A DNA stretch of 64,000 nt from Leptogorgia sarmentosa (lineage: Eukaryota), in the NCBI GenBank assembly GCA_964658305.1, contig OZ210885.1, positions 1,550,001 through 1,614,000 on the forward strand, given 5' to 3'. Numbering within the stretch: position 1 is the first letter of the stretch; each line of letters opens with the position of its first letter. Under the pieces are notes generated by a model, which had not been told where the DNA came from, did no database searches, and worked only from the letters and a program-made list of their open reading frames with translations. Below, one piece after another: positions 1 through 64,000 of this stretch. A program made the translations under genes and the position numbers.

Positions 1-508
1 TGAAGTATATATAAGAATTGATGATTAATGGCGGCTAATACGCTACAATCCATGGATACGTTTGAATCGCTCGGGGACAAGGTTTATCGCCTTCTAAATA
101 TCACAATATTTTGCTTTTTCGATTCGCTACAAGTCGATTTACCATGTTTATACTTCGCATGTAAGAAAACATACTATTTTGCGTTGCTGCATACTATAAA
201 TTTACGAGCATTTTGAAAGTCCGAATGCCCATTGCGTAATACTGCATGTCGCATATTTCTAGCCATGCATGAATGAACGTTATTTTGTCCTTAGTTAGGT
301 ACTTTTTATAATTCTTGTCGTTTATAAAGTGCCAGTGCCAGATTATCACTTAGAGGCTCTTCTTTCGTGTAAAACACTCGGAAGAGGTAGTAAAAATTTC
401 ACCTGTAATTTAACACTACAGTACAACCAACTTTTTTTTTCTTTTATTAAAAGAAATACGAAAATTTATTCAGTCTACTTGAATATTGGCGGTTATTGGA
501 AAGCACTG

Positions 509-3500
509 ATGGATATAAAAGTCTATTTGTTGGCCTTCTTCATTGCATATACACTTCGAGCAGGAATTCGAATTGTCGCTGAAGACGAAACTGCTGGGAA
601 AAAGAAAATTGTGAATTTTTGTTTTAACGCAAGTCTCGAGGGTATGTGTGCGCGCTGCTGTGGTAATTAACAAACATTTTTCGGCTGCGCAGTCGTTTGT
701 CAGACATTTGAATGAATTGCAATGTACCACCTAATCATGACGTCATTTCAATTTCGTAGGTTACAGACTAAATGTGACAGTTTTGACGACAGAGCTGGCT
801 CCTAATTGGCTTGCCTGTGTGATAGAATGTGTTACGGAGCCTTGCTGTCGATCAATCAATTATAAAAACACACTGAACTTACGGAATGAACCAAATTGTG
901 AAATGTTGCACAATGTGGTCTATAATAATTCTCAGAAATATTTGGAAAGGAATTGTTCTTATAACCATGTTTTTCTTAATAATCCGCCAAAGGTAAAAAT
1001 TACTTCCGGAATAAATCGTGGAACAATAAATGAGATATTTCATTTTATTGTCCGTATAATTTATAGGAATACAATGGAACCTGCTTTTCGAAGTTCGCAA
1101 GTGGCCGTACAAAAGGTGAGGAAATGTTTACTGGCTAAGACAGCCAAGCGCGATGTATTTAAAATTTGGTAATTTCATCTCAATTTCATCGTCAAGGTTA
1201 CATTGGTTGTGCTGTCACTTGCTGTTACTTTTCTTATTAAAATTTCTTATTAGCAAAGCACGAGGTCTGTACAGAAAATGATTGGACTGAGCTCTTTTCC
1301 GTTCAGACCTAGCCCGTAAGGCGAGCTGCACAAGCTCAATTTGACGATTAATTAATTAATTAGAGGATAATTCTGAAAAGTTGACTATTTGAAATTATTA
1401 TATACACAAGCGCTGGATATGAGCTATTCTGCAATCTGATTGGTTCTCCACTAGCAGGATATTAGCTCATATCCTGCTAGTACAGAAATGTAAACAAAAT
1501 GGCTGAAAGAGCGAAGCTGGAATTGAAGTTTTCAACAGTTAAAAACGTATTTGCGACTGATTTAATGAATAAAATTCAAGAAGTTTAGTTGTAAATGTTT
1601 ATTGTGCAGTTATGAATCTGGAAAACCGGACTCGACGCTGTAATATTCATCGCTTGACTGAGTTGGATCGCTTGTTGCTGTTTGTTGACATTTTACAACG
1701 GTAAAATTTGTGTTGTACTTTCAAATGCAGAAAAAAACAGCTGAAAACTGTTGAAATTTAAAACTAGCTACAGTTTAAACGAAACGTCGACTATTTTAAT
1801 TCCGTAACTGTTGTTTTTTCCGTGCTTTTTGGCGTGTATTTATCAAGTAAAACTGTTTTTGTAAATATGTCGATTTCAAAGCGATAGAACACTTTGAAAT
1901 TATATTCAGTTATTAACTAAAATACAAATAAATTTTGAAGTTGTTTTTGTCCAGCGCTTGTGTACATAATAAAACAGTTATTCTGCTCACTCTCGTCGTA
2001 TATGACTGATAGTCGACTCGGCGCTACGCGCCTCGTCGACTATCAGCACATATACGACTCGAGTTCGCAAAATAACTGTTAATTGGTCTTTTCACGCACA
2101 CGATGCATTTTTTAACACCGTATGGTACGTAACTCGTCTTATTATATGGACAGCGGTATTTTATTGAGAACTAAAACACTCGTAGAACTCATACGCCACT
2201 ACATCCGGGATATGGTGCGCGTATTTTCCGTATGTCACGCTTAGGGGTGACATAACCTTCCCGCCCTTTTCGCTGTTTACAAATGGCTTCTACTTCAAGG
2301 TTTGTGAATTTAAGCGATATTAGTACGTTTTGCGACGAACAATAAAGCTACAATAAACTACAATAAAGCGGTATTTCATAATCTATATTTACTAAAGTCT
2401 AATTTTAAAGCCATTAATTGTCGTGTTTTAGACTGCATGTTTGCATTAAAAGGGTAGTTGTTGTGTATTTATGTAACTATGAATAAGTCCATATAATAAA
2501 CGAACTATTTAAGCCATGTTTTTAAACAATGTCCGCATTATTTTATAGCTCATGTTTTCGAATCAGAGATATTGAAGAATGAGTCACTGGAATTTTCAAG
2601 AAAGCTTGGAGAATGGTTGAATAAACCAGGAAATTGGAATGTTTGTTGGCGAGGCACAAGAGATGGAATGAAGCATGAAGCATTTCACGCAGGATGTAAC
2701 GGGAAAATTCCAACTCTGACAATTGTTAAAGTTATCAAGAACAACAAAAGTCTCGTATTTGGAGGATATGCCACAGAATCATGGGCTGGAGGTAAGGTGG
2801 AAATTACAATAAGCAATTTTAAGCAAAAAATACCTAATTAGTTGGTATTGTTAGTTTTGTTTTCCTCAAATTGAAGTCCAAACTGTCCTAAACGCTGAAA
2901 TGGACACGACATCGATTGAAAATACATCCATGTATTGTTTGCTATCTGACATACAATTTTAGGCCTAAAAGAAGAAGATCGATTATAACAAAAATAATCC
3001 ACTGAGTCTACTGTCTAAGTCACAAATTTCATTAATTAAATTTTATTACGACTTGGATTGGCATGGCATTCAATCCTGACCAAAACTCATCTCAAAGACG
3101 GCTAAAGACAGGAATCTAGTCCGGCTGTGTTCTAATATTATTCGCTAAATCTACCCTATCCCAACCCTAATCCTAACCCTAACCTATATATATAATAATC
3201 TATGGAACACAGTTGGACTAGATTCCTGTCTTTAGCATGCAGCTATTTAATTTGTGTGTGGCTCCGTCACTTTTGAAATTTGTTTGAATGCCAAAATTTG
3301 AGATTTCGGGCTGAGAGGTTTTTTCGGGTTGGTCACATAATTTTGAAAACGTCTAAATGTGTACCTTTAACAAGTTGATTAGTTTCTTCGCAAGAAAATA
3401 TTGAAAAAGCAATTTTACAACAGTTGCACAACATGCAGCTCGTTTAGCGTCATTTTCGTATTGCTATAAATGCTCAAAGTTTAGTTATTGGGAAGTTTTC

Positions 3501-3925
3501 AAAATGTAAGAATCACATGCAGATATGGTTATTACAGATTCCTAGAGGAGCGCTGGACTATTATATTCTCCTAGCAGGATATTTTATTTTTTATTTTGAC
3601 AGAAGGTGCGAGTGGTATTGCTGCTCCAGGATCGTTTTTGTTTTCACTGCGAAATAACGATGATCTGCCACCTTTCAAAGCTCCACTAAAAGACGAGAAT
3701 AGCACCTACGCAATTTTCCAGTTACCCGGAGAAGGGCCAATTTTCGGCGGTGGTTATGATTTGTTTATTAGCATATCCGGATCCACGACAAAATCCAACG
3801 CAAATTTCGGTGTAACTTACCAAGCGCCACCTGAATATGCCATTGGTGAAGCAAAGACCCAATCCCTTCTCGCAGGAAGCTTTGAGTTCACACCTACAGA
3901 AGTTGAAGTTCTCTCTTTAGTTTAA
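509..3925 (+). CDS. Secreted PAN/apple-domain + TLDc-domain protein, copy 1 (5 coding exons)
   Basis: Exons 509-641, 760-992, 1067-1115, 2549-2791, 3603-3925, all GT-AG with consistent phase (1,0,1,1). Hydrophobic leader MDIKVYLLAFFIAYTLRAG. PAN pattern CVIEC..CCRSINY..CEML. TLDc motifs WRGTRDG..FHAGC, FGGY, SFLFSL, GPIFGGG, terminal EVEVL. Confidence 0.85.
1392..2082. mobile_element. Non-autonomous element with asymmetric subterminal inverted repeats and a long 3' hairpin
   Basis: ttattatatacacaagcgctgga (1395-1417) is inverted at 1950-1972. Imperfect hairpin 1973-2080 with apex ctcggcgctacgcgcctcg. Confidence 0.7.
3101..3236. mobile_element. Small TIR element (MITE) with internal telomere-like tract
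   Basis: About 33-bp inverted ends gctaaagacaggaatctagtcc.. / ..ggactagattcctgtctttagc enclosing accctaatcctaaccctaacc. Confidence 0.65.
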
Positions 3926-4974
3926 AACCTCACTGATCCTCTTTTGGTTAACAGAAACATACTTGGCGGACAAATTATAAAATAAATATAGTTTAACATA
4001 AGTCTTCAAAATATCTAAATTATAGTGTTACGTACAATTGTAAACTGATTTTAAAACATAATACCAACATTAATGTTTATATGATCGTCCAAAAGAGAAT
4101 TCCGTTGGGCAGAACACGAGTATCAAGCCATATAAATATACACACAACCCCTTCCCCCACACCCCCAAAATTAACGCTGCATGCTACACGCCCCGATTGT
4201 AAACTGACTCGACTCGTAAAAAAATGTGTAACTTTGTAACAAAAACTTTTACCTATAGAGACAATTTAGCTCCTTTTGAAGTTTTGCTGCTCTTTCATCT
4301 CTGCATTTAATTCCTAATTCGATTATTTTCATGGTCAATTACTACTCAGAAAACGTAAACAAAACATTATTCCTTCAAATTTCGTTCAAACGTATTAATT
4401 TTAATTGAATGCCGGGTTCTCATTGACAACATGCCATAAATACGAATTCACCGCCGTCATTATTTCGTTAACGTCAAAGCGCCGCACCGCAGGTTTGCTT
4501 AGCTAATAAAATGCGTTTCAGAGTCGACTACCTGTTTTTGCGCTAAAGCTGAACTGAATCTAGGGTAAACGCTTGCATTGTAAACTAGACTGAATATTTC
4601 CTTGCACGAAGCCATTACATCAATTAGCAGCAGCAGCAGTAGATTTATTCGACCTCCCCGTATAGAGCTTTTCAGGTTTAAATTACAATATGGTGTTATG
4701 AAATTTACAATTACATCCATAATGCATCAATAACTCTAAAAGTAAGTGTCTTTCAAGATTGAAAAAAAACCCTTTCCCAGCAGACAATTTTGCGAAATAT
4801 AAGAGAAAACAAACTCCGAAAATGAACATCTTGTAAACTCAAGATATGAGCTGTTATAAAAACAAAACACAATATTCAAGGTAATATTTCGACTCTATTT
4901 CAAAGTCATTGTCAAACCTATAACTAATTATTTACAAGCTTTCAAGGTTGAAATGTTTGAAAACTTCTCATGAA

Positions 4975-5390
4975 GACTTTTCTTAACCGCTTTCTTAAAT
5001 GGTGGTAAAGATTATAATTGTTTCTTCTTCTTCCAGCGTATTACAAAGCTTGCACTCTCTAGCAATGAAAGCGTGTTCAGTGTTTTTTTATACGACATAT
5101 TTGCGCAGTCTCGATTCGTCTTTGCTTCTTGTGTTATAAGCTGTCTTCTTAGCTACTACAAAATTATTACAGATATTCTGGTGCAAGATTCTTGATAAAC
5201 TGGTAAGTCATTACTGCAGCATCTCTTGGATAGAGTTTTTCAGGGACAGGAATCAGAGAATTTTTCAGAGCATTTTGGTTCTCCAGTAAATATGCGGGCA
5301 AAGCAAAGTTTTGAATATGTTGTAGCATTTGGATGTTCGACTTGGTTGTTGAAGACCAAATCTAGGACTTACTTAGGGTGTTTCCCAAGT
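4975..5390 (-). mobile_element. Decayed non-LTR retrotransposon (L2/CR1-like) ORF2 3' remnant
   Basis: Minus-strand fragments QHIQNFA, PVPEKLYPRDAAVMTYQFIKNLAPEYL and AFIARECKLCNTL resemble the post-RT C-terminus of LINEs. Interrupted by stops and frameshifts. Confidence 0.55.
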
Positions 5391-7680
5391 CTTTAACGTG
5401 ACCAACCGGTTTAAGAATTTTCTGGAAAGAATGGGACTATGTCGTCAAATGTCATATTTTCAGTACACGACGAAATTATGTCATAAAATAATGTTGTACA
5501 TGTGTTTTGGTGAGCACATAGCTCCAAAATTGGCAGCTACCGAACAGATATGACGACTTCATCAAACGGTTTTGACCAATCAAAACTCGGCTTAAATTAT
5601 TTTACTATAATATAAACAATAAATTGACAGCTGGTTCATATCTGCTGGCTTTGAATATTTAAATGCTCCAAAATAAAACATTTACTTTACCCTAATGCGG
5701 ACAGTTCATAAAACGTCAGTCTCATTTCACACCACCTGCTATTTCATACGAAACTTACTGCAAACTTTGACATCAAGCTAACTTCCGTAAGTTTATCGTG
5801 TTATTGGTTTTTACTTCATTCCAATGTATATACAGCAGTTAGTTTAGTGCGAACTTTCCAACATATATTTCTTGCTCGCAGGTTATTTGAACACTTTTAT
5901 AGTGTATACGTAGTTGACATAATAATATGAATGCATGCAGATGGCTGATAATGATTGCAAGTATCTACAGTGAAATTTTAGCGCCACTAATACTTGATAC
6001 CAGTGTGTTTGTGCGTATATAAAAATTTTGGAGTATATTCGAGTTCTTTAATATGAATCTTTTTTAAATTCCGTTTCACGTTTATATTAATCCATGCGAT
6101 CAAATTTGAAGTTTAAAAAAATAAATTATGTTAAACTAATTATGTTTCAGTTAAAGCCTGAATAACCAAAATATCAGCTCGTACTGAAGAACAGAAAATA
6201 TTAAGCTACATGCATTTTGATGAAAAATGATGTGAAAGATCGAACACGGCTGCCATGCAGCTGGCTTTTAATAAATATAATGAAAAATGGACTTTCGTTC
6301 ATGAAACATTTTTCTGTATCAGCGAATATTCATAAATTTTGAATATTCCTGCAGGTTTGTGAACACGAATAATTATTTTTTGAACATTTTCCCTCCCAAT
6401 TATATATAGACGTTAGCTGGGAACGCTAATGAAAATTACTCATATGCATTTATAAATTGGCAAATTCTGTTTTGTCGGTTCTGCCAAAGTGCAAAATTCA
6501 TATTTCATAATTGGCGTAATTTTTGTCAATTGCTTTGAAGCCTGAAAGCACTCAATCATCATCACAAACTGTGCTTTCTAGCTATTCCTAGCCCAAACAT
6601 TGCTAAAACAAAACGGACGAACAATAACATGCAGAGAGAATATGTAAACATAACAGCCTGTAGCAGTTGAGCACAAAATACGTTTCAGTTCCGTAGTTGA
6701 GCTAGGATTTCTAGACACTTTACTGAATTAATACATCTCAATTGTCCGAAGTTATTGATTTAGTTGAAAGACCAAATATGGGTCATCCTTCTGGAAGGTT
6801 TTGGGCTGCATGAGAATTCTTAGACAAACCTGTGTATCATTACGAAGAGAATTTGACACAGTCCGTCTTTCTTTTGATCAAGTAGTGACCAATGATTTGT
6901 TATACTGTAAGTAGAATTAATTCTTAGTTCGATATCCTGTCGCTGTTTGTAGCTACAGCTAACATGAGCATCGTTTCTATTGTGCATATTGCCAATATGG
7001 AAATATTACATCCGGGGATGTAACATGCACAAGACTGAATAGCACGAGTTATAAAACGAGCACTGGTCATACGAAGGCGTGATAAACTCGAGAGTTATTA
7101 CAGAGTTATTACACGAGAAACCATTACTTGAGACAATCGCAGTTTTCAGTTTCTCCTAGCTAAAGTTGAACACCGGGAGACTTTCCTTGCTTACTTATAT
7201 TTCACATCTTGCAATGATAACGGTTTGAACATTAAAGAAAAAGCTATACTATTATTTTATGCACGTACGTATATATTATATTATCAGTTATGTTGCATGT
7301 TGCATGCTTTAATAAAAGTATTTGGTATTTCACGTAGCCTCATGTGCTTTTTAAAAACACACAATGATATATATCAATTCTGGTCTTGTGATTGGAATAA
7401 AGCGCCCTACGCTTGTTTGTGAATAATTCAAACCACAAAACTGGTTGACACTTCCAACGTTTGAAGTGGAAGGGCAATAATCCATTCCCAGAAGTGAAGG
7501 AAACAATATAGCTAAGTATGCAGTCAAGAGGAATGCAGCGACGTTTTCAACCAACCAGTGAGCCAGGGCATGAATCACAGGCGTGTATGTATCTTAACTC
7601 TGACTTGATTGTTTGCTTCATAGGGAAGATAATAATCTGCCAGAATACAGTAAAAAGTGGTGGTTAGCTTGAAGGTAACG

Positions 7681-9957
7681 ATGCACATAAAGTTCCATTT
7701 GTTGATCCTTTTCATGGTGTATACGATACGAGCGGTAATTGTCGCTGACGAAAATGATAATAAGAATGAAGGAATGATAAATTTGTGTTACAACTCAAGT
7801 CTTGAGGGTAAGTAGCTATACCGACTGTGGAAATCGTTAGTTAAACCTTTGTCCATACTCGACTCTTACAGTAGTCGTGCCTCATACATTTTTCAAAAAT
7901 GTAACATTTGAATGAATAGCAATCATGTCGTTATTTTTATTACCCAGGTTACAGACTTAAAGTGACAGTTTTGGTGAAGAAATTGGTTTCTGATCGGTTC
8001 ACCTGTGTTATGGAGTGTGCCACAGAGCCATGTTGCCGCTCAATCAATTATAAAAAGACGCTGAACTTGCGGAATGAACCAAATTGTGAAATGTTGCATA
8101 ATCTGGTCTATAATATCTCTCAGGAACTTTTGGAAGCAAATTCTTCTTATAATCATGTTTATCTCGGTAATCCACGAAAGGTAAAAATATTTCACAACAT
8201 GAAATTGCTTATTTTGCTTCTGCACACACATGCATGCATGTCTAAGATTTTCAAAGACCTCAAATACCACTGTCTCGCTCTTCGAGTCTAATTTTTCTAT
8301 CATTTTCATGTGAGTAAATTAGTTGTTATTTATGGTTCATCTCCTCAAACAATAAAGAAAATTTTTTGCCTTGTGTAGGATTTTAACCAAACCTGCTTAC
8401 CTGAACCCAAAAGTCCCGATTTGAAAGGTGAGTCATGAGTGATCCATAGCCCTAACATTTTGTTTCCTACTTGGACCATTTTTAGTTTCTCTGAGTATAT
8501 AGCGAAAGAATAAGACAGGCATCCTTCATGTCATCATGTCTCATTATAAACAACAGATGTTTTCCTTTATTATTATCTAGTAATGGAATTAATTCCGTAA
8601 ATTTTCTTACGTTTATGTCTTGTATTGGTTGCTTGTAGAGTATTTCCACATATTTTCGGTAGAGTATTTCCATGTAGGCTATCGTTGAAATATTGGTAGC
8701 TGCACACGCTGCAAAAAATGATCAATTTTCTTAATAAGAAACAATTTAAATAAATTTGAGAGCCCATGCATGGTCTCCCTCAATTAAATGAACCTATTGA
8801 TTTGCTTCGAGCTCGCTCTTGTTTGATTTCATTCAGAAAATAGGAAACAGTAGCTTCTGCTACTCCATATAGTTATCCACATGTTAAAAATACTCTCAAC
8901 AGTCAACTTGATAGTTTGCCAATGGCTCTTTAACCAAGAAACCATTCACCACTAAACTATATTTAACCATGTTTTAAACACTGTGCTTATAGATCACGTT
9001 TTTGAATCAGAGATATTGAAGAATGAGTCACCGGAATTGTTAGGAAAACTTGGAGAATGGTTGAATAAACCGGGAAATTGGAATGTTTGTTGGCGAGGTA
9101 CAAGACATGGAATGACACCTCAATCTTTTCACGCAGGTTGTGACGGGAAAATTCCAACTCTGATGATTGTTAAAGTTATCACGAACAACAAAAGTCTCGT
9201 ATTCGGAGGATATGCCACAGAATCCTGGGCTGGAGGTTAGAATGAAAATATTACATCATAAAAAATTCTCCCCAACTGGAAAGCGAGACATTTTTAGTTT
9301 CGTTGTGTAGAAATGTATTATTTAGCGACAAATTTAAAGTGCCGATATATAAATGAACATGCAAGTAATACACCCAGATAATATCCCGTGGTAAACTGTA
9401 TCCCTCATGTCAGAATTCATTTTAATCTTTCTGATAGAAAATATTTTTTTCACTAATAGAATTTGTTTTTTTTACTTGCATCTGTGCACATGCATTCCAC
9501 TTCAAATATTAATTTTTCATATATTTCAATATTCAATATTTTTTAATACTAGAGAACAATAGGAGGACACTTTTCCTTTATCGCAATTAGACCCGATAAT
9601 TATGAAGTATGATAAAGAGTTTAACAGGAGATTTTTGTGTTTTTGACAGTCGGTGATACTCCTGCTCCAGGATCGTTTTTGTTCTCACTTCGTAACAATG
9701 ATGATCTGCCGCCTTTCAAAGCTTCGCTGAAGGACGAGAATAGCCCATTCGCAATTCAACGACAACCCAATAAGGGACCAGTGTTTGGATATGATTTGAT
9801 TATGATGAAGAACGAGGATAAGTATTCCGGCGCAGATTTTGGACTTACTTACCAAGCGCCAAGTGGCTACGAAAGTGGTGTAACAAAGACCCAATCCCTC
9901 CTCGCAGGAAGCGCTTCTTTCACGCCAACAGAAGTTGAAGTTTTATCTTTGAATTAA
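7681..9957 (+). CDS. Secreted PAN/apple-domain + TLDc-domain protein, copy 2 (5 coding exons)
   Basis: Exons 7681-7807, 7948-8180, 8379-8427, 8993-9235, 9650-9957, GT-AG, same phases as copy 1. Leader MHIKFHLLILFMVYTIRAV. PAN exon, 49-bp linker exon, TLDc split over two exons. Confidence 0.85.
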
Positions 9958-11329
9958 AACACGGATTATCATTTGAAACATACTGGTGCACAATTATAGA
10001 AAAGTATGTTTTGATTCTTATTCAAATTAACAATGATTAATCTCTTCTGCAGATTTATGCAGCTTGTTTATAACTGACTCATTATTTATCATTTATTATC
10101 CTACAGTGTTAAAAAAAAAATTTTAAAATGTTAAAAATGAGTATTTTCTTGCAAAATTTTATTTAACGAGGCACGTATATGGCCATGTTTACCTTCAGTT
10201 ATCGTTCACGTATATGTATAGAGTTCACTGCTGGCCTAAAAGTTTGACATTATGCATCGCCATTGCAGCCGTAACAACAATGGTGTCGTCCTTCTATGAG
10301 CAATTTCCAACTATCTGCTAGAATACACTGTATTTATTAAAACATCATAAATTGTATGTAGCCACCTTGTATAATTGAGTAACATTTTCTGTGTGTATCG
10401 TTGAAAAATGACCGACTCCTTTTGAATAATTTGACATAAACATTGATTTTTTGTTAATTTGCTGAAAACTGGGCTTTGTCCATAGATTTGTATAAAAAGA
10501 TGCATGAAGTTAAGATTATGGAATGATACGTGTTACCTAACGACATGATCACCACTAATTTAGAAAATATGATGTAAAATAGAAAGGGCGGGACAACATC
10601 AATTTCCAGAAATTTAAAATCATAATAATAAATTGTACACGGAAATCGGAATTGAACAAATACACTTGCATGACTACTAAAGTCACATGGCATCGTTAAT
10701 CGTTTCGTGTGCATGGTGATTATTGAGTTTTGTATTAAATTCATTGAAATCTAAATAATCTGGAATGATAACTTGGCCGCCATCTTAGGTTGCCCAGTCC
10801 CTTTTACAAAATTTGCCAAGAAAAAGCATTGAAAATGGATAAGCATGGGCATGTTTATATAAAGTTTTCATTCCAGATTACTTAGAGTTCAATATAATGG
10901 TTCAATTATCGAAAAAAGTTAGTTATTAAAAATTTGTTAGTCTTTCATGCGGAATATTTCTATGAAGTGCACGTACAAAGGAAACATTAAAACAATTCGG
11001 ATGGTACGTTGTTGAAGGGGCGATCTCCCCCACAATTGCTTTCATGACAATTCTCGTGAAAAGTCATTCCATTATTCTCACTTTTTTCAAAAAATAATAA
11101 CAGAAAAAAATAAATTGCCATCAAATGACGTTCCTGGTCATGGCAGGAGCTGATCTCAGATCCAGAAATTCTGGAGACAGTCTCTAGGCAATTTATAATA
11201 ATTATTTACCCATCAAAACCTCTTTGCCTTTGCAATGTCAATCGTCAGAGACAAATATCCAGATGCTGATACTGGGCTGCAAGGCCTTTAGAAGGCCTAA
11301 ACATTTTTTGAGGACACCCTGTACAGCGC

Positions 11330-11739
11330 CGATGCTTATTTCGATTCCGTCGACGGTCGGACTCCTCATTATATACATGAACAACAGCAGCATTAGAAAT
11401 AACCATAATAATAATTATAAATGGGGAATCAGGAAGCTGGAGCAGTCAGTGTAATGACAAGGGTGCGGATTTCTGTGCAGAGCACCAGAGTTCGATCCCC
11501 ATCGCGTTACAATATTTTGTCCTTATTTTTTTCGACCTTTAATCTCAAATTTAATTTTGCCAAAGATTTTTCAACTATTTTTTTCAAAATACGCATATTA
11601 TTTTGTCAATGTTTAAAGTTTGGGTTAGGATTAGGGTTTGGGTTAGTGTTAAGTACTGTTGAGTTGCTGAATACGAGTAAATGAGGTGTCCGACCATCTC
11701 GGAGGTGTCCGACCGTCGACGGAATCGAAATTTGCATCG
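11330..11739. mobile_element. TIR element containing a tRNA-like A/B-box segment and a telomere-like tract
   Basis: Inverted ends tttcgattccgtcgacggtcggac / gtccgaccgtcgacggaatcgaaa. gttcgatccc at ~11490 with an A-box-like tcagtgtaatga about 44 nt upstream. gggttaggattagggtttgggttag at ~11622-11646. Confidence 0.6.
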
Positions 11740-12674
11740 CCGATAGTAATCCGCACACCGTATCCTATAAGCTAACGAAGCTCCACAAAATTGCCGGTAA
11801 AAACCTTTTATATGAATAGATTTTGCAATATAACATATAAAGTACGCGCGGTTACCAAGTATCCCAAACAAAGTGAGCCCAAAGTAATTTTCTGCAATCC
11901 GCACAGTATGACGTTCGCAAACATCATTTAAATTGCTTTGACTTCTCGAAATTCAAGGTCAATTCAGTCATGAGATAGATGTGTCCCACTGGAGATAAAC
12001 TGCATGACGTTTGATAAACTGACGCAACAAATTAATAAAAAATCGTAGCGCTCTATCCATATTTCTCAAGCTCTATTAATCTTCAATTAAAATGCATTTC
12101 ACTCCCAATGCACACATGGTACCTGATTTATCTTTTAAATTGATTAATTAGTGCATGATATGATTATCACTGGTTTGATTACTTTGATATAAGCTTCGTA
12201 TACACATTGGATATTTAAGGCAATTTGAATGTCAAGGTTTCTGTGTTTTTTACCCACCCTGTATATTTATGATTTTAATTCTTTAGTTGTTCGGAATTAT
12301 TTCATTCTTCTAATTGATTTTCAGAGCTGAAAATTGTATGAAAAACATCGCGTGATTATTGTCAGCATGACAAAATTGCATCAGGTTTCAACTAGTAATA
12401 ATAAAATTGACAGCTATGCTTGACATGGCCCCTGTATTTTATTTAAACGGATTGGTCATTCTATAAGCGTCTTCGGTGTAGAATTACACGATATACGCGT
12501 TGTGTGAGTATACGCACACGTTCCTCATTTCGAAAGGCCAATAGAAATGGTGGCAAGACAATACTCAATAATATAATATCATCAATATTTTGACATACAT
12601 AATTATTAATTTTCAGCTATGGAAATAACTCATTCATTGTAGAGAGTGCCATGATTCACTAAGCTTCTCGAGAG

Positions 12675-15600
12675 ATGCATTACAAACAAATGTGTTTGGC
12701 TATATCGTTTGTTTTGGTCTCATTGTCATTCGTTGTGTTATCGCTATTAGAAAAGAACGTCGTCTACACATACGCAACGTTTTACGGTAAGTGTATTGCC
12801 TTATCGTCCATCATGAAGCGAAGGAGATATCCTGTTTACACAACGCAAAAGATTCTGGATTCGTAATAACGTGTTTGGGATGATTTGGTATCGGTTACTA
12901 TTGTATTTGTAATGCCGTTTACACTACAGAGCATGATCATATCCGATACAAAAATAACCCCGATAGAGTTAGAGTGTGAATCCGAGAGCAACACTCGTCT
13001 ATAGCCTCAACGCTTTCCAGAAGAATCTTAATGAATTATATAGTTACTTGTACAGTTTCAATCCGCCAAATCGTCGAATTCGTTCTTTGTTCTCAATACG
13101 TGATCCGTACGCCTGAAAAACAGAAGAATCCATTTCACGAATCCGGAATCTTCAGCCTTGGTGTGAATGGGTTGTAGCTATATGTCTATGCGGGATAAAT
13201 CAATCACGGCTATAATCATCGCCAGGATGCACTTACGCAGCCTCGACGATCTCCTGTGGAGAATCCCAGTTATGAAATCATCTTTCTTTTAGCCAGTCTG
13301 TCGTATTTATCATCTCGTGTTAGTCACACGACTCGTCCGACGATGCGGACGTCTCTGCGTAAAGCTGATGTTACACTGGACGATTGTCGACGACGATTCG
13401 CAATGGAATGAAGTTGCACGAGATTTTGACTGGTTTGGCAGCCCGTTGCGATGCGAATTGTCGTTGAAAATCATTCCGTATAACATCAGCTTGAGGGGTG
13501 GATGGAAGATGATTTATAACACATCTTTTTCACGTGCTTTCACGTACCTGAATGAAATGAAATTACACAGTTCAAGAAGTATCAACGAAGAATTGCGCTC
13601 GTGTCTTGCGAAATATACCAAGGAATGAGAAGCGCGAATGGTATTGCACAAACACCGAAACACATGTGTGCAATTTTCATTGATACTTCGAGAACAAATT
13701 TCCTATTAATAGCTGATTTTTAATACCATGTTCAAAATTGGCAATGAATGCCGGATAAAGTGTGTTCCGAAAAAAATGTCACTAACAAAATAGGGAAACA
13801 AGAAATTCGCAGTGTTGTAATGACTTGTAAGCATCAGCTGCTTGGCAAAACAAAGGTTTTTATTCATGTGTCGCGAATACTAAAATCTCAGGTGAAGCAG
13901 AAACTCGGAAATGTAGCTTTTTTTTCATGCCAACATATTTTCTATCAATTTTTCAACGATTTTCATTTTTCCAAAATTCCGTAATAACGTTGCTACATTT
14001 TTATAAAGTGGGAAATTTAGAAAAACATTAATAGCGTCAAAATCAGACCCATAACTCTAAATTCAGAAGGCGATATTTCTGTGTTGTGGCTATGAATGTT
14101 CATCAAATCAATAGCAAACAAAATATCCTTAAAACATTTCACATTGAAATAAAAGTATAAAACGGCAATGACTATCTTTCAATTTTCATTGGAGTGACAC
14201 TGATTTTTTCACACACTCTTTCTAATTGTTTTAGCTGTTTTAAAATTCTACTCATGCGCGCATGCAGCTGCGAGCCGTGAGGTAAAAAAAATATTTACAC
14301 ATGCGCATGCTGTGTAATTAATGTATAATTCTTGTATTGTATACCTTTTGACAATCAAATCAGCATCAAAGGAATCACAATGATATTTAATTATATGAGC
14401 GGTATTTTGCCAACATAAGAGCAAATTTTATAATTTTCAATATAGTATACTTCGAGAAAGAGAGAAATTTTTCTATTAACATCATTGTAATACATATTCA
14501 GTAAACATTCAGAAATTTCCATAATTACATTGGCTGCGGCCGCAAACTTTTTAACGAAGACCCTCAGGCAATACTTTCCCGTACAGTCCTCGCACTCGTT
14601 TAATAAGTCCTTAATATTAAAAAGTCTCCTCATTCTTAGGATATAACAGAGTCGAAAAGCAAGAGGAAAATAAATTTCTTCAAAAAACGTCGACTTCTGA
14701 GAAAATGCTTTGTCGTTCGTTACCAGAATATTACAATCACAAAAACCTTAATCTGAATCCAAAAACTGTGAACGATGTCGAGACGATGCTGATTTTCATT
14801 GGCTATCCAAGAAGTGGACACTCCCTGATTGGTTCGTTACTTGATGCACATCCAAATGTTGTCATAGCAAATGAATATGATATTTTAAGCAGTTGGGAGA
14901 ACTACACAACAAAGCACCGTAATAAACAATATTTATTTGAACAACTGTATACAAATAGTTATGTCGAGGCTCATGAAGGTGACAGATCTTCCAAAGATTG
15001 TGTTCCAAAGACAAAATATAAATATTTGATTCCCAATCAATGGCAGGGAAAATTCGATGGGAAAATTAAGGTTAGTGTCCCCTGCATAGCCTGAGTGTGT
15101 TGTGTTATATGATGCAGTTGGTGAATGAATGCTCGCTGTTGACTCTCCTTCCGTCGCTGTTCAGGGGTCGACGTAGGAAGCGGAGGAGCCACGGGCCCCC
15201 TCTCCCCAATGTTCACATCGTGGGCCGCTCCCCCTCGAAAAAAATCATGGATTTCAAAAAAAAATATTAAAGCCACACCTTAGTCAACAATTAGTCAACT
15301 TAGTCTTTGTATACCCAAAGAAGCCAATTAAAAACTCGAGTTTGGACTAAACAAAATTTTCTCGCTCGGCGCAAACCATGGTGGTGGCGACTGGTAAGGT
15401 TCGCCCCCTCCCCCCAATGTTGAAAACGTTCCTACGTCCCTGAAATAGGCCACCATTTCATGTGAAGCGCTGGTGCCAGAATTCAAATTTGAATGCCCTG
15501 ATGAGCGCATGCAGGTCAAATAAAGATCATAAAGAACAAGTGTTACAATGCCTGCTGAAATTCTAAGCTATAAATGTTTTAAAGGCTATTGTGCGTTTGC

Positions 15601-17435
15601 TATAACTGCTAGCTAGCATGGGCGTACGGGCCGGGGGGGGGGCACGGGGGGGCCTGTGCCCCCCCAAACCGTTCACGGTCGGGCAATTAAGCTCGAATCG
15701 TTCGGGCAAACATAACTCTATCATAGTTGATAGAATATTAACTTTATAAGACAATATAACATCAACAATACGATGAAAATCATTATCCTCTAAAACATCC
15801 TATAAGAAGTATTCTAATTCCAAAGCTCAAGTATTTCAGATCGAATATGTATTACATAACGAAAGAGGTATAATATGACACCTTTAAAATGTCATTTCCG
15901 ACGATCTAGAGACCCAAAATTTTTAAAATTTTCTCGCTCGGCGCCAACCATGGTGGCGCCTCGTGAGCTTCGTCCCCTCCTTATCTGTCAGCCTCCCCCC
16001 CCCTCCCCCCCCACTTCAAATGTCGTTCCACAGGTCCTGTCGGGCAAACAATAATGTGCCCCCCCAAGCAAGATAGGGCCCGTACGCCCATGCTAGCTAG
16101 GGATTCAGCCTCGGTTTCCTTTTCACTGGTCAACATATTTTGTGGGCACAGTATAAAAGATACAGTAGTCCAACTCATTGTTTTTTTGTAAGCTGTATTC
16201 GTCACTCAGCAAGTGCCCTAAACAGAAGCAGTCACCCCCCTGACATTTGAGTATTGCCATTTGAGTTGGATTACTGTATCTTTTATACTGTGGTGTGGGC
16301 TTGCCGGAAGGATATTGATAAGTAAGTGATCCATATATATTTTAGGTTATTGGTGACAAAAAGGGCGGCAAAACCACGGCATTGTTTCAACGTTCCCGAA
16401 AATACTGGCAAATTTTTGGAGAAATACTGCAAGAAGTAAATGTCCCCATCAAGTTTATCCATGTCGTCCGTAACCCATTTGACAACATTGCGACGATGTT
16501 GCTGCGCAAGGAGTTTGGAAATCATTTGAATTGGACGAACGTTTTTGAATCACCTGTAAGTATGAATTTTGTACCGGATACAGTATATAATATTGGAATA
16601 CAGTTTTTTTGCAAAACCGTGCTTTATTGATTTTTGGTCGCGCCGATTTTGCGCTGTTGAGGGACTGGGAATAGGCTACGAAATATAGTACGACTACAAG
16701 ATAGTATTTAGTTGGAAGAAAAAATTTCCCATCCCAATAAAAATGGCTGAACCTTACATGAGATTTGTGGCTTAAAAGTGGTACATTATGCAACAAATCC
16801 AACAGGAAATGGCAGTGGGATTGACGTTTGAAAAAAATATGTGTAATCTCAGCAACAAACTTCAACACACGGCCAGTATTAGGTAGCGAATAAACATAAC
16901 AACATCAACAAGCAGCAAAGTCTTACCATGGGCAACCCAAAGATATGTGATATGAACTCGCCCCATTCCTCTTCCATTAAACGCGCGCCGCATTTTTAAA
17001 ACATTTCTACTTCATTTGTATCGAATTTGTTACATCTGTCCCAACATTCTCATAAAAATAATTGTAGATCCGTTACCTCGGTTTTGAATTTAATTTCTTT
17101 TTAATATATAGATCCATGTACGTAACGAAACGTTTTTTAACTGCATTAAATATCGCATGAAGATGGCGTGGACCAACGTTAATCTCATCCGAAAATTTCG
17201 TGATAGAGTGCACACAGTAAAGAGTGAAGATATGGTCAAAAATCCAGAAATTCAACTGCGAAAAATATGTGAATTTCTGAATATAAAATGTTCAAAAAAA
17301 TACATAACTGATTGTATCAGTACTATCAACAGTGAAATATCAAGATCAAGAAACGGTATTGTTTGGGACAAGGACGTCAAAGATTTTTTAGTTTATCATA
17401 TGGAACAAATCCCTTTTTATAGGGATTATTTATAA
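12675..17435 (+). CDS. Type II membrane (Golgi-type) PAPS-dependent sulfotransferase, 4 coding exons
   Basis: Exons 12675-12786, 14640-15070, 16346-16555, 17112-17435 join in phase (1,0,0). N-terminal TM anchor CLAISFVLVSLSFVVLSLL. 5'-PSB loop FIGYPRSGHSL. 3'-PB motif FIHVVRNPFDNIAT. C-terminal EDMVKNPEIQLRKICEFL. Confidence 0.85.
13565..13712. repeat. Long imperfect hairpin, probable end of a hairpin-type non-autonomous element
   Basis: gaagtatcaacgaagaattgcgctcgtgt ... acacatgtgtgcaattttcattgatacttc inverted arms in sulfotransferase intron 1. Confidence 0.45.
15162..15442. mobile_element. Degenerate hAT-like MITE
   Basis: Ends cagggg..gacgtaggaa / ttcctacgtccctg with GC-rich subtermini. 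No clear TSD. Confidence 0.5.
15617..16092. mobile_element. hAT-like MITE with 8-bp TSD
   Basis: TIR catgggcgtacgggc / gcccgtacgcccatg, flanked on both sides by ctagctag (15609-15616, 16093-16100). Confidence 0.85.
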
Positions 17436-18250
17436 ATTTGATGAGAAATTATCGTTTATTGGGTGTATCAAAAAATTTCGAAAATGTTGTTCTGGAATAA
17501 TTAGCTTTTCGCATGCTTGTACCTAATTTGCATGTGTAAAATTGTGTAATTTGGCTTGGAGAAAGCAGATTACATACTCCGCCATGCGTAGCCGAACGGA
17601 GTCTTAAAATGCCCCTGTCTTCGTCTCTTGTCAGTGTCCGAAGACGGGCTCGCTGTGTACATTTGGTGACATTTAGGTACATCTTAGTCAATTTTGATAC
17701 TTTCATGTGCAGTACTTCTGGGTACATTTCGGTACACTTGAAACGCATGTTATCTTATCATAAGAAATGCATGTAATGTTTGATAGAGGCTGTGCCCAGC
17801 CCATTGTACTTTGGTTTCTCTAAATAAAATTCCATCGCTAACATCCTCGTGCTTGAGCATTTCACAAAGGTAGTTTCATTGGGTGGTAAGGTTCCCCCAC
17901 CCTTGGCTACGCCACTGTGGCGCATCTGTATTCAGTTCGCCACTCGACTATTAATACTATCTAATGCATGTGCCCACATGTGCCTCATTTTGCTACAAAA
18001 AACATGGCGGAGTTAACATGCACCTGAGTAGGCGTAATGTTATTCTAAAAAAGAACGTTTGCGCGACGTAAAAATTGAAATTGATTTTAACATTAGTTTC
18101 TATACAATCACATTAAATAAATGTAAAGCTTCTCATACTTTGAATGATGTAGTATGTGTTTCTAAATATATTTTATTAATAAAATGAAACAGAGAGGGAT
18201 TTAGGCTTTTACGTGCGTACACGTACGTGTAATGGAAGCAGCCTAAGCTT

Positions 18251-18449
18251 AGGCTAGGTCTACACGCTACGATTTGTCAGGGACGATTCGCATTCTGGCG
18301 TATGTATAATCGAGTGAACACGAGCGAGAAAGTCACGGTTCAAATCACGGTTCAATCTTAACGAAGCCGAATGATGGCGTAAGTATTATTTTTCATACGC
18401 CATAATACGAATCGTGCCCGACAAATCGTAGCGTGTATAAACGTACCTT
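18251..18449. mobile_element. Palindromic MITE (Harbinger-like); related inverted copy at ~24101-24300
   Basis: tacacgctacgatttgtcagggacgattcg / cgaatcgtgcccgacaaatcgtagcgtgta. The internal sequence recurs reversed in UBE2M intron 1. Confidence 0.6.
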
Positions 18450-19032
18450 AACAAACAATTTTCCTGATATTCCAGACAAAATGTAAAAGTTTAACATTGA
18501 AGATCATCAATGACAGTGAAACTATTTAGTGCTTGAATTGAAATTCACACTATTACGACATCTGTGAGACTATAGTGAAAGCGCTATGAAATTATGGCTC
18601 TTTCAACTTTAGGCTACATGGGCTGCACAACCAGCCCCTCAGAAAACAAATTGCACACGAGTAATCAGGCAGCTTTAGCAAACACGACGCCATGACATGC
18701 CCATTTACGGATGTGCGCACGCCATTTTCATGCCATTTTTAGCTCCGCTTTGACGTAGCGTTGTGTTGGCTAAAGCTGTCTATTAACTGGAACTGTGTTA
18801 ACAACACGTTCGTTTAACAAAATTGAAATTGCTGCATTTGAATTTGATGACCACTTGAGATGTTCACGGAGCGATCTCGACGTTTGCAGTTCCGTAGCAT
18901 TCTTCATTCTGTACAGTTATTAGTAAGAAAACTGTCCCCCACCCTTTCCCCGATACATTTCCTTCTTCTTATACTATTCTAACTGTACATTCATGCAATA
19001 TTACGATGCCATTGGTTTATTTTACATTTCGC

Positions 19033-22000
19033 TTATCGTCCAAGGCATCTTTCAAAGTATACACCGTTCACATATCCCCCTCTCATTGCTTTATTCACAT
19101 TCTGTTCGAACAACCTTCTGTTTGACCGTAATACTTCTGCAGCATCTACAATGATGAGAGAGCGTTTTGAAGCATTAGTCTTGAATGCGATTCCATGATC
19201 TTTGGTTAAAGATCATCGAAATGATCTTTGATTATATCATGGATGAAAACTACACCTTTCAAACTACACCATGCAAACTACACCATGCAAACTACACCAT
19301 GCAAACTACACCATGCAAACTACATAATGCAAACTACACCATGCAAACTACATAATGCAAACTACACCATGCAAACTACACCATGAAATCTGCACAATGC
19401 AAACTACACCATGCAAACTACATAATGCAAACTACACCATGCAAACTACACCATGCAAACTACATAATGCAAACTACACCATGCAAACTACACCATGCAA
19501 ACTGCACCATGAAATCTGCACAATGCAAACTACACCATGCAAACTACATAATGCAAACTACACCATGCAAACTACATAATGCAAACTACACCATGCAAAC
19601 TACACCATGAAATCTGCACAATGCAAACTACACCATGCAAACTACATAATGCAAACTACACCATGCAAACTACACCATGCAAACTACATAATGCAAACTA
19701 CACCATGCAAACTACACCGTGAAATCTGCACAATGCAAACTACACCATGCAAACTACACCATGCAAACTACATAAAGCAAACTACATAATGCAAACTACA
19801 CCATGCAAACTACATAAAGCAAACTACACCATGCAAACTACATAATGCAAACTACACCATGCAAACTACACCATGAAATCTGCACAATGCAAACTACCTT
19901 TATTAAGAGGATCATCTGGATTAGGTTCCTGTGAAAAAAAAAACAAAAAAAAACCAGATGAGAACTACTAATAATTATTCTTCATCAATATATTCAAATT
20001 CATTTTTGTTCGCGATCCAATTAGTCAAAGTTAAAGGATAATTGACGCACATCGCAAGCCTAAAAAAACTCTGGGGGCTAACTCTAACGCAAAACGTGAC
20101 GACAACATTACCCTGCCATCCCAGTGCAAATATTGATCTAAACGCAAACCCTAACCGCCACTTTAGCTCTGACGCTAACATAAATCTCGAGTTTATAAAT
20201 ACAGTATGTTACTATACCAGAAAGAGATATTGGAGACCGTAAATTATTGAGTTTATCGTTAACACTGGCTTCCAGTCTTCTCTGAAACACAAAAACAAAA
20301 ATTTTGTAAAACGAGAAGAATGAAGTATGGCAAAGTCTGTCATATAGCTAGTATGTTATAACACAATTTCAATATGTGGTTGTGGGGGATACAACGTCAA
20401 CAGTTAATATTCCGACAAAGGGCCTTCCATCATCGAATCTTTTTGTATCGTTGCGGTAGCAACCATTGTTGTTTATTGACAATATTATGTACTACACCGC
20501 AGTGGTAACGCCGAGCCAAGCGCAAAGCAGTAGAAGGAGATGGCAAAAAAAAAACACGGCTAAAAAATAGGAGTAAAACCCGTTCTCCACTTGGCGACCG
20601 TTTTGGCGCGAAAAACTAAAAAGTGAATGTGATTGGGTGGTGATGTCGTCAGTGTTTGTCGCCAGCCAATCAAGTTGCTTTTTTCTCTGTTCGCGCGAAC
20701 AAAATCGCCTAGTGGAAACTGCGGCAAGCACTTGAAAAGCACTTGAGGAAACGGTTGAAGATTTTGCTAAGGGATACCAACACGAAATCTATAATATTAG
20801 ATCAATCTAAACTCTCGTAGTTTTGTTTACATTTTTTCCCACAATACTATCTACAGTATAGTTTGAATTTCAAAACAATTGCCTAATTATATGGATAAAT
20901 AAAACAGAGCAAAGGTACCTTAAAATGTTTAAGCAAATGTTTCCTTCAAGATCAATGTTGGGATGATAGACCTGAATAAAAGAAAATCCATAGAGTGTTC
21001 AAAGAAAACGAAGAACTATGTAATGAAAATTTTGCGAAATGCTGTCAAACGCGAGGATGAGTGCAAGTAAATTTCGCTGCGTTAACATGAGACTGGGACA
21101 GAGTCGAGCAGAAACGAATATCAAAATTTAAAAGTTCCCAAAAATTTAATGAACAAAAACGCAAACCTTCGTTTCACATTTTACTTTGGGAGCATCGTGA
21201 GGATAACCTTGTCCAACCTGAAAGATGTAATAGAATGTTTCAACCAATGTTTATACTTCAAGTACCACGTACTGTAGCTACAGGGAGCGGATAATAATCA
21301 CATCTGGCATCTTACTACTTTAACGAGAGATCAAAATTCGACGTTTTGAGTGAAGAAGAACTTCCTAATGTGGACGCTTGGTTCGCTCAAAAGCTGGATT
21401 TTGTCTTACCGTTCAAGGAACGAGTTGAATTTTTGATGTATCTTAATATTTCACAATACACTTCAAATCTTCAATGTATATGCAGCCAGTCTACATTATC
21501 TGAATTTACAGACTATAATTTAATAGTGTTAGTTGGAAAGTTATACCTTAAAACTGAAGTCAAAATGACCATTCCTATAAAATCCCTGGAACGAAAAAGT
21601 AGAGCATTAAAACAAAAATATTAGAATCTCCAATATGTAGGTATAGTGTAGGTAAAGCAGTACTAAAGTCTAAACTTAATATTTTATATCAATCCGACAT
21701 TGCAGAGTACAATACAAATTTCTTATGAGTACGTGTGTGTATAGCTATTCTCGCGACCTTGGAGAAGATCTACTACCTCGTCTACCTGCATGCCTACACT
21801 AAACAATAAGATTCGCGTAGCTAAACTTCCAGCAAAGGACCTTCGTTTGAAGAATTACAGTGGAAATTTTCTTGCTTGTCGATGTTCCTTATTATTGTAG
21901 TTATTATTTAACACATACCTCGTCAGGAGCAATAACCAATTTAAAATTCAACAAATCATCTGGATCTGGAAATTCAATCTTACATGTCTTTGGTAAGCTA

Positions 22001-24823
22001 AGGTCATTAATATCTGAAAATAAAATTAACATTTAATGTCATCAAATACCTTAAACCACAATACAATTTACCAGGTGGGACTCAAAGCATTAATGTCAAT
22101 TGTCATAAAAGAGGGCAATTGGACCCCCTGGACCCTCCTGTTGCCCCTCATTTCTTGCACCCTTTAACACGTTTATTAATTAATATACAGTAATGTCACC
22201 AATACCATATGCGTTTCTGCCGTTTCATGATCATAAATTATCACAGGTAAATTTATCAATTAGAATAATTGACACACTAAAACATTTGTATCAGGGTATA
22301 ATGTATACATACTGCAGGAAGCGTTTTACTCAATACCTACACAATACAATAAAATTTGTACCTGCTATATACAGTGTGTATCAACATAATTTGAATCCAA
22401 ATTTGGAATGTAATAATGTAAAATATATGTGACAAATTCAGTTGGTTGTTACACCATTGTTCAATTTTATGCCAATTTCATTTGTTTGCCTTTCAAATGA
22501 CATGTTGTACGTTGTCATTTTGTTGGGAAATTAAGGAATATTGCTTTGACAAAAGAACGGAAATTTCATTTTTGAAAGTTATTCCGACAAGGCTTCAAAA
22601 TGCAAATCCTTACTGGATTAGAAACTAGAATGAAAATTGGTATAACAGTTTGCTGATTAATTAAATTTGCATTATCTTTTGTCTGTATGTCTTCGATTTC
22701 AAGCAAGCATTTCCAACAGGCAATTACTCAGTCATTTTTGGCCCCATTGATCGATATAACTGCAAACCTAATAGGCAAAATTTTTTCTTTGTCAGTGTTT
22801 TATAAACAGTAGTGTCTCAAAGTTGGATTCGAATTATTCTGATACACACTGCATACATAGTCATTATCCAATATCATGCTGTCATTGTAACATTGCTGGA
22901 GAAAAACCAAATTTGGTCTTATAGACCCAATACTGAAACAGACAATTATTTTGTTAAATTAGTAATTGTGGATACAAATTTATTCTAATTGACCAGATTT
23001 GTTACCACAAGACTAATTACTTATACTGACAAGTTGTTTATTTCAAATAATTTACATATAAAATTGTTTTGCACCATTTACAATAATTTGTAAAAGTTAT
23101 GTTTATTTTGTAAGTTAATAATTCTTGGGATTCTGCCAAATTTCTGTATTGTTGTCCTTAAATAGGTATTTCTGTATTGTTATCCTTGAATAGTTATTTT
23201 TGTATTGTTCGCTTTAAGAGTGAATTTGAAGCAAAGAGCAAAATTCAACATGATTTCATAAGATTTGTTCCTTTTCATACAGAAATACAAGCATGGTAAT
23301 GCCAATTTAATAGACCCTGGCCCATTGCCAGACAATTTTAATAGATCAAGGGTAATGATTACTCAGTGAAAGTAGTTCTGAATTCAAAATATAATGGTGT
23401 TCTGGCCAAATCAGCCTTGGTGTTTTCAGACTCAAAAATTAATAACTGTCAGCCAATGAGTAAGACCATCATCTTTACCACAAATGCTGCATGCAATATT
23501 GTTGTACAACGAGTTTGTAAGCCAGTTTTTCATTACGAAGCTCATTATTTTGTGTGACATACAGGGGTAGAATTAGAAATATATCTAGAATTTAATAGTT
23601 AATCTTAGATACATTATCATATTTTACATGAAGTTAGGTGTAATTTTTTTCAATCAGTATTTATCCACAGGTGCATAATTTGATAATTATAATTTAGGTG
23701 GTCAACAGTTTATCCGCTTCATTAAAACCATTGAATGCTTACATCACTAAACCTCCCCCTCCCACCCTTTATTATAATTAAACCATCAAACCCTATTTTT
23801 AAGAGCCAGGGATTGTAGTATTAAAGGTCACATGCCATTATTATGATTCAAAATCTTATTCATCTAGGAAGACTGAAGCTGGCAGATGGCTATTGAGAAA
23901 GCAATAAAATAGAACATTGGATAACTGTCCAAGATTGACATGCTGGAACCTTCTGCATAAATAAATGGCTTCAAATATTTGGATAAGTTAGGCAAAGTAG
24001 GGATTTATCCGACGTTGTCTCAGGGAGAGATACTGTACATGAATACTACAAATCAACCATCATACTATAATTCTACACTTGCACCACATAGCCTGAGTGA
24101 AGGTATGTTTACACACTGTGATTTGTCAGGCACGATTCGTATTCTGGCATATGTGTAATAAATAACTGCTTACTCCATCATTCGCCTTCGTTAATATTGA
24201 ACCATAATTTCAAATGTGACTTTCTTGTGCGTGTTCACTCGATTACATACACCAGAATGCGAATCATGCCCGACAAATTGCAGCATGTAAAAATAGCTTG
24301 AGCCATCGATGATACTGGGAGGTGAAGTTTAATCCTTGGTTAAATGAGTGTGATCTACTGTATTTGCACAAATCAAATGATAGTACTAAGTTCATCATTT
24401 TATCAATCATTCAGACTTGTGATTTACGAATGGCCTCTCTCAAAGAGGTAACCGTTACCACTTTTAAGTCAATCGGTTTAATTTTGAGTCGAGAAAAAAT
24501 ATTTTTACAGTACGAATTAAAATGTATATATACAATATGCCAAATGATTTATCTATATAAATAGTTAAACAACATTGCCTTCTATACAAACCGCTGAATA
24601 CGACGTTTGAAAAGGATTACCACCATAAAAACGTTTTCATGCATGAGATATTAACTGTCGACCAACAATGCGTCAATTCTGCGAACGGAAGCAGAAATCT
24701 ATTGAATGAAATACACTAACCTTTGGTGATTCTCAACTGTGCTGCCGAAGCTCTTTTTGCCCCGCTACTCTTCGAAGATTCTCCTTCCTTTTTCTGTTGT
24801 TTTAATGAGAATAGTTTTATCAT
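19033..24823 (-). CDS. UBE2M: NEDD8-conjugating enzyme Ubc12 (8 exons, 182 aa)
   Basis: Exons 24721-24823, 21919-22013, 21547-21585, 21167-21217, 20919-20971, 20218-20281, 19898-19928, 19033-19145 total 549 nt, all GT-AG. Translation [93 protein letters not shown] matches UBE2M throughout. Missed by the ORF track. Confidence 0.97.
19243..19897. repeat. 14-bp minisatellite (~47 units) in the last UBE2M intron
   Basis: Units atgcaaactacacc / atgcaaactacata / atgaaatctgcaca interspersed. Confidence 0.95.
22550..23010 (+). pseudogene. Decayed unprocessed duplicate of RPL39 inside UBE2M intron 1
   Basis: QNANPYWIR (~22596-22622) resembles [10 protein letters not shown]. tatcatgct..tggagaaaaaccaaatttggtcttatag (22872-22924) resembles RPL39 exon 3. 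Downstream aaacagacaa..taattgtggatacaaattt..agatttgttaccacaa matches the RPL39 3' UTR. Confidence 0.7.
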
Positions 24824-25302
24824 GTCTTTACTTGAAAACAGAAACACTTTAGTTGAAAACTAGCAAAAATATTTACTGAAAATACAACATAAATTCCCCT
24901 CAACTTGCCAAAATATTATCCTAATTTTTATTCTGATGATACTCCGCTGGCCTAACACATTCACATTGCGGACGCCTTTGCCACTGACCTCAAGTTTTAT
25001 CCGGAATGCTATTCGATACAAATAAACAAAATTTTGCTTGTAAGTTTGTTATCAACTAACTATACTAATTGAAGGTTGCTAGCATTTCGGTCTTTTAAAA
25101 ATTTCAAAAACTATGAAAAAAATATGAGATAATGTAAAAAATAATCTCAAAAGTTGTTTAATTTGGTATATTCAAATTGTAATAAATTTCGAGCCCACGA
25201 TTCTCAGCGGAAACTACTCAGTCTCAGTCCTTTGTTATCAGAATGACGCGCGGCCAAATTCTTTTCAAATTTACCTTTTGGATCCAAAGTTCTGTTCCAA
25301 AA
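24824..25302. promoter_or_regulatory. Probable bidirectional promoter UBE2M / RPL39
   Basis: Only 479 bp between divergent ATGs. Pyrimidine tracts (ttcttttc, tacctttt) just upstream of the RPL39 ATG, as expected for a TCT/5'TOP start. Confidence 0.6.
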
Positions 25303-27247
25303 ATGGTGGGTAAAAATTGGCTAAATCCCTTCACGTTTTAATGCTTAGTTGAGTATAATGTATAGTTCTGAATTTTCAAGCATAGTAGCGTTGGATTTTG
25401 GTGGGATTGACTGAGGATGGCATGTTTTTGAGTATTATTTTGATCTTTCAAATCGATGTTATTGTTTGTATTGCAGCCGTCTCACAAGTCATTTCAAATC
25501 AAAAGGAAATTAGCTAAAAAGATGAAGCAAAACCGCCCAATCCCACAATGGGTCAGGATGCGCACAGGCAACACTATAAGGTACGATTGTGTGCTATTTT
25601 ATACAATATATTCATATAATCATATAGATACACTGTATACGGTATAAAAGCTTCGAACATCCATTGCCTGGCCTGGCCAGAAGTCCATAACCGTCCTTGC
25701 TGTAATATGTAAACCTCAATAGTTACATAATTATTGTAGTGTAGGTAGTGTACTGACCAGTGTAGGTAGCTGATAACAGCATCAACAAACAGCAGAAGTT
25801 TTACATTCTACCTAAGTGATTGTCCAGAGTTCAATATAGATTCTGAAGACTTGGTAGGACATCACGTCAGATCAACTGGCATTCTGGTTGGACATAATAT
25901 GACACTGATTATTGCAAAAACTCAGAAGAGACATGACACCTAGCCACAGTTCAATAGCACATTATTGTATAACATAACCATAGTGATCGTCAAGAAGACA
26001 GATTATATGCATGAAAACAGTCTTTAGTTAAAAAGATTTATAAGACAACTTAACAGAACAGTTGGCCACAACTTCTGTGAAAAACAATGAGCAGAGGGCC
26101 AAGTCAGCAGTTTGCTCCGACAATGGCCAACTGTTATATTGAACACTGAATGATTTATGTACAGCAAGATTTAAAGTTCTGGCAAGCAAAAGCCTGTCTT
26201 AATAATTCATGTTTAGGCACTTGTGTGTGGGTCCCAATACAGGGGCCTTTGCTTGAAATGTAGAATCTTATTGTATTGTTTAGGTAACTACTGTAGTTGA
26301 ACTTTGCTACTTTTTGATGTTGCTATAGTGTGTACCTATAATGCAAAAATATGATTCAATGTGTCAAAAGTTAAATCCTTTTGTTTGAGATTTATATTTC
26401 CAGTAAAATTTGCCAGCACAGCATATTATATTCAGTTTAATTATGCCATGCAGTAGTTGTCAATATAAATGTCGGATAGTCACTGCTGTAGTGGTTGTAT
26501 TGATAGACACAGCTCTGGGTACAGGGTACTGTATGTTCTGAAACTACTTGAACGATACAAAGTTCCCTCAATGTTTTAATCAGAGGCCCATCTCTGATAA
26601 ATTATTTTTGGAGTTGGCTACAATATGCCTACAAAACATGTTAAATATACCAATTTAACTTACAAACAACTTTTGCAAGATTCAGTGTAAGTCTGTCTGA
26701 CCTTTATGGCTTTATTTCATGACGAGCCTCAGGGAGCTGTATGTTGTCATCACTCCTTTTCCACAAATTTGAAAAAGTTTGTGAAAAGAATCAAATTTCA
26801 TGCTCACGTAATGCCAACCTTGTTCATCACATTGCTTAAAATCTGGCCATGTGATTTAATATTACCTTGCTGTATGAGAAAAGGGTTGGCTGAATTACAG
26901 ATTATGTATGGAATGAAATACCTGTGTTAAATTGTGCTGCATAATAAAAAATTTGACAAACATCACGACAATTACATCATGTAAATCAACCAAAATTATT
27001 GGGAACACTGTGAGATGAATGAGAATTACTAGTTTTATCTTGGCCTCTATACGTACCAAACAACTTGTTTTTCTTCAAATTTCGTAAATTTCAACACTTC
27101 GTCGCTGGGCATCTCTACAGAGCTCACATTTATAGAAAGTCGAGGTTATGCTCAGGTTAACTTGGATTCTTATACTGAATATATCTCTTATTTTGTAGAT
27201 ACAATGCGAAGAGACGTCACTGGCGAAGAACCAAGTTGGGTCTATAG
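25303..27247 (+). CDS. RPL39: 60S ribosomal protein L39 (eL39), 3 coding exons
   Basis: Exons 25303-25305 (ATG), 25477-25580, 27199-27247 give [51 protein letters not shown] (51 aa). AATAAA at ~27327. Confidence 0.98.
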
Positions 27248-28109
27248 GCACTAAACAGACAAACACGTTCATATTAATAATTGTGGATACAAATTTAATG
27301 TAAAATATTCAGTTCCTTGGCATTGAAATAAACAAGATTTGTGACCACAATTCAACTTCCTGTTTTCTCTCACCAGTTTTTCTCCTCAAATGCAATCTCG
27401 TCCCCTGAGCCTGCGCAAATATTCGACGTCGTTCGACGTGCGCTTTTTCAAAAGGCCTGGGGCGAATGAGGAACAAGTGAAATTATGACGTCATCAATCA
27501 TATCAAAGCGATTAATTAAGCCATCTAGCGATGAAGGCGTGCGGATTTTTACTTGAGAGATTCTTCCTGGCAAATGTGATTTTTTCTTGCAGTAACGATG
27601 TCCCAATTGTTTTCCATTGCAGACCGTGCGTATACGGTCACAACCAAGAGTGCTAACTGCCTTTGACAGGACGCATTTCATAATTAGAAATGCCAGTCTC
27701 AAAGTAAGACTCAGGGAAATTTCCCTGTCAAGGCCGATTGGTTTTCAATCAGGATAAATTTGGACGGACAGGAACGCAGCAGAGTTTCGTTTCTAATCGA
27801 AAATTGTGTCGGTTACACGGTTACATGCTAGAGGTATCATATGTTTAAATAAATAGTTTAGGTCCTACAGTAACAAGCAGCAAAAGGTCTACTCACTACC
27901 TTTACGATACAAACAATTCGACTTTTCGAGAAAAGGCCCTTCGTCGGTCGAAACGTAGAAACTGTTAAATTTGAAACTGCGGTAGTGGGTAGAATTTTTC
28001 CTGCTTTATGTTATCTTTTACCTAGATAGACTAGCCACATATTCAATTTCTACATTTCATTCATTCCATTCAGCTAGTGCCTATGTATAAAATTTCCCTT
28101 AATCGCATT

Positions 28110-31100
28110 TTACTCTCGAGTTGGTAAATTGTATTTTTGACGAATGGATTCTCGTAATCTTTTACTGTTCCTTCTCTCTACTGCTTCATTAAAATCATCC
28201 AAGTTCTTATTTTTATTTTTCTTATTCCTATTCCCCAAACTATATGATCTTTTCATATTTTTCGAGCCGTCTGGTATGTCTTCTGTATTTTTATTCCTCC
28301 TACTCATGGCTTTATCCAGTGATTCTGTACTTCCATCTCTATCAATGTCATATTTATCGCGGACCCACTTATTCCTTTTCCAACTTTGAGCACGTCTAGC
28401 AATGCCTCCATCTGCCTTTAATTTCACCTCAGGATCGGTCGGTTCGTCCAGTTGCATACCATTGCTAAAGAGAAAGAAAATAAAAGGGGGCCATTCAGAT
28501 ATATATGTGACCAGTGTAGTTAGCAGATATAACAATATTTCTAATTTAATTTTAATTTTATATGCCTTCGCCATTTGAACATTTATATCACTGACACTAT
28601 ATGTCAAGGTGTACGCAACAGCTTATACGCCAATTATAGCAGCCCTTTACAAAAAATCTAGATACTAAAAACTACAATCTAATAACAACACGTAATTTTA
28701 CAAGACAGGTTACGAGACATGTTACAGGACACACATCACAAATAGATTTCCATGTCCGTGGATCGTTCACATATACACTAAGTATACTACCCTTATAGTA
28801 CTTAATAAGTCCACATTTAAACCTATATAGACTGATATTGTTGCCAGTTAGTTCAGTTGGTAGGGTGTTCAACAACCTTGTCGATCTGCTTAGGTATGAC
28901 TTTTGGTTATATTAATATTTGGTTATACTCACTACCTGGACTCTAACCCATATCAAGATTCGACTTTTGGAGGAAAAGCCCTTCGTCTCCATTCGTCGTG
29001 AATTGATGTGATTTCCTAGCTAGTGTATGGTTTTATGTAGTTGTTAAAATATTTACTGCTTTGCGATGTTGCTATCCGCTACCTACGTATATGTACAGAC
29101 TACGTATTGAAATGTCCCTCTGAAATATAAATGTATCGCATTTTTCTACGCGCGTGGGTATTTCGAACCTCACCATCTGGCCTGAACTCCAGGTCTATCG
29201 TACATCCGAAAAAGTCTTATACATGCACTTTGTCTTTTCAACTGCTTCAAGCTGACCGGCGAGGTTATGCAAAATTAGATATAACAAGACGCCTGCTCAG
29301 GCGTTTACTCCACCTGCAAGCAACGAAATATGGCGCGGATCACAGACACAGAGAAGAGGGTCCTGAAGGGGGGTTCCCATTGCCATCTCCCAGCCCAGAT
29401 TTTGAATAAATCCTGGTGTCTGAAAACACAAATCCCATCGTTTCATCGTTTCCGTTCTCAAAATCCGTCTTAATTTCGCAATTTCTTGGGTTTTATTTAA
29501 GGAGTGTATTACACGAAGTAGCCAAGTGGCCGCGCGGGGCCTGGGTCGAGTTTGTCGTCCGCGAACAATTTTTTTTTCTTTTTCTTTCATTCCAAACATT
29601 GTGAAAGGGTTAAAAACCACGAACAGTCATTGAAATTTGTGGATGATGACAATAAGATTACATGATGATACCTTAGTTCACTTTGTTCTGTTATGGGATT
29701 GTCAAGCTGATTGTTAGCTTTCTTTTTCGCCATTCTTCGTTTTATTTTCTCGTTGGGTTCTTTACCAATATACTCATCGTGGTAAAAGTAACCATCCAAT
29801 CTGGAAGAAAAAAAATGATGTACAGTATGTAATGAGCTTTGGTATGTAGCCAGTGAAAGGACAGTGCAATGTTTAATCACATCAACAGGGGCGGAATGAC
29901 AACTGGTGGATTTCATTGAGATTTTTTCATACTGAATTGAGTGGGGGTGAAGCTAAGATGTATTGAGGAATATGCTGCATGACAGCGAGAAAATGACCTG
30001 AGATTGCACATATTCACTACTAAATACTAATAACACAAGACAAAGACACAAACATACGTGCATACACAGTGAAGAAATAACTTATTCCGGTGATGGTGTA
30101 TCTATTTATAGTTGACCCCCATTAAATGACAACATAAAATCCAAGAATTCCAGAGGGTCAGAGGTATTGGGCAAAAAGGGCCTGGAACCTTTTTCAGGTT
30201 TACTACCCCTTCCTGATTCTTGAAAGTTCGACTGACTGTAGCAGACAGTGCCAACCACATCTAACCAAGAATGGCACTTCAGTTCTATTCTAACTGCTGG
30301 AGAAGATCACTATTATTCCTGATTATTGTGCAATTGCTGGTTCAAATTTAGTAATGAACTATGACATTTAATACCCTCAAAGTAGCAAGGGAAAGAAATC
30401 ACAACATTTCAATGCACTGGAAGAGCATTAGGGCCCAAAACCACAGAGTAATTACATGCAGAGGTCTAACTGTTGTACCCACCTTTTTTATGCGCATGCT
30501 CGGCAAGTTACTTGATGCGTGCATCTGATTGGATGACAGCTAAATTTGAACTTGCCGAGAATGCGTAGTTGATCATTTTTTTGCCAGGCTCCATTAAAAA
30601 AAGTGGCTGTATGAAAATGCCACTTTTCAATATTTAGTTAGACCTCTGTCTGATATATACTGTGTGCCAAAACCTTACAACAAAGTTATCTTGGTGAACA
30701 TGTTGACTTCCCTTATTCTATTACAACAAGCTCACATTTGGGGTTGTTTGGAAGAAATGAATTTAGAATTCATGGGGTGGTCAGGAGACCTGTGCTGATA
30801 GGTATGTGATGGGTGATATGTGATGGTATGGATGCCCGCCAACCATTCACCGTCACCCGTGGCTCTGTTTCACAACATGAATAAAGTCCTCCCACATATT
30901 CTACACCTCTCATATGGAACAACTCAAGAGTATGGAACAGTGTTTCCCCCTGCAATTGAATGTCTAATAACATGTTGAAGGCTGTTGTAGCAATTGTCAA
31001 ATTTAGTGACAAATTCATTAAAGACAGTGGATTGTGTAGCAGGAATTCTACCTTTTTCCATAGTGTTTAACACTTTTTAATATGTTGACAAAAGCCAGAT

Positions 31101-31938
31101 ATCCAGCTGGCCTGCTAAACTGTGCAAACAATTACGGACCACTCAACTCTCTCAATACTTCCTCAATGCATTCATTGTGAAAAGTACAGAGAAATGTCAT
31201 TTAATAAAAAGACATTTATGAACAGACATAGCACATAATCAGTTGTAGGTTTTATGTTCCAAAAATAATATTCCTAGCTTGAAATTGTATTTGGCGATCT
31301 TTTAGAAGGGAAGCAATTAATCCACACTTCTTGTTATGTCAATATTATTAAACGAGATCAAAGGCAGAGATATAATGGCAAAAAACACACCTAATTTCGA
31401 ACACAGTTGAAAACCAATATCAAATATACGCGGGGTTAAGCTCGCGTATTTATGTTAACTAATCTCACATGTAATATATACACGGGTATCGATGTATAAG
31501 GTCATGGTTTACAACATAAATATAACACTACATTGTGAAATTATCTCAATTATGCAATATTTAATAGCGGGCTGTTATTCAATATTTTAATGTGTCAGAG
31601 ATTAAATTATTCCCATAGTAAAGCATTCAATTTAAAATACAGATAAAGGAGTAGGGCTGTAAAGACTAAATTAGTATAAAACTATGGTAATGAACGGATA
31701 TACTATCATTGTATTGACATGATCAAAAAGTTGCGCACCTATGACCATCGGCATATATGTAGACTCCTTTCCCGTATTTTCTCGATTTTCTCCAACCGCC
31801 ATCGTACATATCGCCGTTTGGATATAAATACACACCCTGGCCATGTCTTTTTCCGTTTTTTGTTTCTCCTTTGTATGATTTTACAGTGACAAAATCCTCG
31901 TTCACGCTACACTGATCTTTGCTTTGTGGACTTCCCAT
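28110..31938 (-). CDS. MORN-repeat protein with basic low-complexity C-terminus (3 coding exons)
   Basis: Exons 31739-31938, 29672-29800, 28110-28464 join in phase 2/2. MORN repeats YKGETKNGKRHGQGVYLYPNG, YDGGWRKSRKYGKGVYIYADG and partial LDGYFYHDEYIG. N-terminus MGSPQSK. Confidence 0.75.
28672..28910 (-). mobile_element. LINE (CR1-like) ORF2 3' end remnant in MORN gene intron
   Basis: QKSYLSRSTRLLNTLP..FK..YY..DPRTWKSIC..C resembles the C-terminal tail of non-LTR ORF2. Confidence 0.5.
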
Positions 31939-32101
31939 TTTATTGTTGTTATGACTTCGTTCAAGAAGGGTATTTGGGGGTAGATGGGGCTAATGGGGCT
32001 ATTGTTTGGAGATGAAAAATTCGAATTCGGAATGGCGGACGTTACGCCAATCTTACGCGGATAAGATGGTAAAGTAGCGGACGGCAACATAGAATGATAT
32101 A

Positions 32102-32355
32102 CAGGGTGTCTCCAAAAAAAACAAACTTACATAAATTTAATTATGCATTCGATGAAATTTTTATTCACAATAATGTAATTTTTATTCACATTAGTTTGGC
32201 AACCTTGATATTTCTGTGCCTCTGGGATTTCATATTTTGTGTACAGCATAAGTAAAAGCAAAACTGGATAAAAGTACTGTGATACAACAAAGCGATTTCG
32301 TTTTCAATGAATACATAATTATTTATGCGTGTTCCGTTTCTTTTTTGAGACCCTG
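32102..32355. mobile_element. Tc1/mariner-type MITE
   Basis: ta|cagggtgtctc..aaaaaa ... ttttttgagaccctg|ta, TA target duplication. Confidence 0.7.
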
Positions 32356-33978
32356 TATACTATAAAAAAAAATGTGGAAGAAAGATACCCTAAGATATGT
32401 AATGAATGTTCCAGTAGTAGGAAATGAATCTTCGGCCTGAGTGGATGTTTCATTGTTTATTCCCTATTCCATGTAACCAAATGAGACATGCACCACGAAT
32501 TTTCCAAACATACCGGATCTCCCAAAAAAACTATACCCTGTTTTGGGCCGTAGACCCAAGGGAGAGACAGGAGCAGTCTCCCCCCCCCCCCCCCCCAAAG
32601 AAAAATTCACTTGGAATTTTGAATTCATGTCACTCAAAGTCTATAATTTTTTGAACTTCCTTTTTTGATCTTGTCCAATCCTGCCCAATCCGCTGCTGCC
32701 CCTTCTCCCCTCTCTGCCAAAACGATCCTGCCTAAAGCCCTGACGCGGTTTGATTTCATATAACGTAATGTATACAAAAGCTATTACACTGAAATAATAT
32801 GATGAAAAATAATCTAGGGTTCACATAATTTTTCTGTCAGTCTTTCAAATTACATCATTTACATGCTATGTATAAGAAACGATTAACGACTCAATGACTA
32901 CAATCCGGCTTTGTCAATCCCAGCGGCAAATCCAGCTTAGAATAATTCCTAGGCATTGGAAAAATGCATCATTGCTAATGTAAGCCAGTCTATCAAATAT
33001 AAAATATGTCAAATGCAATGAACGAATGAGTCACACTGCCCAGGAAAAACAAAAAAATGTTTTGGAACATCGTCCAGATGCAACTGTTTTTCATTTTACT
33101 ACATTGGCTACAACTACCGTGATGCTTTGCGGGTATTTGTAGTCGTTTTCCGTAACGTCTGGGATACAAAACATGCAAGCTACGAATTGAACAAGTGATA
33201 AAAGCAAACATGATTATGTATAAGGCCTAGTGTTATTAATGAGCCAAGTTCTTTTTTGAGCTCATTTGCATTTGGTACGTTCGGCGCATGAAAAGTTCGA
33301 CGTTTGATCTAAGCCTAAGTTCTATTGGTAGATGATAATTACACTATCAAATATTTGCTGCTTAATTAGGTACCTTCTTTATTTAGTTTACCTATAAGCT
33401 TGTACACGTAGTTCTTGCATGCATGTAATTCTTTGGTTTGTAAATAGTGTGATGTAGCCAGGTTGTTTAAATAACGTTTTTTCATGCATTGCACTGACTA
33501 CATAGTAATTACTAATAACTAATACAAATGGCTTCCTCAAAGGAAAGCCTGGAAAGGACTTGGTTACAAAGCAAGCGTTCAATTACCCTAAGTGCGATAC
33601 ATGTATACAAATAAAATAATAAAACAATATTAATTGAATCTGTCGTAATAATTCAAATTAAAATATAGCAACATTCAGGGGTCGGTTGTTCGAAAGTCGG
33701 ATAATTTTATGCATTGGCCATGGATAGTAAAAACGTTCAAAAAGCTATGACATTAAAACATGGGTCTGGAAATTGATACTGAAAAAAAGTTCAACTTTAA
33801 AACGCCAAAGGCAGGTCGATCAACGAGCTGTTGTTGGAGGGAACATTATTTGTGAAGTATACATTACAACACCTGGGATACACTGTTCGTCGTACGCTCG
33901 TTGTCAGTAAGATTGTAGCTATGTTTCTTTGATAACATGTATGTGTGTAGTATACTACGTGCTGACAGAAGATAATAT

Positions 33979-34454
33979 ACAAATAATGAATGTTTATGAG
34001 TGCAATGGTAAGAATATTTTCATGAGGTGAAAGATGGAATGTTCTATTCAATGAGGCGATAGCCGAGTTGAATGGAACATTCCATCTTTCACCGAATGAA
34101 AATATTCTTACCATTGCACGAATAAAAACATTCATTATTTGTTTTATATAATACCAAAATAACAAAAGGTTTATTGAAAGCTTCCGCCATTTTGGTGTAT
34201 TTTGACAAGATAAATCGCATTTACCTGACGTCGAGAATTGGGGGTAAATAAACTGCGATCACTGTCCGAAGAGCGTTTTGAAGGATGGGAGTTACTGAAA
34301 ACACAGAGTGCAATAGTACGAATACTATTGCACTCTCCAGAGTGCAATAGTATTCGTACTATTGCACTCTTGGGAAATGGAACTTTCTATTCAATATCAC
34401 GTGACCATAATTAACCAATCAAACGACCTGAATGTAATGAGGTATTATATAATT
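33979..34454. mobile_element. Asymmetric-subTIR + terminal-hairpin element (reverse orientation)
   Basis: Hairpin 33979-34142 with apex gaggcgatagccgag. SubTIRs ttatataatacc (34144-34155) / ggtattatataa (34441-34452). Internal double palindrome at 34305-34370. Confidence 0.75.
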
Positions 34455-34519
34455 ATATGTAACTAACATGTTCAAGTTTAAAAATATAACAGAATTTAAT
34501 TGGCCGTGTCAGTATATCA

Positions 34520-35924
34520 TTATAATGGTGGTGGCTTTCTCAACACCAAACCGCCTTTAGCAGCATCCAGTTTCGCATCCAAACTTCGTTCAAAAGCATT
34601 GGCAGAAGGTGGCAGCATTCTGATTCCGCACGTGCATCCTCTGACGGTTCTTCCTGATCTGGAAACACTATGCACACACTGGTAGGCAGTACATTCCTCT
34701 CTTATAAAGAATAGCACCGCACATAGTTGTTGCATCATGTTAGCAACATGAGCAGCTTCATTGGCTGCATCATCTCCAGAAAATGTAAAGTTGTTCACAT
34801 CACAAATCCTTTTCTGAGCTTCAATAATTTCTTCAGTCATGTGAGCCTCGAACTCGAAGAGACGATCAACCAATTCCTCTCCTATGAAACAATCCCGTCA
34901 ATTTTTAAATTAGCTTTGTATTTCCATCTATCTTGTGTTTATAATAATTCTGTGCATGTATCGTAAAAAACAAGCTTAAGCAAAATCTGGCGCATATCCC
35001 CAAATTACAGTTTTCACTTGTAAAAAGTGAGCAATAAAGATATCTGAAACTAAATCTGAATTTGGAATTGAGCGACTTTAACATATATACTAGAGGGGCT
35101 TTGCCCCCTCCCCCCTCCACCGAATCAGCGATCTTTCGCGGTCTCTGCTGAATTCACACATTCACACAGTCTTACTATAAATTATACCTGAACTAAAATC
35201 AACTATATCTTATCTGAACTAACGAATGCATAGTAGGAACTGACCAAAGTACTTGCAAATACTTACCACAGTACGCTTTTCTCTCCTTATCAAAAGCCTT
35301 CTTTAGTGCAGTGTACCGTTTCACTTCATCATTCGTAGATCTCAAAATATTACGATCATGGTGATTGTGGATTTCAAAGAGTTCGAAGAAGTTTTCACTG
35401 TCGACTTTGAAATGGTGTTCTTTGATACAGGTGCCCTGCATGTCACGCAGCAACGCCTCCCTTGTTATGTCCATCGAGCTGAAGACAACTGAACTGATAC
35501 CAAGCTCTTCCTCTAACGTCGACGAAAAATCATCCTCTGTCCATGCAACCATCTCCATGTGAGTGACAAGAACCGCTACCAGGTCCAAAGGAAGCTTCAC
35601 GACGGTTTTGAGATATTTGCGAACGTTGCTTATGACAGAATCGATGCGACGTGCAGTTTTAACAACAATAAAGATTTTGCTGAAAGGCCTATAATTGATT
35701 GCGCTAGCGATCCAAATATTGTGCTCGAGCTTGTTTTCCAATGGATTGCTCCCAGGTGTGTCAGCAATGATTAAATTGCTTTCTGGAACACAGAAAATTT
35801 CTGATGATCTCGTGGAACCCGTGGATGAATCAGAAGCTCTGCCCCGTTCACCCGTCAACTTCTCCACTATGGTTGATTTCCCAGTGCCAACATCACCCAA
35901 GAGAATGACATACTTTTCGTCCAT
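34520..35924 (-). CDS. TRAFAC-class P-loop GTPase, AIG1/GIMAP-like (2 coding exons)
   Basis: Exons 35267-35924 and 34520-34881 (phase 1). G1 GDVGTGKST, G2 Thr (GSTR), G3 DTPG, G4-like VLVTHME, helical C-terminus. Splice acceptor 8 nt before the ATG and a possible UTR-exon donor at ~36840. Confidence 0.8.
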
Positions 35925-38176
35925 TGGTGTTGCTGAAAATATCGGATATTTAGGAATTATTTTTTTATGATGTACAACTGAACATACGACAATATTTGCC
36001 AAGACAGCCTGGTTTCATCTAGTGGGATCTTCAGATACAGTGGTATAGGTTTCTAAACGAATGTTGTGAGGCGCAAAAATTAATGCATTATAGCAAAATC
36101 ATAAACTTAAAATTCAAAGCAAATAAAGTCTCCAACAATTCATTTTTGAATTTAGAAATGTTTCTCAAGTAATCTTGTCTAGATCATTGAGAATTTTCTT
36201 CTTTAAAGTTTTGAAGTAAACAGATGTGCAGAAATACACAAACTAAAACACTTTAATTTTCAATCTTAAATTTTAAATCTAAATTTTAATCCAGGGTTAG
36301 CGTAACCTATAGCTTTGAACAATTGGGCTCCATGCACTCAGAGCGATGATATTTCCCGCGAGGGGCTTGATCAAGGCATATGGCAAAAAGCATTTTTGTT
36401 GCTTTTGTTGTGTTTCTCCCGTGTCTGACGACTGACGTCTAATTTGTTTAAGTTTATGAACTACATGACTCACTAAATTTAACGCTAGTAACGCTGTACA
36501 GTGTATACTTTCGATTCTATCATAATGAGCCCATTCTCGAAATTCCTTATAACAATATTTAATATTGCATGCTTCTTCGGCCTGATCTGTCATGTTCATC
36601 TTATTAATATGCGAATCAGGATAAACTGGCACAGAATCAGAGCGTGTTTTCATAAACTAAATTAAACTAAAGCTATAATAATTTGTGTAACTGCATGTTA
36701 ATGGTAAATCAGCCCTAGCATAAATACTTTTGCTTTCGATCCATAAAAGCTACAATGCTGAGATTGAAATTTATAAATGATCGAATAATTTATGTGTAGT
36801 TCATTCTAGCTTGAAACCAGATAATATATAGATAACTTACCTATATATAACAAATGATATACAACGTTTCAATCTGGCGCAACAAACTTGCAACGCAAGC
36901 GTTTCTCAAAATTTAATTGGCTTTACACGTACAATACCTGGAAATACGCTTAACCATACTGAGAACTCTTTTCAATCTTAAATGAATAATTTTACCATGC
37001 TGAGACGTTCAATTTTCAAATTGACTCATGGTGAGACTGGAATATATGACAATGTAGCTCTGATGTCAAAGTTCCGTCATGTTAAATGCAATTCAAACAA
37101 ATAGATAAGACACCACATTATTGACATAAGAGCAACGTATATTAATAGGCCTTACCAATTATCATCGGGAAATGACAAACTGAAAGATCGTGTAGAATGC
37201 AAGGCGAGTGCTCCACTGGTGGGTATAATATACATAATGTATTACATAATGGACAATTTCCGATCTATGGTTAATAAAAACAAATTCCCCGAAAGAACCT
37301 TTTACTCCGAAGTTTCAAAATTCGGAGGCGAAATGTAGTAAAATACGGCCTTGGGAGATTCGGAAAATTGTTACTATTTTGGGGGAAGAAATTCCGCACA
37401 TAACACAATGATGAGAAAATTCGATGAACAATGATGACGATCCACACAGTGATGAGAAAATTCGCAAACTTTATAAGCCTACATTTCCCACCGAATTTTG
37501 GAATCTTACTACTTTTCAAAAGGTTCACCTGAAAACCTTATTTTTATTGACTACATCGAAAATTAGGCTATTATGCAAACAATTAGGGTTGAGTGATGAT
37601 AGAATACAAAATAAAGTTGTAGGCTGATGTATGCAGTCACCTGTATCTCAAAGCAATGCTGGTCGCCTATGACTACAAGTTAAATGAAGTTAAATTTTTC
37701 GGCAAACTAGCACTGTTAAAATGTTAGTATACGTATTACCTATTATAAAATAACCGGAAGTAAGTGAAAAAGATTGCGCGGGCGTGATTGGCTAACAGCC
37801 GTGTTGATGTGAGATTATGTAAACACAGCTATTTCCCGCTGCTTCTCGCTATTCCGTTATTCCGCATTTGTCATCGTGTTATTCTATGAAAGTAATAGAA
37901 AACGTTTTCCTACGTTTACATTGAGTTATTGAAACATGGAAAATGTTTTCTATTCCTTAATTGTTAAACAACCAAGACGACATTGCATGTATAAAGTAGA
38001 ATCAAAGAATTTCAGACGTCCTGACAAAATGTTAAACATCCACCCCGCTACAATGTTCCGAAATACCTGTGGAAATACACATACAAGACATCATCGAAAT
38101 CAACTGGGGTATCCATGGTCATATGTCCATCCGTTGGCGAAACGAAGTATTGCCAGAATTTTAAATTCTAATTATA

Positions 38177-38761
38177 CAGGGTGTCTCAAAAAAAAGGTAA
38201 TCGAACTTTGGCATGCCATTGTGCGTTAATTACTGGGTGTACGAATGTGATTTTTGCATGGTCATAAAGATCAAGGTCTTAGCAGTTGAATGACATATTT
38301 CTTGTACGTATGGAAGAAAATCAGGCAAATGCGGGCGTGTTGAAAAATCTCGGTGAAAAACGCATTCTCTCACCTCTGTGCCTAATTAAAGCAGTGCATA
38401 ACAAAAGAAAAACGCGATTCATCACGAATGTGTCATGGTAACAAAGATTTTATCAGGATTATTAATAATTATGCATAATCAGGTCGATTGTTGAAGGGAA
38501 GGTCGTCATCTTCGAGTCCCTGAGGGAGTTAATTTTGAATAGGTTTAGCTGCAATTCTCAGAGGTGAAAGAATGCGTTTTTCACCGAGATTTTTCAAGAC
38601 GCTCGCATTTGCCTGATTTTCTTCCATATCGTACAACAAATATGTCACTCAACTGCTAAGACCTTGATCTTTATGACCATGGAAAAATCACGTTCGTACA
38701 CCCAGTAATTAACGCACAATGGCATGCCAAAGTTGGATTACCTTTTTTTTGAGACACCCTG
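38177..38761. mobile_element. Tc1/mariner-type foldback MITE with very long TIRs
   Basis: ta|cagggtgtctcaaaaaaaaggtaatc ... gattaccttttttttgagacaccctg|ta. Arms near-complementary over ~200 bp. Related diverged copy at ~39190-39703. Confidence 0.9.
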
Positions 38762-38808
38762 TATTGTCACAGATTCATCGATGCATGATATATAGCTAGT
38801 ATAAATAA

Positions 38809-39175
38809 TTATTATATGGCTTTTCAAAATTCTCTCTTTTGATTGGTTGACATGGGGTCCGTAAGAACCGTGGTCCGTATTTTCCGTATCTAGACCGATG
38901 CCCGGATGTCGATTATTTGGCGGGAAAATTCGCTTCACAAACAGAAACAATTTTGCTTTTTATTTTTTCAATTTAAGTTATTTTACAGATAAAAATTTCA
39001 AACAACCAAATTATTTTTTATTGAGCATGTATGTCTACCGTATACTGTTACACATGCAGTGAAACTGACGATAGCCTCAATTCATCACAGACTCAATATT
39101 CAGCCATATAATAAACGGATTATTGACCTCGCTTGAATGATCTTGATCGGTCTGTACTGTGAAATATCAGACCTC
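38809..39175. mobile_element. Asymmetric-subTIR element, hairpin truncated
   Basis: ttattatatggct (38809-38821) / agccatataataa (39102-39114), with tgattgg ~20 nt inside the left subTIR. Confidence 0.5.
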
Positions 39176-40800
39176 TGTTTTCTTTTTGCGGGGCGTGTCA
39201 AAAAGGTAATCAAACTTTGAACACTGGGTGTATAAACACAATTTTTGCATAGTCGTGAAGATGAGAGTCTTATACCTGTTGAATGATGTATTTTTTGGGT
39301 CATTTTGAGCAAAACAGAAGAAAATTAAAATGAGATTAATGAGAACGATAAAATTCACCTTAATTGTTTCTAATAAACAACGGTGTATAACAAAAGAAAG
39401 GCGCAATCAATCACGAATGTGTCGTGCTAACAAAGAGCTTAGCTCAATGAGTTCACTGATTTTACTAGGATTATTGATAATTTTCATATTCAAATCGTTA
39501 TTTTTCGTCGTCCGCTCCAAGTCCCAGAGGGAACAAGTTTTCAATAAGTTTATAGTCCCATTGCTCAACGATAAATTATGCGATTTCGATTGAACAGCTG
39601 AGACTTTTTAACTATGTAAAACTGATATACAAATATTTATAAATACCAGACTTACAAAGCACAATGTCATGTCAAAATTCGATTACATTTTTTAGACATC
39701 CTGTATAGGGCTGTTAATGATCATGGGACAGTTTAGACAATGATGTAAAGGTAACTTAATACATTCAAGAGCCCTTGATATACTTCTCACAAAGATGACA
39801 ATTTAGATTTCATGATTATTATATAAGATCGGTTACCATAAAACTGTCCCACTCATTAACGAATGATTTCAGGAACATAAATTTTTGGAAATTTCTCTAG
39901 GGCCAAATTTTAACTATGTTATTTTCCAGTGAATTTAGCATACTTGAGAAACAAGGGCGGAAAACCTAATGATGTTTATACCAATACGTTATTTCCGTTT
40001 TATCTTACTACATAAGAACGTTACGTACATTATTACAGATTTACGTACATTAATTCTGCGCACGCATGCGATCATTCAAGGGCATGCACATGCATGCCCT
40101 TGAATGATCGCGCATCTCACCATTCCACAATATTAGCCAAAATTTTGAAATAGGAAAATTAGGAAACAACATTCTAAATTTATAGTTAATATTGAAGATT
40201 TGTTGCAAAATATCCTTAAATCTGGAAACTAGAAGTTTCCGATTATTGTATAATTTTGTATTACGGGCGAAAAAGCGTTGCTATTACATATTTTCGAAAA
40301 GTGGTATGGCTTTTCCTTGCGTTATACAAAAGTATACAAATTTACAAAATTCAAAAAAAATTTTGAGTGTGCCGGGTTGTGAGGTGTTGCTATACTTGAA
40401 TTGTTGTGTTTCCCGAATGCTCCCTCGCTTTGATTCGCTGTTCATGAATCGCTTATCCTTCTTTGAATACATTTTATAGCTATGGAATTCAGCTAAGGAA
40501 ACTCCAGGACCAAAAACACAACATGTTGGTCTTTGGACAATTTTAAACAGTGACGTAAAGTGGGGGCCAATTCGAGTGGCTCTTCACCTTTCACAATCTT
40601 CAAATGTGCCGACGTGTTAGCTTCTTTGTTTAAGCTCGTTTATATTTACCGTTGAAACACTTTATAATTAACTCTTTTCCAAAGACCATTTGTACTGACT
40701 TCAACACGCAACACGCAATCTTCATATTATATAACGGGAGTGCAAGTCAAGAAAATTCATTTTTGTAATTTTTTGGTGTATGTTTTGTTATACGGCCAAC

Positions 40801-42474
40801 ATGAGTAATCAGACGTTGTTCATTTTTCTCTGTGCATCATCATTGATGATTTTGGTGCACGGCTGCACAAGCAATATCGATTGTATCTCAAGCGGTTATC
40901 TAGGTTGTTGCCTTTATAATAAATGCCAATACATATCATACGATGATAGTTGCTCAAATTATCATGGCGCCCATTGTTATGGTGATTCTGGCTGTACGAG
41001 CGGTTGTTGTCTTGATTCTTCATGCGAAGCAGAAACTGACTCTAGATGTATTATTGCTAAGAACAGATGTTATGGAGACTGGGAATGTGATAGTAATTGT
41101 TGTAAGAATAAGCAATGTCAAGTGAATGACACGCTATGTTCTACCAATAATAAAAGTAAGTTTTTTAAGCAGGTATTTGAGAAAATTATTGTGCGAAATC
41201 AAATAGTTCAATCTATTGCTGCTATTACTTCTCACATTCAATTCGTTCTCGCTTGTGTGATGATGTTTTTTCAAATCTGTGCAACATACTAGTTTAGTTG
41301 TGTTTTAAAAATCAGAAAAAGTAAATATTAAATAACATCAACAAATTAAAACTAGAAATATTGAATAAATGAGGTAAGCGAGCGCCTTTATCAGAAATGT
41401 TAACCATGTCTGAAATGACATGCTCGACCCCAGGCCTTCATTTCAAAATCGTACAACGTTTATTATTCTAAAAGTCTAGAAGTATACTAGCTACAATTTT
41501 TTTAGTATTTTAAATCAGGTTTTTATTATTTTTACACGAAAAAATAAAAAATGTGTACTTTGGTTAAGCATATTAAATTAGTATACAAGAGCAAGATATG
41601 GAGGGAAAAAATAGCTCAAAATAAATAAAATTGACGATCATTGCATTTTATTCTGTTTGACATTTGATATTTGTACTACTTGCTACATAATTGTACGCGA
41701 TTAGGCAAACACTGTTCAAATCAACAAAAACGACGCATTAAAACGAAAATGTGAACTTAGTAATAGTTTGACAAATAAAACAATCGAAATCTTTTTCAAA
41801 TTTCGTTTCTAACTCAGCTGAAACGTACAAGAGGCAAAAAAATTTGTCATGACATGACTGTTTATACAGTTTGTACAAAAAAACGCAACTGAGTATTGAA
41901 ATGATCTATTGTCATGATTTCAATGGCCGGCCTAACCGTTACTAATATAAGCTGAATGTGCGCTTTAAATTTTAATGTTTGAATAAGTCAATACTTAATA
42001 TATGCACCTGTCAATATTTTGCACTTTTTACACTCAGTTAGTTTAGTGCTAGTGCATGTATTGAAATCATGATAATAGATCATTTTCAATACTCAGTTGC
42101 GGTTTATTTTGGAACACCCTGCATGTAATAAGATATTTCTTAATAATTAATCCACATAATTATTTAGTTAATTATATTTATATTAAATTCTAGTTTCTCA
42201 CAAGAAGAATAACTGGTGTGCTTTTGATTCCGCCACGTGCATTGGTCTTGTGGTTGGTATACCAGGCTCCATAATTATATTGCTTTCCACGTTGCAAGCA
42301 TATCGCCGCCGCCAACGTCTTCGAGCTTTGTTAGCCTCAGGAAGAATTGGAATTGTGTTTCCGACCTTGGTCGTTGCTCCAGTGATTGTTGAGAATGACG
42401 AGCTTCAACACGAACATGAACGACATGTCAACAATCAACCACGCCACGATCCACCACCATCCTATCGAGAATAA
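40801..42474 (+). CDS. Cys-rich single-pass type I membrane protein with C-terminal PPxY motif (2 coding exons)
   Basis: Exons 40801-41155 and 42194-42474 (phase 1). Signal peptide. Three C-x5-C-x(3-7)-CC-x4-C modules. TM IGLVVGIPGSIIILLSTLQAY, then RRRQR. Ends DPPPSYRE. Confidence 0.8.
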
Positions 42475-42809
42475 AATTGTTAATACCTTACTACTTAGGC
42501 AATTTGAATTTAAAACTAATCAACTCGATATATGTTAACTATTTTAAGGCAAGGCAAGACCAATAAATACAATATTGTTGAATCGCTCCAATATCTTCTG
42601 TTTCACTAAAGCTTATAATTATTGCATTCGAGAGGAATCATCAGGTGGCTCTATATGGCATCGGGCACTCGTTGACCACGCTCGTAAAGCCCTCCGTCTC
42701 GTATACTTACATGTGGTTATTCAGTCCAAGTATCCATGTATTGTTCTAAAGATGAATATTAATTTGAATATAATAATTATTTTGAATATGTATAAGATGA
42801 TTATTAATT

Positions 42810-43290
42810 AAAGTGATTTGCCCAGCAAGTGATTTTAAATGTATACATCATAAACCATTGAAGTTTATATAGAATTTGTTTAGCTAACGTTTCGTTGCTA
42901 CATCGCAACATCATCAGAGCAATAGTTATAATGATAACGTCAACGTGTATACATTATAACATGAATATGTGTATAAGAAACCGTTATTTGAGCAGTAATG
43001 AACAGATAGTTTCGGCGAGAAAGGACCTAATGCAGTAATCGATAAGAGAAGTTGGATAACCGTTACGGGAGAATAATTATTTGGTTGATTAAAGTTCTGA
43101 AGTTCACAGTGGAAAGATTGATAAGAGGAACAAAATGTTAAAGTAGCGAGAGATCAAAGAAAGGAGTAGGCCTTTCTTGTATGTCATGGGAATAAAGCAG
43201 TTATAGTTAGTAAAGAGTCCAGTTGAGGTTAGTTTACGAAACACAGAAGTGGAAAAGTGACAATTGCATGGTTCGTGTGATGTCAATGCT
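42810..43290 (-). mobile_element. Penelope-like element remnant (RT C-terminal region + terminal repeat)
   Basis: FSTSVFRKLTSTGLFTNYNCFIPMTYKKGLLLSLISRYFNI, then after frameshifts CSSYQSFHCEL and FSRNGYPTSLIDYCIRSFL, typical PLE motifs. Hammerhead motif downstream. Confidence 0.75.
42882..42920 (-). ncRNA. Minimal type I hammerhead ribozyme motif (Penelope-associated)
   Basis: Minus strand reads gct CUGAUGA u GUUGC gaugua GCAAC GAAA CGUU agc: intact core, 5-bp helix II, gct/agc helix I, palindromic AACGUU helix III. Confidence 0.75.
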
Positions 43291-43821
43291 GTGGCGCAAT
43301 TGACGCAACCAATGTGTTGATGTAGTGAGAGAATATCCGTTTAATCGGGAATATTAATTTCATACCTGCTTTCGACCAATGAAGTTAATTCGCACACCGC
43401 AACAGGGTGGATACAGGATTTTAAAAAGGGCGAGGGGTGAAATTATAGATTGTTTAAATCCTAGCTTCAATGCTTGGCAAACGAACCATCCTGATCATCA
43501 ATAAACTCAGCTGCAGTGCTCATTATAATTTTTAGACATTTTGCACACAAGAGACAACAACAATTATCATGAGATAGAAAAAGATTTTACTTTTGCTTAT
43601 CGTAATATAAATTACGTAGCAATATTCTTCTCAGTCAATTTTATTAACCAAGAAAGCTAATATCAGCGTACTAGCTAGTAGGTCAAGAATTTTCTGGTTG
43701 GTGATTTAAAGGCACTTCACATTTTCGCAAAAATCCCATCGAAACATCGCCTTGACCTTCGCCTTCTTCCTCGAATCCGCCATCTGGCATTACGTCATTG
43801 TAAGCAAAAGCTCGTCGCTGA

Positions 43822-43900
43822 TTAGCTAGAAGCTAACAGCTAACGGCTAATAGCTAACAGCTGACAGCTAACAGCTAGAAGCTAACAGCTAACAGCTAAC
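43822..43900. repeat. 7-bp tandem repeat (agctaac)n
   Basis: About 11 imperfect copies of agctaac. Confidence 0.85.
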
Positions 43901-46341
43901 AAGGTCATAGCATAGTATCTGGCTATCTGCGAATTCGCAGATACAAATTGAATTAAACGGGTGACGTTTCTTATTATCTGCATGACCACATATTTGATAG
44001 AATGCATATTGATGATAATCACTGACTGATTCATGCAATATTTTAAATATTCATGAGTATGTATATATAGCTAGTAGTGAGTAAACGCGCATACTTATTT
44101 TTTTGCTCTTTAATGTTAAGTAGAGACGCGGTACATAAGGCATCCATATATTATTAATTCTCAGTACACCACCTGCACTACACTGGACACAACAACCGTG
44201 AAGCTGACATTTTGGTGAGTTAATATAGTGCTATTTTCTTTTTATTTTACCTTGGTGTGTGGTTGCTTTACTAGATATAAAGTATTCGATCATGTTACTG
44301 CCAAACAGTTCTTGCTTGCGAGAATTTGAACACTTTAGTGATCGAAGCATGCAGCATGACAATTGAACTTGTCATGACTATCACGTTCATCTATCTTTCT
44401 ACAGTAAAACTGCTGCGCGTGCAGTGAATTCCAGTATCGCGATATCATAACACTTTTAATTTGTGTGTGTATTCTTAGAGCAATGGATTTCCTAATTTTC
44501 TCCGTGCATATATGGCTTTTTGAATTTGCTATAGCTAGATGATTTTTACCGATAAGTATTACAAAGCTAGGACTATATAATATATATATCTTGTATAATT
44601 TAAAGCCTGAGAAAGAAAAAAATTGAAGACTAAAGTCTATACGATCTTAAAAACGTTTTAAATTAAACAGGCTCGCTAACTAAAATAATAGCCTATATGT
44701 AGATTGAAATAAAAATATATTTTACATTTAGTGAAAAACTGTGAAACTTTACGGACGAAGTTTAGAAATATAATTGACGATTGAACATTATAATTTCAGT
44801 ATTTTTTTCTTGAAACGTTTTTGTCATTAATATTTTACATTAATTGTGTTTTTGTGCAGTATAATAATGGTTATAATTATAATTGTAATTATAATTGTAA
44901 TTATAATTAGAGAGAGACCTTTATACTGTAGCTTCATATTTACGACAAACCGCTGCATGGCCGCAAACGGCAAATTTCAAATTCAATCTCGGGTTAGTTG
45001 TTATAAAATGTTAGCTTTTGGGAATTAGGAAAAATTGTCCAATAAACTTACTTGGCGTTTGCCGTTAGCATGTAGCGATGAAAAGACCTCAATTCATGAA
45101 GTCACCACTGCAGAATAACTGAACTGCAGGATAAAAACCTAATGTTTTCTTGCTTGCAATGCAATAATTAAAATTATATGAATTTGCCTCGACATGTGTA
45201 GCCAAAAAAATCAGAAATTGTTGTTTCAAAATGATTGGTATTCCTGCTTCAAGTGAGGGGCGCACAATGTAAAAAAATGAAAACAAGACGCTTCATGCAT
45301 GGAACGTTTAGTCCTTTAGGCTAACAGCGTCCACTCCCAGCCGAAGGAATATTTATAATTTTATTGCGCGTGTGGATCAATGTCTGTAGTTAATAGTGTT
45401 AGTGATAAGGGCGTCAGGTTGTAATGATACTGACAAGTATTAACAACAAATCAAATCGAATATAATTGAAAATAAAAATGTCATTGAAGAAAACCAGTAT
45501 AGCATTTTGTACATACGATTCTCTAAGCCCACAAAACACACGTACGTCGTGGGAAAGATGAATGACATTGTAAACATACATAGACAAAGTAAATATAATT
45601 TGCGAACCGACGCAGATGTCAATATTTTCCCATTAGGCATGACAGAAAAAGGAAATCGTTATGACTACGCTGTCAAAATTTGGAAGCAAAAGCTGCATAT
45701 GTGTGCATGTTACAAGTGCAATTGTAAATATAAACGTGCGTATGCTTAGGCTTGGTTGACAATCGTTTCTTTAGATATTTCCCGCGGTTAATATATATCA
45801 ACATTAGGTCATACAATTCGCTTAGTTCCCATTCACAATATGGATAGAGGTATTGTGGAATGACGGCAAGCTGTATTTTACAATTAGTTGATTATATAAA
45901 ACTCGATCCATAATTTTCAGAAATTTATTGTACTTGCATACTTTCTTAAGTGTTTTAATTAATGTATGCAAAGAAATAGAGAATATTATACGGCAGTGCG
46001 AAGATATGAAATTTATCTTCGAGCGGTGAAAACAGTATTCACTGTGGCGGGAAATTATCATGTGACTGATATCTTCACCAGTGCACATTGTATATTTTTC
46101 TGTATCTCTATTATATTATAGCAATAGAGTTGATGTTTGCGTGCTGCGCTCGGGCTAGTCTGAGTCGGGCCAAAACCATATTTACGCCCAAGAACATCAA
46201 ATGTATTACTATTACACTGAACAGACATTCGGCCTTAGCAACAAAACATTTGGCGCGCTTGACAACGGGCACGTTCTAATGTTGAAACGTTGATATGCTT
46301 GTGACGTCATTAAACTCTCAGACTGAATGCGCGATAATTAA

Positions 46342-46574
46342 AGGTGCCCTCCACTCATAATGTAAACAAATGCTTTGTTGACATTTTGAACAGCTATTTT
46401 TGTAAAATATTATAATACTAACAGCATATCTAACGCTGTTTTGGTTTGCTATGGTCATAAATGAATATAAACCAGAGTTTTGATTCAGAAAATGTTCGGA
46501 ACATTACAAATTTTTTGCAATATTATATCTGCGGGTCCCGATTTGTTATGCGCAGAACGGAGTGGACATCACCT
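46342..46574. mobile_element. Kolobok-like MITE with TTAA TSD
   Basis: ttaa|aggtgccctccactc ... gagtggacatcacct|ttaa. The paralogous site at ~54461 (gataattaagtttgg) is empty. Confidence 0.8.
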
Positions 46575-47202
46575 TTAAGTTTGGGGCAGCGAACGTAGTC
46601 GACGAAAGAACTTCTCCTGGGAGATCAGTTTCTAAAATCTTGATATGTCTAATGAGTTTTATGTGCCAAGAAAAACCCATTATGGACTGCTCCAAACTAC
46701 ACTATACATTTTGTTGTAGTTATGACTTGCTTAAAAAGTTGTAGTTTAATTTTTTCGTACGCCTACGCATGTAAAAATTGAAGTGCATTTTAAAGCTAGT
46801 TTCAATACAATCATATGAATAAATGTAAATCATCTCTCATACTTTAAATGATGTAGTGTGTTTCTAAAGGCATTTTATTAATAAAATGAAGTACAGAGGG
46901 ATTAATTTATTTCCACTTTCATTTTAAAAACGGATAACTGAAATGCAGCCTAAAGATTAAATAACTATGATAAATGATTCTCAGGAAAATCTGTATTTCG
47001 CGAAAATTAATTAATGCCCTTTTTCTATTTTCGATCTTCAAAATCGCAAAAATAAAGTCTCGCGAAATATGGCTTCGAAAAAATCGCGAAATAAACTATA
47101 CGCGCGAAATCAACTACGAATATAATCCACACGGCAGGCACAATAACACTCCTCCTTTTTTTTCTTTTGAAGGACTAACTACTTGAAAATTGGAAGGCAA
47201 CG

Positions 47203-49664
47203 ATGCATATCATAAAGTTGCATTTGCTGAGTTTTTTCATTGCATTCACATTACAATCACTAATTGTGGCGGTAAATTTTTGTTTTAACGCAAGTCTCGA
47301 GGGTACGTATTCGTGACGTGAAAATAGACAAACGTTTGTCCACCGTCCTTGGTCGTGATTGTATTCAGATGCCTGCTTCTTTCAAACTTCATGATGTTGT
47401 CTAAATTTCATAGGTTACAGACTTAATGTGACAGTTCTGACGACAAAAGTGGTTCCTGATTGGCTTGCCTGTGTGATGGAATGTGTTACAGAGCCTTGCT
47501 GTCGATCAATCAATTATAAAAATACACTGAACTTGCCGAAGGATGAATCAAATTGTGAAATGTTGCATAATGTGGTCAATAATATGTCTCAGAAATATTT
47601 GGAAAGAAATTGTTCTTATAACCATGTTTTTCTGAATAATCCACAAAAGGTAAAAATAATTCTCAACTGCAAATTAACAAATTTTAAACCTCTTTCAAAT
47701 TAATCCTCGATACCGCTCAATGCAAAGTTTAGCTTGGGGTACATGCAGGTACAGCGCCCGCGGAGAGTGTTTGCAAGTGGTGGGGCTGTGCCCATGAGGG
47801 GAATTTGGAGTGCTTAGATCGTCGGAAATGTCTCTCATATATAGCCTACGTGGTCTCATATAGCCTACGACGTTTACTAATTGATAGATATTCCATCCAA
47901 AATACTTGTGTTTCGGAATTGGAATGTTTTGATAGCTGTACTATTGATAAGACGCCAGCACTAAATGGCCACAACAGCCCACACGCTTGTTAATTTTTTA
48001 ATTAAGTTTCCATGGCCTGCTGGCGTCATTTCCTAATACTAAAATTGTAGACATAATTATTAACGTGCATTATGCAAATTAAGTGACAAGACATGCGCAA
48101 TGAAAAATATAAAAATTTTTAAATTTTGCGTGAAGTTTTCGAGGATAAAGTAGATTTTTTTCATTCATGTAGGAATTTAATGGGAGCTGCTTTCCAAAAG
48201 GTAAATGTCTAAAATGTGACAACGTTTTGTTTGGTCATCTCACTTTTAGTTACAGATTTGATCATGAATAATTTTTAGAACTCTTTTTCCATTCTAGCGA
48301 AGGTTAGTATATTTCCCTAAATTTAGTTATGTGAAATTATCAAAATTAATATGAAATGATGATTGTAATTATATGTTATATGCGTTTATATATTATCTTC
48401 CCGTATGATTTTTTGTCTATTCAATACATATTGCCTTTAATACGTTAAAAGTCGGGATATCTAGCTACTGTATAGTGATTTCCAGATTTTTTTCGACGGT
48501 TGTAGAAATCCTCAAAAGCTAAAAAATTGCAAACATGGGCCTGGCAATAGACAATAGTTGAAAGAAATGGCTACATTTAAATATCAAGGCTAAGTCTGAG
48601 TCAGACCGATCAACACAGGTTGTTTTAGAGAGTTAATTTCTTTCATGCATGACATCATGCGAGGTGCTTTCTTCAAACGTCACACTAAACTTAGGTAGGG
48701 AAGCTAACCTGGGATTTTCAAAAGCAATATACTACTTCCCTGCCGGAAAAATGCAGAAAAGTTGCGATAATTATGTTATTTATGGGTATTCAGCGAAATT
48801 TGATATAAAATTTCAATTCTCGATTCAACAGTACGTAAAAGTTGTGCTGATTGGCTGAATAAAAGTGCAGCCACAAATACAACACTTCAGGATGGTGTCT
48901 ATTCTATAAACCCCGAGGGACAGAAGAACACAGGTTTCACTGTCTGGTGTGACATGCATACAGATGGAGGAGGTTGGACAGTGTTCCAGAAACGAAAAGA
49001 TGGATTGCAAAACTTTAATCGCAATTGGGCATCGTATGAAAACGGGTTTGGTGAAAGCGACAGTAATTATTGGCTTGGTCTACATAGAATTTACAGCATG
49101 ATAAAAGATCAAAGCCAAATTCTAAGAGTTGATCTTCAAGATTGGGAAAATAACAGCCGATACGCAGTGTATGGCGTCTTTTCAATTGGGAGTAAAGATG
49201 TCAAGTACAAAATAAAAATTGGAAATTATTCAGGTGGAAAATTTTTGATTATATTCAAAATAAATATCTTGCCCTTTACCACTTAACAACACTTACGACA
49301 AACGGGGGCAGGGTATTTGCTCATCTTTGGCTTTGCCATAGAGGGCAGAATTTTAAACTGGCAGATAATTATTGTCTTTTCATTTCTTGTAGGTGATGCA
49401 GGAGACTCTCTCAGCCATCAGGATAATAAAAAATTCAGCACTTACGATAACGATAACGATAACGACGGCAATGGCCGTAACTGTGCAGCTTTGTTTCAAG
49501 GTGGATGGTGGTTTCGTAATTGTCTGCAGTGTAACCTGAATGGCCGGTACATCCAAGGAGGAAATCATTCATTCGCACGAGGCACAGGAGTTCAATGGCA
49601 GAAATTTAAAGGGGACAAATATTCCTTGAAATACACCGAAATGAAAATACGACCAAAAAACTAG
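47203..49664 (+). CDS. Secreted PAN-A + fibrinogen C-terminal domain (FReD, ficolin/tachylectin-like) protein
   Basis: Exons 47203-47302, 47414-47649, 48173-48200, 48832-49233, 49393-49664 in phase 1,0,1,1. FReD motifs VWCDMHTDGGGWTVFQKRKDG, YWLGL, KFSTYDNDND..NCA..GGWWF..C..NLNG, TEMKIRP. Confidence 0.9.
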
Positions 49665-51095
49665 AACATTCCAGTTAATTAATATTTGCACCACAAATGG
49701 GGAAAATGTAGAGAGTTGTAGCTTTTCATTATTACAAGGCCATCGATGGACCTTTCCCCTTTTAGACGAACTTTACTGAGATTTGGATGAATTTATCATC
49801 ACGGCTGGAAAGGGGATCATTAATTCAGTTGAATCATGAAGTTTGTTTGCACCTAAATAACGCTAAAATGAGGAAATTAAAAAGATTTCGAATGACTCAG
49901 ATTTCGAATGCGCGATCATGATTTTTTCGTGCGTAATACAAAGTATATATATTATTGATAGAGTGTGAGGTCCGTTCTGGGGAATACTGCACGGTCGAGT
50001 TCTTTTTACCTCCAGTACGGACCGAACAAGCTCAGTCAATAAGCTATTTATTATATGGCAAAAGATAAACAAAACTCGTTTACAACAATTCAACACTATG
50101 AACAAAGCCGGTAAACGGCTAATTAATATAAGAACAGCTGAAGAAGTTCGCTAAAAATTGTTCTCTAAAATGTTTACTTATTGGCTACCAAAAAAAAGAA
50201 CAGAATGTTCAAACATGTTTTTAACTTATTTTGTCTTCGCTGCCGCTCGATTCAATAAACAACCGACGTCGCTAAACCAGAGCGTTCTCACGGTTAGTAA
50301 TGAAATTTTTTAATTCAAAAGTTCCTCTAAAACGGGAAAGGTTCATTCGGATGGACAGAAACTTCATTTCATTACATGATTGATATAGCAATAGCATTAG
50401 GAATAAGCATTATGAAGATCTTGAAATGCATGGAGAGCAGATCGTTTAGGCATTGATTGGCTTATAGTTTAATTTTAGCTTGATGTTATTGGTGGGGGCA
50501 TTTAATTTCATAAGATAGATTCACATAAAGTCACGATTAGGTACAAGTATAATTATTGTAGGCTGTTAACGACTCAAAACTGAAAGTCTAAAACTATACT
50601 TGCCTGGAAAATATCAAACTAACGTTTCATAGCGAGTATAATCATCCAGTTACTGGCTTGATTGAATTAGTTTGTAGACCAATTTTTATTAAATATTATT
50701 AATTAAAAAGTGTGTTCGTGTCTTCGTGATAAGCCGTTCATCTTTCAGCATTAGTTAAACGCAGTAATTTTCATAAAAACTAATCTAACATACTAAGAAG
50801 TAAGCTACCAATGTTTTTACGATTAATAAACTTGTTACTATTCATTATTCCCAGGGTTATTGCCATAATATACTGTCACAACTAGACTAAGTAATTTACT
50901 ATCGTATTACTCACTATCTGTCTGCATACTAATTACTCGCTATTCTTCTGCAAGATAATTACTTCCCGGCGCTCTTTATAACCCTATTGTGCACGCCCGC
51001 TTCATTAAAATACCCTCGCTATTTTTCTCCATAAATTAACGCTAACTCTTCTTTGCATATATTGACGCTAACTCCTCTTTGCATACTAATTACCC

Positions 51096-51796
51096 CACTG
51101 AGCTATACTTAATATATCTGGAGATCGGGCTCTCCACTTTGAAGTGTCGCCAAAAACATGGCGGATTTTACGTCACACGTCCCCTATTCTCATGATGGTA
51201 ATTACTGACCACAGTTGAAGTGTGTGCAGGCGCCGTTTCCAACCCTCCCTGGATTTTACTGTACGATTTTATATATAAATATATACTGCATTGCTGTTTT
51301 GATATTTTTTCAAAGAATTGAGATAAAGTATTAAAATTCTCTTATATCTCAAAAATATATTGTTGTATTTGTCGATGTACGCGCCTATAAATACCGAACG
51401 CGATTGATTAAAGAGGACTTGACAAAGGAGTTGTAGCATCCGTAATTTATCTGAAATTAAATGTAGTTCAGCAAATAAGTGACCGACCGTCGCCAACTAT
51501 GTGTGCAAAAACGCGGCATGTTGATAATCAACAAAATTCAACGAAATATTGTTTTGAATTTAAAACTTTGACGTGATATTAGCTGGTATTTTAGTATTTT
51601 ATTTTCAGACAGGGGGGTGAGAAAACTGCTCTCTTTCGGCAATGTTATTTGGTCAGTGGTTAGTCCCCTGAAATAGGGGACTTACTACGTCATAATGACG
51701 TAAATTTGGCTAAAATCCGCCATGTCTTTGGCGACACTATTTTGTACGGCGTGGTATTACGACCCGATCTCCAGATATATTAAGTATAGCTCAGTG
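51096..51796. mobile_element. Recent non-autonomous DNA transposon, 34-bp TIR, 8-bp TSD (P/hAT-like)
   Basis: aattaccc|cactgagctatacttaatatatctggagatcggg ... cccgatctccagatatattaagtatagctcagtg|aattaccc. Empty site at ~59181. Confidence 0.9.
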
Positions 51797-51829
51797 AATT
51801 ACCCCCTGTCTGTCTGCATACTATTACTC

Positions 51830-52480
51830 CAGCCTCGTACCCAGGCGCTTCTTAGCTTAGAGAGATTAGCAAGAATCCAGATAAATACATAGAGATCGGG
51901 CGCCAGCGCGCAAGGGTTCTTGGGCAGGCGCGACGGAGGAAGCGCCTGGCAGAATATGCAAAAAACATGGAGGACGACGTGTCCATATTCATAAATGCAA
52001 ATGAGGAAATTGCTGTTCTTGATGAAATTGAAAGGCCAGTCCATCGAGCGGTACATTATTCCGAACGGTGTAATTTCTTCTTCCGAACTCCACGATGCTA
52101 TTGAAGCGAAATTTTTAAACGAATTGAAACACTGTAGTGTGTATGCGAAGCGAGATTATTTTGTCAGAATCGTCATAAAATCATAAGATGACAGTATAAA
52201 ACTACCTTCGAAAGATAATTCCTGGAGCGATCTTTCTAAATCATCCATATTTAAGTCAACCGGTCCGAGATTTTTCCAAAATTATCACATTCCGAAGCTT
52301 TTCAAACGCACATCATTTTTACAAAAGTGATAGACGGAAATTTGCATATTCTGCCAGCAGCTTCGCAACTCCGTCGCGCCTGCCCAGCAACCCTTGCGCG
52401 CTTGCGCCCGATCTCTATATAATATTAATCTGGATTCTTGCTAATCTTTCTAAGCTAATAAGCGCCTGGGTACGAGGCTG
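51830..52480. mobile_element. MITE with 9-bp TSD (Mutator-like); second copy at ~59217-59862
   Basis: ctattactc|cagcctcgtacccaggcgctt ... aagcgcctgggtacgaggctg|ctattactc, long imperfect TIRs. Confidence 0.85.
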
Positions 52481-55081
52481 CTATTACTCCCTATCTTTCT
52501 ACATACTAATTACTTCCGCCGCAAACGTTTCCCATAATAATTACTCCCGCCGCCATACGTGCGCGGTAATACTACTGTTCCATATAAGGCATTTTCATTC
52601 TCAGTACACCATGCACCTGCACTACACTGGAGACAACAACCGTGCAGCTGACATTTTGGTGAGTTAATAGTGCTATTAATTTTTCTTTTTATTTCACCTT
52701 GGTGTGTGGTTGCTTTACTAGATATAAAGTATTCGATCATGTTACTGCCAAACAGTTCTTGCTAGCGCGAATTTGAACACTTTAGCGATCGAAGCATGCA
52801 GCATGACAATTGAACTTGCCATAGCTATCACGTTCATCTATCTTTCTACAGTAAAACTGCTGCGCGTGCAGTGAATTCCAGTATCGCGATATCATAACGC
52901 TTTTAATTTGTGTGTGTATGTGTGTGCGCGTGCAGTGTGTGTGCTGCTATAATTATATGATTTTTACTGATAAGTATTAGCACAAAGCTTCGAATTTTTT
53001 CTTTCTCAGGCTTTAAATTATACAAGATCATATTATATAGTCAACGCGATCTTTAAAACGTCTTTAGCCTATAGATTGAATTAAAAATATTTTTTACATT
53101 TAATGAAAAAACTGTGAAACTTTTAAGGATGAAGTTTTAGAAATATAATTGACGATTGAACATAATTATTATAATTTCAGTATTTTTTCTTGAAACGTTT
53201 TTCTCATTAATTTTTGACAATTTTGCCGGGAGCATGTAGCGACGAAAACTTTAAGGCCTCTATTCTGGAAGTTACCGCTGCAGAATTTCTGATCTGCAGG
53301 GAAAAAACCTAATTAGTGTTTTCTTGCTTGCAATACAATAATTAAAATAGGAAAGATATATGAATTTGCCTCGACATGTGTAGCCAAAAAAATCAACAGA
53401 AATTGTTGTTAGTCGTGCTTCAAGTGAGGGGCGCACAATGTAAAAAAATAGAAAACAACACGCTTCACGGAACGTTTAGTCCTTTAGGCCGTTAAACCAG
53501 GCGAAAAATATTTATAATTTTACTAGGCGTGTGGTATCAATGTCTGTGCAGTTAACAGTGTTAGTGATAAGGGCGTCAGGTTGTAATGATACTGACAAGT
53601 AATTAACGACAAATCCAAACGACTATAATTGAAAATAAAAATGTCATTGAAGAAAACCAGTACAGTATATTGTAGCTACATACGATTCTCTACGCCCACA
53701 AAACACACGTACGTCATGGGAAAGATGAATGACATTGTAAACAAAGACAAAGTAAATATAATTTGCGAACCGACGCAGATGTCAATATTTTGCCATTAGG
53801 CTTGACAGAAAAACGAAATCGTTATGACTACACTGTCAAAATTTGGAAGCAAAAGCTGCATATGTGTGCATGTTACAAGTGCAATTGTAAATATAAACGT
53901 GCGTATGCTTAGGCTTTGTTGACAATCGTTTCTTTGGATATTTCCCGCGGTTAATATATATAGGTCATAAATTTCGCTTAGTTCATGATAATGATAGAGG
54001 TATTGTGGAATGACGGCAAACTGTATTTTATAATTAATTGATTATATTAACTCGATCCATAATTTTCAGAAATTTATTGTACCTACGTTTAAGTATTTAA
54101 TTTATGCAAAGAAATATAGAATAGCTATTATACGGCGGTGCGAAGATACGAAATTTATCTTCGAGTAGTGAAAACAGTATTCACTGTGGCGGGAAATTAT
54201 CACGTGATTGATGTCTTCACCAGTGCAGATATGAAAAATATCTCATTGTATATTTTTCTGTACCTGTATTAATTATATTATAACAATAACAAAGTCGGGC
54301 CAAAACCATATTTCCGCCCAAGAACATCAAATGTATTACTATTACACTGAACAGACATTCGACCTTAGCAACAAAACACTTGGCACTTGACAACGCGCAC
54401 GTTCTAATGTTGAAACGTTGATATGCTTGTGACGTCATTAAACACTCAGACTGAATGCGCGATAATTAAGTTTGGAATAGCGAACGTAGTCGACGGAAGT
54501 CTAAATGAGTAATGTCGAAATTTCTAATGAATTTTATGTGACAAGAAAAACCCATTTATGCATGGACTGCTCCAAACTACACTATAAGCAAAAGTAAATC
54601 TTTTTCTATCTCTTGATACAATGTTAATAATTATTATTGTGTGTAAAATGTCTAAAAATTATAATAGAGCACTGCAGCTGAGTTCATTGATGATCTGGAT
54701 GGTTCGTTTGCCAAATATTTATTATTTTAAAATTGAAATAGTCTGTAATTGCACCCCCCTTTTCCGCCTTTTTTCATTATTTCCTACAACTTTTCGCAAC
54801 TAAACTCAGAATAAATAACTTTAACTCAGGGCAACAATTTGGTATTGCGCGTGCTCCCTAAGCAAAATTCATGCAGTGGAATTAAACAGCTAAGAGATCT
54901 TTATGCCTAAATATCTTGATTTGTTTCATCATATTACTATATATCTACATACGGACTCAACAAATATCTAAATTAATAACCTGAACCCATGAATTCAGGA
55001 ATGTTTTGTTTTCTTCAAAACTGAATGTGAAAAATTAACATTTTAGATACCAAATCGCGGGAAAGAAGACGCAGGTGCAAA

Positions 55082-58031
55082 ATGGCAAATTTTGGGAGAG
55101 TTCTTTCCGTCCTCATGTACCTGCTGTTGGTACACAGATGTTATTCCATGAGATCAAGTACTTGGTTCAAGCTCGTCATTTCAGGTTATTCAATTTCCCT
55201 TAGCATTGTCTGCAGTTAGATTTATCCGAAATAAATGCAAAAGGACTTGGTATTACTGAACGGAAATTTCTCCCAACACCGGTCAATAAAGCAGGGTTGA
55301 AAACAACAAAACTCGATCCCTGCAAACAAAATGTGTGCGAACTTCAAATTTTTAACTTTTGTGTTCTATGAACGATAAGAATGGATGGGAAGTGTGAATT
55401 CTTAGAATTTTTCTGTCAATAAAGGATGTTGAAAATTACGAATCTTCAGTTCTTGAGAAGCAAAAATTCGGTTTGGAAACGTTATATATTACGAATTGCT
55501 GTCAGCAACCAAGTGGTTTAAGAGGGGAGAAGTTGCACGAAAATTTTGATCGGAATTAAACATAAAACTGCACCATTAACATCGATATTTTTCTTCCAAT
55601 TCTGACAGGTCATCGCCTCACTGATAATGTAATCCGTGAACTCAGTACACTGAGTCTTTTGGAGTGTACTTTACACTGTATGAGAAAACCTTCTGAATGC
55701 AAATCAGTCAACTACAGAGTTAAACAACGTCAAGATTATTCCATAAATTGTCAACTCATTAATGCCACAAAAACAACACATCCTCAGAATTTGTTGGAAG
55801 ACAGAAACTACGACAACCATGAACGCATAATAACAACGGTAAATCTTCGTAGATTTTGCACTAACATTATATGAGATACAGTGGCGTCGGATACAGTGGA
55901 AACCAGATTTTTCCGAAACAAATATTTTACATTTACCAGTGCCTGACAATGAAGCGGGGGTGTTACGGTATTTTGCACGATTAAGGGCATGGTCACGAGT
56001 GTTTTAGAAATGTGTCCATGGCCTGCTTGCGTTATTTCCCGCATTTTAACGACCTAAACCCGATATCGAAACTGTAGACATATTAACTTGCATTAGACAA
56101 ATTAAGTGGCAAGATATGTGCAACTAATTATTGAAAAATAATAAATTTGCGTGAAGTTTTGGAGGATAAATTAGTCTTTTCGTTCATGTAGGAAAATAAT
56201 GGAAGCTCTTTGCCAAAGTTCCTAAACAGCAAAATAGAAGGTGAATGTCTAAAATGTGATAACGTTTTGATTGGTCTTCTCACTTTTAGTTAGTAGCTAC
56301 TTAAAGATTTGATCATGAATGATTTTAGAACTCTTTTTCAATTCTAGTGAGGGTTTGTTTCCCTGCATAACCTAAGTTTAGTTATGTGAAATTATAAAAA
56401 ATAGTCTCATTTGAAATCATCATTGCTATTAGTGCATGCCAGAAATCTCTATAAAACAATATAATTATTTTGTGATATCCTATACCTTAACCACACCGTT
56501 TTGTACAAAATCTTTGCTATTTGGGCCGTATATCTTCCCGCAGGGCCGTACACAGAGGGGGGACAGGGGGGGCAGGTGCCCCCCCCCAGGGAAAATTCAA
56601 CGGTTCGTTTTTATTATTGATATCCACTGAAATTCTCTCACATTCCTCCCAAAGAAAGACCACTGCCCCCCCAGTTAAAAATTCCTGTGTACGGCCCTGT
56701 CTTCCCGCATGATTTTTTTCTTTATTCAATACATCTGGCTTTTTGCAAAATCTTCCACACATCCAGCTGGGGCCGGTTGTTAAAAGTCGGGGCTATGACT
56801 ACTGCATAGTGATTTTATTCGACCGTTGTAGAAATCCTCAAAAGCTATAAAATTTCAGATATGGGCCTGGCAATAGACAATAGTTGAAAGAAGTGGCTAC
56901 ATTTAAATATATCAAGGCTAAGTCTGAATCAACAGGCTGTTTTAAAAATTTGGATAACATTTTCCAAACTTCGAACAACCGATCGACCAACCCCTGGTTA
57001 ATTTCTTTTATGACATCATGCGAGGTGCTTTCTTCAAACGTCACACTAAACTTAGGTTGGGAAGCTAACCTTGGATATTCAAAAGCAATATACTACTTCC
57101 CTCTCGGAAAAATGCAGAAAAGTTGAGATAATTATGTTATTTATGTTATTTATGTGTATTCAGCGAAATTTGATATAAAATTTCCATTCTCCATTCAACA
57201 GTACGTAAAAGTTGTGCTGATTGGCTGAATAAAAGTGCAGCCACAAATACAACACTTCAGGATGGTGTCTATTCTATAAACCCCGAGGGACAGAACAACA
57301 CAAATTTCACTGTCTGGTGTGACATGCATACAGATGGAGGAGGTTGGACAGTGTTCCAGAAACGAAAAGACGGATTGCAAAACTTTAATCGCAATTGGTC
57401 ATCGTATGAAAACGGGTTTGGTGAAAGCGACAGTGATTATTGGCTTGGTCTACATAGAATTTACACCATGATGAAAGATCACAGCCAAATTCTAAGAGTT
57501 GATCTTCAAGATTGGGAAAATAACAGCCGATACGCTGTGTATGGCGACTTTTCAATTGGGAGTGAAGATGTTGAGTACCAAATAAAAATTGGAAGATATT
57601 CAGGTGGAAAATTTTTGATTATATTCAAAATCAATATCTTTCCCTTTGCCACTTAACAACACTTACGACAAACGGGGGCAGGGAATTTGCTCCTCTTTGC
57701 CTTTGCCATAGAGGGCAGAATTTTAAACTGGCAAATAATTATTGTCTTTTCATTTCCCGTAGGTGATGCAGGAGACTCTCTCGACTATCACAGTGGTTGG
57801 AAATTCAGCACTTACGATAACGATAACGACAACGATGACGGCCGTAACTGTGCATCTGTGTTTCAAGGTGGATGGTGGTTTCGTAGGTGTCTGGAAAGTA
57901 ACCTGAATGGTCAGTACATCCAAGGAGGACGTCATTCAGGCAAAGCAGGCACAGGAGTTCAATGGCAGAAATTTACAGGCGATCAATATTCCTTGAAATA
58001 CACCGAAATGAAAATACGACCAAAAAACTAG
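55082..58031 (+). CDS. Secreted PAN-B + FReD protein
   Basis: Exons 55082-55184, 55609-55838, 56192-56240, 57202-57603, 57763-58031 in phase 1,0,1,1. Leader MANFGRVLSVLMYLLLVHRCYS. PAN GHRLTDNVI..CTLHCMRKPSECKSVNY..CQLI. Complete FReD. Confidence 0.9.
56541..56699. mobile_element. hAT-like MITE with 8-bp TSD
   Basis: tcttcccg|cagggccgtacacag ... ctgtgtacggccctg|tcttcccg. Single tcttcccg at the paralogous site ~48396. Confidence 0.9.
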
Positions 58032-61000
58032 AACATTCCAGTTAATGAATATTTGTACCACAAATGGGGAAAATGTAGAGAGTTGTAGCTTTTCATTTTA
58101 TTACAAGCCCATCAATGGAACTTTCCCCTTTTAGACGAACTTTAGAATTGGGTGAATTCATCATCACGGCTGGAAGGAGGATATCATTGGATATCATTAA
58201 TTCAGTAGAATCGCGAGGTTTGTTTTGCAAAATTACGTTAAATGTGAAAATTACACAGTTATTCAAATTTGCGAATTTTCCATTGTATACTTTTGTATTT
58301 CGCACGGCGATTAAGAGATAATCAGATTTCGAATGTGACTATCACAGTTTGGCGTACATAAATCAACAGTATAGAAAATTTCCAAACTTTAAATGCCTGT
58401 ATTTCAAAACGATTACGAATTTTGTAACCAAAAAATGTCCAGTAATGAATTTTTTCAATTCAAAAGTTCGTCTAAAACGGGAAATGTCCATTCGGATGGT
58501 CGGAAACTTCATTTCATTACATGATTGATATAGCAGTAGCATTAGGAATAAGCATTACGAAGATCTTGAAATGGGTGTCCAGATCGTTTAGGCTATTGGC
58601 TATAGTTAAATTTAGGCTTGATGTTATTCGTTGGGGACATTTCATAAGATAGATTCACATAAAGTCACAATTAGGTACAAGTATAATTATTGTAGGCTAT
58701 TAACGACGACTCGACTTGTCCGGAAAATATCAAACTAACGTTCCATAGCGAGTATAATCATCCAGTTACTGGCTTGATTGAAATAGTTTGTAGACCAATC
58801 TTTATTAAATATTATTAATTAAAAAGTGTGTTCGTGACAGGCCGTTCATCTTTCAGCATTAGTTAAACGCAGTAATTTTCATAAAAACTAATCTAACATA
58901 CTAAGAAGTAAGCTACCAATGTTTTTACGATTAATAAACTTGTTACAAGGACATAAAGTCTCATTCATTATTCCCCGGGTTATTGCCACCATAATATACT
59001 ATCACAACTTTAATTTACTATCGTATTACTCAGTATCTGTCTGCATACTAATTCCTCGCTATCCTTCTACAAGCTAATTACTTCCCGGCGCTCTTTATAA
59101 CCCCATTGTGCACGCCCGCTTCATTAAAATACCCTCGCTATCTTTCTCCATAAATTAACGCTAACTCCTCTTTGCATACTAATTACCCACTATCTGTCTG
59201 CATCTATTACTTGATCCAGACTCGTACCCAGGCGCTTCTTAGCTTTGAGCGCGATTAGCAAGAATCCAGATAAATATATAGAGATCGGACGCGAGCGCGT
59301 AAAGGTTCTTGGGCAAGCGCGACGGAAGAAGCACCTGGCAGAATATGCAAAAAACATGGCGGACGACTTGTCCATATTCATAATGCAAATAAGGGAATTG
59401 CTGTTCTTGATGAAATTGACAGGCCAGTCCATCGAGCGGTACCGATTATTCCGAACGGTGTAATTTCTTCTTCCGAACTCGACGATGCTATTGCAGCGAA
59501 ATTTTTAAACGAATTGAAACACTGTAGTGTGTATGCGAAGCGTTATTTGTCAGAATCGTCATAAAATCAAGATGACAGTATAAAACTACCTTCAAAAGAT
59601 AATTCCTGGAGCAATCTTTCTAAATCATCCATATTTAAGTCAACTGGTGCGAGATTTTTCCTAAATTATCACATTTTGAAGCTTCGCAAACGCACATCAT
59701 TTTTTACAAAAGTGATAGACAGAAATTTGCATATTCTGCTAGGCGCTTCGCAACTCCGTCGCGCCTGCCCAAGAACCCTTGCGCGCTCGCGCCCGATCTC
59801 TATATATTTATCCGGATTCTTGCTAATCTCACTAAACTAAGAAGCGCCTGGGTACGAGGCTGCTATACTCCCTATCTTTCTACATGCTAATTACTTTCGC
59901 CGCTAACGTTTCGCATACTAATTACTTCCGCCACCATACGTGCGCGGTAATACTACTGGTTCATATAAGGCATTTTCATTCTCAATACACCGCCTGCACT
60001 ACACTGGAGACAACAACCGTGCAGCTGACATTTTGGTGAGTTAATAGTGCTATTTTCTTTTTATTTCACCTTGGTGTGTGGTTGCTTTACTAGATATAAA
60101 ATATTATGTTACTGCCAAACAGTTCTTGCTTGCGCGAATTTGAACACTTTAGCGATCGAAGCTTGCAGCATGACAATTGAACTTGCCGTGGCTATCAGGT
60201 TAATCTATCTTTCTACAGTAAAACTGCATGCGCGTGCAGTGAATTCCAGTATCGCGATATCATAACACTCTTAATTTGTGTGTGTACGTGTGTGCGCGTG
60301 CAGTGTTGCTATAATTATATGATCTTTACTGATAAGTATATTAGCTACAAAGCTTCGTGACTATATAATATTACCTTGTATAATTTAAAGTCTGAGAAAG
60401 AAAACAATTGAAGACTGAAGTCTACGCGATCTTTAAAACGTCTTTAGCCTATAGATTGAATTAAAAATATTTTTTACATTTAATGAAAAAACTGTGAAAC
60501 TTTTGAGGACGAAGTTTTAGAAATATAATTGACGATTGAATTTATTATAATTTCTGTATTTTTTCTTGAAACGTTTTTCTCTTCAATTTTTGACATCATG
60601 TTTTTGTGCGCAACAAATGAAGCCTTGCTGTATAATGATTATATATTAGAGACCTTTAGCTTCACGTTTACGACAAACCGCTGGCCGCGAACGGCAAATT
60701 TCCAACTCAACCTCGGGTTAGTTGTTAAAAAATGGTAGCTTTTGGGAATTAGGACAAATTGTGCAATAAACTTTTTTGGCGTTTGCCGGGAGCATGTATG
60801 GCGACGAAAACATTAAGGCCTCTATTCATGAAGTTACCACTGCAGAATTTCTGAACTGCAGGAAAAAAACCTAATGTTGTCTTGGTTGCAATACAATAAT
60901 TAAAATAGCAAAGTTATATGAAACCAGGCGAAAAAATATTTATAATTTTATTAGGCGTGTGGTATCAATGTCTGTGCAGTTAACAGTGTTAGTGATAAGG

Positions 61001-61735
61001 GCGTCAGGATGTAATGATACTGACAAGTAATTAACGACAAATCCAAACGACTATAATTGAAAATAAAAATGTCATTGAAGAAAACCAGTACAGTATATTG
61101 TACATACGATTCTCTAAGCCCACAAAACACACGTACGTCATGGGAAAGATGAATGACATTGTAAACATAGACAAAGTAAATATACTTTGCGAACCGACGC
61201 AGATGTCAATATTTTTCCATTGGGCATGACAGAAAAAGGAAATCGTTATGACTACACTGTCAAAATTTGGAAGCAAAAGCTGCATATGTGTGCATGTTAC
61301 AAGTGCAATTGTAAATATAAATGTGCGTGTGCTTTGGCTTTGTTGACAATCCTTTCTTTGGATATTTCGCGCGGTTAATATATATAGGTCATAAATTTCG
61401 CTCAGTTCATGATATTGATAGAGGTATTGTGGAGTTACGGCAAGCTGTATTTTATAATTAGTTGATTAATGATGATGATTAAACTCGATCCATAATTTTC
61501 AGAAATTTATTGTACCTACGTTTAAGGATTCAATTTATGCAAAGAAATATAGAATATTATGCGGCAATGCGAAGATATGAAATTTATCTTCGAATAGTGA
61601 AAACAGTATTCACTGTGGCGGGAAATGATTACGTGATTGATATCCTCACCAGTGCAGATATGGACAATATCTCATTGTATATTTTTCTGTATCTCTATTA
61701 TATTATAACAATAACAAAGTCGGGCCAAAAACATA

Positions 61736-62350
61736 TTTATGCCCAAGAACATCAAATGTATTACTATAACACTGAACAGACATTCGACCTTAGCAACAAA
61801 ACACTTGGCACTTGACAACGCCCACGTTCTAATGTTGAAACGTTGATATGCTTGTGACGTCATTAAACACTCAGACTGAATGCCCGATAATTAAGTTTGG
61901 AATAGCGAACGTAGTCGACGAAAGTCTAAATGAGTAATGTTGAAATTTCTAATGAGTTTTATTTGACAAGAAAAATCCATTATGGACTGCTCCAAACTAC
62001 ACTATAAGCAAAAGTAAATATTTTTCTATCTCATGATGATATGATGCCTTTATGCCCAAGAACATCAAATGTATTACTATAACACTGAACAGACATTCGA
62101 CCTTAGCAACAAAACACTTGGCACTTGACAACGCCCACGTTCTAATGTTGAAACGTTGATATGCTTGTGACGTCATTAAACACTCAGACTGAATGCCCGA
62201 TAATTAAGTTTGGAATAGCGAACGTAGTCGACGAAAGTCTAAATGAGTAATGTTGAAATTTCTAATGAGTTTTATTTGACAAGAAAAATCCATTATGGAC
62301 TGCTCCAAACTACACTATAAGCAAAAGTAAATATTTTTCTATCTCATGAT
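61736..62350. repeat. Direct tandem duplication of ~302 bp (period 313)
   Basis: 61736-62037 is repeated apparently identically at 62049-62350. Single copy in the other units. Confidence 0.9.
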
Positions 62351-62811
62351 ACAATGTTAATAATTATTATTGTGTGTAAAATGTCAAAAAATTATAATAG
62401 AGCACTGCAGCTGAGTTCATTGATGATCTGGATGGTTCGTTTGCCAAATATTTATTATATTAAAATTGAAATAGACTGTAATTGCACCCCCCCTTTTCTG
62501 CCTTGTTTCTTTATTTCGTACAACTTTTCGCAACCAAACTCGGAATAAATAACTTTAACTCAGGGTCACAATTTGGTATTACGCGTGCTCTCCAACCAAA
62601 AGGCATGCAGTGGAATTAAACAGCTAAGAGGTCTTCATGCCTAAATATCTTCATTTGTTTCATCATATTACTATATGTACATAGGGACTCAACAAAGATC
62701 TTAATTAATAACCTGAACCATGTAGTCTGGAATTTTTTTTTCATAACTGAATGTGAAAAATAAAAATTTTAGATCGATACCAAATCGCGGGAAAGAAGAC
62801 GCAGGTGCAAA

Positions 62812-64000
62812 ATGGCAAATTTAGGGAGAGTTCTTTCCGTCCTCATGTACCTCCTGTTGGTACACAGATGTTATTCCATGAGATCAAGTACTTGGTTTAA
62901 GCTCGTCATTTCAGGTTATTCAATTTCCCTTAGCATTGTCTGCAGTTAGATTTATCCGAAATAAATGCAAAAGGACTTGGCATTTCTGAAAGAAAATTTC
63001 TCCCAACACCGGTCAATAAAGCAGGATTGAAAACAACAAAACTCGATCCCTGCAAACAAAATGTGTGCGAACTTCAAATTTTTAACCTTTGTATTCTATA
63101 AACGATAAGAATGGATGGGATCGAAGTGTGAATTCTTAGAATTTTTCTGTCAATAAAGGACTTTCTAAATTCCTTGATGTTGAAAATTACGAATCGTGAG
63201 TTCTTGAGAAGCAAAAATTCGGTTTGGAAATGTTATATATTACGAATTGCTGTCAGCAACCAAGTGGTTTGAAGGGGGAGAAGTTGCACGAAAATTTTGA
63301 TCGGAAATAAACATAAAACCGCATCCATTAACATCGATATTTTTCTTCCAATTCTGACAGGTCATCGCCTCACTGATAATGTTATCCATGATCTCAGTAC
63401 ACTGAGTCTTTTGGAGTGTACTTTACACTGTATGAGAAAACCTTCTGAATGCAAATCAATCAACTACAGAGCTAAACAACGTCAAGATTATTCCATAAAT
63501 TGTCAACTCATTAACGCCACAAAAACAACACATCCTCAGAATTTGTGGGAAGACAGAAACTACGACAACCATGAACGCATAATAACAACGGTAAATCTTC
63601 GTAGATTTTGCACTAACATTATAAGAGATACAGTGGCGTCGTGGAAAGTGTTCAACAGGGGGACACAAAACCAGATTTTTCCGAAACAAATATTTTATAT
63701 TCAGTGCCAGTACCTGACAATGAAGCGGGGGTGTTACGGTATTTTGCACGACTAAAGGGTATGGTCACGAGTGTTTTAGAAATGTGTCCATGGCCTGCTT
63801 GCGTCATTCCCGCATTTTAACGACCTGAACCTGATATCGAAACTGTAGACATATTAACGTGCATTATGCAAATTAAGTAGCAAGACATGCGTAACTTATT
63901 ATTGAAAAATGATAAAGTTTGCGTGAAGTTTTCGAGGATAAAGTAGTTTTTTTCGTTCATGTAGGAATCTAATGGAAGCTCTTTGCCAAAGTTCCTAAAA
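62812..64000 (+). CDS. PAN-B gene, third unit, partial (FReD exons expected beyond the window)
   Basis: Exons 62812-62914, 63361-63590 and 63965->64000, near-identical to the 55082 gene with open frame. Confidence 0.85.

Follow-up and report, generated by a model that had tools for sequence, protein, structure and literature searches.

The window analysed here, meaning the whole stretch of 64,000 nucleotides of Leptogorgia sarmentosa DNA (assembly GCA_964658305.1, contig OZ210885.1, positions 1,550,001 to 1,614,000), carries five related genes on the forward strand, in two clusters (G1-G2 and G3-G5) that are separated by about 37 kb containing unrelated genes. With splicing predicted, G1 to G4 are complete and have open frames with canonical GT..AG sites; G5 is cut off. 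The gene models are:

509-3925, + strand: G1, 326 aa, PAN-A+TLDc, canonical GT..AG model; exons: signal 509-641, PAN-A 760-992, micro-exon 1067-1115, TLDc 2549-2791 and 3603-3925
7681-9957, + strand: G2, 319 aa, PAN-A+TLDc, canonical GT..AG model; exons: signal 7681-7807, PAN-A 7948-8180, micro-exon 8379-8427, TLDc 8993-9235 and 9650-9957
47203-49664, + strand: G3, 345 aa, PAN-A+FReD, canonical GT..AG model; exons: signal 47203-47302, PAN-A 47414-47649, 28-bp micro-exon 48173-48200, FReD 48832-49233 and 49393-49664
55082-58031, + strand: G4, 350 aa, PAN-B+FReD, canonical GT..AG model; exons: signal 55082-55184, PAN-B 55609-55838, micro-exon 56192-56240 (no Cys), FReD 57202-57603 and 57763-58031
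62812-64000, + strand: G5, PAN-B; exons: signal 62812-62914, PAN-B 63361-63590, micro-exon from 63965, incomplete, the window end falling inside it

The initial annotation had described a scaffold shared by five genes with intron phases 1,0,1,1, and this holds: the frames are open, and the phases are the same in all four complete genes. The head and tail combinations that it listed (PAN-A+TLDc in G1 and G2, PAN-A+FReD in G3, PAN-B+FReD in G4) are likewise borne out by exon comparisons. The last exon of G1 has an alternative acceptor at 3606. G5 is a near copy of G4 (92-97% identity; PAN exon identical at 223 of 230 nt), and a 302-bp perfect direct repeat occupies 61736-62037 and 62049-62350. 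In all five genes the encoded N-terminus includes a hydrophobic stretch, with a Kyte-Doolittle mean of 2.6-2.7 for the best 9 residues, a hydropathy scan of G1-G5 found no clear later transmembrane segment, and the products are predicted to be secreted. Contigs of runs X1-X3, which are DNA-like and represent at most one sample, span G1 intron 3 minus its high-copy repeats (joints 1392-2081 and 2135-2501) and cover G2 at 8073-8618 and 8668-9030. In the bin with the G1 PAN exon, summed contig depth exceeds that of the neighbouring bins several-fold, a figure that is not a copy number.

What are the domains? Pfam finds PAN_1 in all five second exons (E 1.6e-3 to 1.7e-7; four above the curated cut-off, G1 below), TLD in three of the four TLDc exons (G2 exon 5 is without a match), and Fibrinogen_C in all four FReD exons (E 1e-24 to 1e-37). 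The fold evidence for PAN concerns PAN-A only and comes from the homologue P0062, whose model (pLDDT 80.5) superposes on the HGF N-domain, the factor XI apple and the plasminogen PAN with Z 10.0-10.2 and rmsd 2.4-3.3 over 75-79 residues, with a best Foldseek E of just 1.6e-3. The PAN/apple match comprises residues 28-111 of that model and begins within the part encoded by exon 1 (Z 10.2). For the TLDc homologue P0037, one of five models was good (pLDDT 72.1), and at E below 1e-3 the model matches TLDc structures only (Foldseek E 3e-6 to NCOA7). Among PDB entries, FIBCD1 and ficolin-2 match the FReD tail best. Aligned to ficolin-2, the tail retains the acidic Ca-binding loop and both loop Cys; the His after the second loop Cys, which we take to have a role in acetyl binding, is replaced by Leu in G3 and G4. 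A search of the ESM Atlas returned generic PAN clusters only, and in a phmmer search of P0018 against the PDB only EGF was matched.

The comparison of G3 with G4 is the most informative one. On either side of a stretch of 1.3-1.4 kb that contains the signal and PAN exons, the two units show about 90% identity; within that stretch they are unrelated. The corresponding segments are:

46707-48000, + strand: G3 head cassette (DNA upstream of the gene, exons 1 and 2 with the intron between them, and the 5' part of intron 2)
54587-56000, + strand: G4 head cassette (PAN-B), without homology to its G3 counterpart
44154-46706 (G3), 52594-54586 (G4) and 59975-62319 (G5), + strand: common upstream flank
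48042-51095 (G3) and 56069-59188 (G4), + strand: common downstream part (3' intron 2, micro-exon, intron 3, FReD, 3' flank)

In a sliding comparison, identity stays mostly at 0.8-0.98 in the flanks and drops to 0.38-0.49 over the cassette, where the best local score is 25 and the shuffled mean 25.2. FReD exon 4 is identical at 385 of 402 nt, and the introns next to the micro-exon align. The left break lies upstream of the ATG and the right one in intron 2 (about 47990-48042 in G3 and 56000-56069 in G4), which maps the replacement to within tens of bases at its left end and about 60 at its right. Because the flanks are about 90% identical and the cassette is unrelated, the difference between G3 and G4 is, as judged from these alignments, a replacement of the head cassette, with the right-hand break in the phase-0 intron 2. 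The position of that break agrees with the recombination inside introns that had been proposed for the locus.

The G4 cassette starts with a 180-bp segment that is also present inverted at 43424-43603. There is no inverted repeat at the cassette ends. Transposon-driven movement of the cassette was considered and is not supported: the inverted-repeat elements found nearby are off the breakpoints. Positions 44214, 52658 and 60035 have a conserved GTGAGT donor, which marks a candidate shared non-coding first exon. Scored with a matrix built from 16 local sites, this donor comes out at only about rank 320 of 3455, and the upstream acceptor of G4 is weak.

A different change separates G3 from G1 and G2, which have the same kind of head and different tails, so that TLDc and FReD do behave as the alternative C-terminal modules first suggested. 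The heads of G1 and G3 are 86% identical. In the PAN exon G1 matches G3 at 212 of 233 nt and G2 at 188 of 232 nt, and in TLDc exon 4 G1 and G2 are identical at 219 of 243 nt. Head trees unite G1, G2 and G3 (97/98 with 21 rows, 92/96 with 17 rows) and group G1 with G3 (97/91 and 97/93, respectively); the long-branch rows G4, G5, Xe_PTX and Dg_NEC3 were left out of the 17-row tree and of the AU tests. A single clade of FReD-tailed heads is rejected by the AU test (p 0.004), and a single clade of TLDc-tailed heads is rejected weakly, at a borderline p of 0.033. The test does not reject G1 and G2 as sisters (p 0.337), and more than one order of the tail swap is therefore compatible with the data. 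Between G1 and G2, dS is 0.23 in TLDc exon 4 but reaches 0.55-0.60 in exon 5 and the PAN exon, and the relations among G1, G2 and G3 might equally have arisen by gene conversion. Introns 2 and 3 are without similarity between G1 and G3 and similar between G3 and G4; intron 3 brackets the tail change, an event too old for mapping.

The micro-exon had been described as a linker homologous in all five genes, 49 bp long in three of them, and serving as the one shared piece through which heads are joined to tails. The length is correct (49 bp in G1, G2 and G4; 28 bp in G3, through its own 21-bp deletion). When the 3754 stop-free 9-mers of the window that follow an AG are ranked against the first nine residues of G1, the five micro-exons take places 1-5, which supports homology, but the pairing of G2 with G4 and G5 is weak, its DNA similarity not being above shuffles (z about 0). 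A role as an independent linker is not supported, since the micro-exon Cys tracks the PAN-A head and the two inferred swaps flank opposite sides of the exon. Among the named octocoral homologues, that Cys is kept in 15 of the 15 that reach the exon, an exon-1 Cys in 11 of the 11 that include that stretch, and both together in 10 of the 10 that span both; this count and the trees drew on 16 named proteins out of 154, and the 125 profile hits are mostly single-exon calls. G4 and G5 have neither Cys, and their micro-exon retains an N-glycosylation sequon. The PAN core of the fold comparison stops about five residues before the micro-exon Cys, and the co-occurrence of the two Cys makes a disulfide between them, like the outer one that closes apple domains, a candidate. 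Because its Cys tracks PAN-A and is lost under PAN-B, the micro-exon would be the C-terminal end of the PAN-A head, not an independent docking hub.

We also observe the PAN-A head in gene models of Dendronephthya, Paramuricea and Xenia, joined to at least five Pfam-defined tail types: FReD, EGF+TLDc (in Dendronephthya homologues the EGF sits between head and TLDc), short FReD-like, F5/8C, and pentraxin/LamG. Judging by these models, head/tail mixing is lineage-wide in octocorals, and "local" recombination, as originally put, is too narrow. Three of the four head-by-tail combinations are present among the window genes. A low-power search for PAN-B among 16 candidates gave three hits, all single-exon calls without a tail, and no PAN-B+TLDc gene. 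Dendronephthya XP_028408882.1, tried as a PAN-B protein, was rejected: it carries a different PAN-like head, which leans weakly towards PAN-B (E 5e-6, against 7e-4 for PAN-A), and its TLDc belongs to the same clade as the window tails. The PAN-A head family is not described in the main texts of the literature searched, mostly non-subscription and with few supplements included; apparently the family has not been described so far, while the mechanism is known.

Putting this together, we propose that these are tandem-duplicated octocoral genes for secreted proteins, whose head and tail exons would have recombined twice inside introns after duplication. The ancestral PAN-A head would have consisted of signal exon, PAN exon and micro-exon. 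In an older event, this head would have changed its tail (TLDc vs. FReD) across the phase-1 intron 3, and the PAN-A+FReD unit would then have been duplicated. In the ancestor of G4 and G5, a PAN-B cassette would have replaced exons 1-2, with its right break in the phase-0 intron 2, and the micro-exon Cys, its likely exon-1 partner gone, would then have been lost. To this explanation as a whole, the place of the micro-exon included, we give a probability of about 0.7.

A bolder account makes the micro-exon a selected universal adaptor, through which the locus swaps heads and tails at a raised rate and so diversifies recognition proteins. The exon is retained in all five genes and outlived the head change in G4 and G5 with its sequon, two swaps fall inside 64 kb, and FReD exon 5 has dN 0.148 and dS 0.161 between G3 and G4 (small counts). 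We nevertheless find this account decidedly unlikely, given that the micro-exon Cys follows the PAN-A head in all homologues examined, that the breaks lie in the introns flanking the exon, with just one of them adjoining a tail, and that the weak search found no PAN-B+TLDc. We put similarly little trust in the head replacement having run in the reverse direction, from a FReD unit originally headed by PAN-B, with G3 acquiring its PAN-A head from a G1-like donor. The G3 head is nested among the TLDc-tailed heads of the window, and the high contig depth at the G1 PAN exon, though not a copy number, suggests further donors in the genome. But the micro-exons of G3 and G4 share their DNA descent, and yet G3 keeps the Cys of G1, G2 and the outgroups, which would have to be regained or retained without a partner; moreover, it is with G4, and not with G1, that G3 shares similar introns 2 and 3.

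The assembly itself could mislead, if G3 were a chimera of falsely joined pieces or if G5 were the other haplotype of G4, left uncollapsed. The close identity of G4 and G5 and the 302-bp repeat are what such an artefact might leave. A chimeric G3, however, requires two false joins 1.3 kb apart; its micro-exon has a private 21-bp deletion and a Cys that fits its head; the protein call P0001, from another collection, agrees with G3 at 84 of 93 aa over exon 2 and on into intron 2, ending before the junction; and G4 by itself, without G5, provides the PAN-B+FReD combination. We regard an artefact as very improbable. Going beyond our preferred reading, it is a long shot that octocorals at large have a combinatorial library of secreted recognition proteins, in which interchangeable binding tails (FReD, TLDc, F5/8C, pentraxin and others) attach to a PAN head at a fixed phase-1 junction, with swaps so frequent that they segregate within species, and with TLDc as a lectin-like extracellular binder.

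The preferred history, tandem duplication followed by two intronic recombinations, can be compared with class 1-1 exon shuffling, in which extracellular domains lie between phase-1 introns (Patthy; PMC8001218). There is a phase-1 intron behind the signal exon, the tails start at a phase-1 intron, and exon 2 plus micro-exon is flanked 1..1. In contrast to that scheme, the PAN fold begins inside the signal exon, because of which exons 1 and 2 move together, and the swap between G3 and G4 is a terminal replacement via a phase-0 intron, whereas a symmetric module would be inserted. Genes have been described to gain domains when, after duplication, exons of neighbours become joined (PMC2926785), and duplication followed by a new link of head and tail within a tandem array resembles this; what differs here is that both cassette flanks are still alignable and the breakpoints mappable. 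The domains differ from those of the sponge aggregation factor cluster (PMC5400394), and nothing in the present data points to allorecognition, high allelism or RNA editing.

PAN+FReD proteins have been reported in the molluscs Biomphalaria and Lottia (PMC7588048), and the layout of an N-terminal binding module with a C-terminal fibrinogen domain, here predicted to be secreted, is that of invertebrate FReDs and FREPs (PMC7588048). Unlike FREPs and ficolins, the genes here have no IgSF domain, collagen or evident coiled-coil oligomerisation stalk; by gene models and Pfam, the N-terminal part is PAN only. Most likely the proteins are two-part extracellular binders, with a PAN domain and a ligand-binding tail. 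A role in non-self or glycan recognition has, in our estimate, somewhat less than an even chance, and residence in matrix or skeleton is less likely but a serious alternative.

The TLDc-tailed proteins share with OXR1, NCOA7, TBC1D24 and mEAK7 a Pfam TLD match and a modelled TLDc fold. What sets them apart from these studied TLDc proteins is an N-terminus that resembles a signal peptide, together with several N-glycosylation sequons and a conserved pair of Cys. The V-ATPase is bound by the studied proteins from the cytosolic side, and V-ATPase binding would not be expected of a secreted TLDc protein. It is as V-ATPase binders that the studied members are described (PMC8608904). The Nematostella matrisome table lists six TLDc proteins, three of them in the mesoglea proteome with peptide counts of 16, 16 and 5 (PMC12549020); unlike the window genes, none of the six, in the rows of that table, is annotated with PAN.

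The surprise is limited: the mechanism is textbook, PAN+FReD is known in molluscs, and Nematostella has extracellular TLDc proteins on record. To our knowledge, TLDc has been studied almost solely as a V-ATPase partner, and this family places it in the slot of known lectin-type domains; G1 and G3 make a matched pair with which the binding partner of an extracellular TLDc could be sought. As a rule, domain shuffling has to be reconstructed from events so old that the introns are past alignment. Here the head replacement is recent, and because the flanks still align at about 90%, the breakpoints and the loss of the Cys are open to direct study. The locus would thus be a clear recent example of animals building new proteins from old parts.

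Five gene models (G1-G5) were constructed on GT..AG sites in the window, which is eukaryotic DNA of 36% GC. Their exons are ordered as a signal exon 1, a PAN exon 2, a micro-exon, and two tail exons 4 and 5.

509-3925, G1, PAN-A head with TLDc tail
7681-9957, G2, PAN-A head with TLDc tail
47203-49664, G3, PAN-A head with FReD tail
55082-58031, G4, PAN-B head with FReD tail
62812-64000, G5, PAN-B head, model truncated inside the micro-exon

The exon scaffold proposed in the initial annotation holds up: G1-G4 translate free of stops with predicted intron phases 1,0,1,1, and Pfam reports PAN in 5/5 second exons, TLD in three of the four TLDc exons, and Fibrinogen_C in all four FReD exons. In the relatives' gene models (RefSeq and others), these three head pieces are connected at identical positions, which supports the splicing indirectly. 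PAN-A (G1-G3) and PAN-B (G4, G5) have only 18-20 of ~75 residues in common, and comparing these exons as DNA shows no similarity. The micro-exons, annotated as homologous linkers, do align beyond chance, taking ranks 1-5 among 3754 candidates with G1 as query, although at the DNA level the G2 micro-exon has no detectable similarity to those of G4 and G5. DNA contigs of one sample (possibly the window's own source, and not independent) cover 30/30 bins of 300-10300, and cross G1 intron 3 without its repeats.

That intron (1302-2500) carries very high-copy repeats; in each of three runs, one contig lacks two repeat stretches (688 and 365 bp), which suggests an insertion polymorphism. The G3 signal exon (47203-47302) is 33 nt shorter than that of G1; P0001, a close homologue, agrees with G1 in having the long version. 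In G1 (2792-3602) and G2 (9236-9649), TLDc is interrupted by a phase-1 intron that is missing from five homologous single-ORF calls (P0032-P0034, P0036, P0037); it was gained in G1/G2 or lost in the homologues, unless those calls derive from transcripts.

G3, G4, and G5 are tandem units of 7-8 kb each. When G3 and G4 are compared in 200-column windows, identity is mostly 0.8-0.98 both upstream and downstream of the head cassette, and 0.38-0.49 across exons 1 and 2. Homology ends at 46706/54586 and returns in intron 2 at ~48000/56000 (firm from 48042/56069); inside the cassette none is found, the best local score being 25 vs. a shuffled mean of 25.2. Thus, with flanks alike and the cassette unrelated, one lineage exchanged a 1.3-1.4 kb stretch that carries the signal exon with its start codon and the PAN exon; it retained the FReD tail, the micro-exon, and the upstream flank. 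The start of the G4 cassette (54581-54757) recurs inverted at 43434-43603, and that of G3 (46771-46903) at 18068-18201. No inverted-repeat pair marks the cassette ends.

Four inverted-repeat elements (46342-46574, 51096-51796, 51830-52480, 59217-59862) look like non-autonomous DNA transposons; two sit at tandem-unit boundaries, and TTAA flanks the first. Upstream of G5, a 302-bp perfect direct repeat (61736-62037 and 62049-62350) either arose by duplication very recently or is an artefact of assembly. A weakly scoring GTGAGT donor-like site, conserved at 44214, 52658, and 60035 where the shared upstream flank starts, is possibly the donor of a non-coding first exon common to G3-G5.

Which head came first? 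The G3 micro-exon has a Cys codon, as in G1 and G2, and G4 and G5 have Ser. Among 16 named octocoral homologues, this Cys occurs in 15/15 that reach it, and a Cys at the end of exon 1 in 11/11 that include that stretch; both are absent from G4 and G5. On the simplest reading, PAN-A+FReD would be ancestral, and PAN-B would then have displaced the head in the G4/G5 ancestor. The predicted structure of a head-only homologue aligns with PAN/apple domains over residues 28-111. Because the match begins at residue 28, the signal exon encodes the first PAN strand, and this accounts for the joint movement of exons 1 and 2. The Cys of the micro-exon is ~5 residues beyond the matched core, and a disulfide with the exon-1 Cys is likely. 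The supposed linker is most plausibly the terminal piece of the PAN-A head; since its Cys tracks that head and is gone in G4/G5, its proposed role as a hub between modules is not supported.

The tails have also changed. The closest PAN exons are those of G1 and G3 (212/233 nt, dS 0.24), whose tails differ; G1 and G2 (188/232, dS 0.55) have the TLDc tail in common. The head tree places G3 within the clade containing G1 and G2, and the AU test does not reject a G1+G2 grouping (p 0.337), which leaves more than one candidate for the gene that changed tail; TLDc exon 4 may also have undergone conversion. With four long-branch rows excluded, the AU test rejects a single clade for the FReD-tailed PAN-A heads of three species (p 0.004), and TLDc-tailed PAN-A heads are probably not one clade either (p 0.033). 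These results are firmer than any assignment of the tail change to one gene. The G3 FReD is only 44-45% identical to its counterparts in the PAN-A proteins of Dendronephthya and Paramuricea; between those two, identity is 61%. The scattering of like-tailed heads in the tree and this low identity together imply that head/tail joins were remade more than once.

All named protein matches are octocoral: Dendronephthya gigantea and Paramuricea clavata (both Malacalcyonacea), and Xenia sp.

Tails joined to the PAN-A head in octocoral proteins
FReD: XP_028411120.1, CAB3988571.1
EGF+TLDc: XP_028415686.1, XP_028416458.1
Short FReD-like domain plus unassigned part: XP_028395829.1, XP_028393895.1
F5/8C: CAB4006545.1, XP_046855987.1
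Pentraxin/LamG: XP_028398842.1, XP_046863989.1

The PAN-A head also occurs with two unassigned tails and standing alone, and XP_028408882.1, of the same TLDc clade, has a different PAN-like head. The initial annotation took this for a local system; given so many tails across the three genera, heads and tails have been mixed throughout octocorals and over a long time, with two instances in the window.

Other features of the window
14621-17432, +, multi-exon sulfotransferase-family gene (Pfam Sulfotransfer_1/3, E 1e-3 to 2e-5)
19300-19610, tandem repeat array with strong strand skew
31726-31989, -, MORN-repeat exon (E 4e-12)
35202-36014, -, P-loop GTPase ORF, possibly immune-type, with ORF 34523-34897, - (MMR_HSR1 E 6e-9, weak AIG1)
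40798-42471, +, cysteine-rich repeat ORF with signal-like start, w/o convincing Pfam match; downstream, a transmembrane-like ORF with PPSY motif at its end

As to function, Foldseek matches the head model best to a parasite lectin that binds galactose, though only weakly (E 1.6e-3). The FReD is similar to FIBCD1 and ficolin-2, with the residue following the loop Cys altered. FReD exon 5 is where G3 and G4 are least alike (69/88 residues identical vs. 121/133 in exon 4), which would fit diverging ligand loops. The TLDc tail has a conserved Cys pair, and is modelled as a true TLDc fold. In Nematostella, FREPs are reported to have undergone a large expansion and to have ties to immunity or venom, and the supplements of that study list ten PAN/apple proteins with varied partners and six TLDc proteins, three found in mesoglea by mass spectrometry (PMC12549020); the skeletal proteome of an octocoral includes FReD proteins (PMC11959691). 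For the PAN-head proteins, recognition of non-self glycans seems to us to have slightly less than an even chance, and residence in matrix or skeleton a somewhat lower but still real one.

The mechanism seen in G1-G5 is covered by earlier work: phase-1 extracellular module shuffling (PMC8001218), duplicated genes that gain domains (PMC2926785), the pervasive tandem duplication of coral genes (PMC10236652), and sponge recognition clusters that have been shuffled (PMC5400394); PAN combined with FReD is on record in molluscs (PMC7588048). A literature search of partial coverage, with few supplements, found no description of this octocoral PAN family or of PAN+TLDc. G1-G5 show a real exchange of heads and tails that can be mapped well, in what is apparently a previously undescribed octocoral family of predicted secreted PAN proteins.

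What the first reader, a model, noticed from the sequence alone, without database searches (positions are those of the whole stretch)
509..9957. Apparently secreted TLDc-domain proteins
Seen: signal peptide + PAN + TLDc with no TM segment. The terminal EVEV glutamate and FGG motifs are retained. The paralogs differ mostly in short segments (GMKHEAFH/GMTPQSFH; AIFQLPGE..SISGSTTKS/AIQRQPNK..MKNEDKYS). Known: characterised TLDc proteins (OXR1, NCOA7, TBC1D24, TLDC2, MEAK7, yeast Oxr1/Rtc5) are intracellular, linked to V-ATPase regulation and oxidative stress. Inference: TLDc co-opted as an extracellular binding module, or as a delivered effector.
Basis: partly seen in the sequence, partly recalled or inferred. 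Interest (0 to 1): 0.8.

Follow-up and report, generated by a model that had tools for sequence, protein, structure and literature searches.

The report
Secreted coral proteins with TLDc heads
Two intact neighbouring genes, likely of a soft coral, place a TLDc domain (known as a proton-pump regulator inside cells) at the end of a protein predicted to be secreted, in the slot where a nearby sister gene carries a fibrinogen-like domain, so corals likely use TLDc as a swappable outside-the-cell binding head whose target is unknown.

Summary
Confirmed and larger than reported. Two intact five-exon genes (326, 319 aa) encode predicted signal peptide + PAN + TLDc, with no later membrane segment. A third gene 37 kb away has the same front exons and intron phases but ends in a fibrinogen-like domain; its PAN exon is closer to gene 1 (211/233 nt) than gene 2 is (186/233). 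In corals the arrangement is a family: 82 of 120 listed homologues put TLDc last behind EGF, Ig/collagen or lectin domains, the collagen-Ig forms mirroring CniFL with the head swapped; 5 are TRIM-like and cytosolic. A 2025 Nematostella matrisome supplement lists six TLDc-ECM proteins (three quantified in mesoglea, one marking mucous gland cells, none among cnidocyte genes) without discussing them. Best reading: an interchangeable secreted binding head, likely for recognition in mucus or matrix; the ligand is untested, and positive selection was not shown (dN/dS 0.67 at variable sites). The delivered-effector idea has no support. This scan noted secreted or variable TLDc heads before on other DNA (Naegleria, unnamed eukaryotes, myxobacteria; unchecked). 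New variant of a known kind; interest 0.65.

The parts
509..641 (+). Gene 1 exon 1: start codon, predicted signal peptide (about residues 1-18), acidic/basic spacer, first PAN cysteine
   Evidence: no in-frame ATG in the 120 nt upstream, but the frame there is open
760..992 (+). Gene 1 exon 2: PAN/apple-like domain
   Evidence: Pfam PAN_1 E 0.0016, below cut-off; PAN fold in homologue P0027, Z 9.8 to plasminogen PAN
1067..1115 (+). Gene 1 exon 3: 49-nt linker with one cysteine; ends in the phase-1 junction to the terminal module
2549..2791 (+). Gene 1 exon 4: first half of TLDc, with the Cys171/Cys188 pair
   Evidence: Pfam TLD E 3.3e-9
3603..3925 (+). Gene 1 exon 5: second half of TLDc, EVEV motif, stop; AATAAA/ATTAAA-type signal at 3981
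   Evidence: Pfam TLD E 3.3e-4
7681..7807 (+). Gene 2 exon 1: start codon and predicted signal peptide; in-frame stop 28-30 nt upstream
7948..8180 (+). Gene 2 exon 2: PAN/apple-like domain
   Evidence: Pfam PAN_1 22.0 bits, above cut-off
8379..8427 (+). Gene 2 exon 3: 49-nt linker
8993..9235 (+). Gene 2 exon 4: first half of TLDc
   Evidence: Pfam TLD E 1.3e-10
9650..9957 (+). Gene 2 exon 5: second half of TLDc, two short deletions against gene 1, stop
   Evidence: 69% identity to gene 1 exon 5 by tblastn; no Pfam hit alone
47203..49664 (+).
   Evidence: Pfam PAN_1 22.1 bits and Fibrinogen_C E 1.7e-37
55609..58031 (+). Gene 4, partial model: a different PAN exon (55609-55841), linker (56192-56240) and a second fibrinogen-like module (57202-57603, 57763-58031); candidate signal-peptide exon at 55082
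   Evidence: Pfam PAN_1 E 1.7e-7

Best explanation
The two genes encode predicted secreted glycoproteins of an anthozoan family in which TLDc is an interchangeable C-terminal module, likely a binding head that works in mucus or matrix rather than on the V-ATPase. Shown: a signal-peptide-like + PAN cassette is joined through a phase-1 intron to either TLDc (genes 1, 2) or a fibrinogen-like domain (gene 3), and other corals put the same TLDc type behind EGF, Ig/collagen and lectin stalks. Inferred: the protein enters the secretory pathway; Cys171-Cys188 would form a stabilising disulfide; PAN, EGF or collagen-Ig would act as spacer, second binding site or multimeriser; a conserved TLDc core carries tolerant surface segments, two of which match the loops that mEAK-7 uses on the V-ATPase, and these would bind the outside ligand. 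I commit to microbial or other non-self surfaces as the likeliest ligand class (about 0.4 on its own), with paralogues differing in specificity. Rough odds: secreted 0.9; binding head 0.75; immune-type recognition 0.4.
For: Head swap in the window: same exon phases, PAN exon gene 1 vs gene 3 211/233 nt against gene 1 vs gene 2 186/233. The same PAN head sits on fibrinogen (P0024, P0032, P0025), F5/8C (P0034) and EGF-TLDc (P0027, P0033) in named octocorals. Of the best 120 listed hits (300 with E<=1e-10), 45 have EGF, 35 Ig, 2 other extracellular domains before TLD. TLDc ends within 15 residues of the C-terminus in 49 of 50 EGF-class and 35 of 35 Ig-class proteins; a crude signal-peptide rule passes 32 of 48 Met-starting EGF-class proteins, 6 of 37 unclassified and 0 of 5 TRIM; 38 of 50 EGF-class proteins carry PAN. 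27 of 31 Met-starting Ig-class proteins have a collagen repeat and 18 of 31 an N-terminal membrane-like segment, the CniFL layout (PMC5094078, passages). Cys pair in 51 of 52 EGF-class and 35 of 35 Ig-class domains and 12 of 13 domains of three non-coral signal-bearing proteins, against 4 of 79 other domains. FN2 or C-type lectin domains are inserted inside TLDc, just after the Trp217 position, in 5 of the coral hits. Gene 1/gene 2 differences fall at sites variable in 79 other coral domains (4/59, 17/59, 24/59 by entropy third; p 3.7e-6) while the core is purified (dN/dS 0.12). Nematostella: 3 of 6 TLDc-ECM proteins quantified in decellularised mesoglea (16, 16, 5 unique peptides), one a marker of adult mucous gland cells, 23.1% vs 0.2% (PMC12549020 supplements).
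Against: No ligand or localisation data for these two genes. No positive selection: dN/dS 0.67 in the independently defined variable third; the 1.11 came from segments picked after the fact. Differences are not enriched in predicted coil (25 of 45 vs 84 of 177, p 0.23). The Cys pair is also in 5 of 5 cytosolic-looking TRIM proteins, and two unnamed proteins with a membrane-like segment (P0046, P0196) lack it, so it may mark descent and not secretion. The mesoglea run held 5,286 proteins, many suspected contaminants, and I did not check that the Nematostella TLDc domains belong to this clade. IQ-TREE leaves a single anthozoan origin unresolved. For gene 1 an upstream in-frame coding exon cannot be excluded from sequence. 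Sharing a slot with fibrinogen-like domains does not imply immunity; many such domains are developmental or structural (own knowledge).
Confidence: 0.62

Rival explanations
1. Structural or adhesive mucus/matrix component: TLDc binds a host ligand (matrix protein, glycan or another copy) and variation is relaxed constraint.
For: Detection of Nematostella TLDc proteins in mesoglea with life-stage shifts; dN/dS below 1 even at variable sites; EGF, TSP1 and collagen stalks are matrix modules.
Against: Many paralogues on single contigs (Oculina, Montipora), heads mixed across EGF and Ig stalks in the tree and use of the same domain type on TRIM scaffolds fit recognition families better than single structural proteins. 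This rival shares the 'binding head' step with the best explanation.
Confidence: 0.2
2. Extracellular antioxidant or redox buffer, the classic 'oxidation resistance' reading, with the Cys pair as redox switch.
For: TLDc's historical link to oxidative stress (PMC13570293 section 1.2); TLD expansions in algae-bearing ciliates read this way (PMC11834939 passages); the Nematostella table bins four of them as stress/injury proteins; EVEV glutamate kept.
Against: The same review says the scavenger idea has given way to V-ATPase binding. A scavenger needs neither many stalk types nor lectin inserts. The table's bin appears to follow the domain name (my inference).
Confidence: 0.08
3. Delivered effector (nematocyst or mucus) that enters prey or microbial cells and blocks their V-ATPase.
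For: Equivalents of Ncoa7 G815 and G845 are kept by alignment, and of L926 and E938 by offset from the C-terminus (PMC8608904). A TLD-annotated transcript is among the top nematosome transcripts (PMC4877951 Table 4).
Against: None of six Nematostella TLDc-ECM genes is in the 300-row cnidocyte ECM sheet; 'TLD' in a nematocyst proteome paper is only tolloid (PMC3627010). No translocation domain; S817 equivalent is Lys or Thr; loops matching mEAK-7 G276/H277 and P316/Q317 are variable or carry inserts; several N-glycosylation sequons. Membrane-anchored collagen-Ig relatives cannot be injected.
Confidence: 0.05
4. Gene-model artefact: PAN and TLDc exons belong to separate genes, or the product is cytosolic.
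For: No transcript of this species was examined; gene 1 has an open frame upstream of its ATG; one Dendronephthya isoform lacks the signal peptide (P0035).
Against: Two paralogues keep phase and frame with dN/dS 0.45; RefSeq models with the full layout exist; a 385-aa signal + PAN + EGF + TLDc protein lies whole on 8 Logan contigs of 1.7-2.6 kb among 15 listed members, which I read as spliced transcripts; gene 2 and gene 3 have an in-frame stop between their best acceptor and the ATG.
Confidence: 0.04

Closest known systems
Canonical TLDc proteins (NCOA7, OXR1/OXR2, mEAK-7, TBC1D24/Skywalker, yeast Oxr1p and Rtc5p)
   Same: Same fold: model of homologue P0027 aligns to NCOA7-AS 7obp at Z 19.8, rmsd 2.1 over 159 residues; core glycines and the terminal glutamate kept.
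   Different: 15-20% identity; predicted signal peptide, PAN/EGF/collagen partners, extra Cys pair, multi-copy and variable; V-ATPase binding untested and topologically unlikely for a secreted protein.
CniFL (cnidarian ficolin-like: TMD + collagen + Ig + fibrinogen; PMC5094078) and, by recall, ficolins, collectins and invertebrate FREPs
   Same: Modular stalk with a terminal globular head; Ig-class relatives have the CniFL stalk; gene 3 shows fibrinogen-like and TLDc domains alternating on one cassette.
   Different: Head is TLDc; the window genes have PAN and no collagen or Ig; no sugar binding shown. CniFL's own function is hypothetical in that paper.
Nematostella NvTLDcP-1 to -4, NvTSR, NvTSR-TLD (PMC12549020 supplements)
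   Same: Cnidarian proteins that join TLDc to matrix domains; three found in mesoglea, one in mucous gland cells.
   Different: Best-hit names point to TSP1, Ig or EGF partners; orthology to the window genes not tested; the paper's main text has 0 occurrences of 'TLD'.
PAN/apple domains (plasminogen, HGF, factor XI apple 4, Sarcocystis lectin SML-2)
   Same: PAN fold, Z 9.1-9.8.
   Different: 12-15% identity; no protease or kringle; whether it binds protein or sugar here is open.

Membership tests
TLDc domain (Pfam PF07534) | HMM match above the curated cut-off | tested here: met
   Exon 4 alone 37.3 and 41.9 bits, cut-off 24.5
TLDc domain (Pfam PF07534) | TLDc fold | tested here: met
   On homologue P0027 (50-60% identical to the window's TLDc exons): pLDDT 83.5, top Foldseek and VIA rows are TLDc. 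The window's spliced protein itself was not folded.
V-ATPase-binding TLDc regulators (OXR1/NCOA7/mEAK-7 type) | Residues whose change weakens V-ATPase binding (Ncoa7 G815, S817, G845, G896, L926, E938) | tested here: inconclusive
   G815 and G845 equivalents kept, S817 equivalent Lys/Thr (with PMC8608904); G896, L926, E938 mapped only by motif or offset. These positions are also kept or lost alike in unrelated TLDc domains.
V-ATPase-binding TLDc regulators (OXR1/NCOA7/mEAK-7 type) | Cytosolic protein without signal peptide or extracellular domains | tested here: not met
   Hydrophobic N-terminus and PAN domain in both genes; prediction only, no SignalP or localisation
V-ATPase-binding TLDc regulators (OXR1/NCOA7/mEAK-7 type) | Physical binding to V1 | not testable with these tools
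   Needs a pull-down; no coral V1 subunit was held
PAN/apple domain (PF00024) | HMM match and fold | tested here: met
   Gene 2 above cut-off, gene 1 just below; fold Z 9.8 on P0027
CniFL / ficolin / FREP | Fibrinogen C-terminal domain | tested here: not met
   Absent from genes 1 and 2; present in gene 3
CniFL / ficolin / FREP | Collagen and Ig stalk | tested here: not met
   Absent from genes 1 and 2; present in 27 of 31 Met-starting Ig-class relatives
CniFL / ficolin / FREP | Binding to microbial or glycan ligands | not testable with these tools
   Needs binding assays
Diversifying immune recognition family | dN/dS above 1 at binding sites | tested here: inconclusive
   0.67 in the variable third, from one pair of genes only; site models on many coding sequences were not possible
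Nematocyst venom effector | Cnidocyte expression or presence in discharged capsules | tested here: inconclusive
   0 of 6 Nematostella TLDc-ECM genes in the cnidocyte sheet; these are relatives by domain name, not shown orthologues

The most novel reading that the evidence does not exclude
TLDc is an unrecognised pattern-recognition head of anthozoan innate immunity, alongside fibrinogen-like and C-type lectin domains: corals mount it on secreted PAN/EGF stalks, on CniFL-type collagen-Ig receptors and on cytosolic TRIM ligases, and bind microbes or symbionts with the surface that canonical TLDc proteins use on the V-ATPase.
Probability: 0.3. Interest if true: 0.82.

Novelty: new variant of a known kind. 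Interest (0 to 1): 0.65.

Why it matters
TLDc is currently described as a V-ATPase-binding domain of the cytosol. A large coral family that exports it and swaps it with fibrinogen-like and discoidin heads would make it a general binding scaffold, and would add a class of candidate receptors that surveys of coral immunity miss, because these proteins are annotated by their stalks ('adhesion GPCR E2-like', 'hemicentin-like', 'fibropellin-like'). Genes 1 and 3 are a natural matched pair (near-identical front end, different head) that makes the head's function directly testable.

Tried and rejected
No whole genome is held, so copy number in this species is unknown. Sequencing runs: no RNA holder listed; three contig sets of one sample cover 29-30 of 30 bins but may be the source and are not independent; allelic variation in exon 5 was not obtained. 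The one HMMER scan of cluster representatives used an alignment that included EGF and was swamped by EGF-repeat proteins; only a few TLDc rows were useful. The first fold (P0003, 7 rows) had pLDDT 36 and was dropped. PAN homodimer, suggested by an odd conserved cysteine: complex prediction gave no answer, score 0.02; not evidence either way. ESM Atlas gave only TLD clusters. dN/dS 1.11 from hand-picked segments was rejected as circular (vs 93). A Fisher test used hand-set counts and is not cited. FastTree's single anthozoan clade (0.90, 195 of 206 domains) was not upheld by IQ-TREE on 52 of 195. Corallium skeletome supplements: no TLDc annotation seen; 2 of 10 'TLD' hits were shown, both peptide letters, and 2 of 13 files were not searched. 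Literature searches with no description of secreted cnidarian TLDc in the listings; some searches were loose and mostly returned papers without the term.
Full report
Observation. The window is AT-rich animal DNA; the nearest named homologues are from the octocorals Dendronephthya gigantea and Paramuricea clavata, so I infer a soft coral. Two five-exon genes lie head to tail at 509-3925 and 7681-9957. All introns are GT-AG, the phases are 1,0,1,1 in both, and the products are 326 and 319 aa without stops. Exon 2 matches PAN_1 (22.0 bits in gene 2, 18.6 in gene 1; cut-off 21.4) and exon 4 matches TLD above cut-off in both; exon 5 matches weakly in gene 1 only. Hydrophobicity peaks at the N-terminus, with nothing membrane-like later. 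No SignalP was available. An in-frame stop lies between the best upstream acceptor and the ATG in gene 2 and gene 3; for gene 1 the upstream frame is open, so an extra coding exon is not excluded. dN/dS between the genes is 0.45 overall and 0.40 in TLDc, so both look functional.

The window holds its own control. At 47203-49664 an intact 345-aa gene has the same signal, PAN and linker exons and the same phases, but the phase-1 intron after the linker leads to a fibrinogen C-terminal domain. Its PAN exon matches gene 1 at 211 of 233 nt, better than gene 2 does (186 of 233), although the TLDc domains of genes 1 and 2 are sisters (100/96). Front ends and terminal modules have therefore been reshuffled or converted recently; direction is not known. 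In named octocorals the same PAN head precedes fibrinogen, F5/8C and EGF-TLDc.

The family. A TLDc-only profile found 300 proteins at E<=1e-10 among 7,991 scored candidates of 351-2000 aa, and listed 120. By their precomputed Pfam lists, 45 have EGF, 35 Ig and 2 other extracellular domains; 5 are RING/B-box (TRIM-like) proteins of Dendronephthya; the other 33 are TLD-only, other or unnamed. Named extracellular rows come from Oculina, Montipora, Porites, Pocillopora, Stylophora, Orbicella, Paramuricea and Dendronephthya, many on one contig per species; Acropora appears among cluster members. With five proteins from other calls the EGF class is 50: TLDc is terminal in 49, PAN precedes in 38, and a crude rule finds a signal peptide in 32 of the 48 that begin with Met, against 6 of 37 unclassified and 0 of 5 TRIM. 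The window genes are the EGF-less form of signal-PAN-(EGF)n-TLDc. In the Ig class 27 of 31 Met-starting proteins have collagen and 18 an N-terminal membrane-like segment; CniFL is defined as collagen + Ig + fibrinogen, mostly with a TMD (PMC5094078, passages). A 385-aa member lies whole on 8 short Logan contigs among 15 listed of 24 cluster members, which I read as spliced transcripts. The search was seeded with coral sequences and limited by length, so it does not give the family's range outside Anthozoa.

Structure. The homologue P0027, folded with 62 rows, gave pLDDT 83.5; residues 164-354 align to NCOA7-AS at Z 19.8, rmsd 2.1, and residues 24-111 to PAN domains at Z 9.1-9.8. A cysteine at gene 1 position 171 accompanies the widespread Cys188 in 51 of 52 EGF-class and 35 of 35 Ig-class domains and in 12 of 13 domains of three signal-bearing non-coral proteins, but in only 4 of 79 other domains, all from one protein. 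A disulfide is the simple inference, but 5 of 5 TRIM domains have the pair too, two membrane-like unnamed proteins lack it, and I had no coordinates to measure. mEAK-7 touches the V-ATPase with G276/H277 and P316/Q317 among others (PMC9263379, passages); by HMM alignment these match gene 1 positions 178-179 and about 221-222, in or beside segments that differ between the paralogues. In five coral hits an FN2 or C-type lectin domain is inserted just after the Trp217 position, where the window genes have their last intron. Contacts in the second half of the domain could not be aligned.

Variation. Using 79 other coral domains to rank sites, gene 1/gene 2 differences rise from 4 of 59 to 24 of 59 across entropy thirds (p 3.7e-6), and dN/dS from 0.12 to 0.67. 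The same segments vary across the family, but this is tolerance, not shown positive selection, and differences are not enriched in predicted coil (p 0.23). FastTree put all 104 anthozoan domains in one clade (0.90); IQ-TREE on 52 of 195 domains supported an octocoral and a hexacoral clade and left their union and the TRIM position open. No canonical TLDc sequence was in either tree.

Literature. A 2026 review has 0 occurrences of 'secreted', 'extracellular', 'signal peptide' or 'cnidaria' (PMC13570293, word counts, outline and section 1.2). Searches listed no paper on secreted cnidarian TLDc; the library lacks most subscription journals. However, the Nematostella matrisome paper (PMC12549020; passages, one results section in part, and supplements searched by term) tabulates six TLDc proteins with matrix domains; three were quantified in decellularised mesoglea with 16, 16 and 5 unique peptides, one marks adult mucous gland cells (23.1% vs 0.2%), and none is in the cnidocyte sheet. 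The main text never mentions TLD, the run held 5,286 proteins with suspected contaminants, and its Supplementary file 4 could not be read. A nematosome table lists one TLD-annotated transcript (PMC4877951, passages). PMC8608904, PMC8804929, PMC11834939 and PMC3627010 were seen as passages, PMC8329711 as its first part, PMC7853314 as a supplement search. Earlier unchecked notes of this scan report secreted TLDc heads in Naegleria, variable TLDc heads on TRIM/TRAF-like genes and TLDc nested in a bacterial C-type lectin domain; none concerns corals.

Verdict. Shown: two intact genes, the domain order, the head swap, the anthozoan family. Predicted: secretion, disulfide. Inferred: binding head, with microbial or non-self recognition in mucus or matrix the likeliest role and host-matrix binding the main rival. 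The effector reading is weak. The domains are known and the design is that of modular recognition proteins, but TLDc as the exported head, at this scale and in a CniFL-type layout, was not described in any main text I found: new variant of a known kind, interest 0.65.

Noticed in passing
window 55082-58031 and 62812-63590: A second PAN + fibrinogen-like gene with a different PAN exon, and a near-identical further copy of its front end at the window's right edge (duplicated blocks of 86-92% identity).
   Followed up: partly
P0264, P0266, P0270, P0273 (FN2) and P0282 (C-type lectin): Whole domains inserted inside TLDc at one loop, the reverse of the TLDc-in-lectin nesting noted earlier in myxobacteria.
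   Followed up: partly
P0253, P0258, P0259, P0268, P0289 (Dendronephthya): TRIM-like RING/B-box proteins ending in the same TLDc type, with the Cys pair; TLDc sits where TRIMs usually carry their target-binding domain (recalled).
   Followed up: partly
P0157, P0197, P0225 (unnamed records): Non-coral-looking proteins with signal-like N-termini and 3-7 TLDc domains, one with LamG/EGF and one with a MACPF match.
   Followed up: partly
window 601-1115, 7790-8427; P0027: The PAN region has seven conserved cysteines in gene 2 and P0027, an odd number that could allow an inter-chain bond; gene 1 and gene 3 have an eighth.
   Followed up: partly
P0002, P0005 (ENA contigs of 10.5 and 16.4 kb): Octocoral-type TLDc as one unbroken ORF, so the mid-domain intron of the window genes may be absent in some paralogues.
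   Followed up: no
window 1400-2450 and 4550-4900: High-copy repeats (very high contig depth) with a 108-nt palindrome at 1973-2080 in gene 1 intron 3; likely non-autonomous transposons.
   Followed up: no
window 35199-36014 (-): Single long ORF with a GTPase domain (MMR_HSR1 E 6.4e-9), possibly an immune-type GTPase.
   Followed up: partly
window 40735-42474 (+): Cysteine-rich exon with a signal-like start and no Pfam hit, followed by an exon with a membrane segment and a PPSY motif.
   Followed up: partly
window 14621-17435 (+), 19243-19897, 31723-31989 (-): Sulfotransferase-like gene, a tandem repeat array and a MORN-repeat exon.
   Followed up: no

Follow-up and report, generated by a model that had tools for sequence, protein, structure and literature searches.

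Genes and units at the locus

The stretch of DNA analysed here, a window of 64,000 nucleotides, is animal DNA of 36% GC with spliced genes. In protein searches, the nearest named relatives of its PAN exons came from the octocorals Dendronephthya gigantea and Paramuricea clavata, which makes an octocoral the probable source of the DNA. Comparison of the window with itself revealed three tandem units, starting at 44154, 52594 and 59975 (units 1 to 3); the distal flanks of units 1 and 2 are ~94% identical, and unit 2 is 92% identical to unit 3. Exon models built from splice signals placed one exon plan in five genes of the window, the three units and two sister genes, T1 and T2. The shared plan is a signal exon ending in phase 1, a PAN exon running from phase 1 to phase 0, a linker exon running from phase 0 to phase 1, and a C-terminal domain. 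Coordinates are those of the window, and features lie on the forward strand unless stated otherwise. Pfam matched PAN_1 (PF00024) to the PAN exons of units 1 and 2 at 22.1 and 31.4 bits (curated cut-off 21.4 bits) and confirmed the Fibrinogen_C and TLD domains, the first of the unit 1 FReD exons matching PF00147 at E 1.7e-37.

T1 (509-3925) consists of a signal exon, a PAN exon of the type designated PAN-A, a linker with a cysteine and a TLDc domain, in an intact frame of 326 aa. T2 (7681-9957) has a signal exon, a PAN-A exon, a cysteine-bearing linker (8379-8427) and TLDc-like exons; its linker was located by an exon scan, and the five-exon model is putative.

Unit 1 joins PAN-A to FReD in an intact spliced frame of 345 aa. 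It opens with a putative non-coding first exon (44161-44214, start approximate), whose strong GT donor is present in all three units and whose counterparts end at 52658 in unit 2 and 60035 in unit 3. The signal-peptide exon (47173-47302, ATG at 47203, ending in phase 1) is of the A type, with an N-terminal cysteine, and its splice junction was found joined in the relative P0006. The PAN-A exon (47414-47649, phase 1 to 0) is followed by a linker exon with a cysteine (48173-48200, phase 0 to 1), which falls 21 nt short of the 49 nt found in three sister genes, and by two FReD exons within 48832-49664 (48832-49233 and 49393-49664).

Unit 2 joins a PAN-B exon to FReD, again in an intact spliced frame (350 aa). 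Its signal-peptide exon (55047-55184, ATG at 55082, phase 1 end) is of the B type, without a cysteine before PAN, and ends at a weak GT donor, with a junction pattern matching those of P0039 and P0069. The PAN-B exon (55609-55838, phase 1 to 0), a linker of the A type with serine in place of cysteine (56192-56240) and FReD exons within 57202-58031 (57202-57603 and 57763-58031) follow. A genuine MITE insertion, with 15-bp inverted ends and an 8-bp duplication, lies at 56541-56699. Unit 3, which runs from 59975 to the end of the window, likewise carries PAN-B (63361-63590), preceded by a signal exon with its coding part at 62812-62914; the window ends within its linker exon, which starts at 63965. 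The predicted protein would be secreted and lectin-like, the lectin reading following from its membership of the FReD family.

Units 1 and 2 differ by a sharply bounded cassette

A first, sequence-only reading of this DNA had proposed that the signal and PAN exons were replaced between two introns of a duplicated gene, with units 1 and 2 aligning up to 46706/54586 and again from 48009/56015. Alignment confirmed both breakpoints. Between them lie cassette A in unit 1 (46707-48008), likely the resident, ancestral sequence here, and cassette B in unit 2 (54587-56014), likely incoming and 95% identical to its counterpart in unit 3 (62320-63786), where both junctions are as in unit 2. The left junction falls in intron 1 (46704-46706, a 3-letter overlap) and the right junction in intron 3 (48009-48012, a 4-letter overlap with the end of a cassette B repeat). 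The parts said to be shared are indeed shared: the putative first exon is 92-93% identical between units, the linker exon is retained, and the FReD exons of units 1 and 2 are 91% and 78% identical in amino acids.

Identity along the whole-unit alignment drops from 0.72-0.97 to 0.38-0.58 across the cassette and then recovers. The local DNA alignment score of cassette A against cassette B was 23, within the range of shuffled sequences (mean 24.1, sd 2.1, n=200), whereas the flanks scored 1254 and 1241 against ~24 for shuffles; PAN exons alone and signal exons alone also gave shuffle-level scores between cassettes. The residual homology through the cassettes that gradual divergence would have left is thus absent, and DNA alignment of units 1 and 2 revealed no remnant of either cassette within the other unit. 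Replacement between two introns is the best reading of this pattern. A second sharp non-homologous patch separates unit 1 (49894-50295) from unit 2 (58269-58440), so such patches can also arise at these units without exon shuffling.

The cassettes had also been called unrelated, which holds for their DNA but not for their protein products, which are 28% identical over 72 aa (E 2e-5) and hence homologous. Synonymous sites between PAN-A and PAN-B are saturated and their exon phases are equal. We therefore read the two as old, distantly paralogous subfamilies rather than unrelated modules, which, given their matching phases, makes the replacement like for like.

Contig support for the junctions

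Contigs from seven distinct samples were used, one of which could itself be the source of the window, and bridges came from four of these (S1, S2, S4 and S6). Copy number was judged from contig counts, with summed contig depth set aside. Support across the junctions, the absence of which would have counted against a swap, is present among the contigs listed for three out of four in units 1 and 2: the left junction of unit 1 is spanned by X4 record 11 (46575-46834) and X8 record 26 (46591-46828), its right junction by X1 record 4 (47956-48269), and the right junction of unit 2 by X6 record 24 (55983-56083). The unit 3 form of the right junction is read through by the independent record P0035. 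The left junction of unit 2 has no bridge among the contigs listed and recurs in unit 3, which is 92% identical to unit 2. Pieces of cassette A occur in X1, X4 and X7, and pieces of cassette B in X1, X2, X4, X5, X6 and X7. X13 (organism C) yielded only two short pieces, which give no outgroup state.

In X6 record 19, a left flank of the unit 2/3 type stops exactly at the junction and continues with 105 other letters. Its gap pattern is unit 3-like, with five gap letters where unit 1 would need 21. This is the pattern that would be expected of an unswapped haplotype or of one with a third cassette. A broader reading builds mainly on this record: an octocoral family of secreted PAN proteins that is combinatorial, with PAN-A or PAN-B placed beside FReD, TLDc, olfactomedin or other partners, that undergoes recurrent swaps of signal and PAN exons from intron to intron, and whose cassettes are still segregating at this locus in present-day populations. 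We consider that reading unlikely as it stands.

PAN and FReD parts have discordant ancestry

The search for a donor comprised one metagenome scan, with 82 pattern matches, and protein searches. Among the 82 matches was a single PAN-B locus (L001), which aligns with 55493-55829, covering the upstream intron and the exon, at 79.6% DNA identity. The internal intron of cassette B also aligns with L001 (71% over 115 bases), suggesting that cassette B moved together with its intron, at the DNA level, and was not retroposed. In L001, PAN is followed by an intron-free FReD that is 48-49% identical to the FReD of units 1 and 2; dS between the unit 2 and L001 PAN is 0.41.

In the trees, units 2 and 3 have PAN-B sequences that cluster with L001 and P0001-P0003 (100/99), and the PAN-A of unit 1 clusters with T1 and P0004 (95/98). 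The FReD parts of units 1 and 2 are sisters (97/97), joined by P0022 (100/100) and apart from L001. PAN and FReD parts of these genes thus have discordant ancestry.

Cassette A is 81% identical to a stretch of the T1 PAN-A gene at 611-1000, and the PAN-A paralog P0004 is 88% identical, with the same introns. At dS 0.26 and 0.35, respectively, neither T1 nor T2 was accepted as the direct source of cassette A. In Dendronephthya and Paramuricea, PAN-A-like sequences occur with EGF and TLDc or with FReD (P0015, P0019 and P0020), and PAN-B-like sequences with olfactomedin, FReD or a glycine-rich tail (P0039, P0040 and P0069). Both PAN subfamilies are old. At one place in the PAN-B exon, up to 13 X2 contigs carry other letters, which shows that this organism has additional PAN-B paralogs. 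The donor family is the PAN-B family (L001 and P0001-P0003), although L001 reaches just 80% identity and includes neither end of the cassette; neither the metagenome scan nor the protein searches returned a locus at the expected 90-95% identity showing the ends of cassette B.

Junction sequences and a possible role for microhomology

A dispersed repeat had been noted by the left junction. The repeat is real (46771-46903, no strand assigned, with a copy at 18068-18201, 83% over 136 bp) but starts ~58-64 bp inside cassette A. It was rejected as a junction marker for that reason and is probably incidental to the swap. What marks the breakpoints is not this repeat at 46765 but two others, one at either end of cassette B (54581-54763 and 55879-56018).

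On the left, cassette B begins inside a dispersed, MITE-like repeat, a fragment of which (54581-54763, reverse strand) starts at the junction, and an inverted copy (82%, 43434-43603) stops matching there. The unit 1 flank and cassette B, where it starts, have three letters in common with each other and with the repeat copy at 43603. This left-end truncation is read from one copy in the window, whose far end is uncertain: the first half of a MITE-like element at 43403-43786 matches the cassette B start in reverse, its right end is uncertain, and this far end escaped scans for inverted repeats and for motifs. Up to 11 of the contigs listed carry other letters at the 54581-54763 fragment, and an end-like loose end lies behind 54763; the latter gives the terminal motif of the family, found also at 43403-43418. 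Only one end of the MITE-like family is represented in cassette B.

On the right, cassette B ends inside a second dispersed repeat (55879-56018), which is found in up to 24 X2 contigs. Copies in X2 and X5 (two contigs each) continue behind 56018 differently from units 2 and 3, and alike between the two runs; because these other copies run on with other letters, the repeat in units 2 and 3 looks cut at 56018. The overlap with the unit 1-type intron is four letters. The chance of an overlap of at least three letters is 0.062 and of at least four 0.021, rough values scored against paralogous repeat copies and not the donor.

The suggestion that a transposable element assisted the replacement was not borne out. 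Since the repeats of cassette B look cut at the junctions, a mechanism driven by a transposon or by repeat homology is unsupported. Unit 1 shares no repeat with the ends of cassette B, and long shared homology at both breakpoints is absent; gene conversion or NAHR could nevertheless have acted if an unseen donor already had these flanks. For transposon capture, we found no intact outer element ends and no target-site duplication. The two junctions have different flanks, and the swapped units lack 1302 bp of resident DNA.

We consider it likely that, in the ancestor of units 2 and 3, the A-type signal and PAN exons were replaced by a 1.43 kb B-type piece from a distant paralog. The starting point would have been a gene with a signal exon, a PAN exon, a linker exon and a fibrinogen domain, from which tandem copies gave rise to units 1 to 3. 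The incoming piece may have been joined by microhomology-mediated repair or template switching, in keeping with the overlaps of three and four letters, a route that we prefer to gene conversion over long homology or to transposition. At the left break there is no frame constraint, because the intron follows a putative non-coding exon and both cassettes have a splice acceptor shortly before the ATG; for both, the intron at the right break is of phase 0. The product could thus have survived, intron 1 being non-coding and both PAN exons ending in phase 0. Predicted to be secreted, it would combine a new PAN domain with the fibrinogen-type binding domain already present, and its expression would still be driven by the original promoter.

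Age of the swap and constraint on the units

Units 1 and 2 differ by ~0.06 over the distal flanks, and units 2 and 3 by ~0.045-0.049 over flank and cassette. The swap therefore predates the duplication that gave units 2 and 3 (~5% divergence). The event had been called recent on account of its alignable flanks; it can be bounded as older than the split of units 2 and 3, but flank identity may understate its age, as conversion of the distal flanks may hide an older date. Mismatches between units 1 and 2 are concentrated by the junctions (37/272, or 14%, vs 110/1820 farther off, p 3e-5), and dS of the first FReD exon is only 0.04. Both observations would be expected had an older illegitimate swap created the junction of B cassette and linker at another locus, with later conversion or unequal crossover homogenising the distal flanks. 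However, the same stretches are somewhat faster between units 2 and 3 too (20/292 by the junctions vs 110/2381 farther off, p 0.11), so part of the excess is due to local rate or to noise in the alignment. We judge such a two-step history distinctly unlikely where the junctions were made elsewhere; otherwise it is compatible with a replacement in the ancestor of units 2 and 3.

In their FReD exons, units 1 and 2 have no frameshifting indels in 671 aligned bases, where ~10 are expected from the non-coding rate of 14.8 per kb. The two cassette B exons likewise have none in 333 bases, against three expected (p 0.05). In the linker, unit 1 has lost 21 nt, and a one-base shift at the cysteine codon is compensated locally. 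This conservation of frame suggests constraint on the predicted proteins. FReD dN/dS is near 1 (0.045/0.040 and 0.145/0.174 for the two exons), which fits relaxed or diversifying selection.

Cassette B likely entered an A-type gene

The same alignment shape would result had both cassettes once stood in tandem in the ancestor, perhaps as alternative 5' exons, with a different one lost from each duplicate. Each cassette does have its own splice acceptor before the ATG, and deletions with microhomology are common. Such reciprocal loss predicts one scar per unit, whereas cassette B has cut repeats on both sides, and neither cassette has left a remnant in the other unit; we regard it as very improbable and retain the replacement of A-type exons by a B-type piece.

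The direction of that replacement can be read from the linker exon, which lies outside the swapped piece. The cysteine linker motif follows PAN in T1, T2, unit 1, P0015, P0019, P0020 and P0022, that is, in all seven records with the A-type cysteine layout and a visible linker, but in none of four PAN-B-like records from outside the window (L001, P0039, P0040 and P0069). The records counted fall into two related classes, which makes the counts non-independent; they leave out P0074, with an intron-like insert after PAN, and exon read-through records without a spliced linker, and for the N-terminal cysteine P0020 and L001 are without that end and the 5' model of P0040 is doubtful. Units 2 and 3 have the same linker exon with serine instead of cysteine, and the linker type that they retain follows PAN-A in five other genes. 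By linker type and cysteine, units 2 and 3 therefore have a B-type front on an A-type linker, and unit 1 is consistent throughout. Cassette B thus likely went into an A-type gene; the repeats that stop at both of its ends, and the occurrence of PAN-B beside a distant fibrinogen domain in L001, point the same way.

Pairing of N-terminal and C-terminal cysteines is known from apple domains, and by analogy the linker cysteine would pair with the cysteine of the A-type signal exon. Loss of that likely disulfide partner with the swap may have been followed by loss of the linker cysteine. In a structure model of P0015 (mean pLDDT 47.6), both cysteines lie in segments with pLDDT under 50, and a fold search with this low-confidence model gave no match at E up to 0.001.

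Under the opposite polarity, the locus would originally have joined PAN-B to FReD, and unit 1 would have acquired its cassette A from a PAN-A gene, for instance a T1-like one. PAN-A paralogs are indeed close by (T1 at dS 0.26; P0004 at 88% with the same introns) and B is present in two of the three units. P0022 is the nearest outgroup to this type of FReD (65-67%), and its PAN leans towards B, scoring 122 against A and 131 against B and falling on the B side of the unrooted tree (98/94, on a long branch); because its PAN is intermediate, P0022 supports polarity only by its cysteine layout. Against this polarity, the shared linker is of the A type with its cysteine kept in unit 1 only, the cut repeats sit in cassette B, and T1 is too diverged for a donor after the split (dS 0.26 vs flank 0.06-0.11), which makes this course of events highly improbable. 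An assembly chimera, for which the repeat-rich region and a perfect 313-bp tandem duplication across the left junction of unit 3 might speak, or gradual divergence of the two exons under selection would be an extremely improbable account of a pattern whose junctions recur between units 2 and 3 (92%), in contigs of S1, S2, S4 and S6 and in P0035, and whose cassettes have saturated synonymous sites and internal introns that share nothing.

Comparison with known systems

The swap is best described as exon shuffling by intronic recombination, a known process of which this appears to be a clean new instance. Both breakpoints lie in introns (the first exon being predicted), the frame and the introns are kept, and ancestry is discordant. 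In a survey of domain gains, intronic insertion is a minor route, accounting for under 10% of high-confidence gains, and the breakpoints of most exon-shuffling events are too old to read (PMC2926785). The locus resembles the cases described there in its intron breakpoints, its multi-exon piece with introns, its phase-kept frame and the accompanying gene duplication. It differs in that a paralogous cassette replaces its equivalent and both junctions are readable to the base.

Young chimeric duplicates in Drosophila are flanked by repetitive elements, and ectopic recombination through shared repeats has been proposed for them (PMC2211543). The coral units are duplicates of the young-chimera type and also have repeats at their flanks. 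Unlike in the Drosophila case, these repeats occur only in the incoming piece and are cut, and donor and recipient share no junction repeat, which fits microhomology joining. Exon-shuffling hotspots in Drosophila affinis are transposon-rich regions that take in gene fragments from elsewhere (10.1101/2025.10.28.685065). The present locus is similar in being a transposon-rich region that receives gene fragments, but its exchange stays within a single modular family and re-creates the existing architecture.

On the protein side, P0022 matches MFAP4, FIBCD1, ficolins and tachylectin-5A in the PDB (E 1e-56 to 6e-49). The predicted proteins share a C-terminal PF00147 with FIBCD1, ficolins, tachylectin-5A and invertebrate FReD lectins, but their N-terminal partner is PAN and not a collagen, coiled coil or Ig part. 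Among the octocoral proteins from NCBI compared here that join PAN to another domain (P0015, P0019, P0020, P0039, P0040 and P0069), which are automatic gene models, none has a B-type signal and PAN on an A-type linker. A study of the red coral skeleton mentions fibrinogen domains and has no whole-word match for PAN or apple (PMC7853314). A search by title and abstract start, with most subscription journals outside its reach, found no paper on a modular octocoral PAN family, to which this locus points.

This locus allows comparison of the resident copy with its recombinant counterparts and with the donor family, its junctions can be read to the base and the loss of the linker cysteine is a likely follow-up change, so the mechanism of domain replacement becomes testable here. 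Set beside these systems, it is a good, testable example and not a new kind of system.

Contig evidence at the cassette edges

At the place where the tandem PAN + FReD gene carries its signal and PAN exons either as cassette A or as cassette B, one contig (X6 record 19, window 54469-54586) carries a left flank of the unit 2/3 type, and its match ends exactly at the junction, after which 105 unlike letters follow. This contig possibly represents an unswapped haplotype or a third cassette. The left junction of unit 3 is spanned by a perfect 313-bp tandem duplication (61736-62350), which is either an assembly error or a very recent event.

Within cassette A, the unit 1 signal exon lacks, at 47272, 12 residues that are found in the PAN-A paralog P0004, and the sister genes T1 and T2 have similar stretches. 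Because the match of an X7 contig to the window ends at 47272 with 67 letters remaining, this deletion may be polymorphic.

The PAN-B locus from the metagenome scan, L001, holds PAN-B with its upstream intron and then FReD without introns (1-1030), and its linker contains a stop codon, suggesting either a retrocopy or a partly spliced transcript.

Divergence and insertions in and near the units

Between units, the first FReD exon is 91% identical in amino acids and the second (49393-49664 vs 57763-58031) 78%. The predicted ligand-binding part lies in the second, much more diverged exon. A second sharp patch without homology between units 1 and 2, this one non-coding, occurs at 49894-50295 vs 58269-58440, and contigs of X1, X4 and X8 skip 58339-58454.

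Unit-specific insertions with inverted ends are found at 46342-46574, 51097-51796 and 56541-56699, the last with an 8-bp target duplication that we take to be hAT-like. An element with long inverted ends (~135 bp) immediately precedes both unit 2 and unit 3 (51830-52480 and 59217-59862) and was duplicated along with the unit. Elsewhere, 47 copies of a 14-bp repeat form a minisatellite (19243-19897).

Other genes in the window

A long single frame on the reverse strand (35199-36014) encodes a P-loop GTPase (PF01926, E 6e-9) whose AIG1-like match is weak. On the forward strand lies a sulfotransferase-like gene of several exons (14621-17435), the first frame of which matches PF13469 at E 0.001. 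Also on this strand, at 40735-42474, a frame rich in cysteine that matches nothing in Pfam precedes one that has a hydrophobic stretch and a proline-rich tail, possibly a small membrane protein.

In T1 (509-3925) and T2 (7681-9957), the PAN domain, with a predicted signal peptide in front of it, is coupled to TLDc. Proteins with a TLDc domain are usually found inside the cell. The same secreted-looking PAN-TLDc layout is seen in two Dendronephthya proteins, P0015 and P0019.
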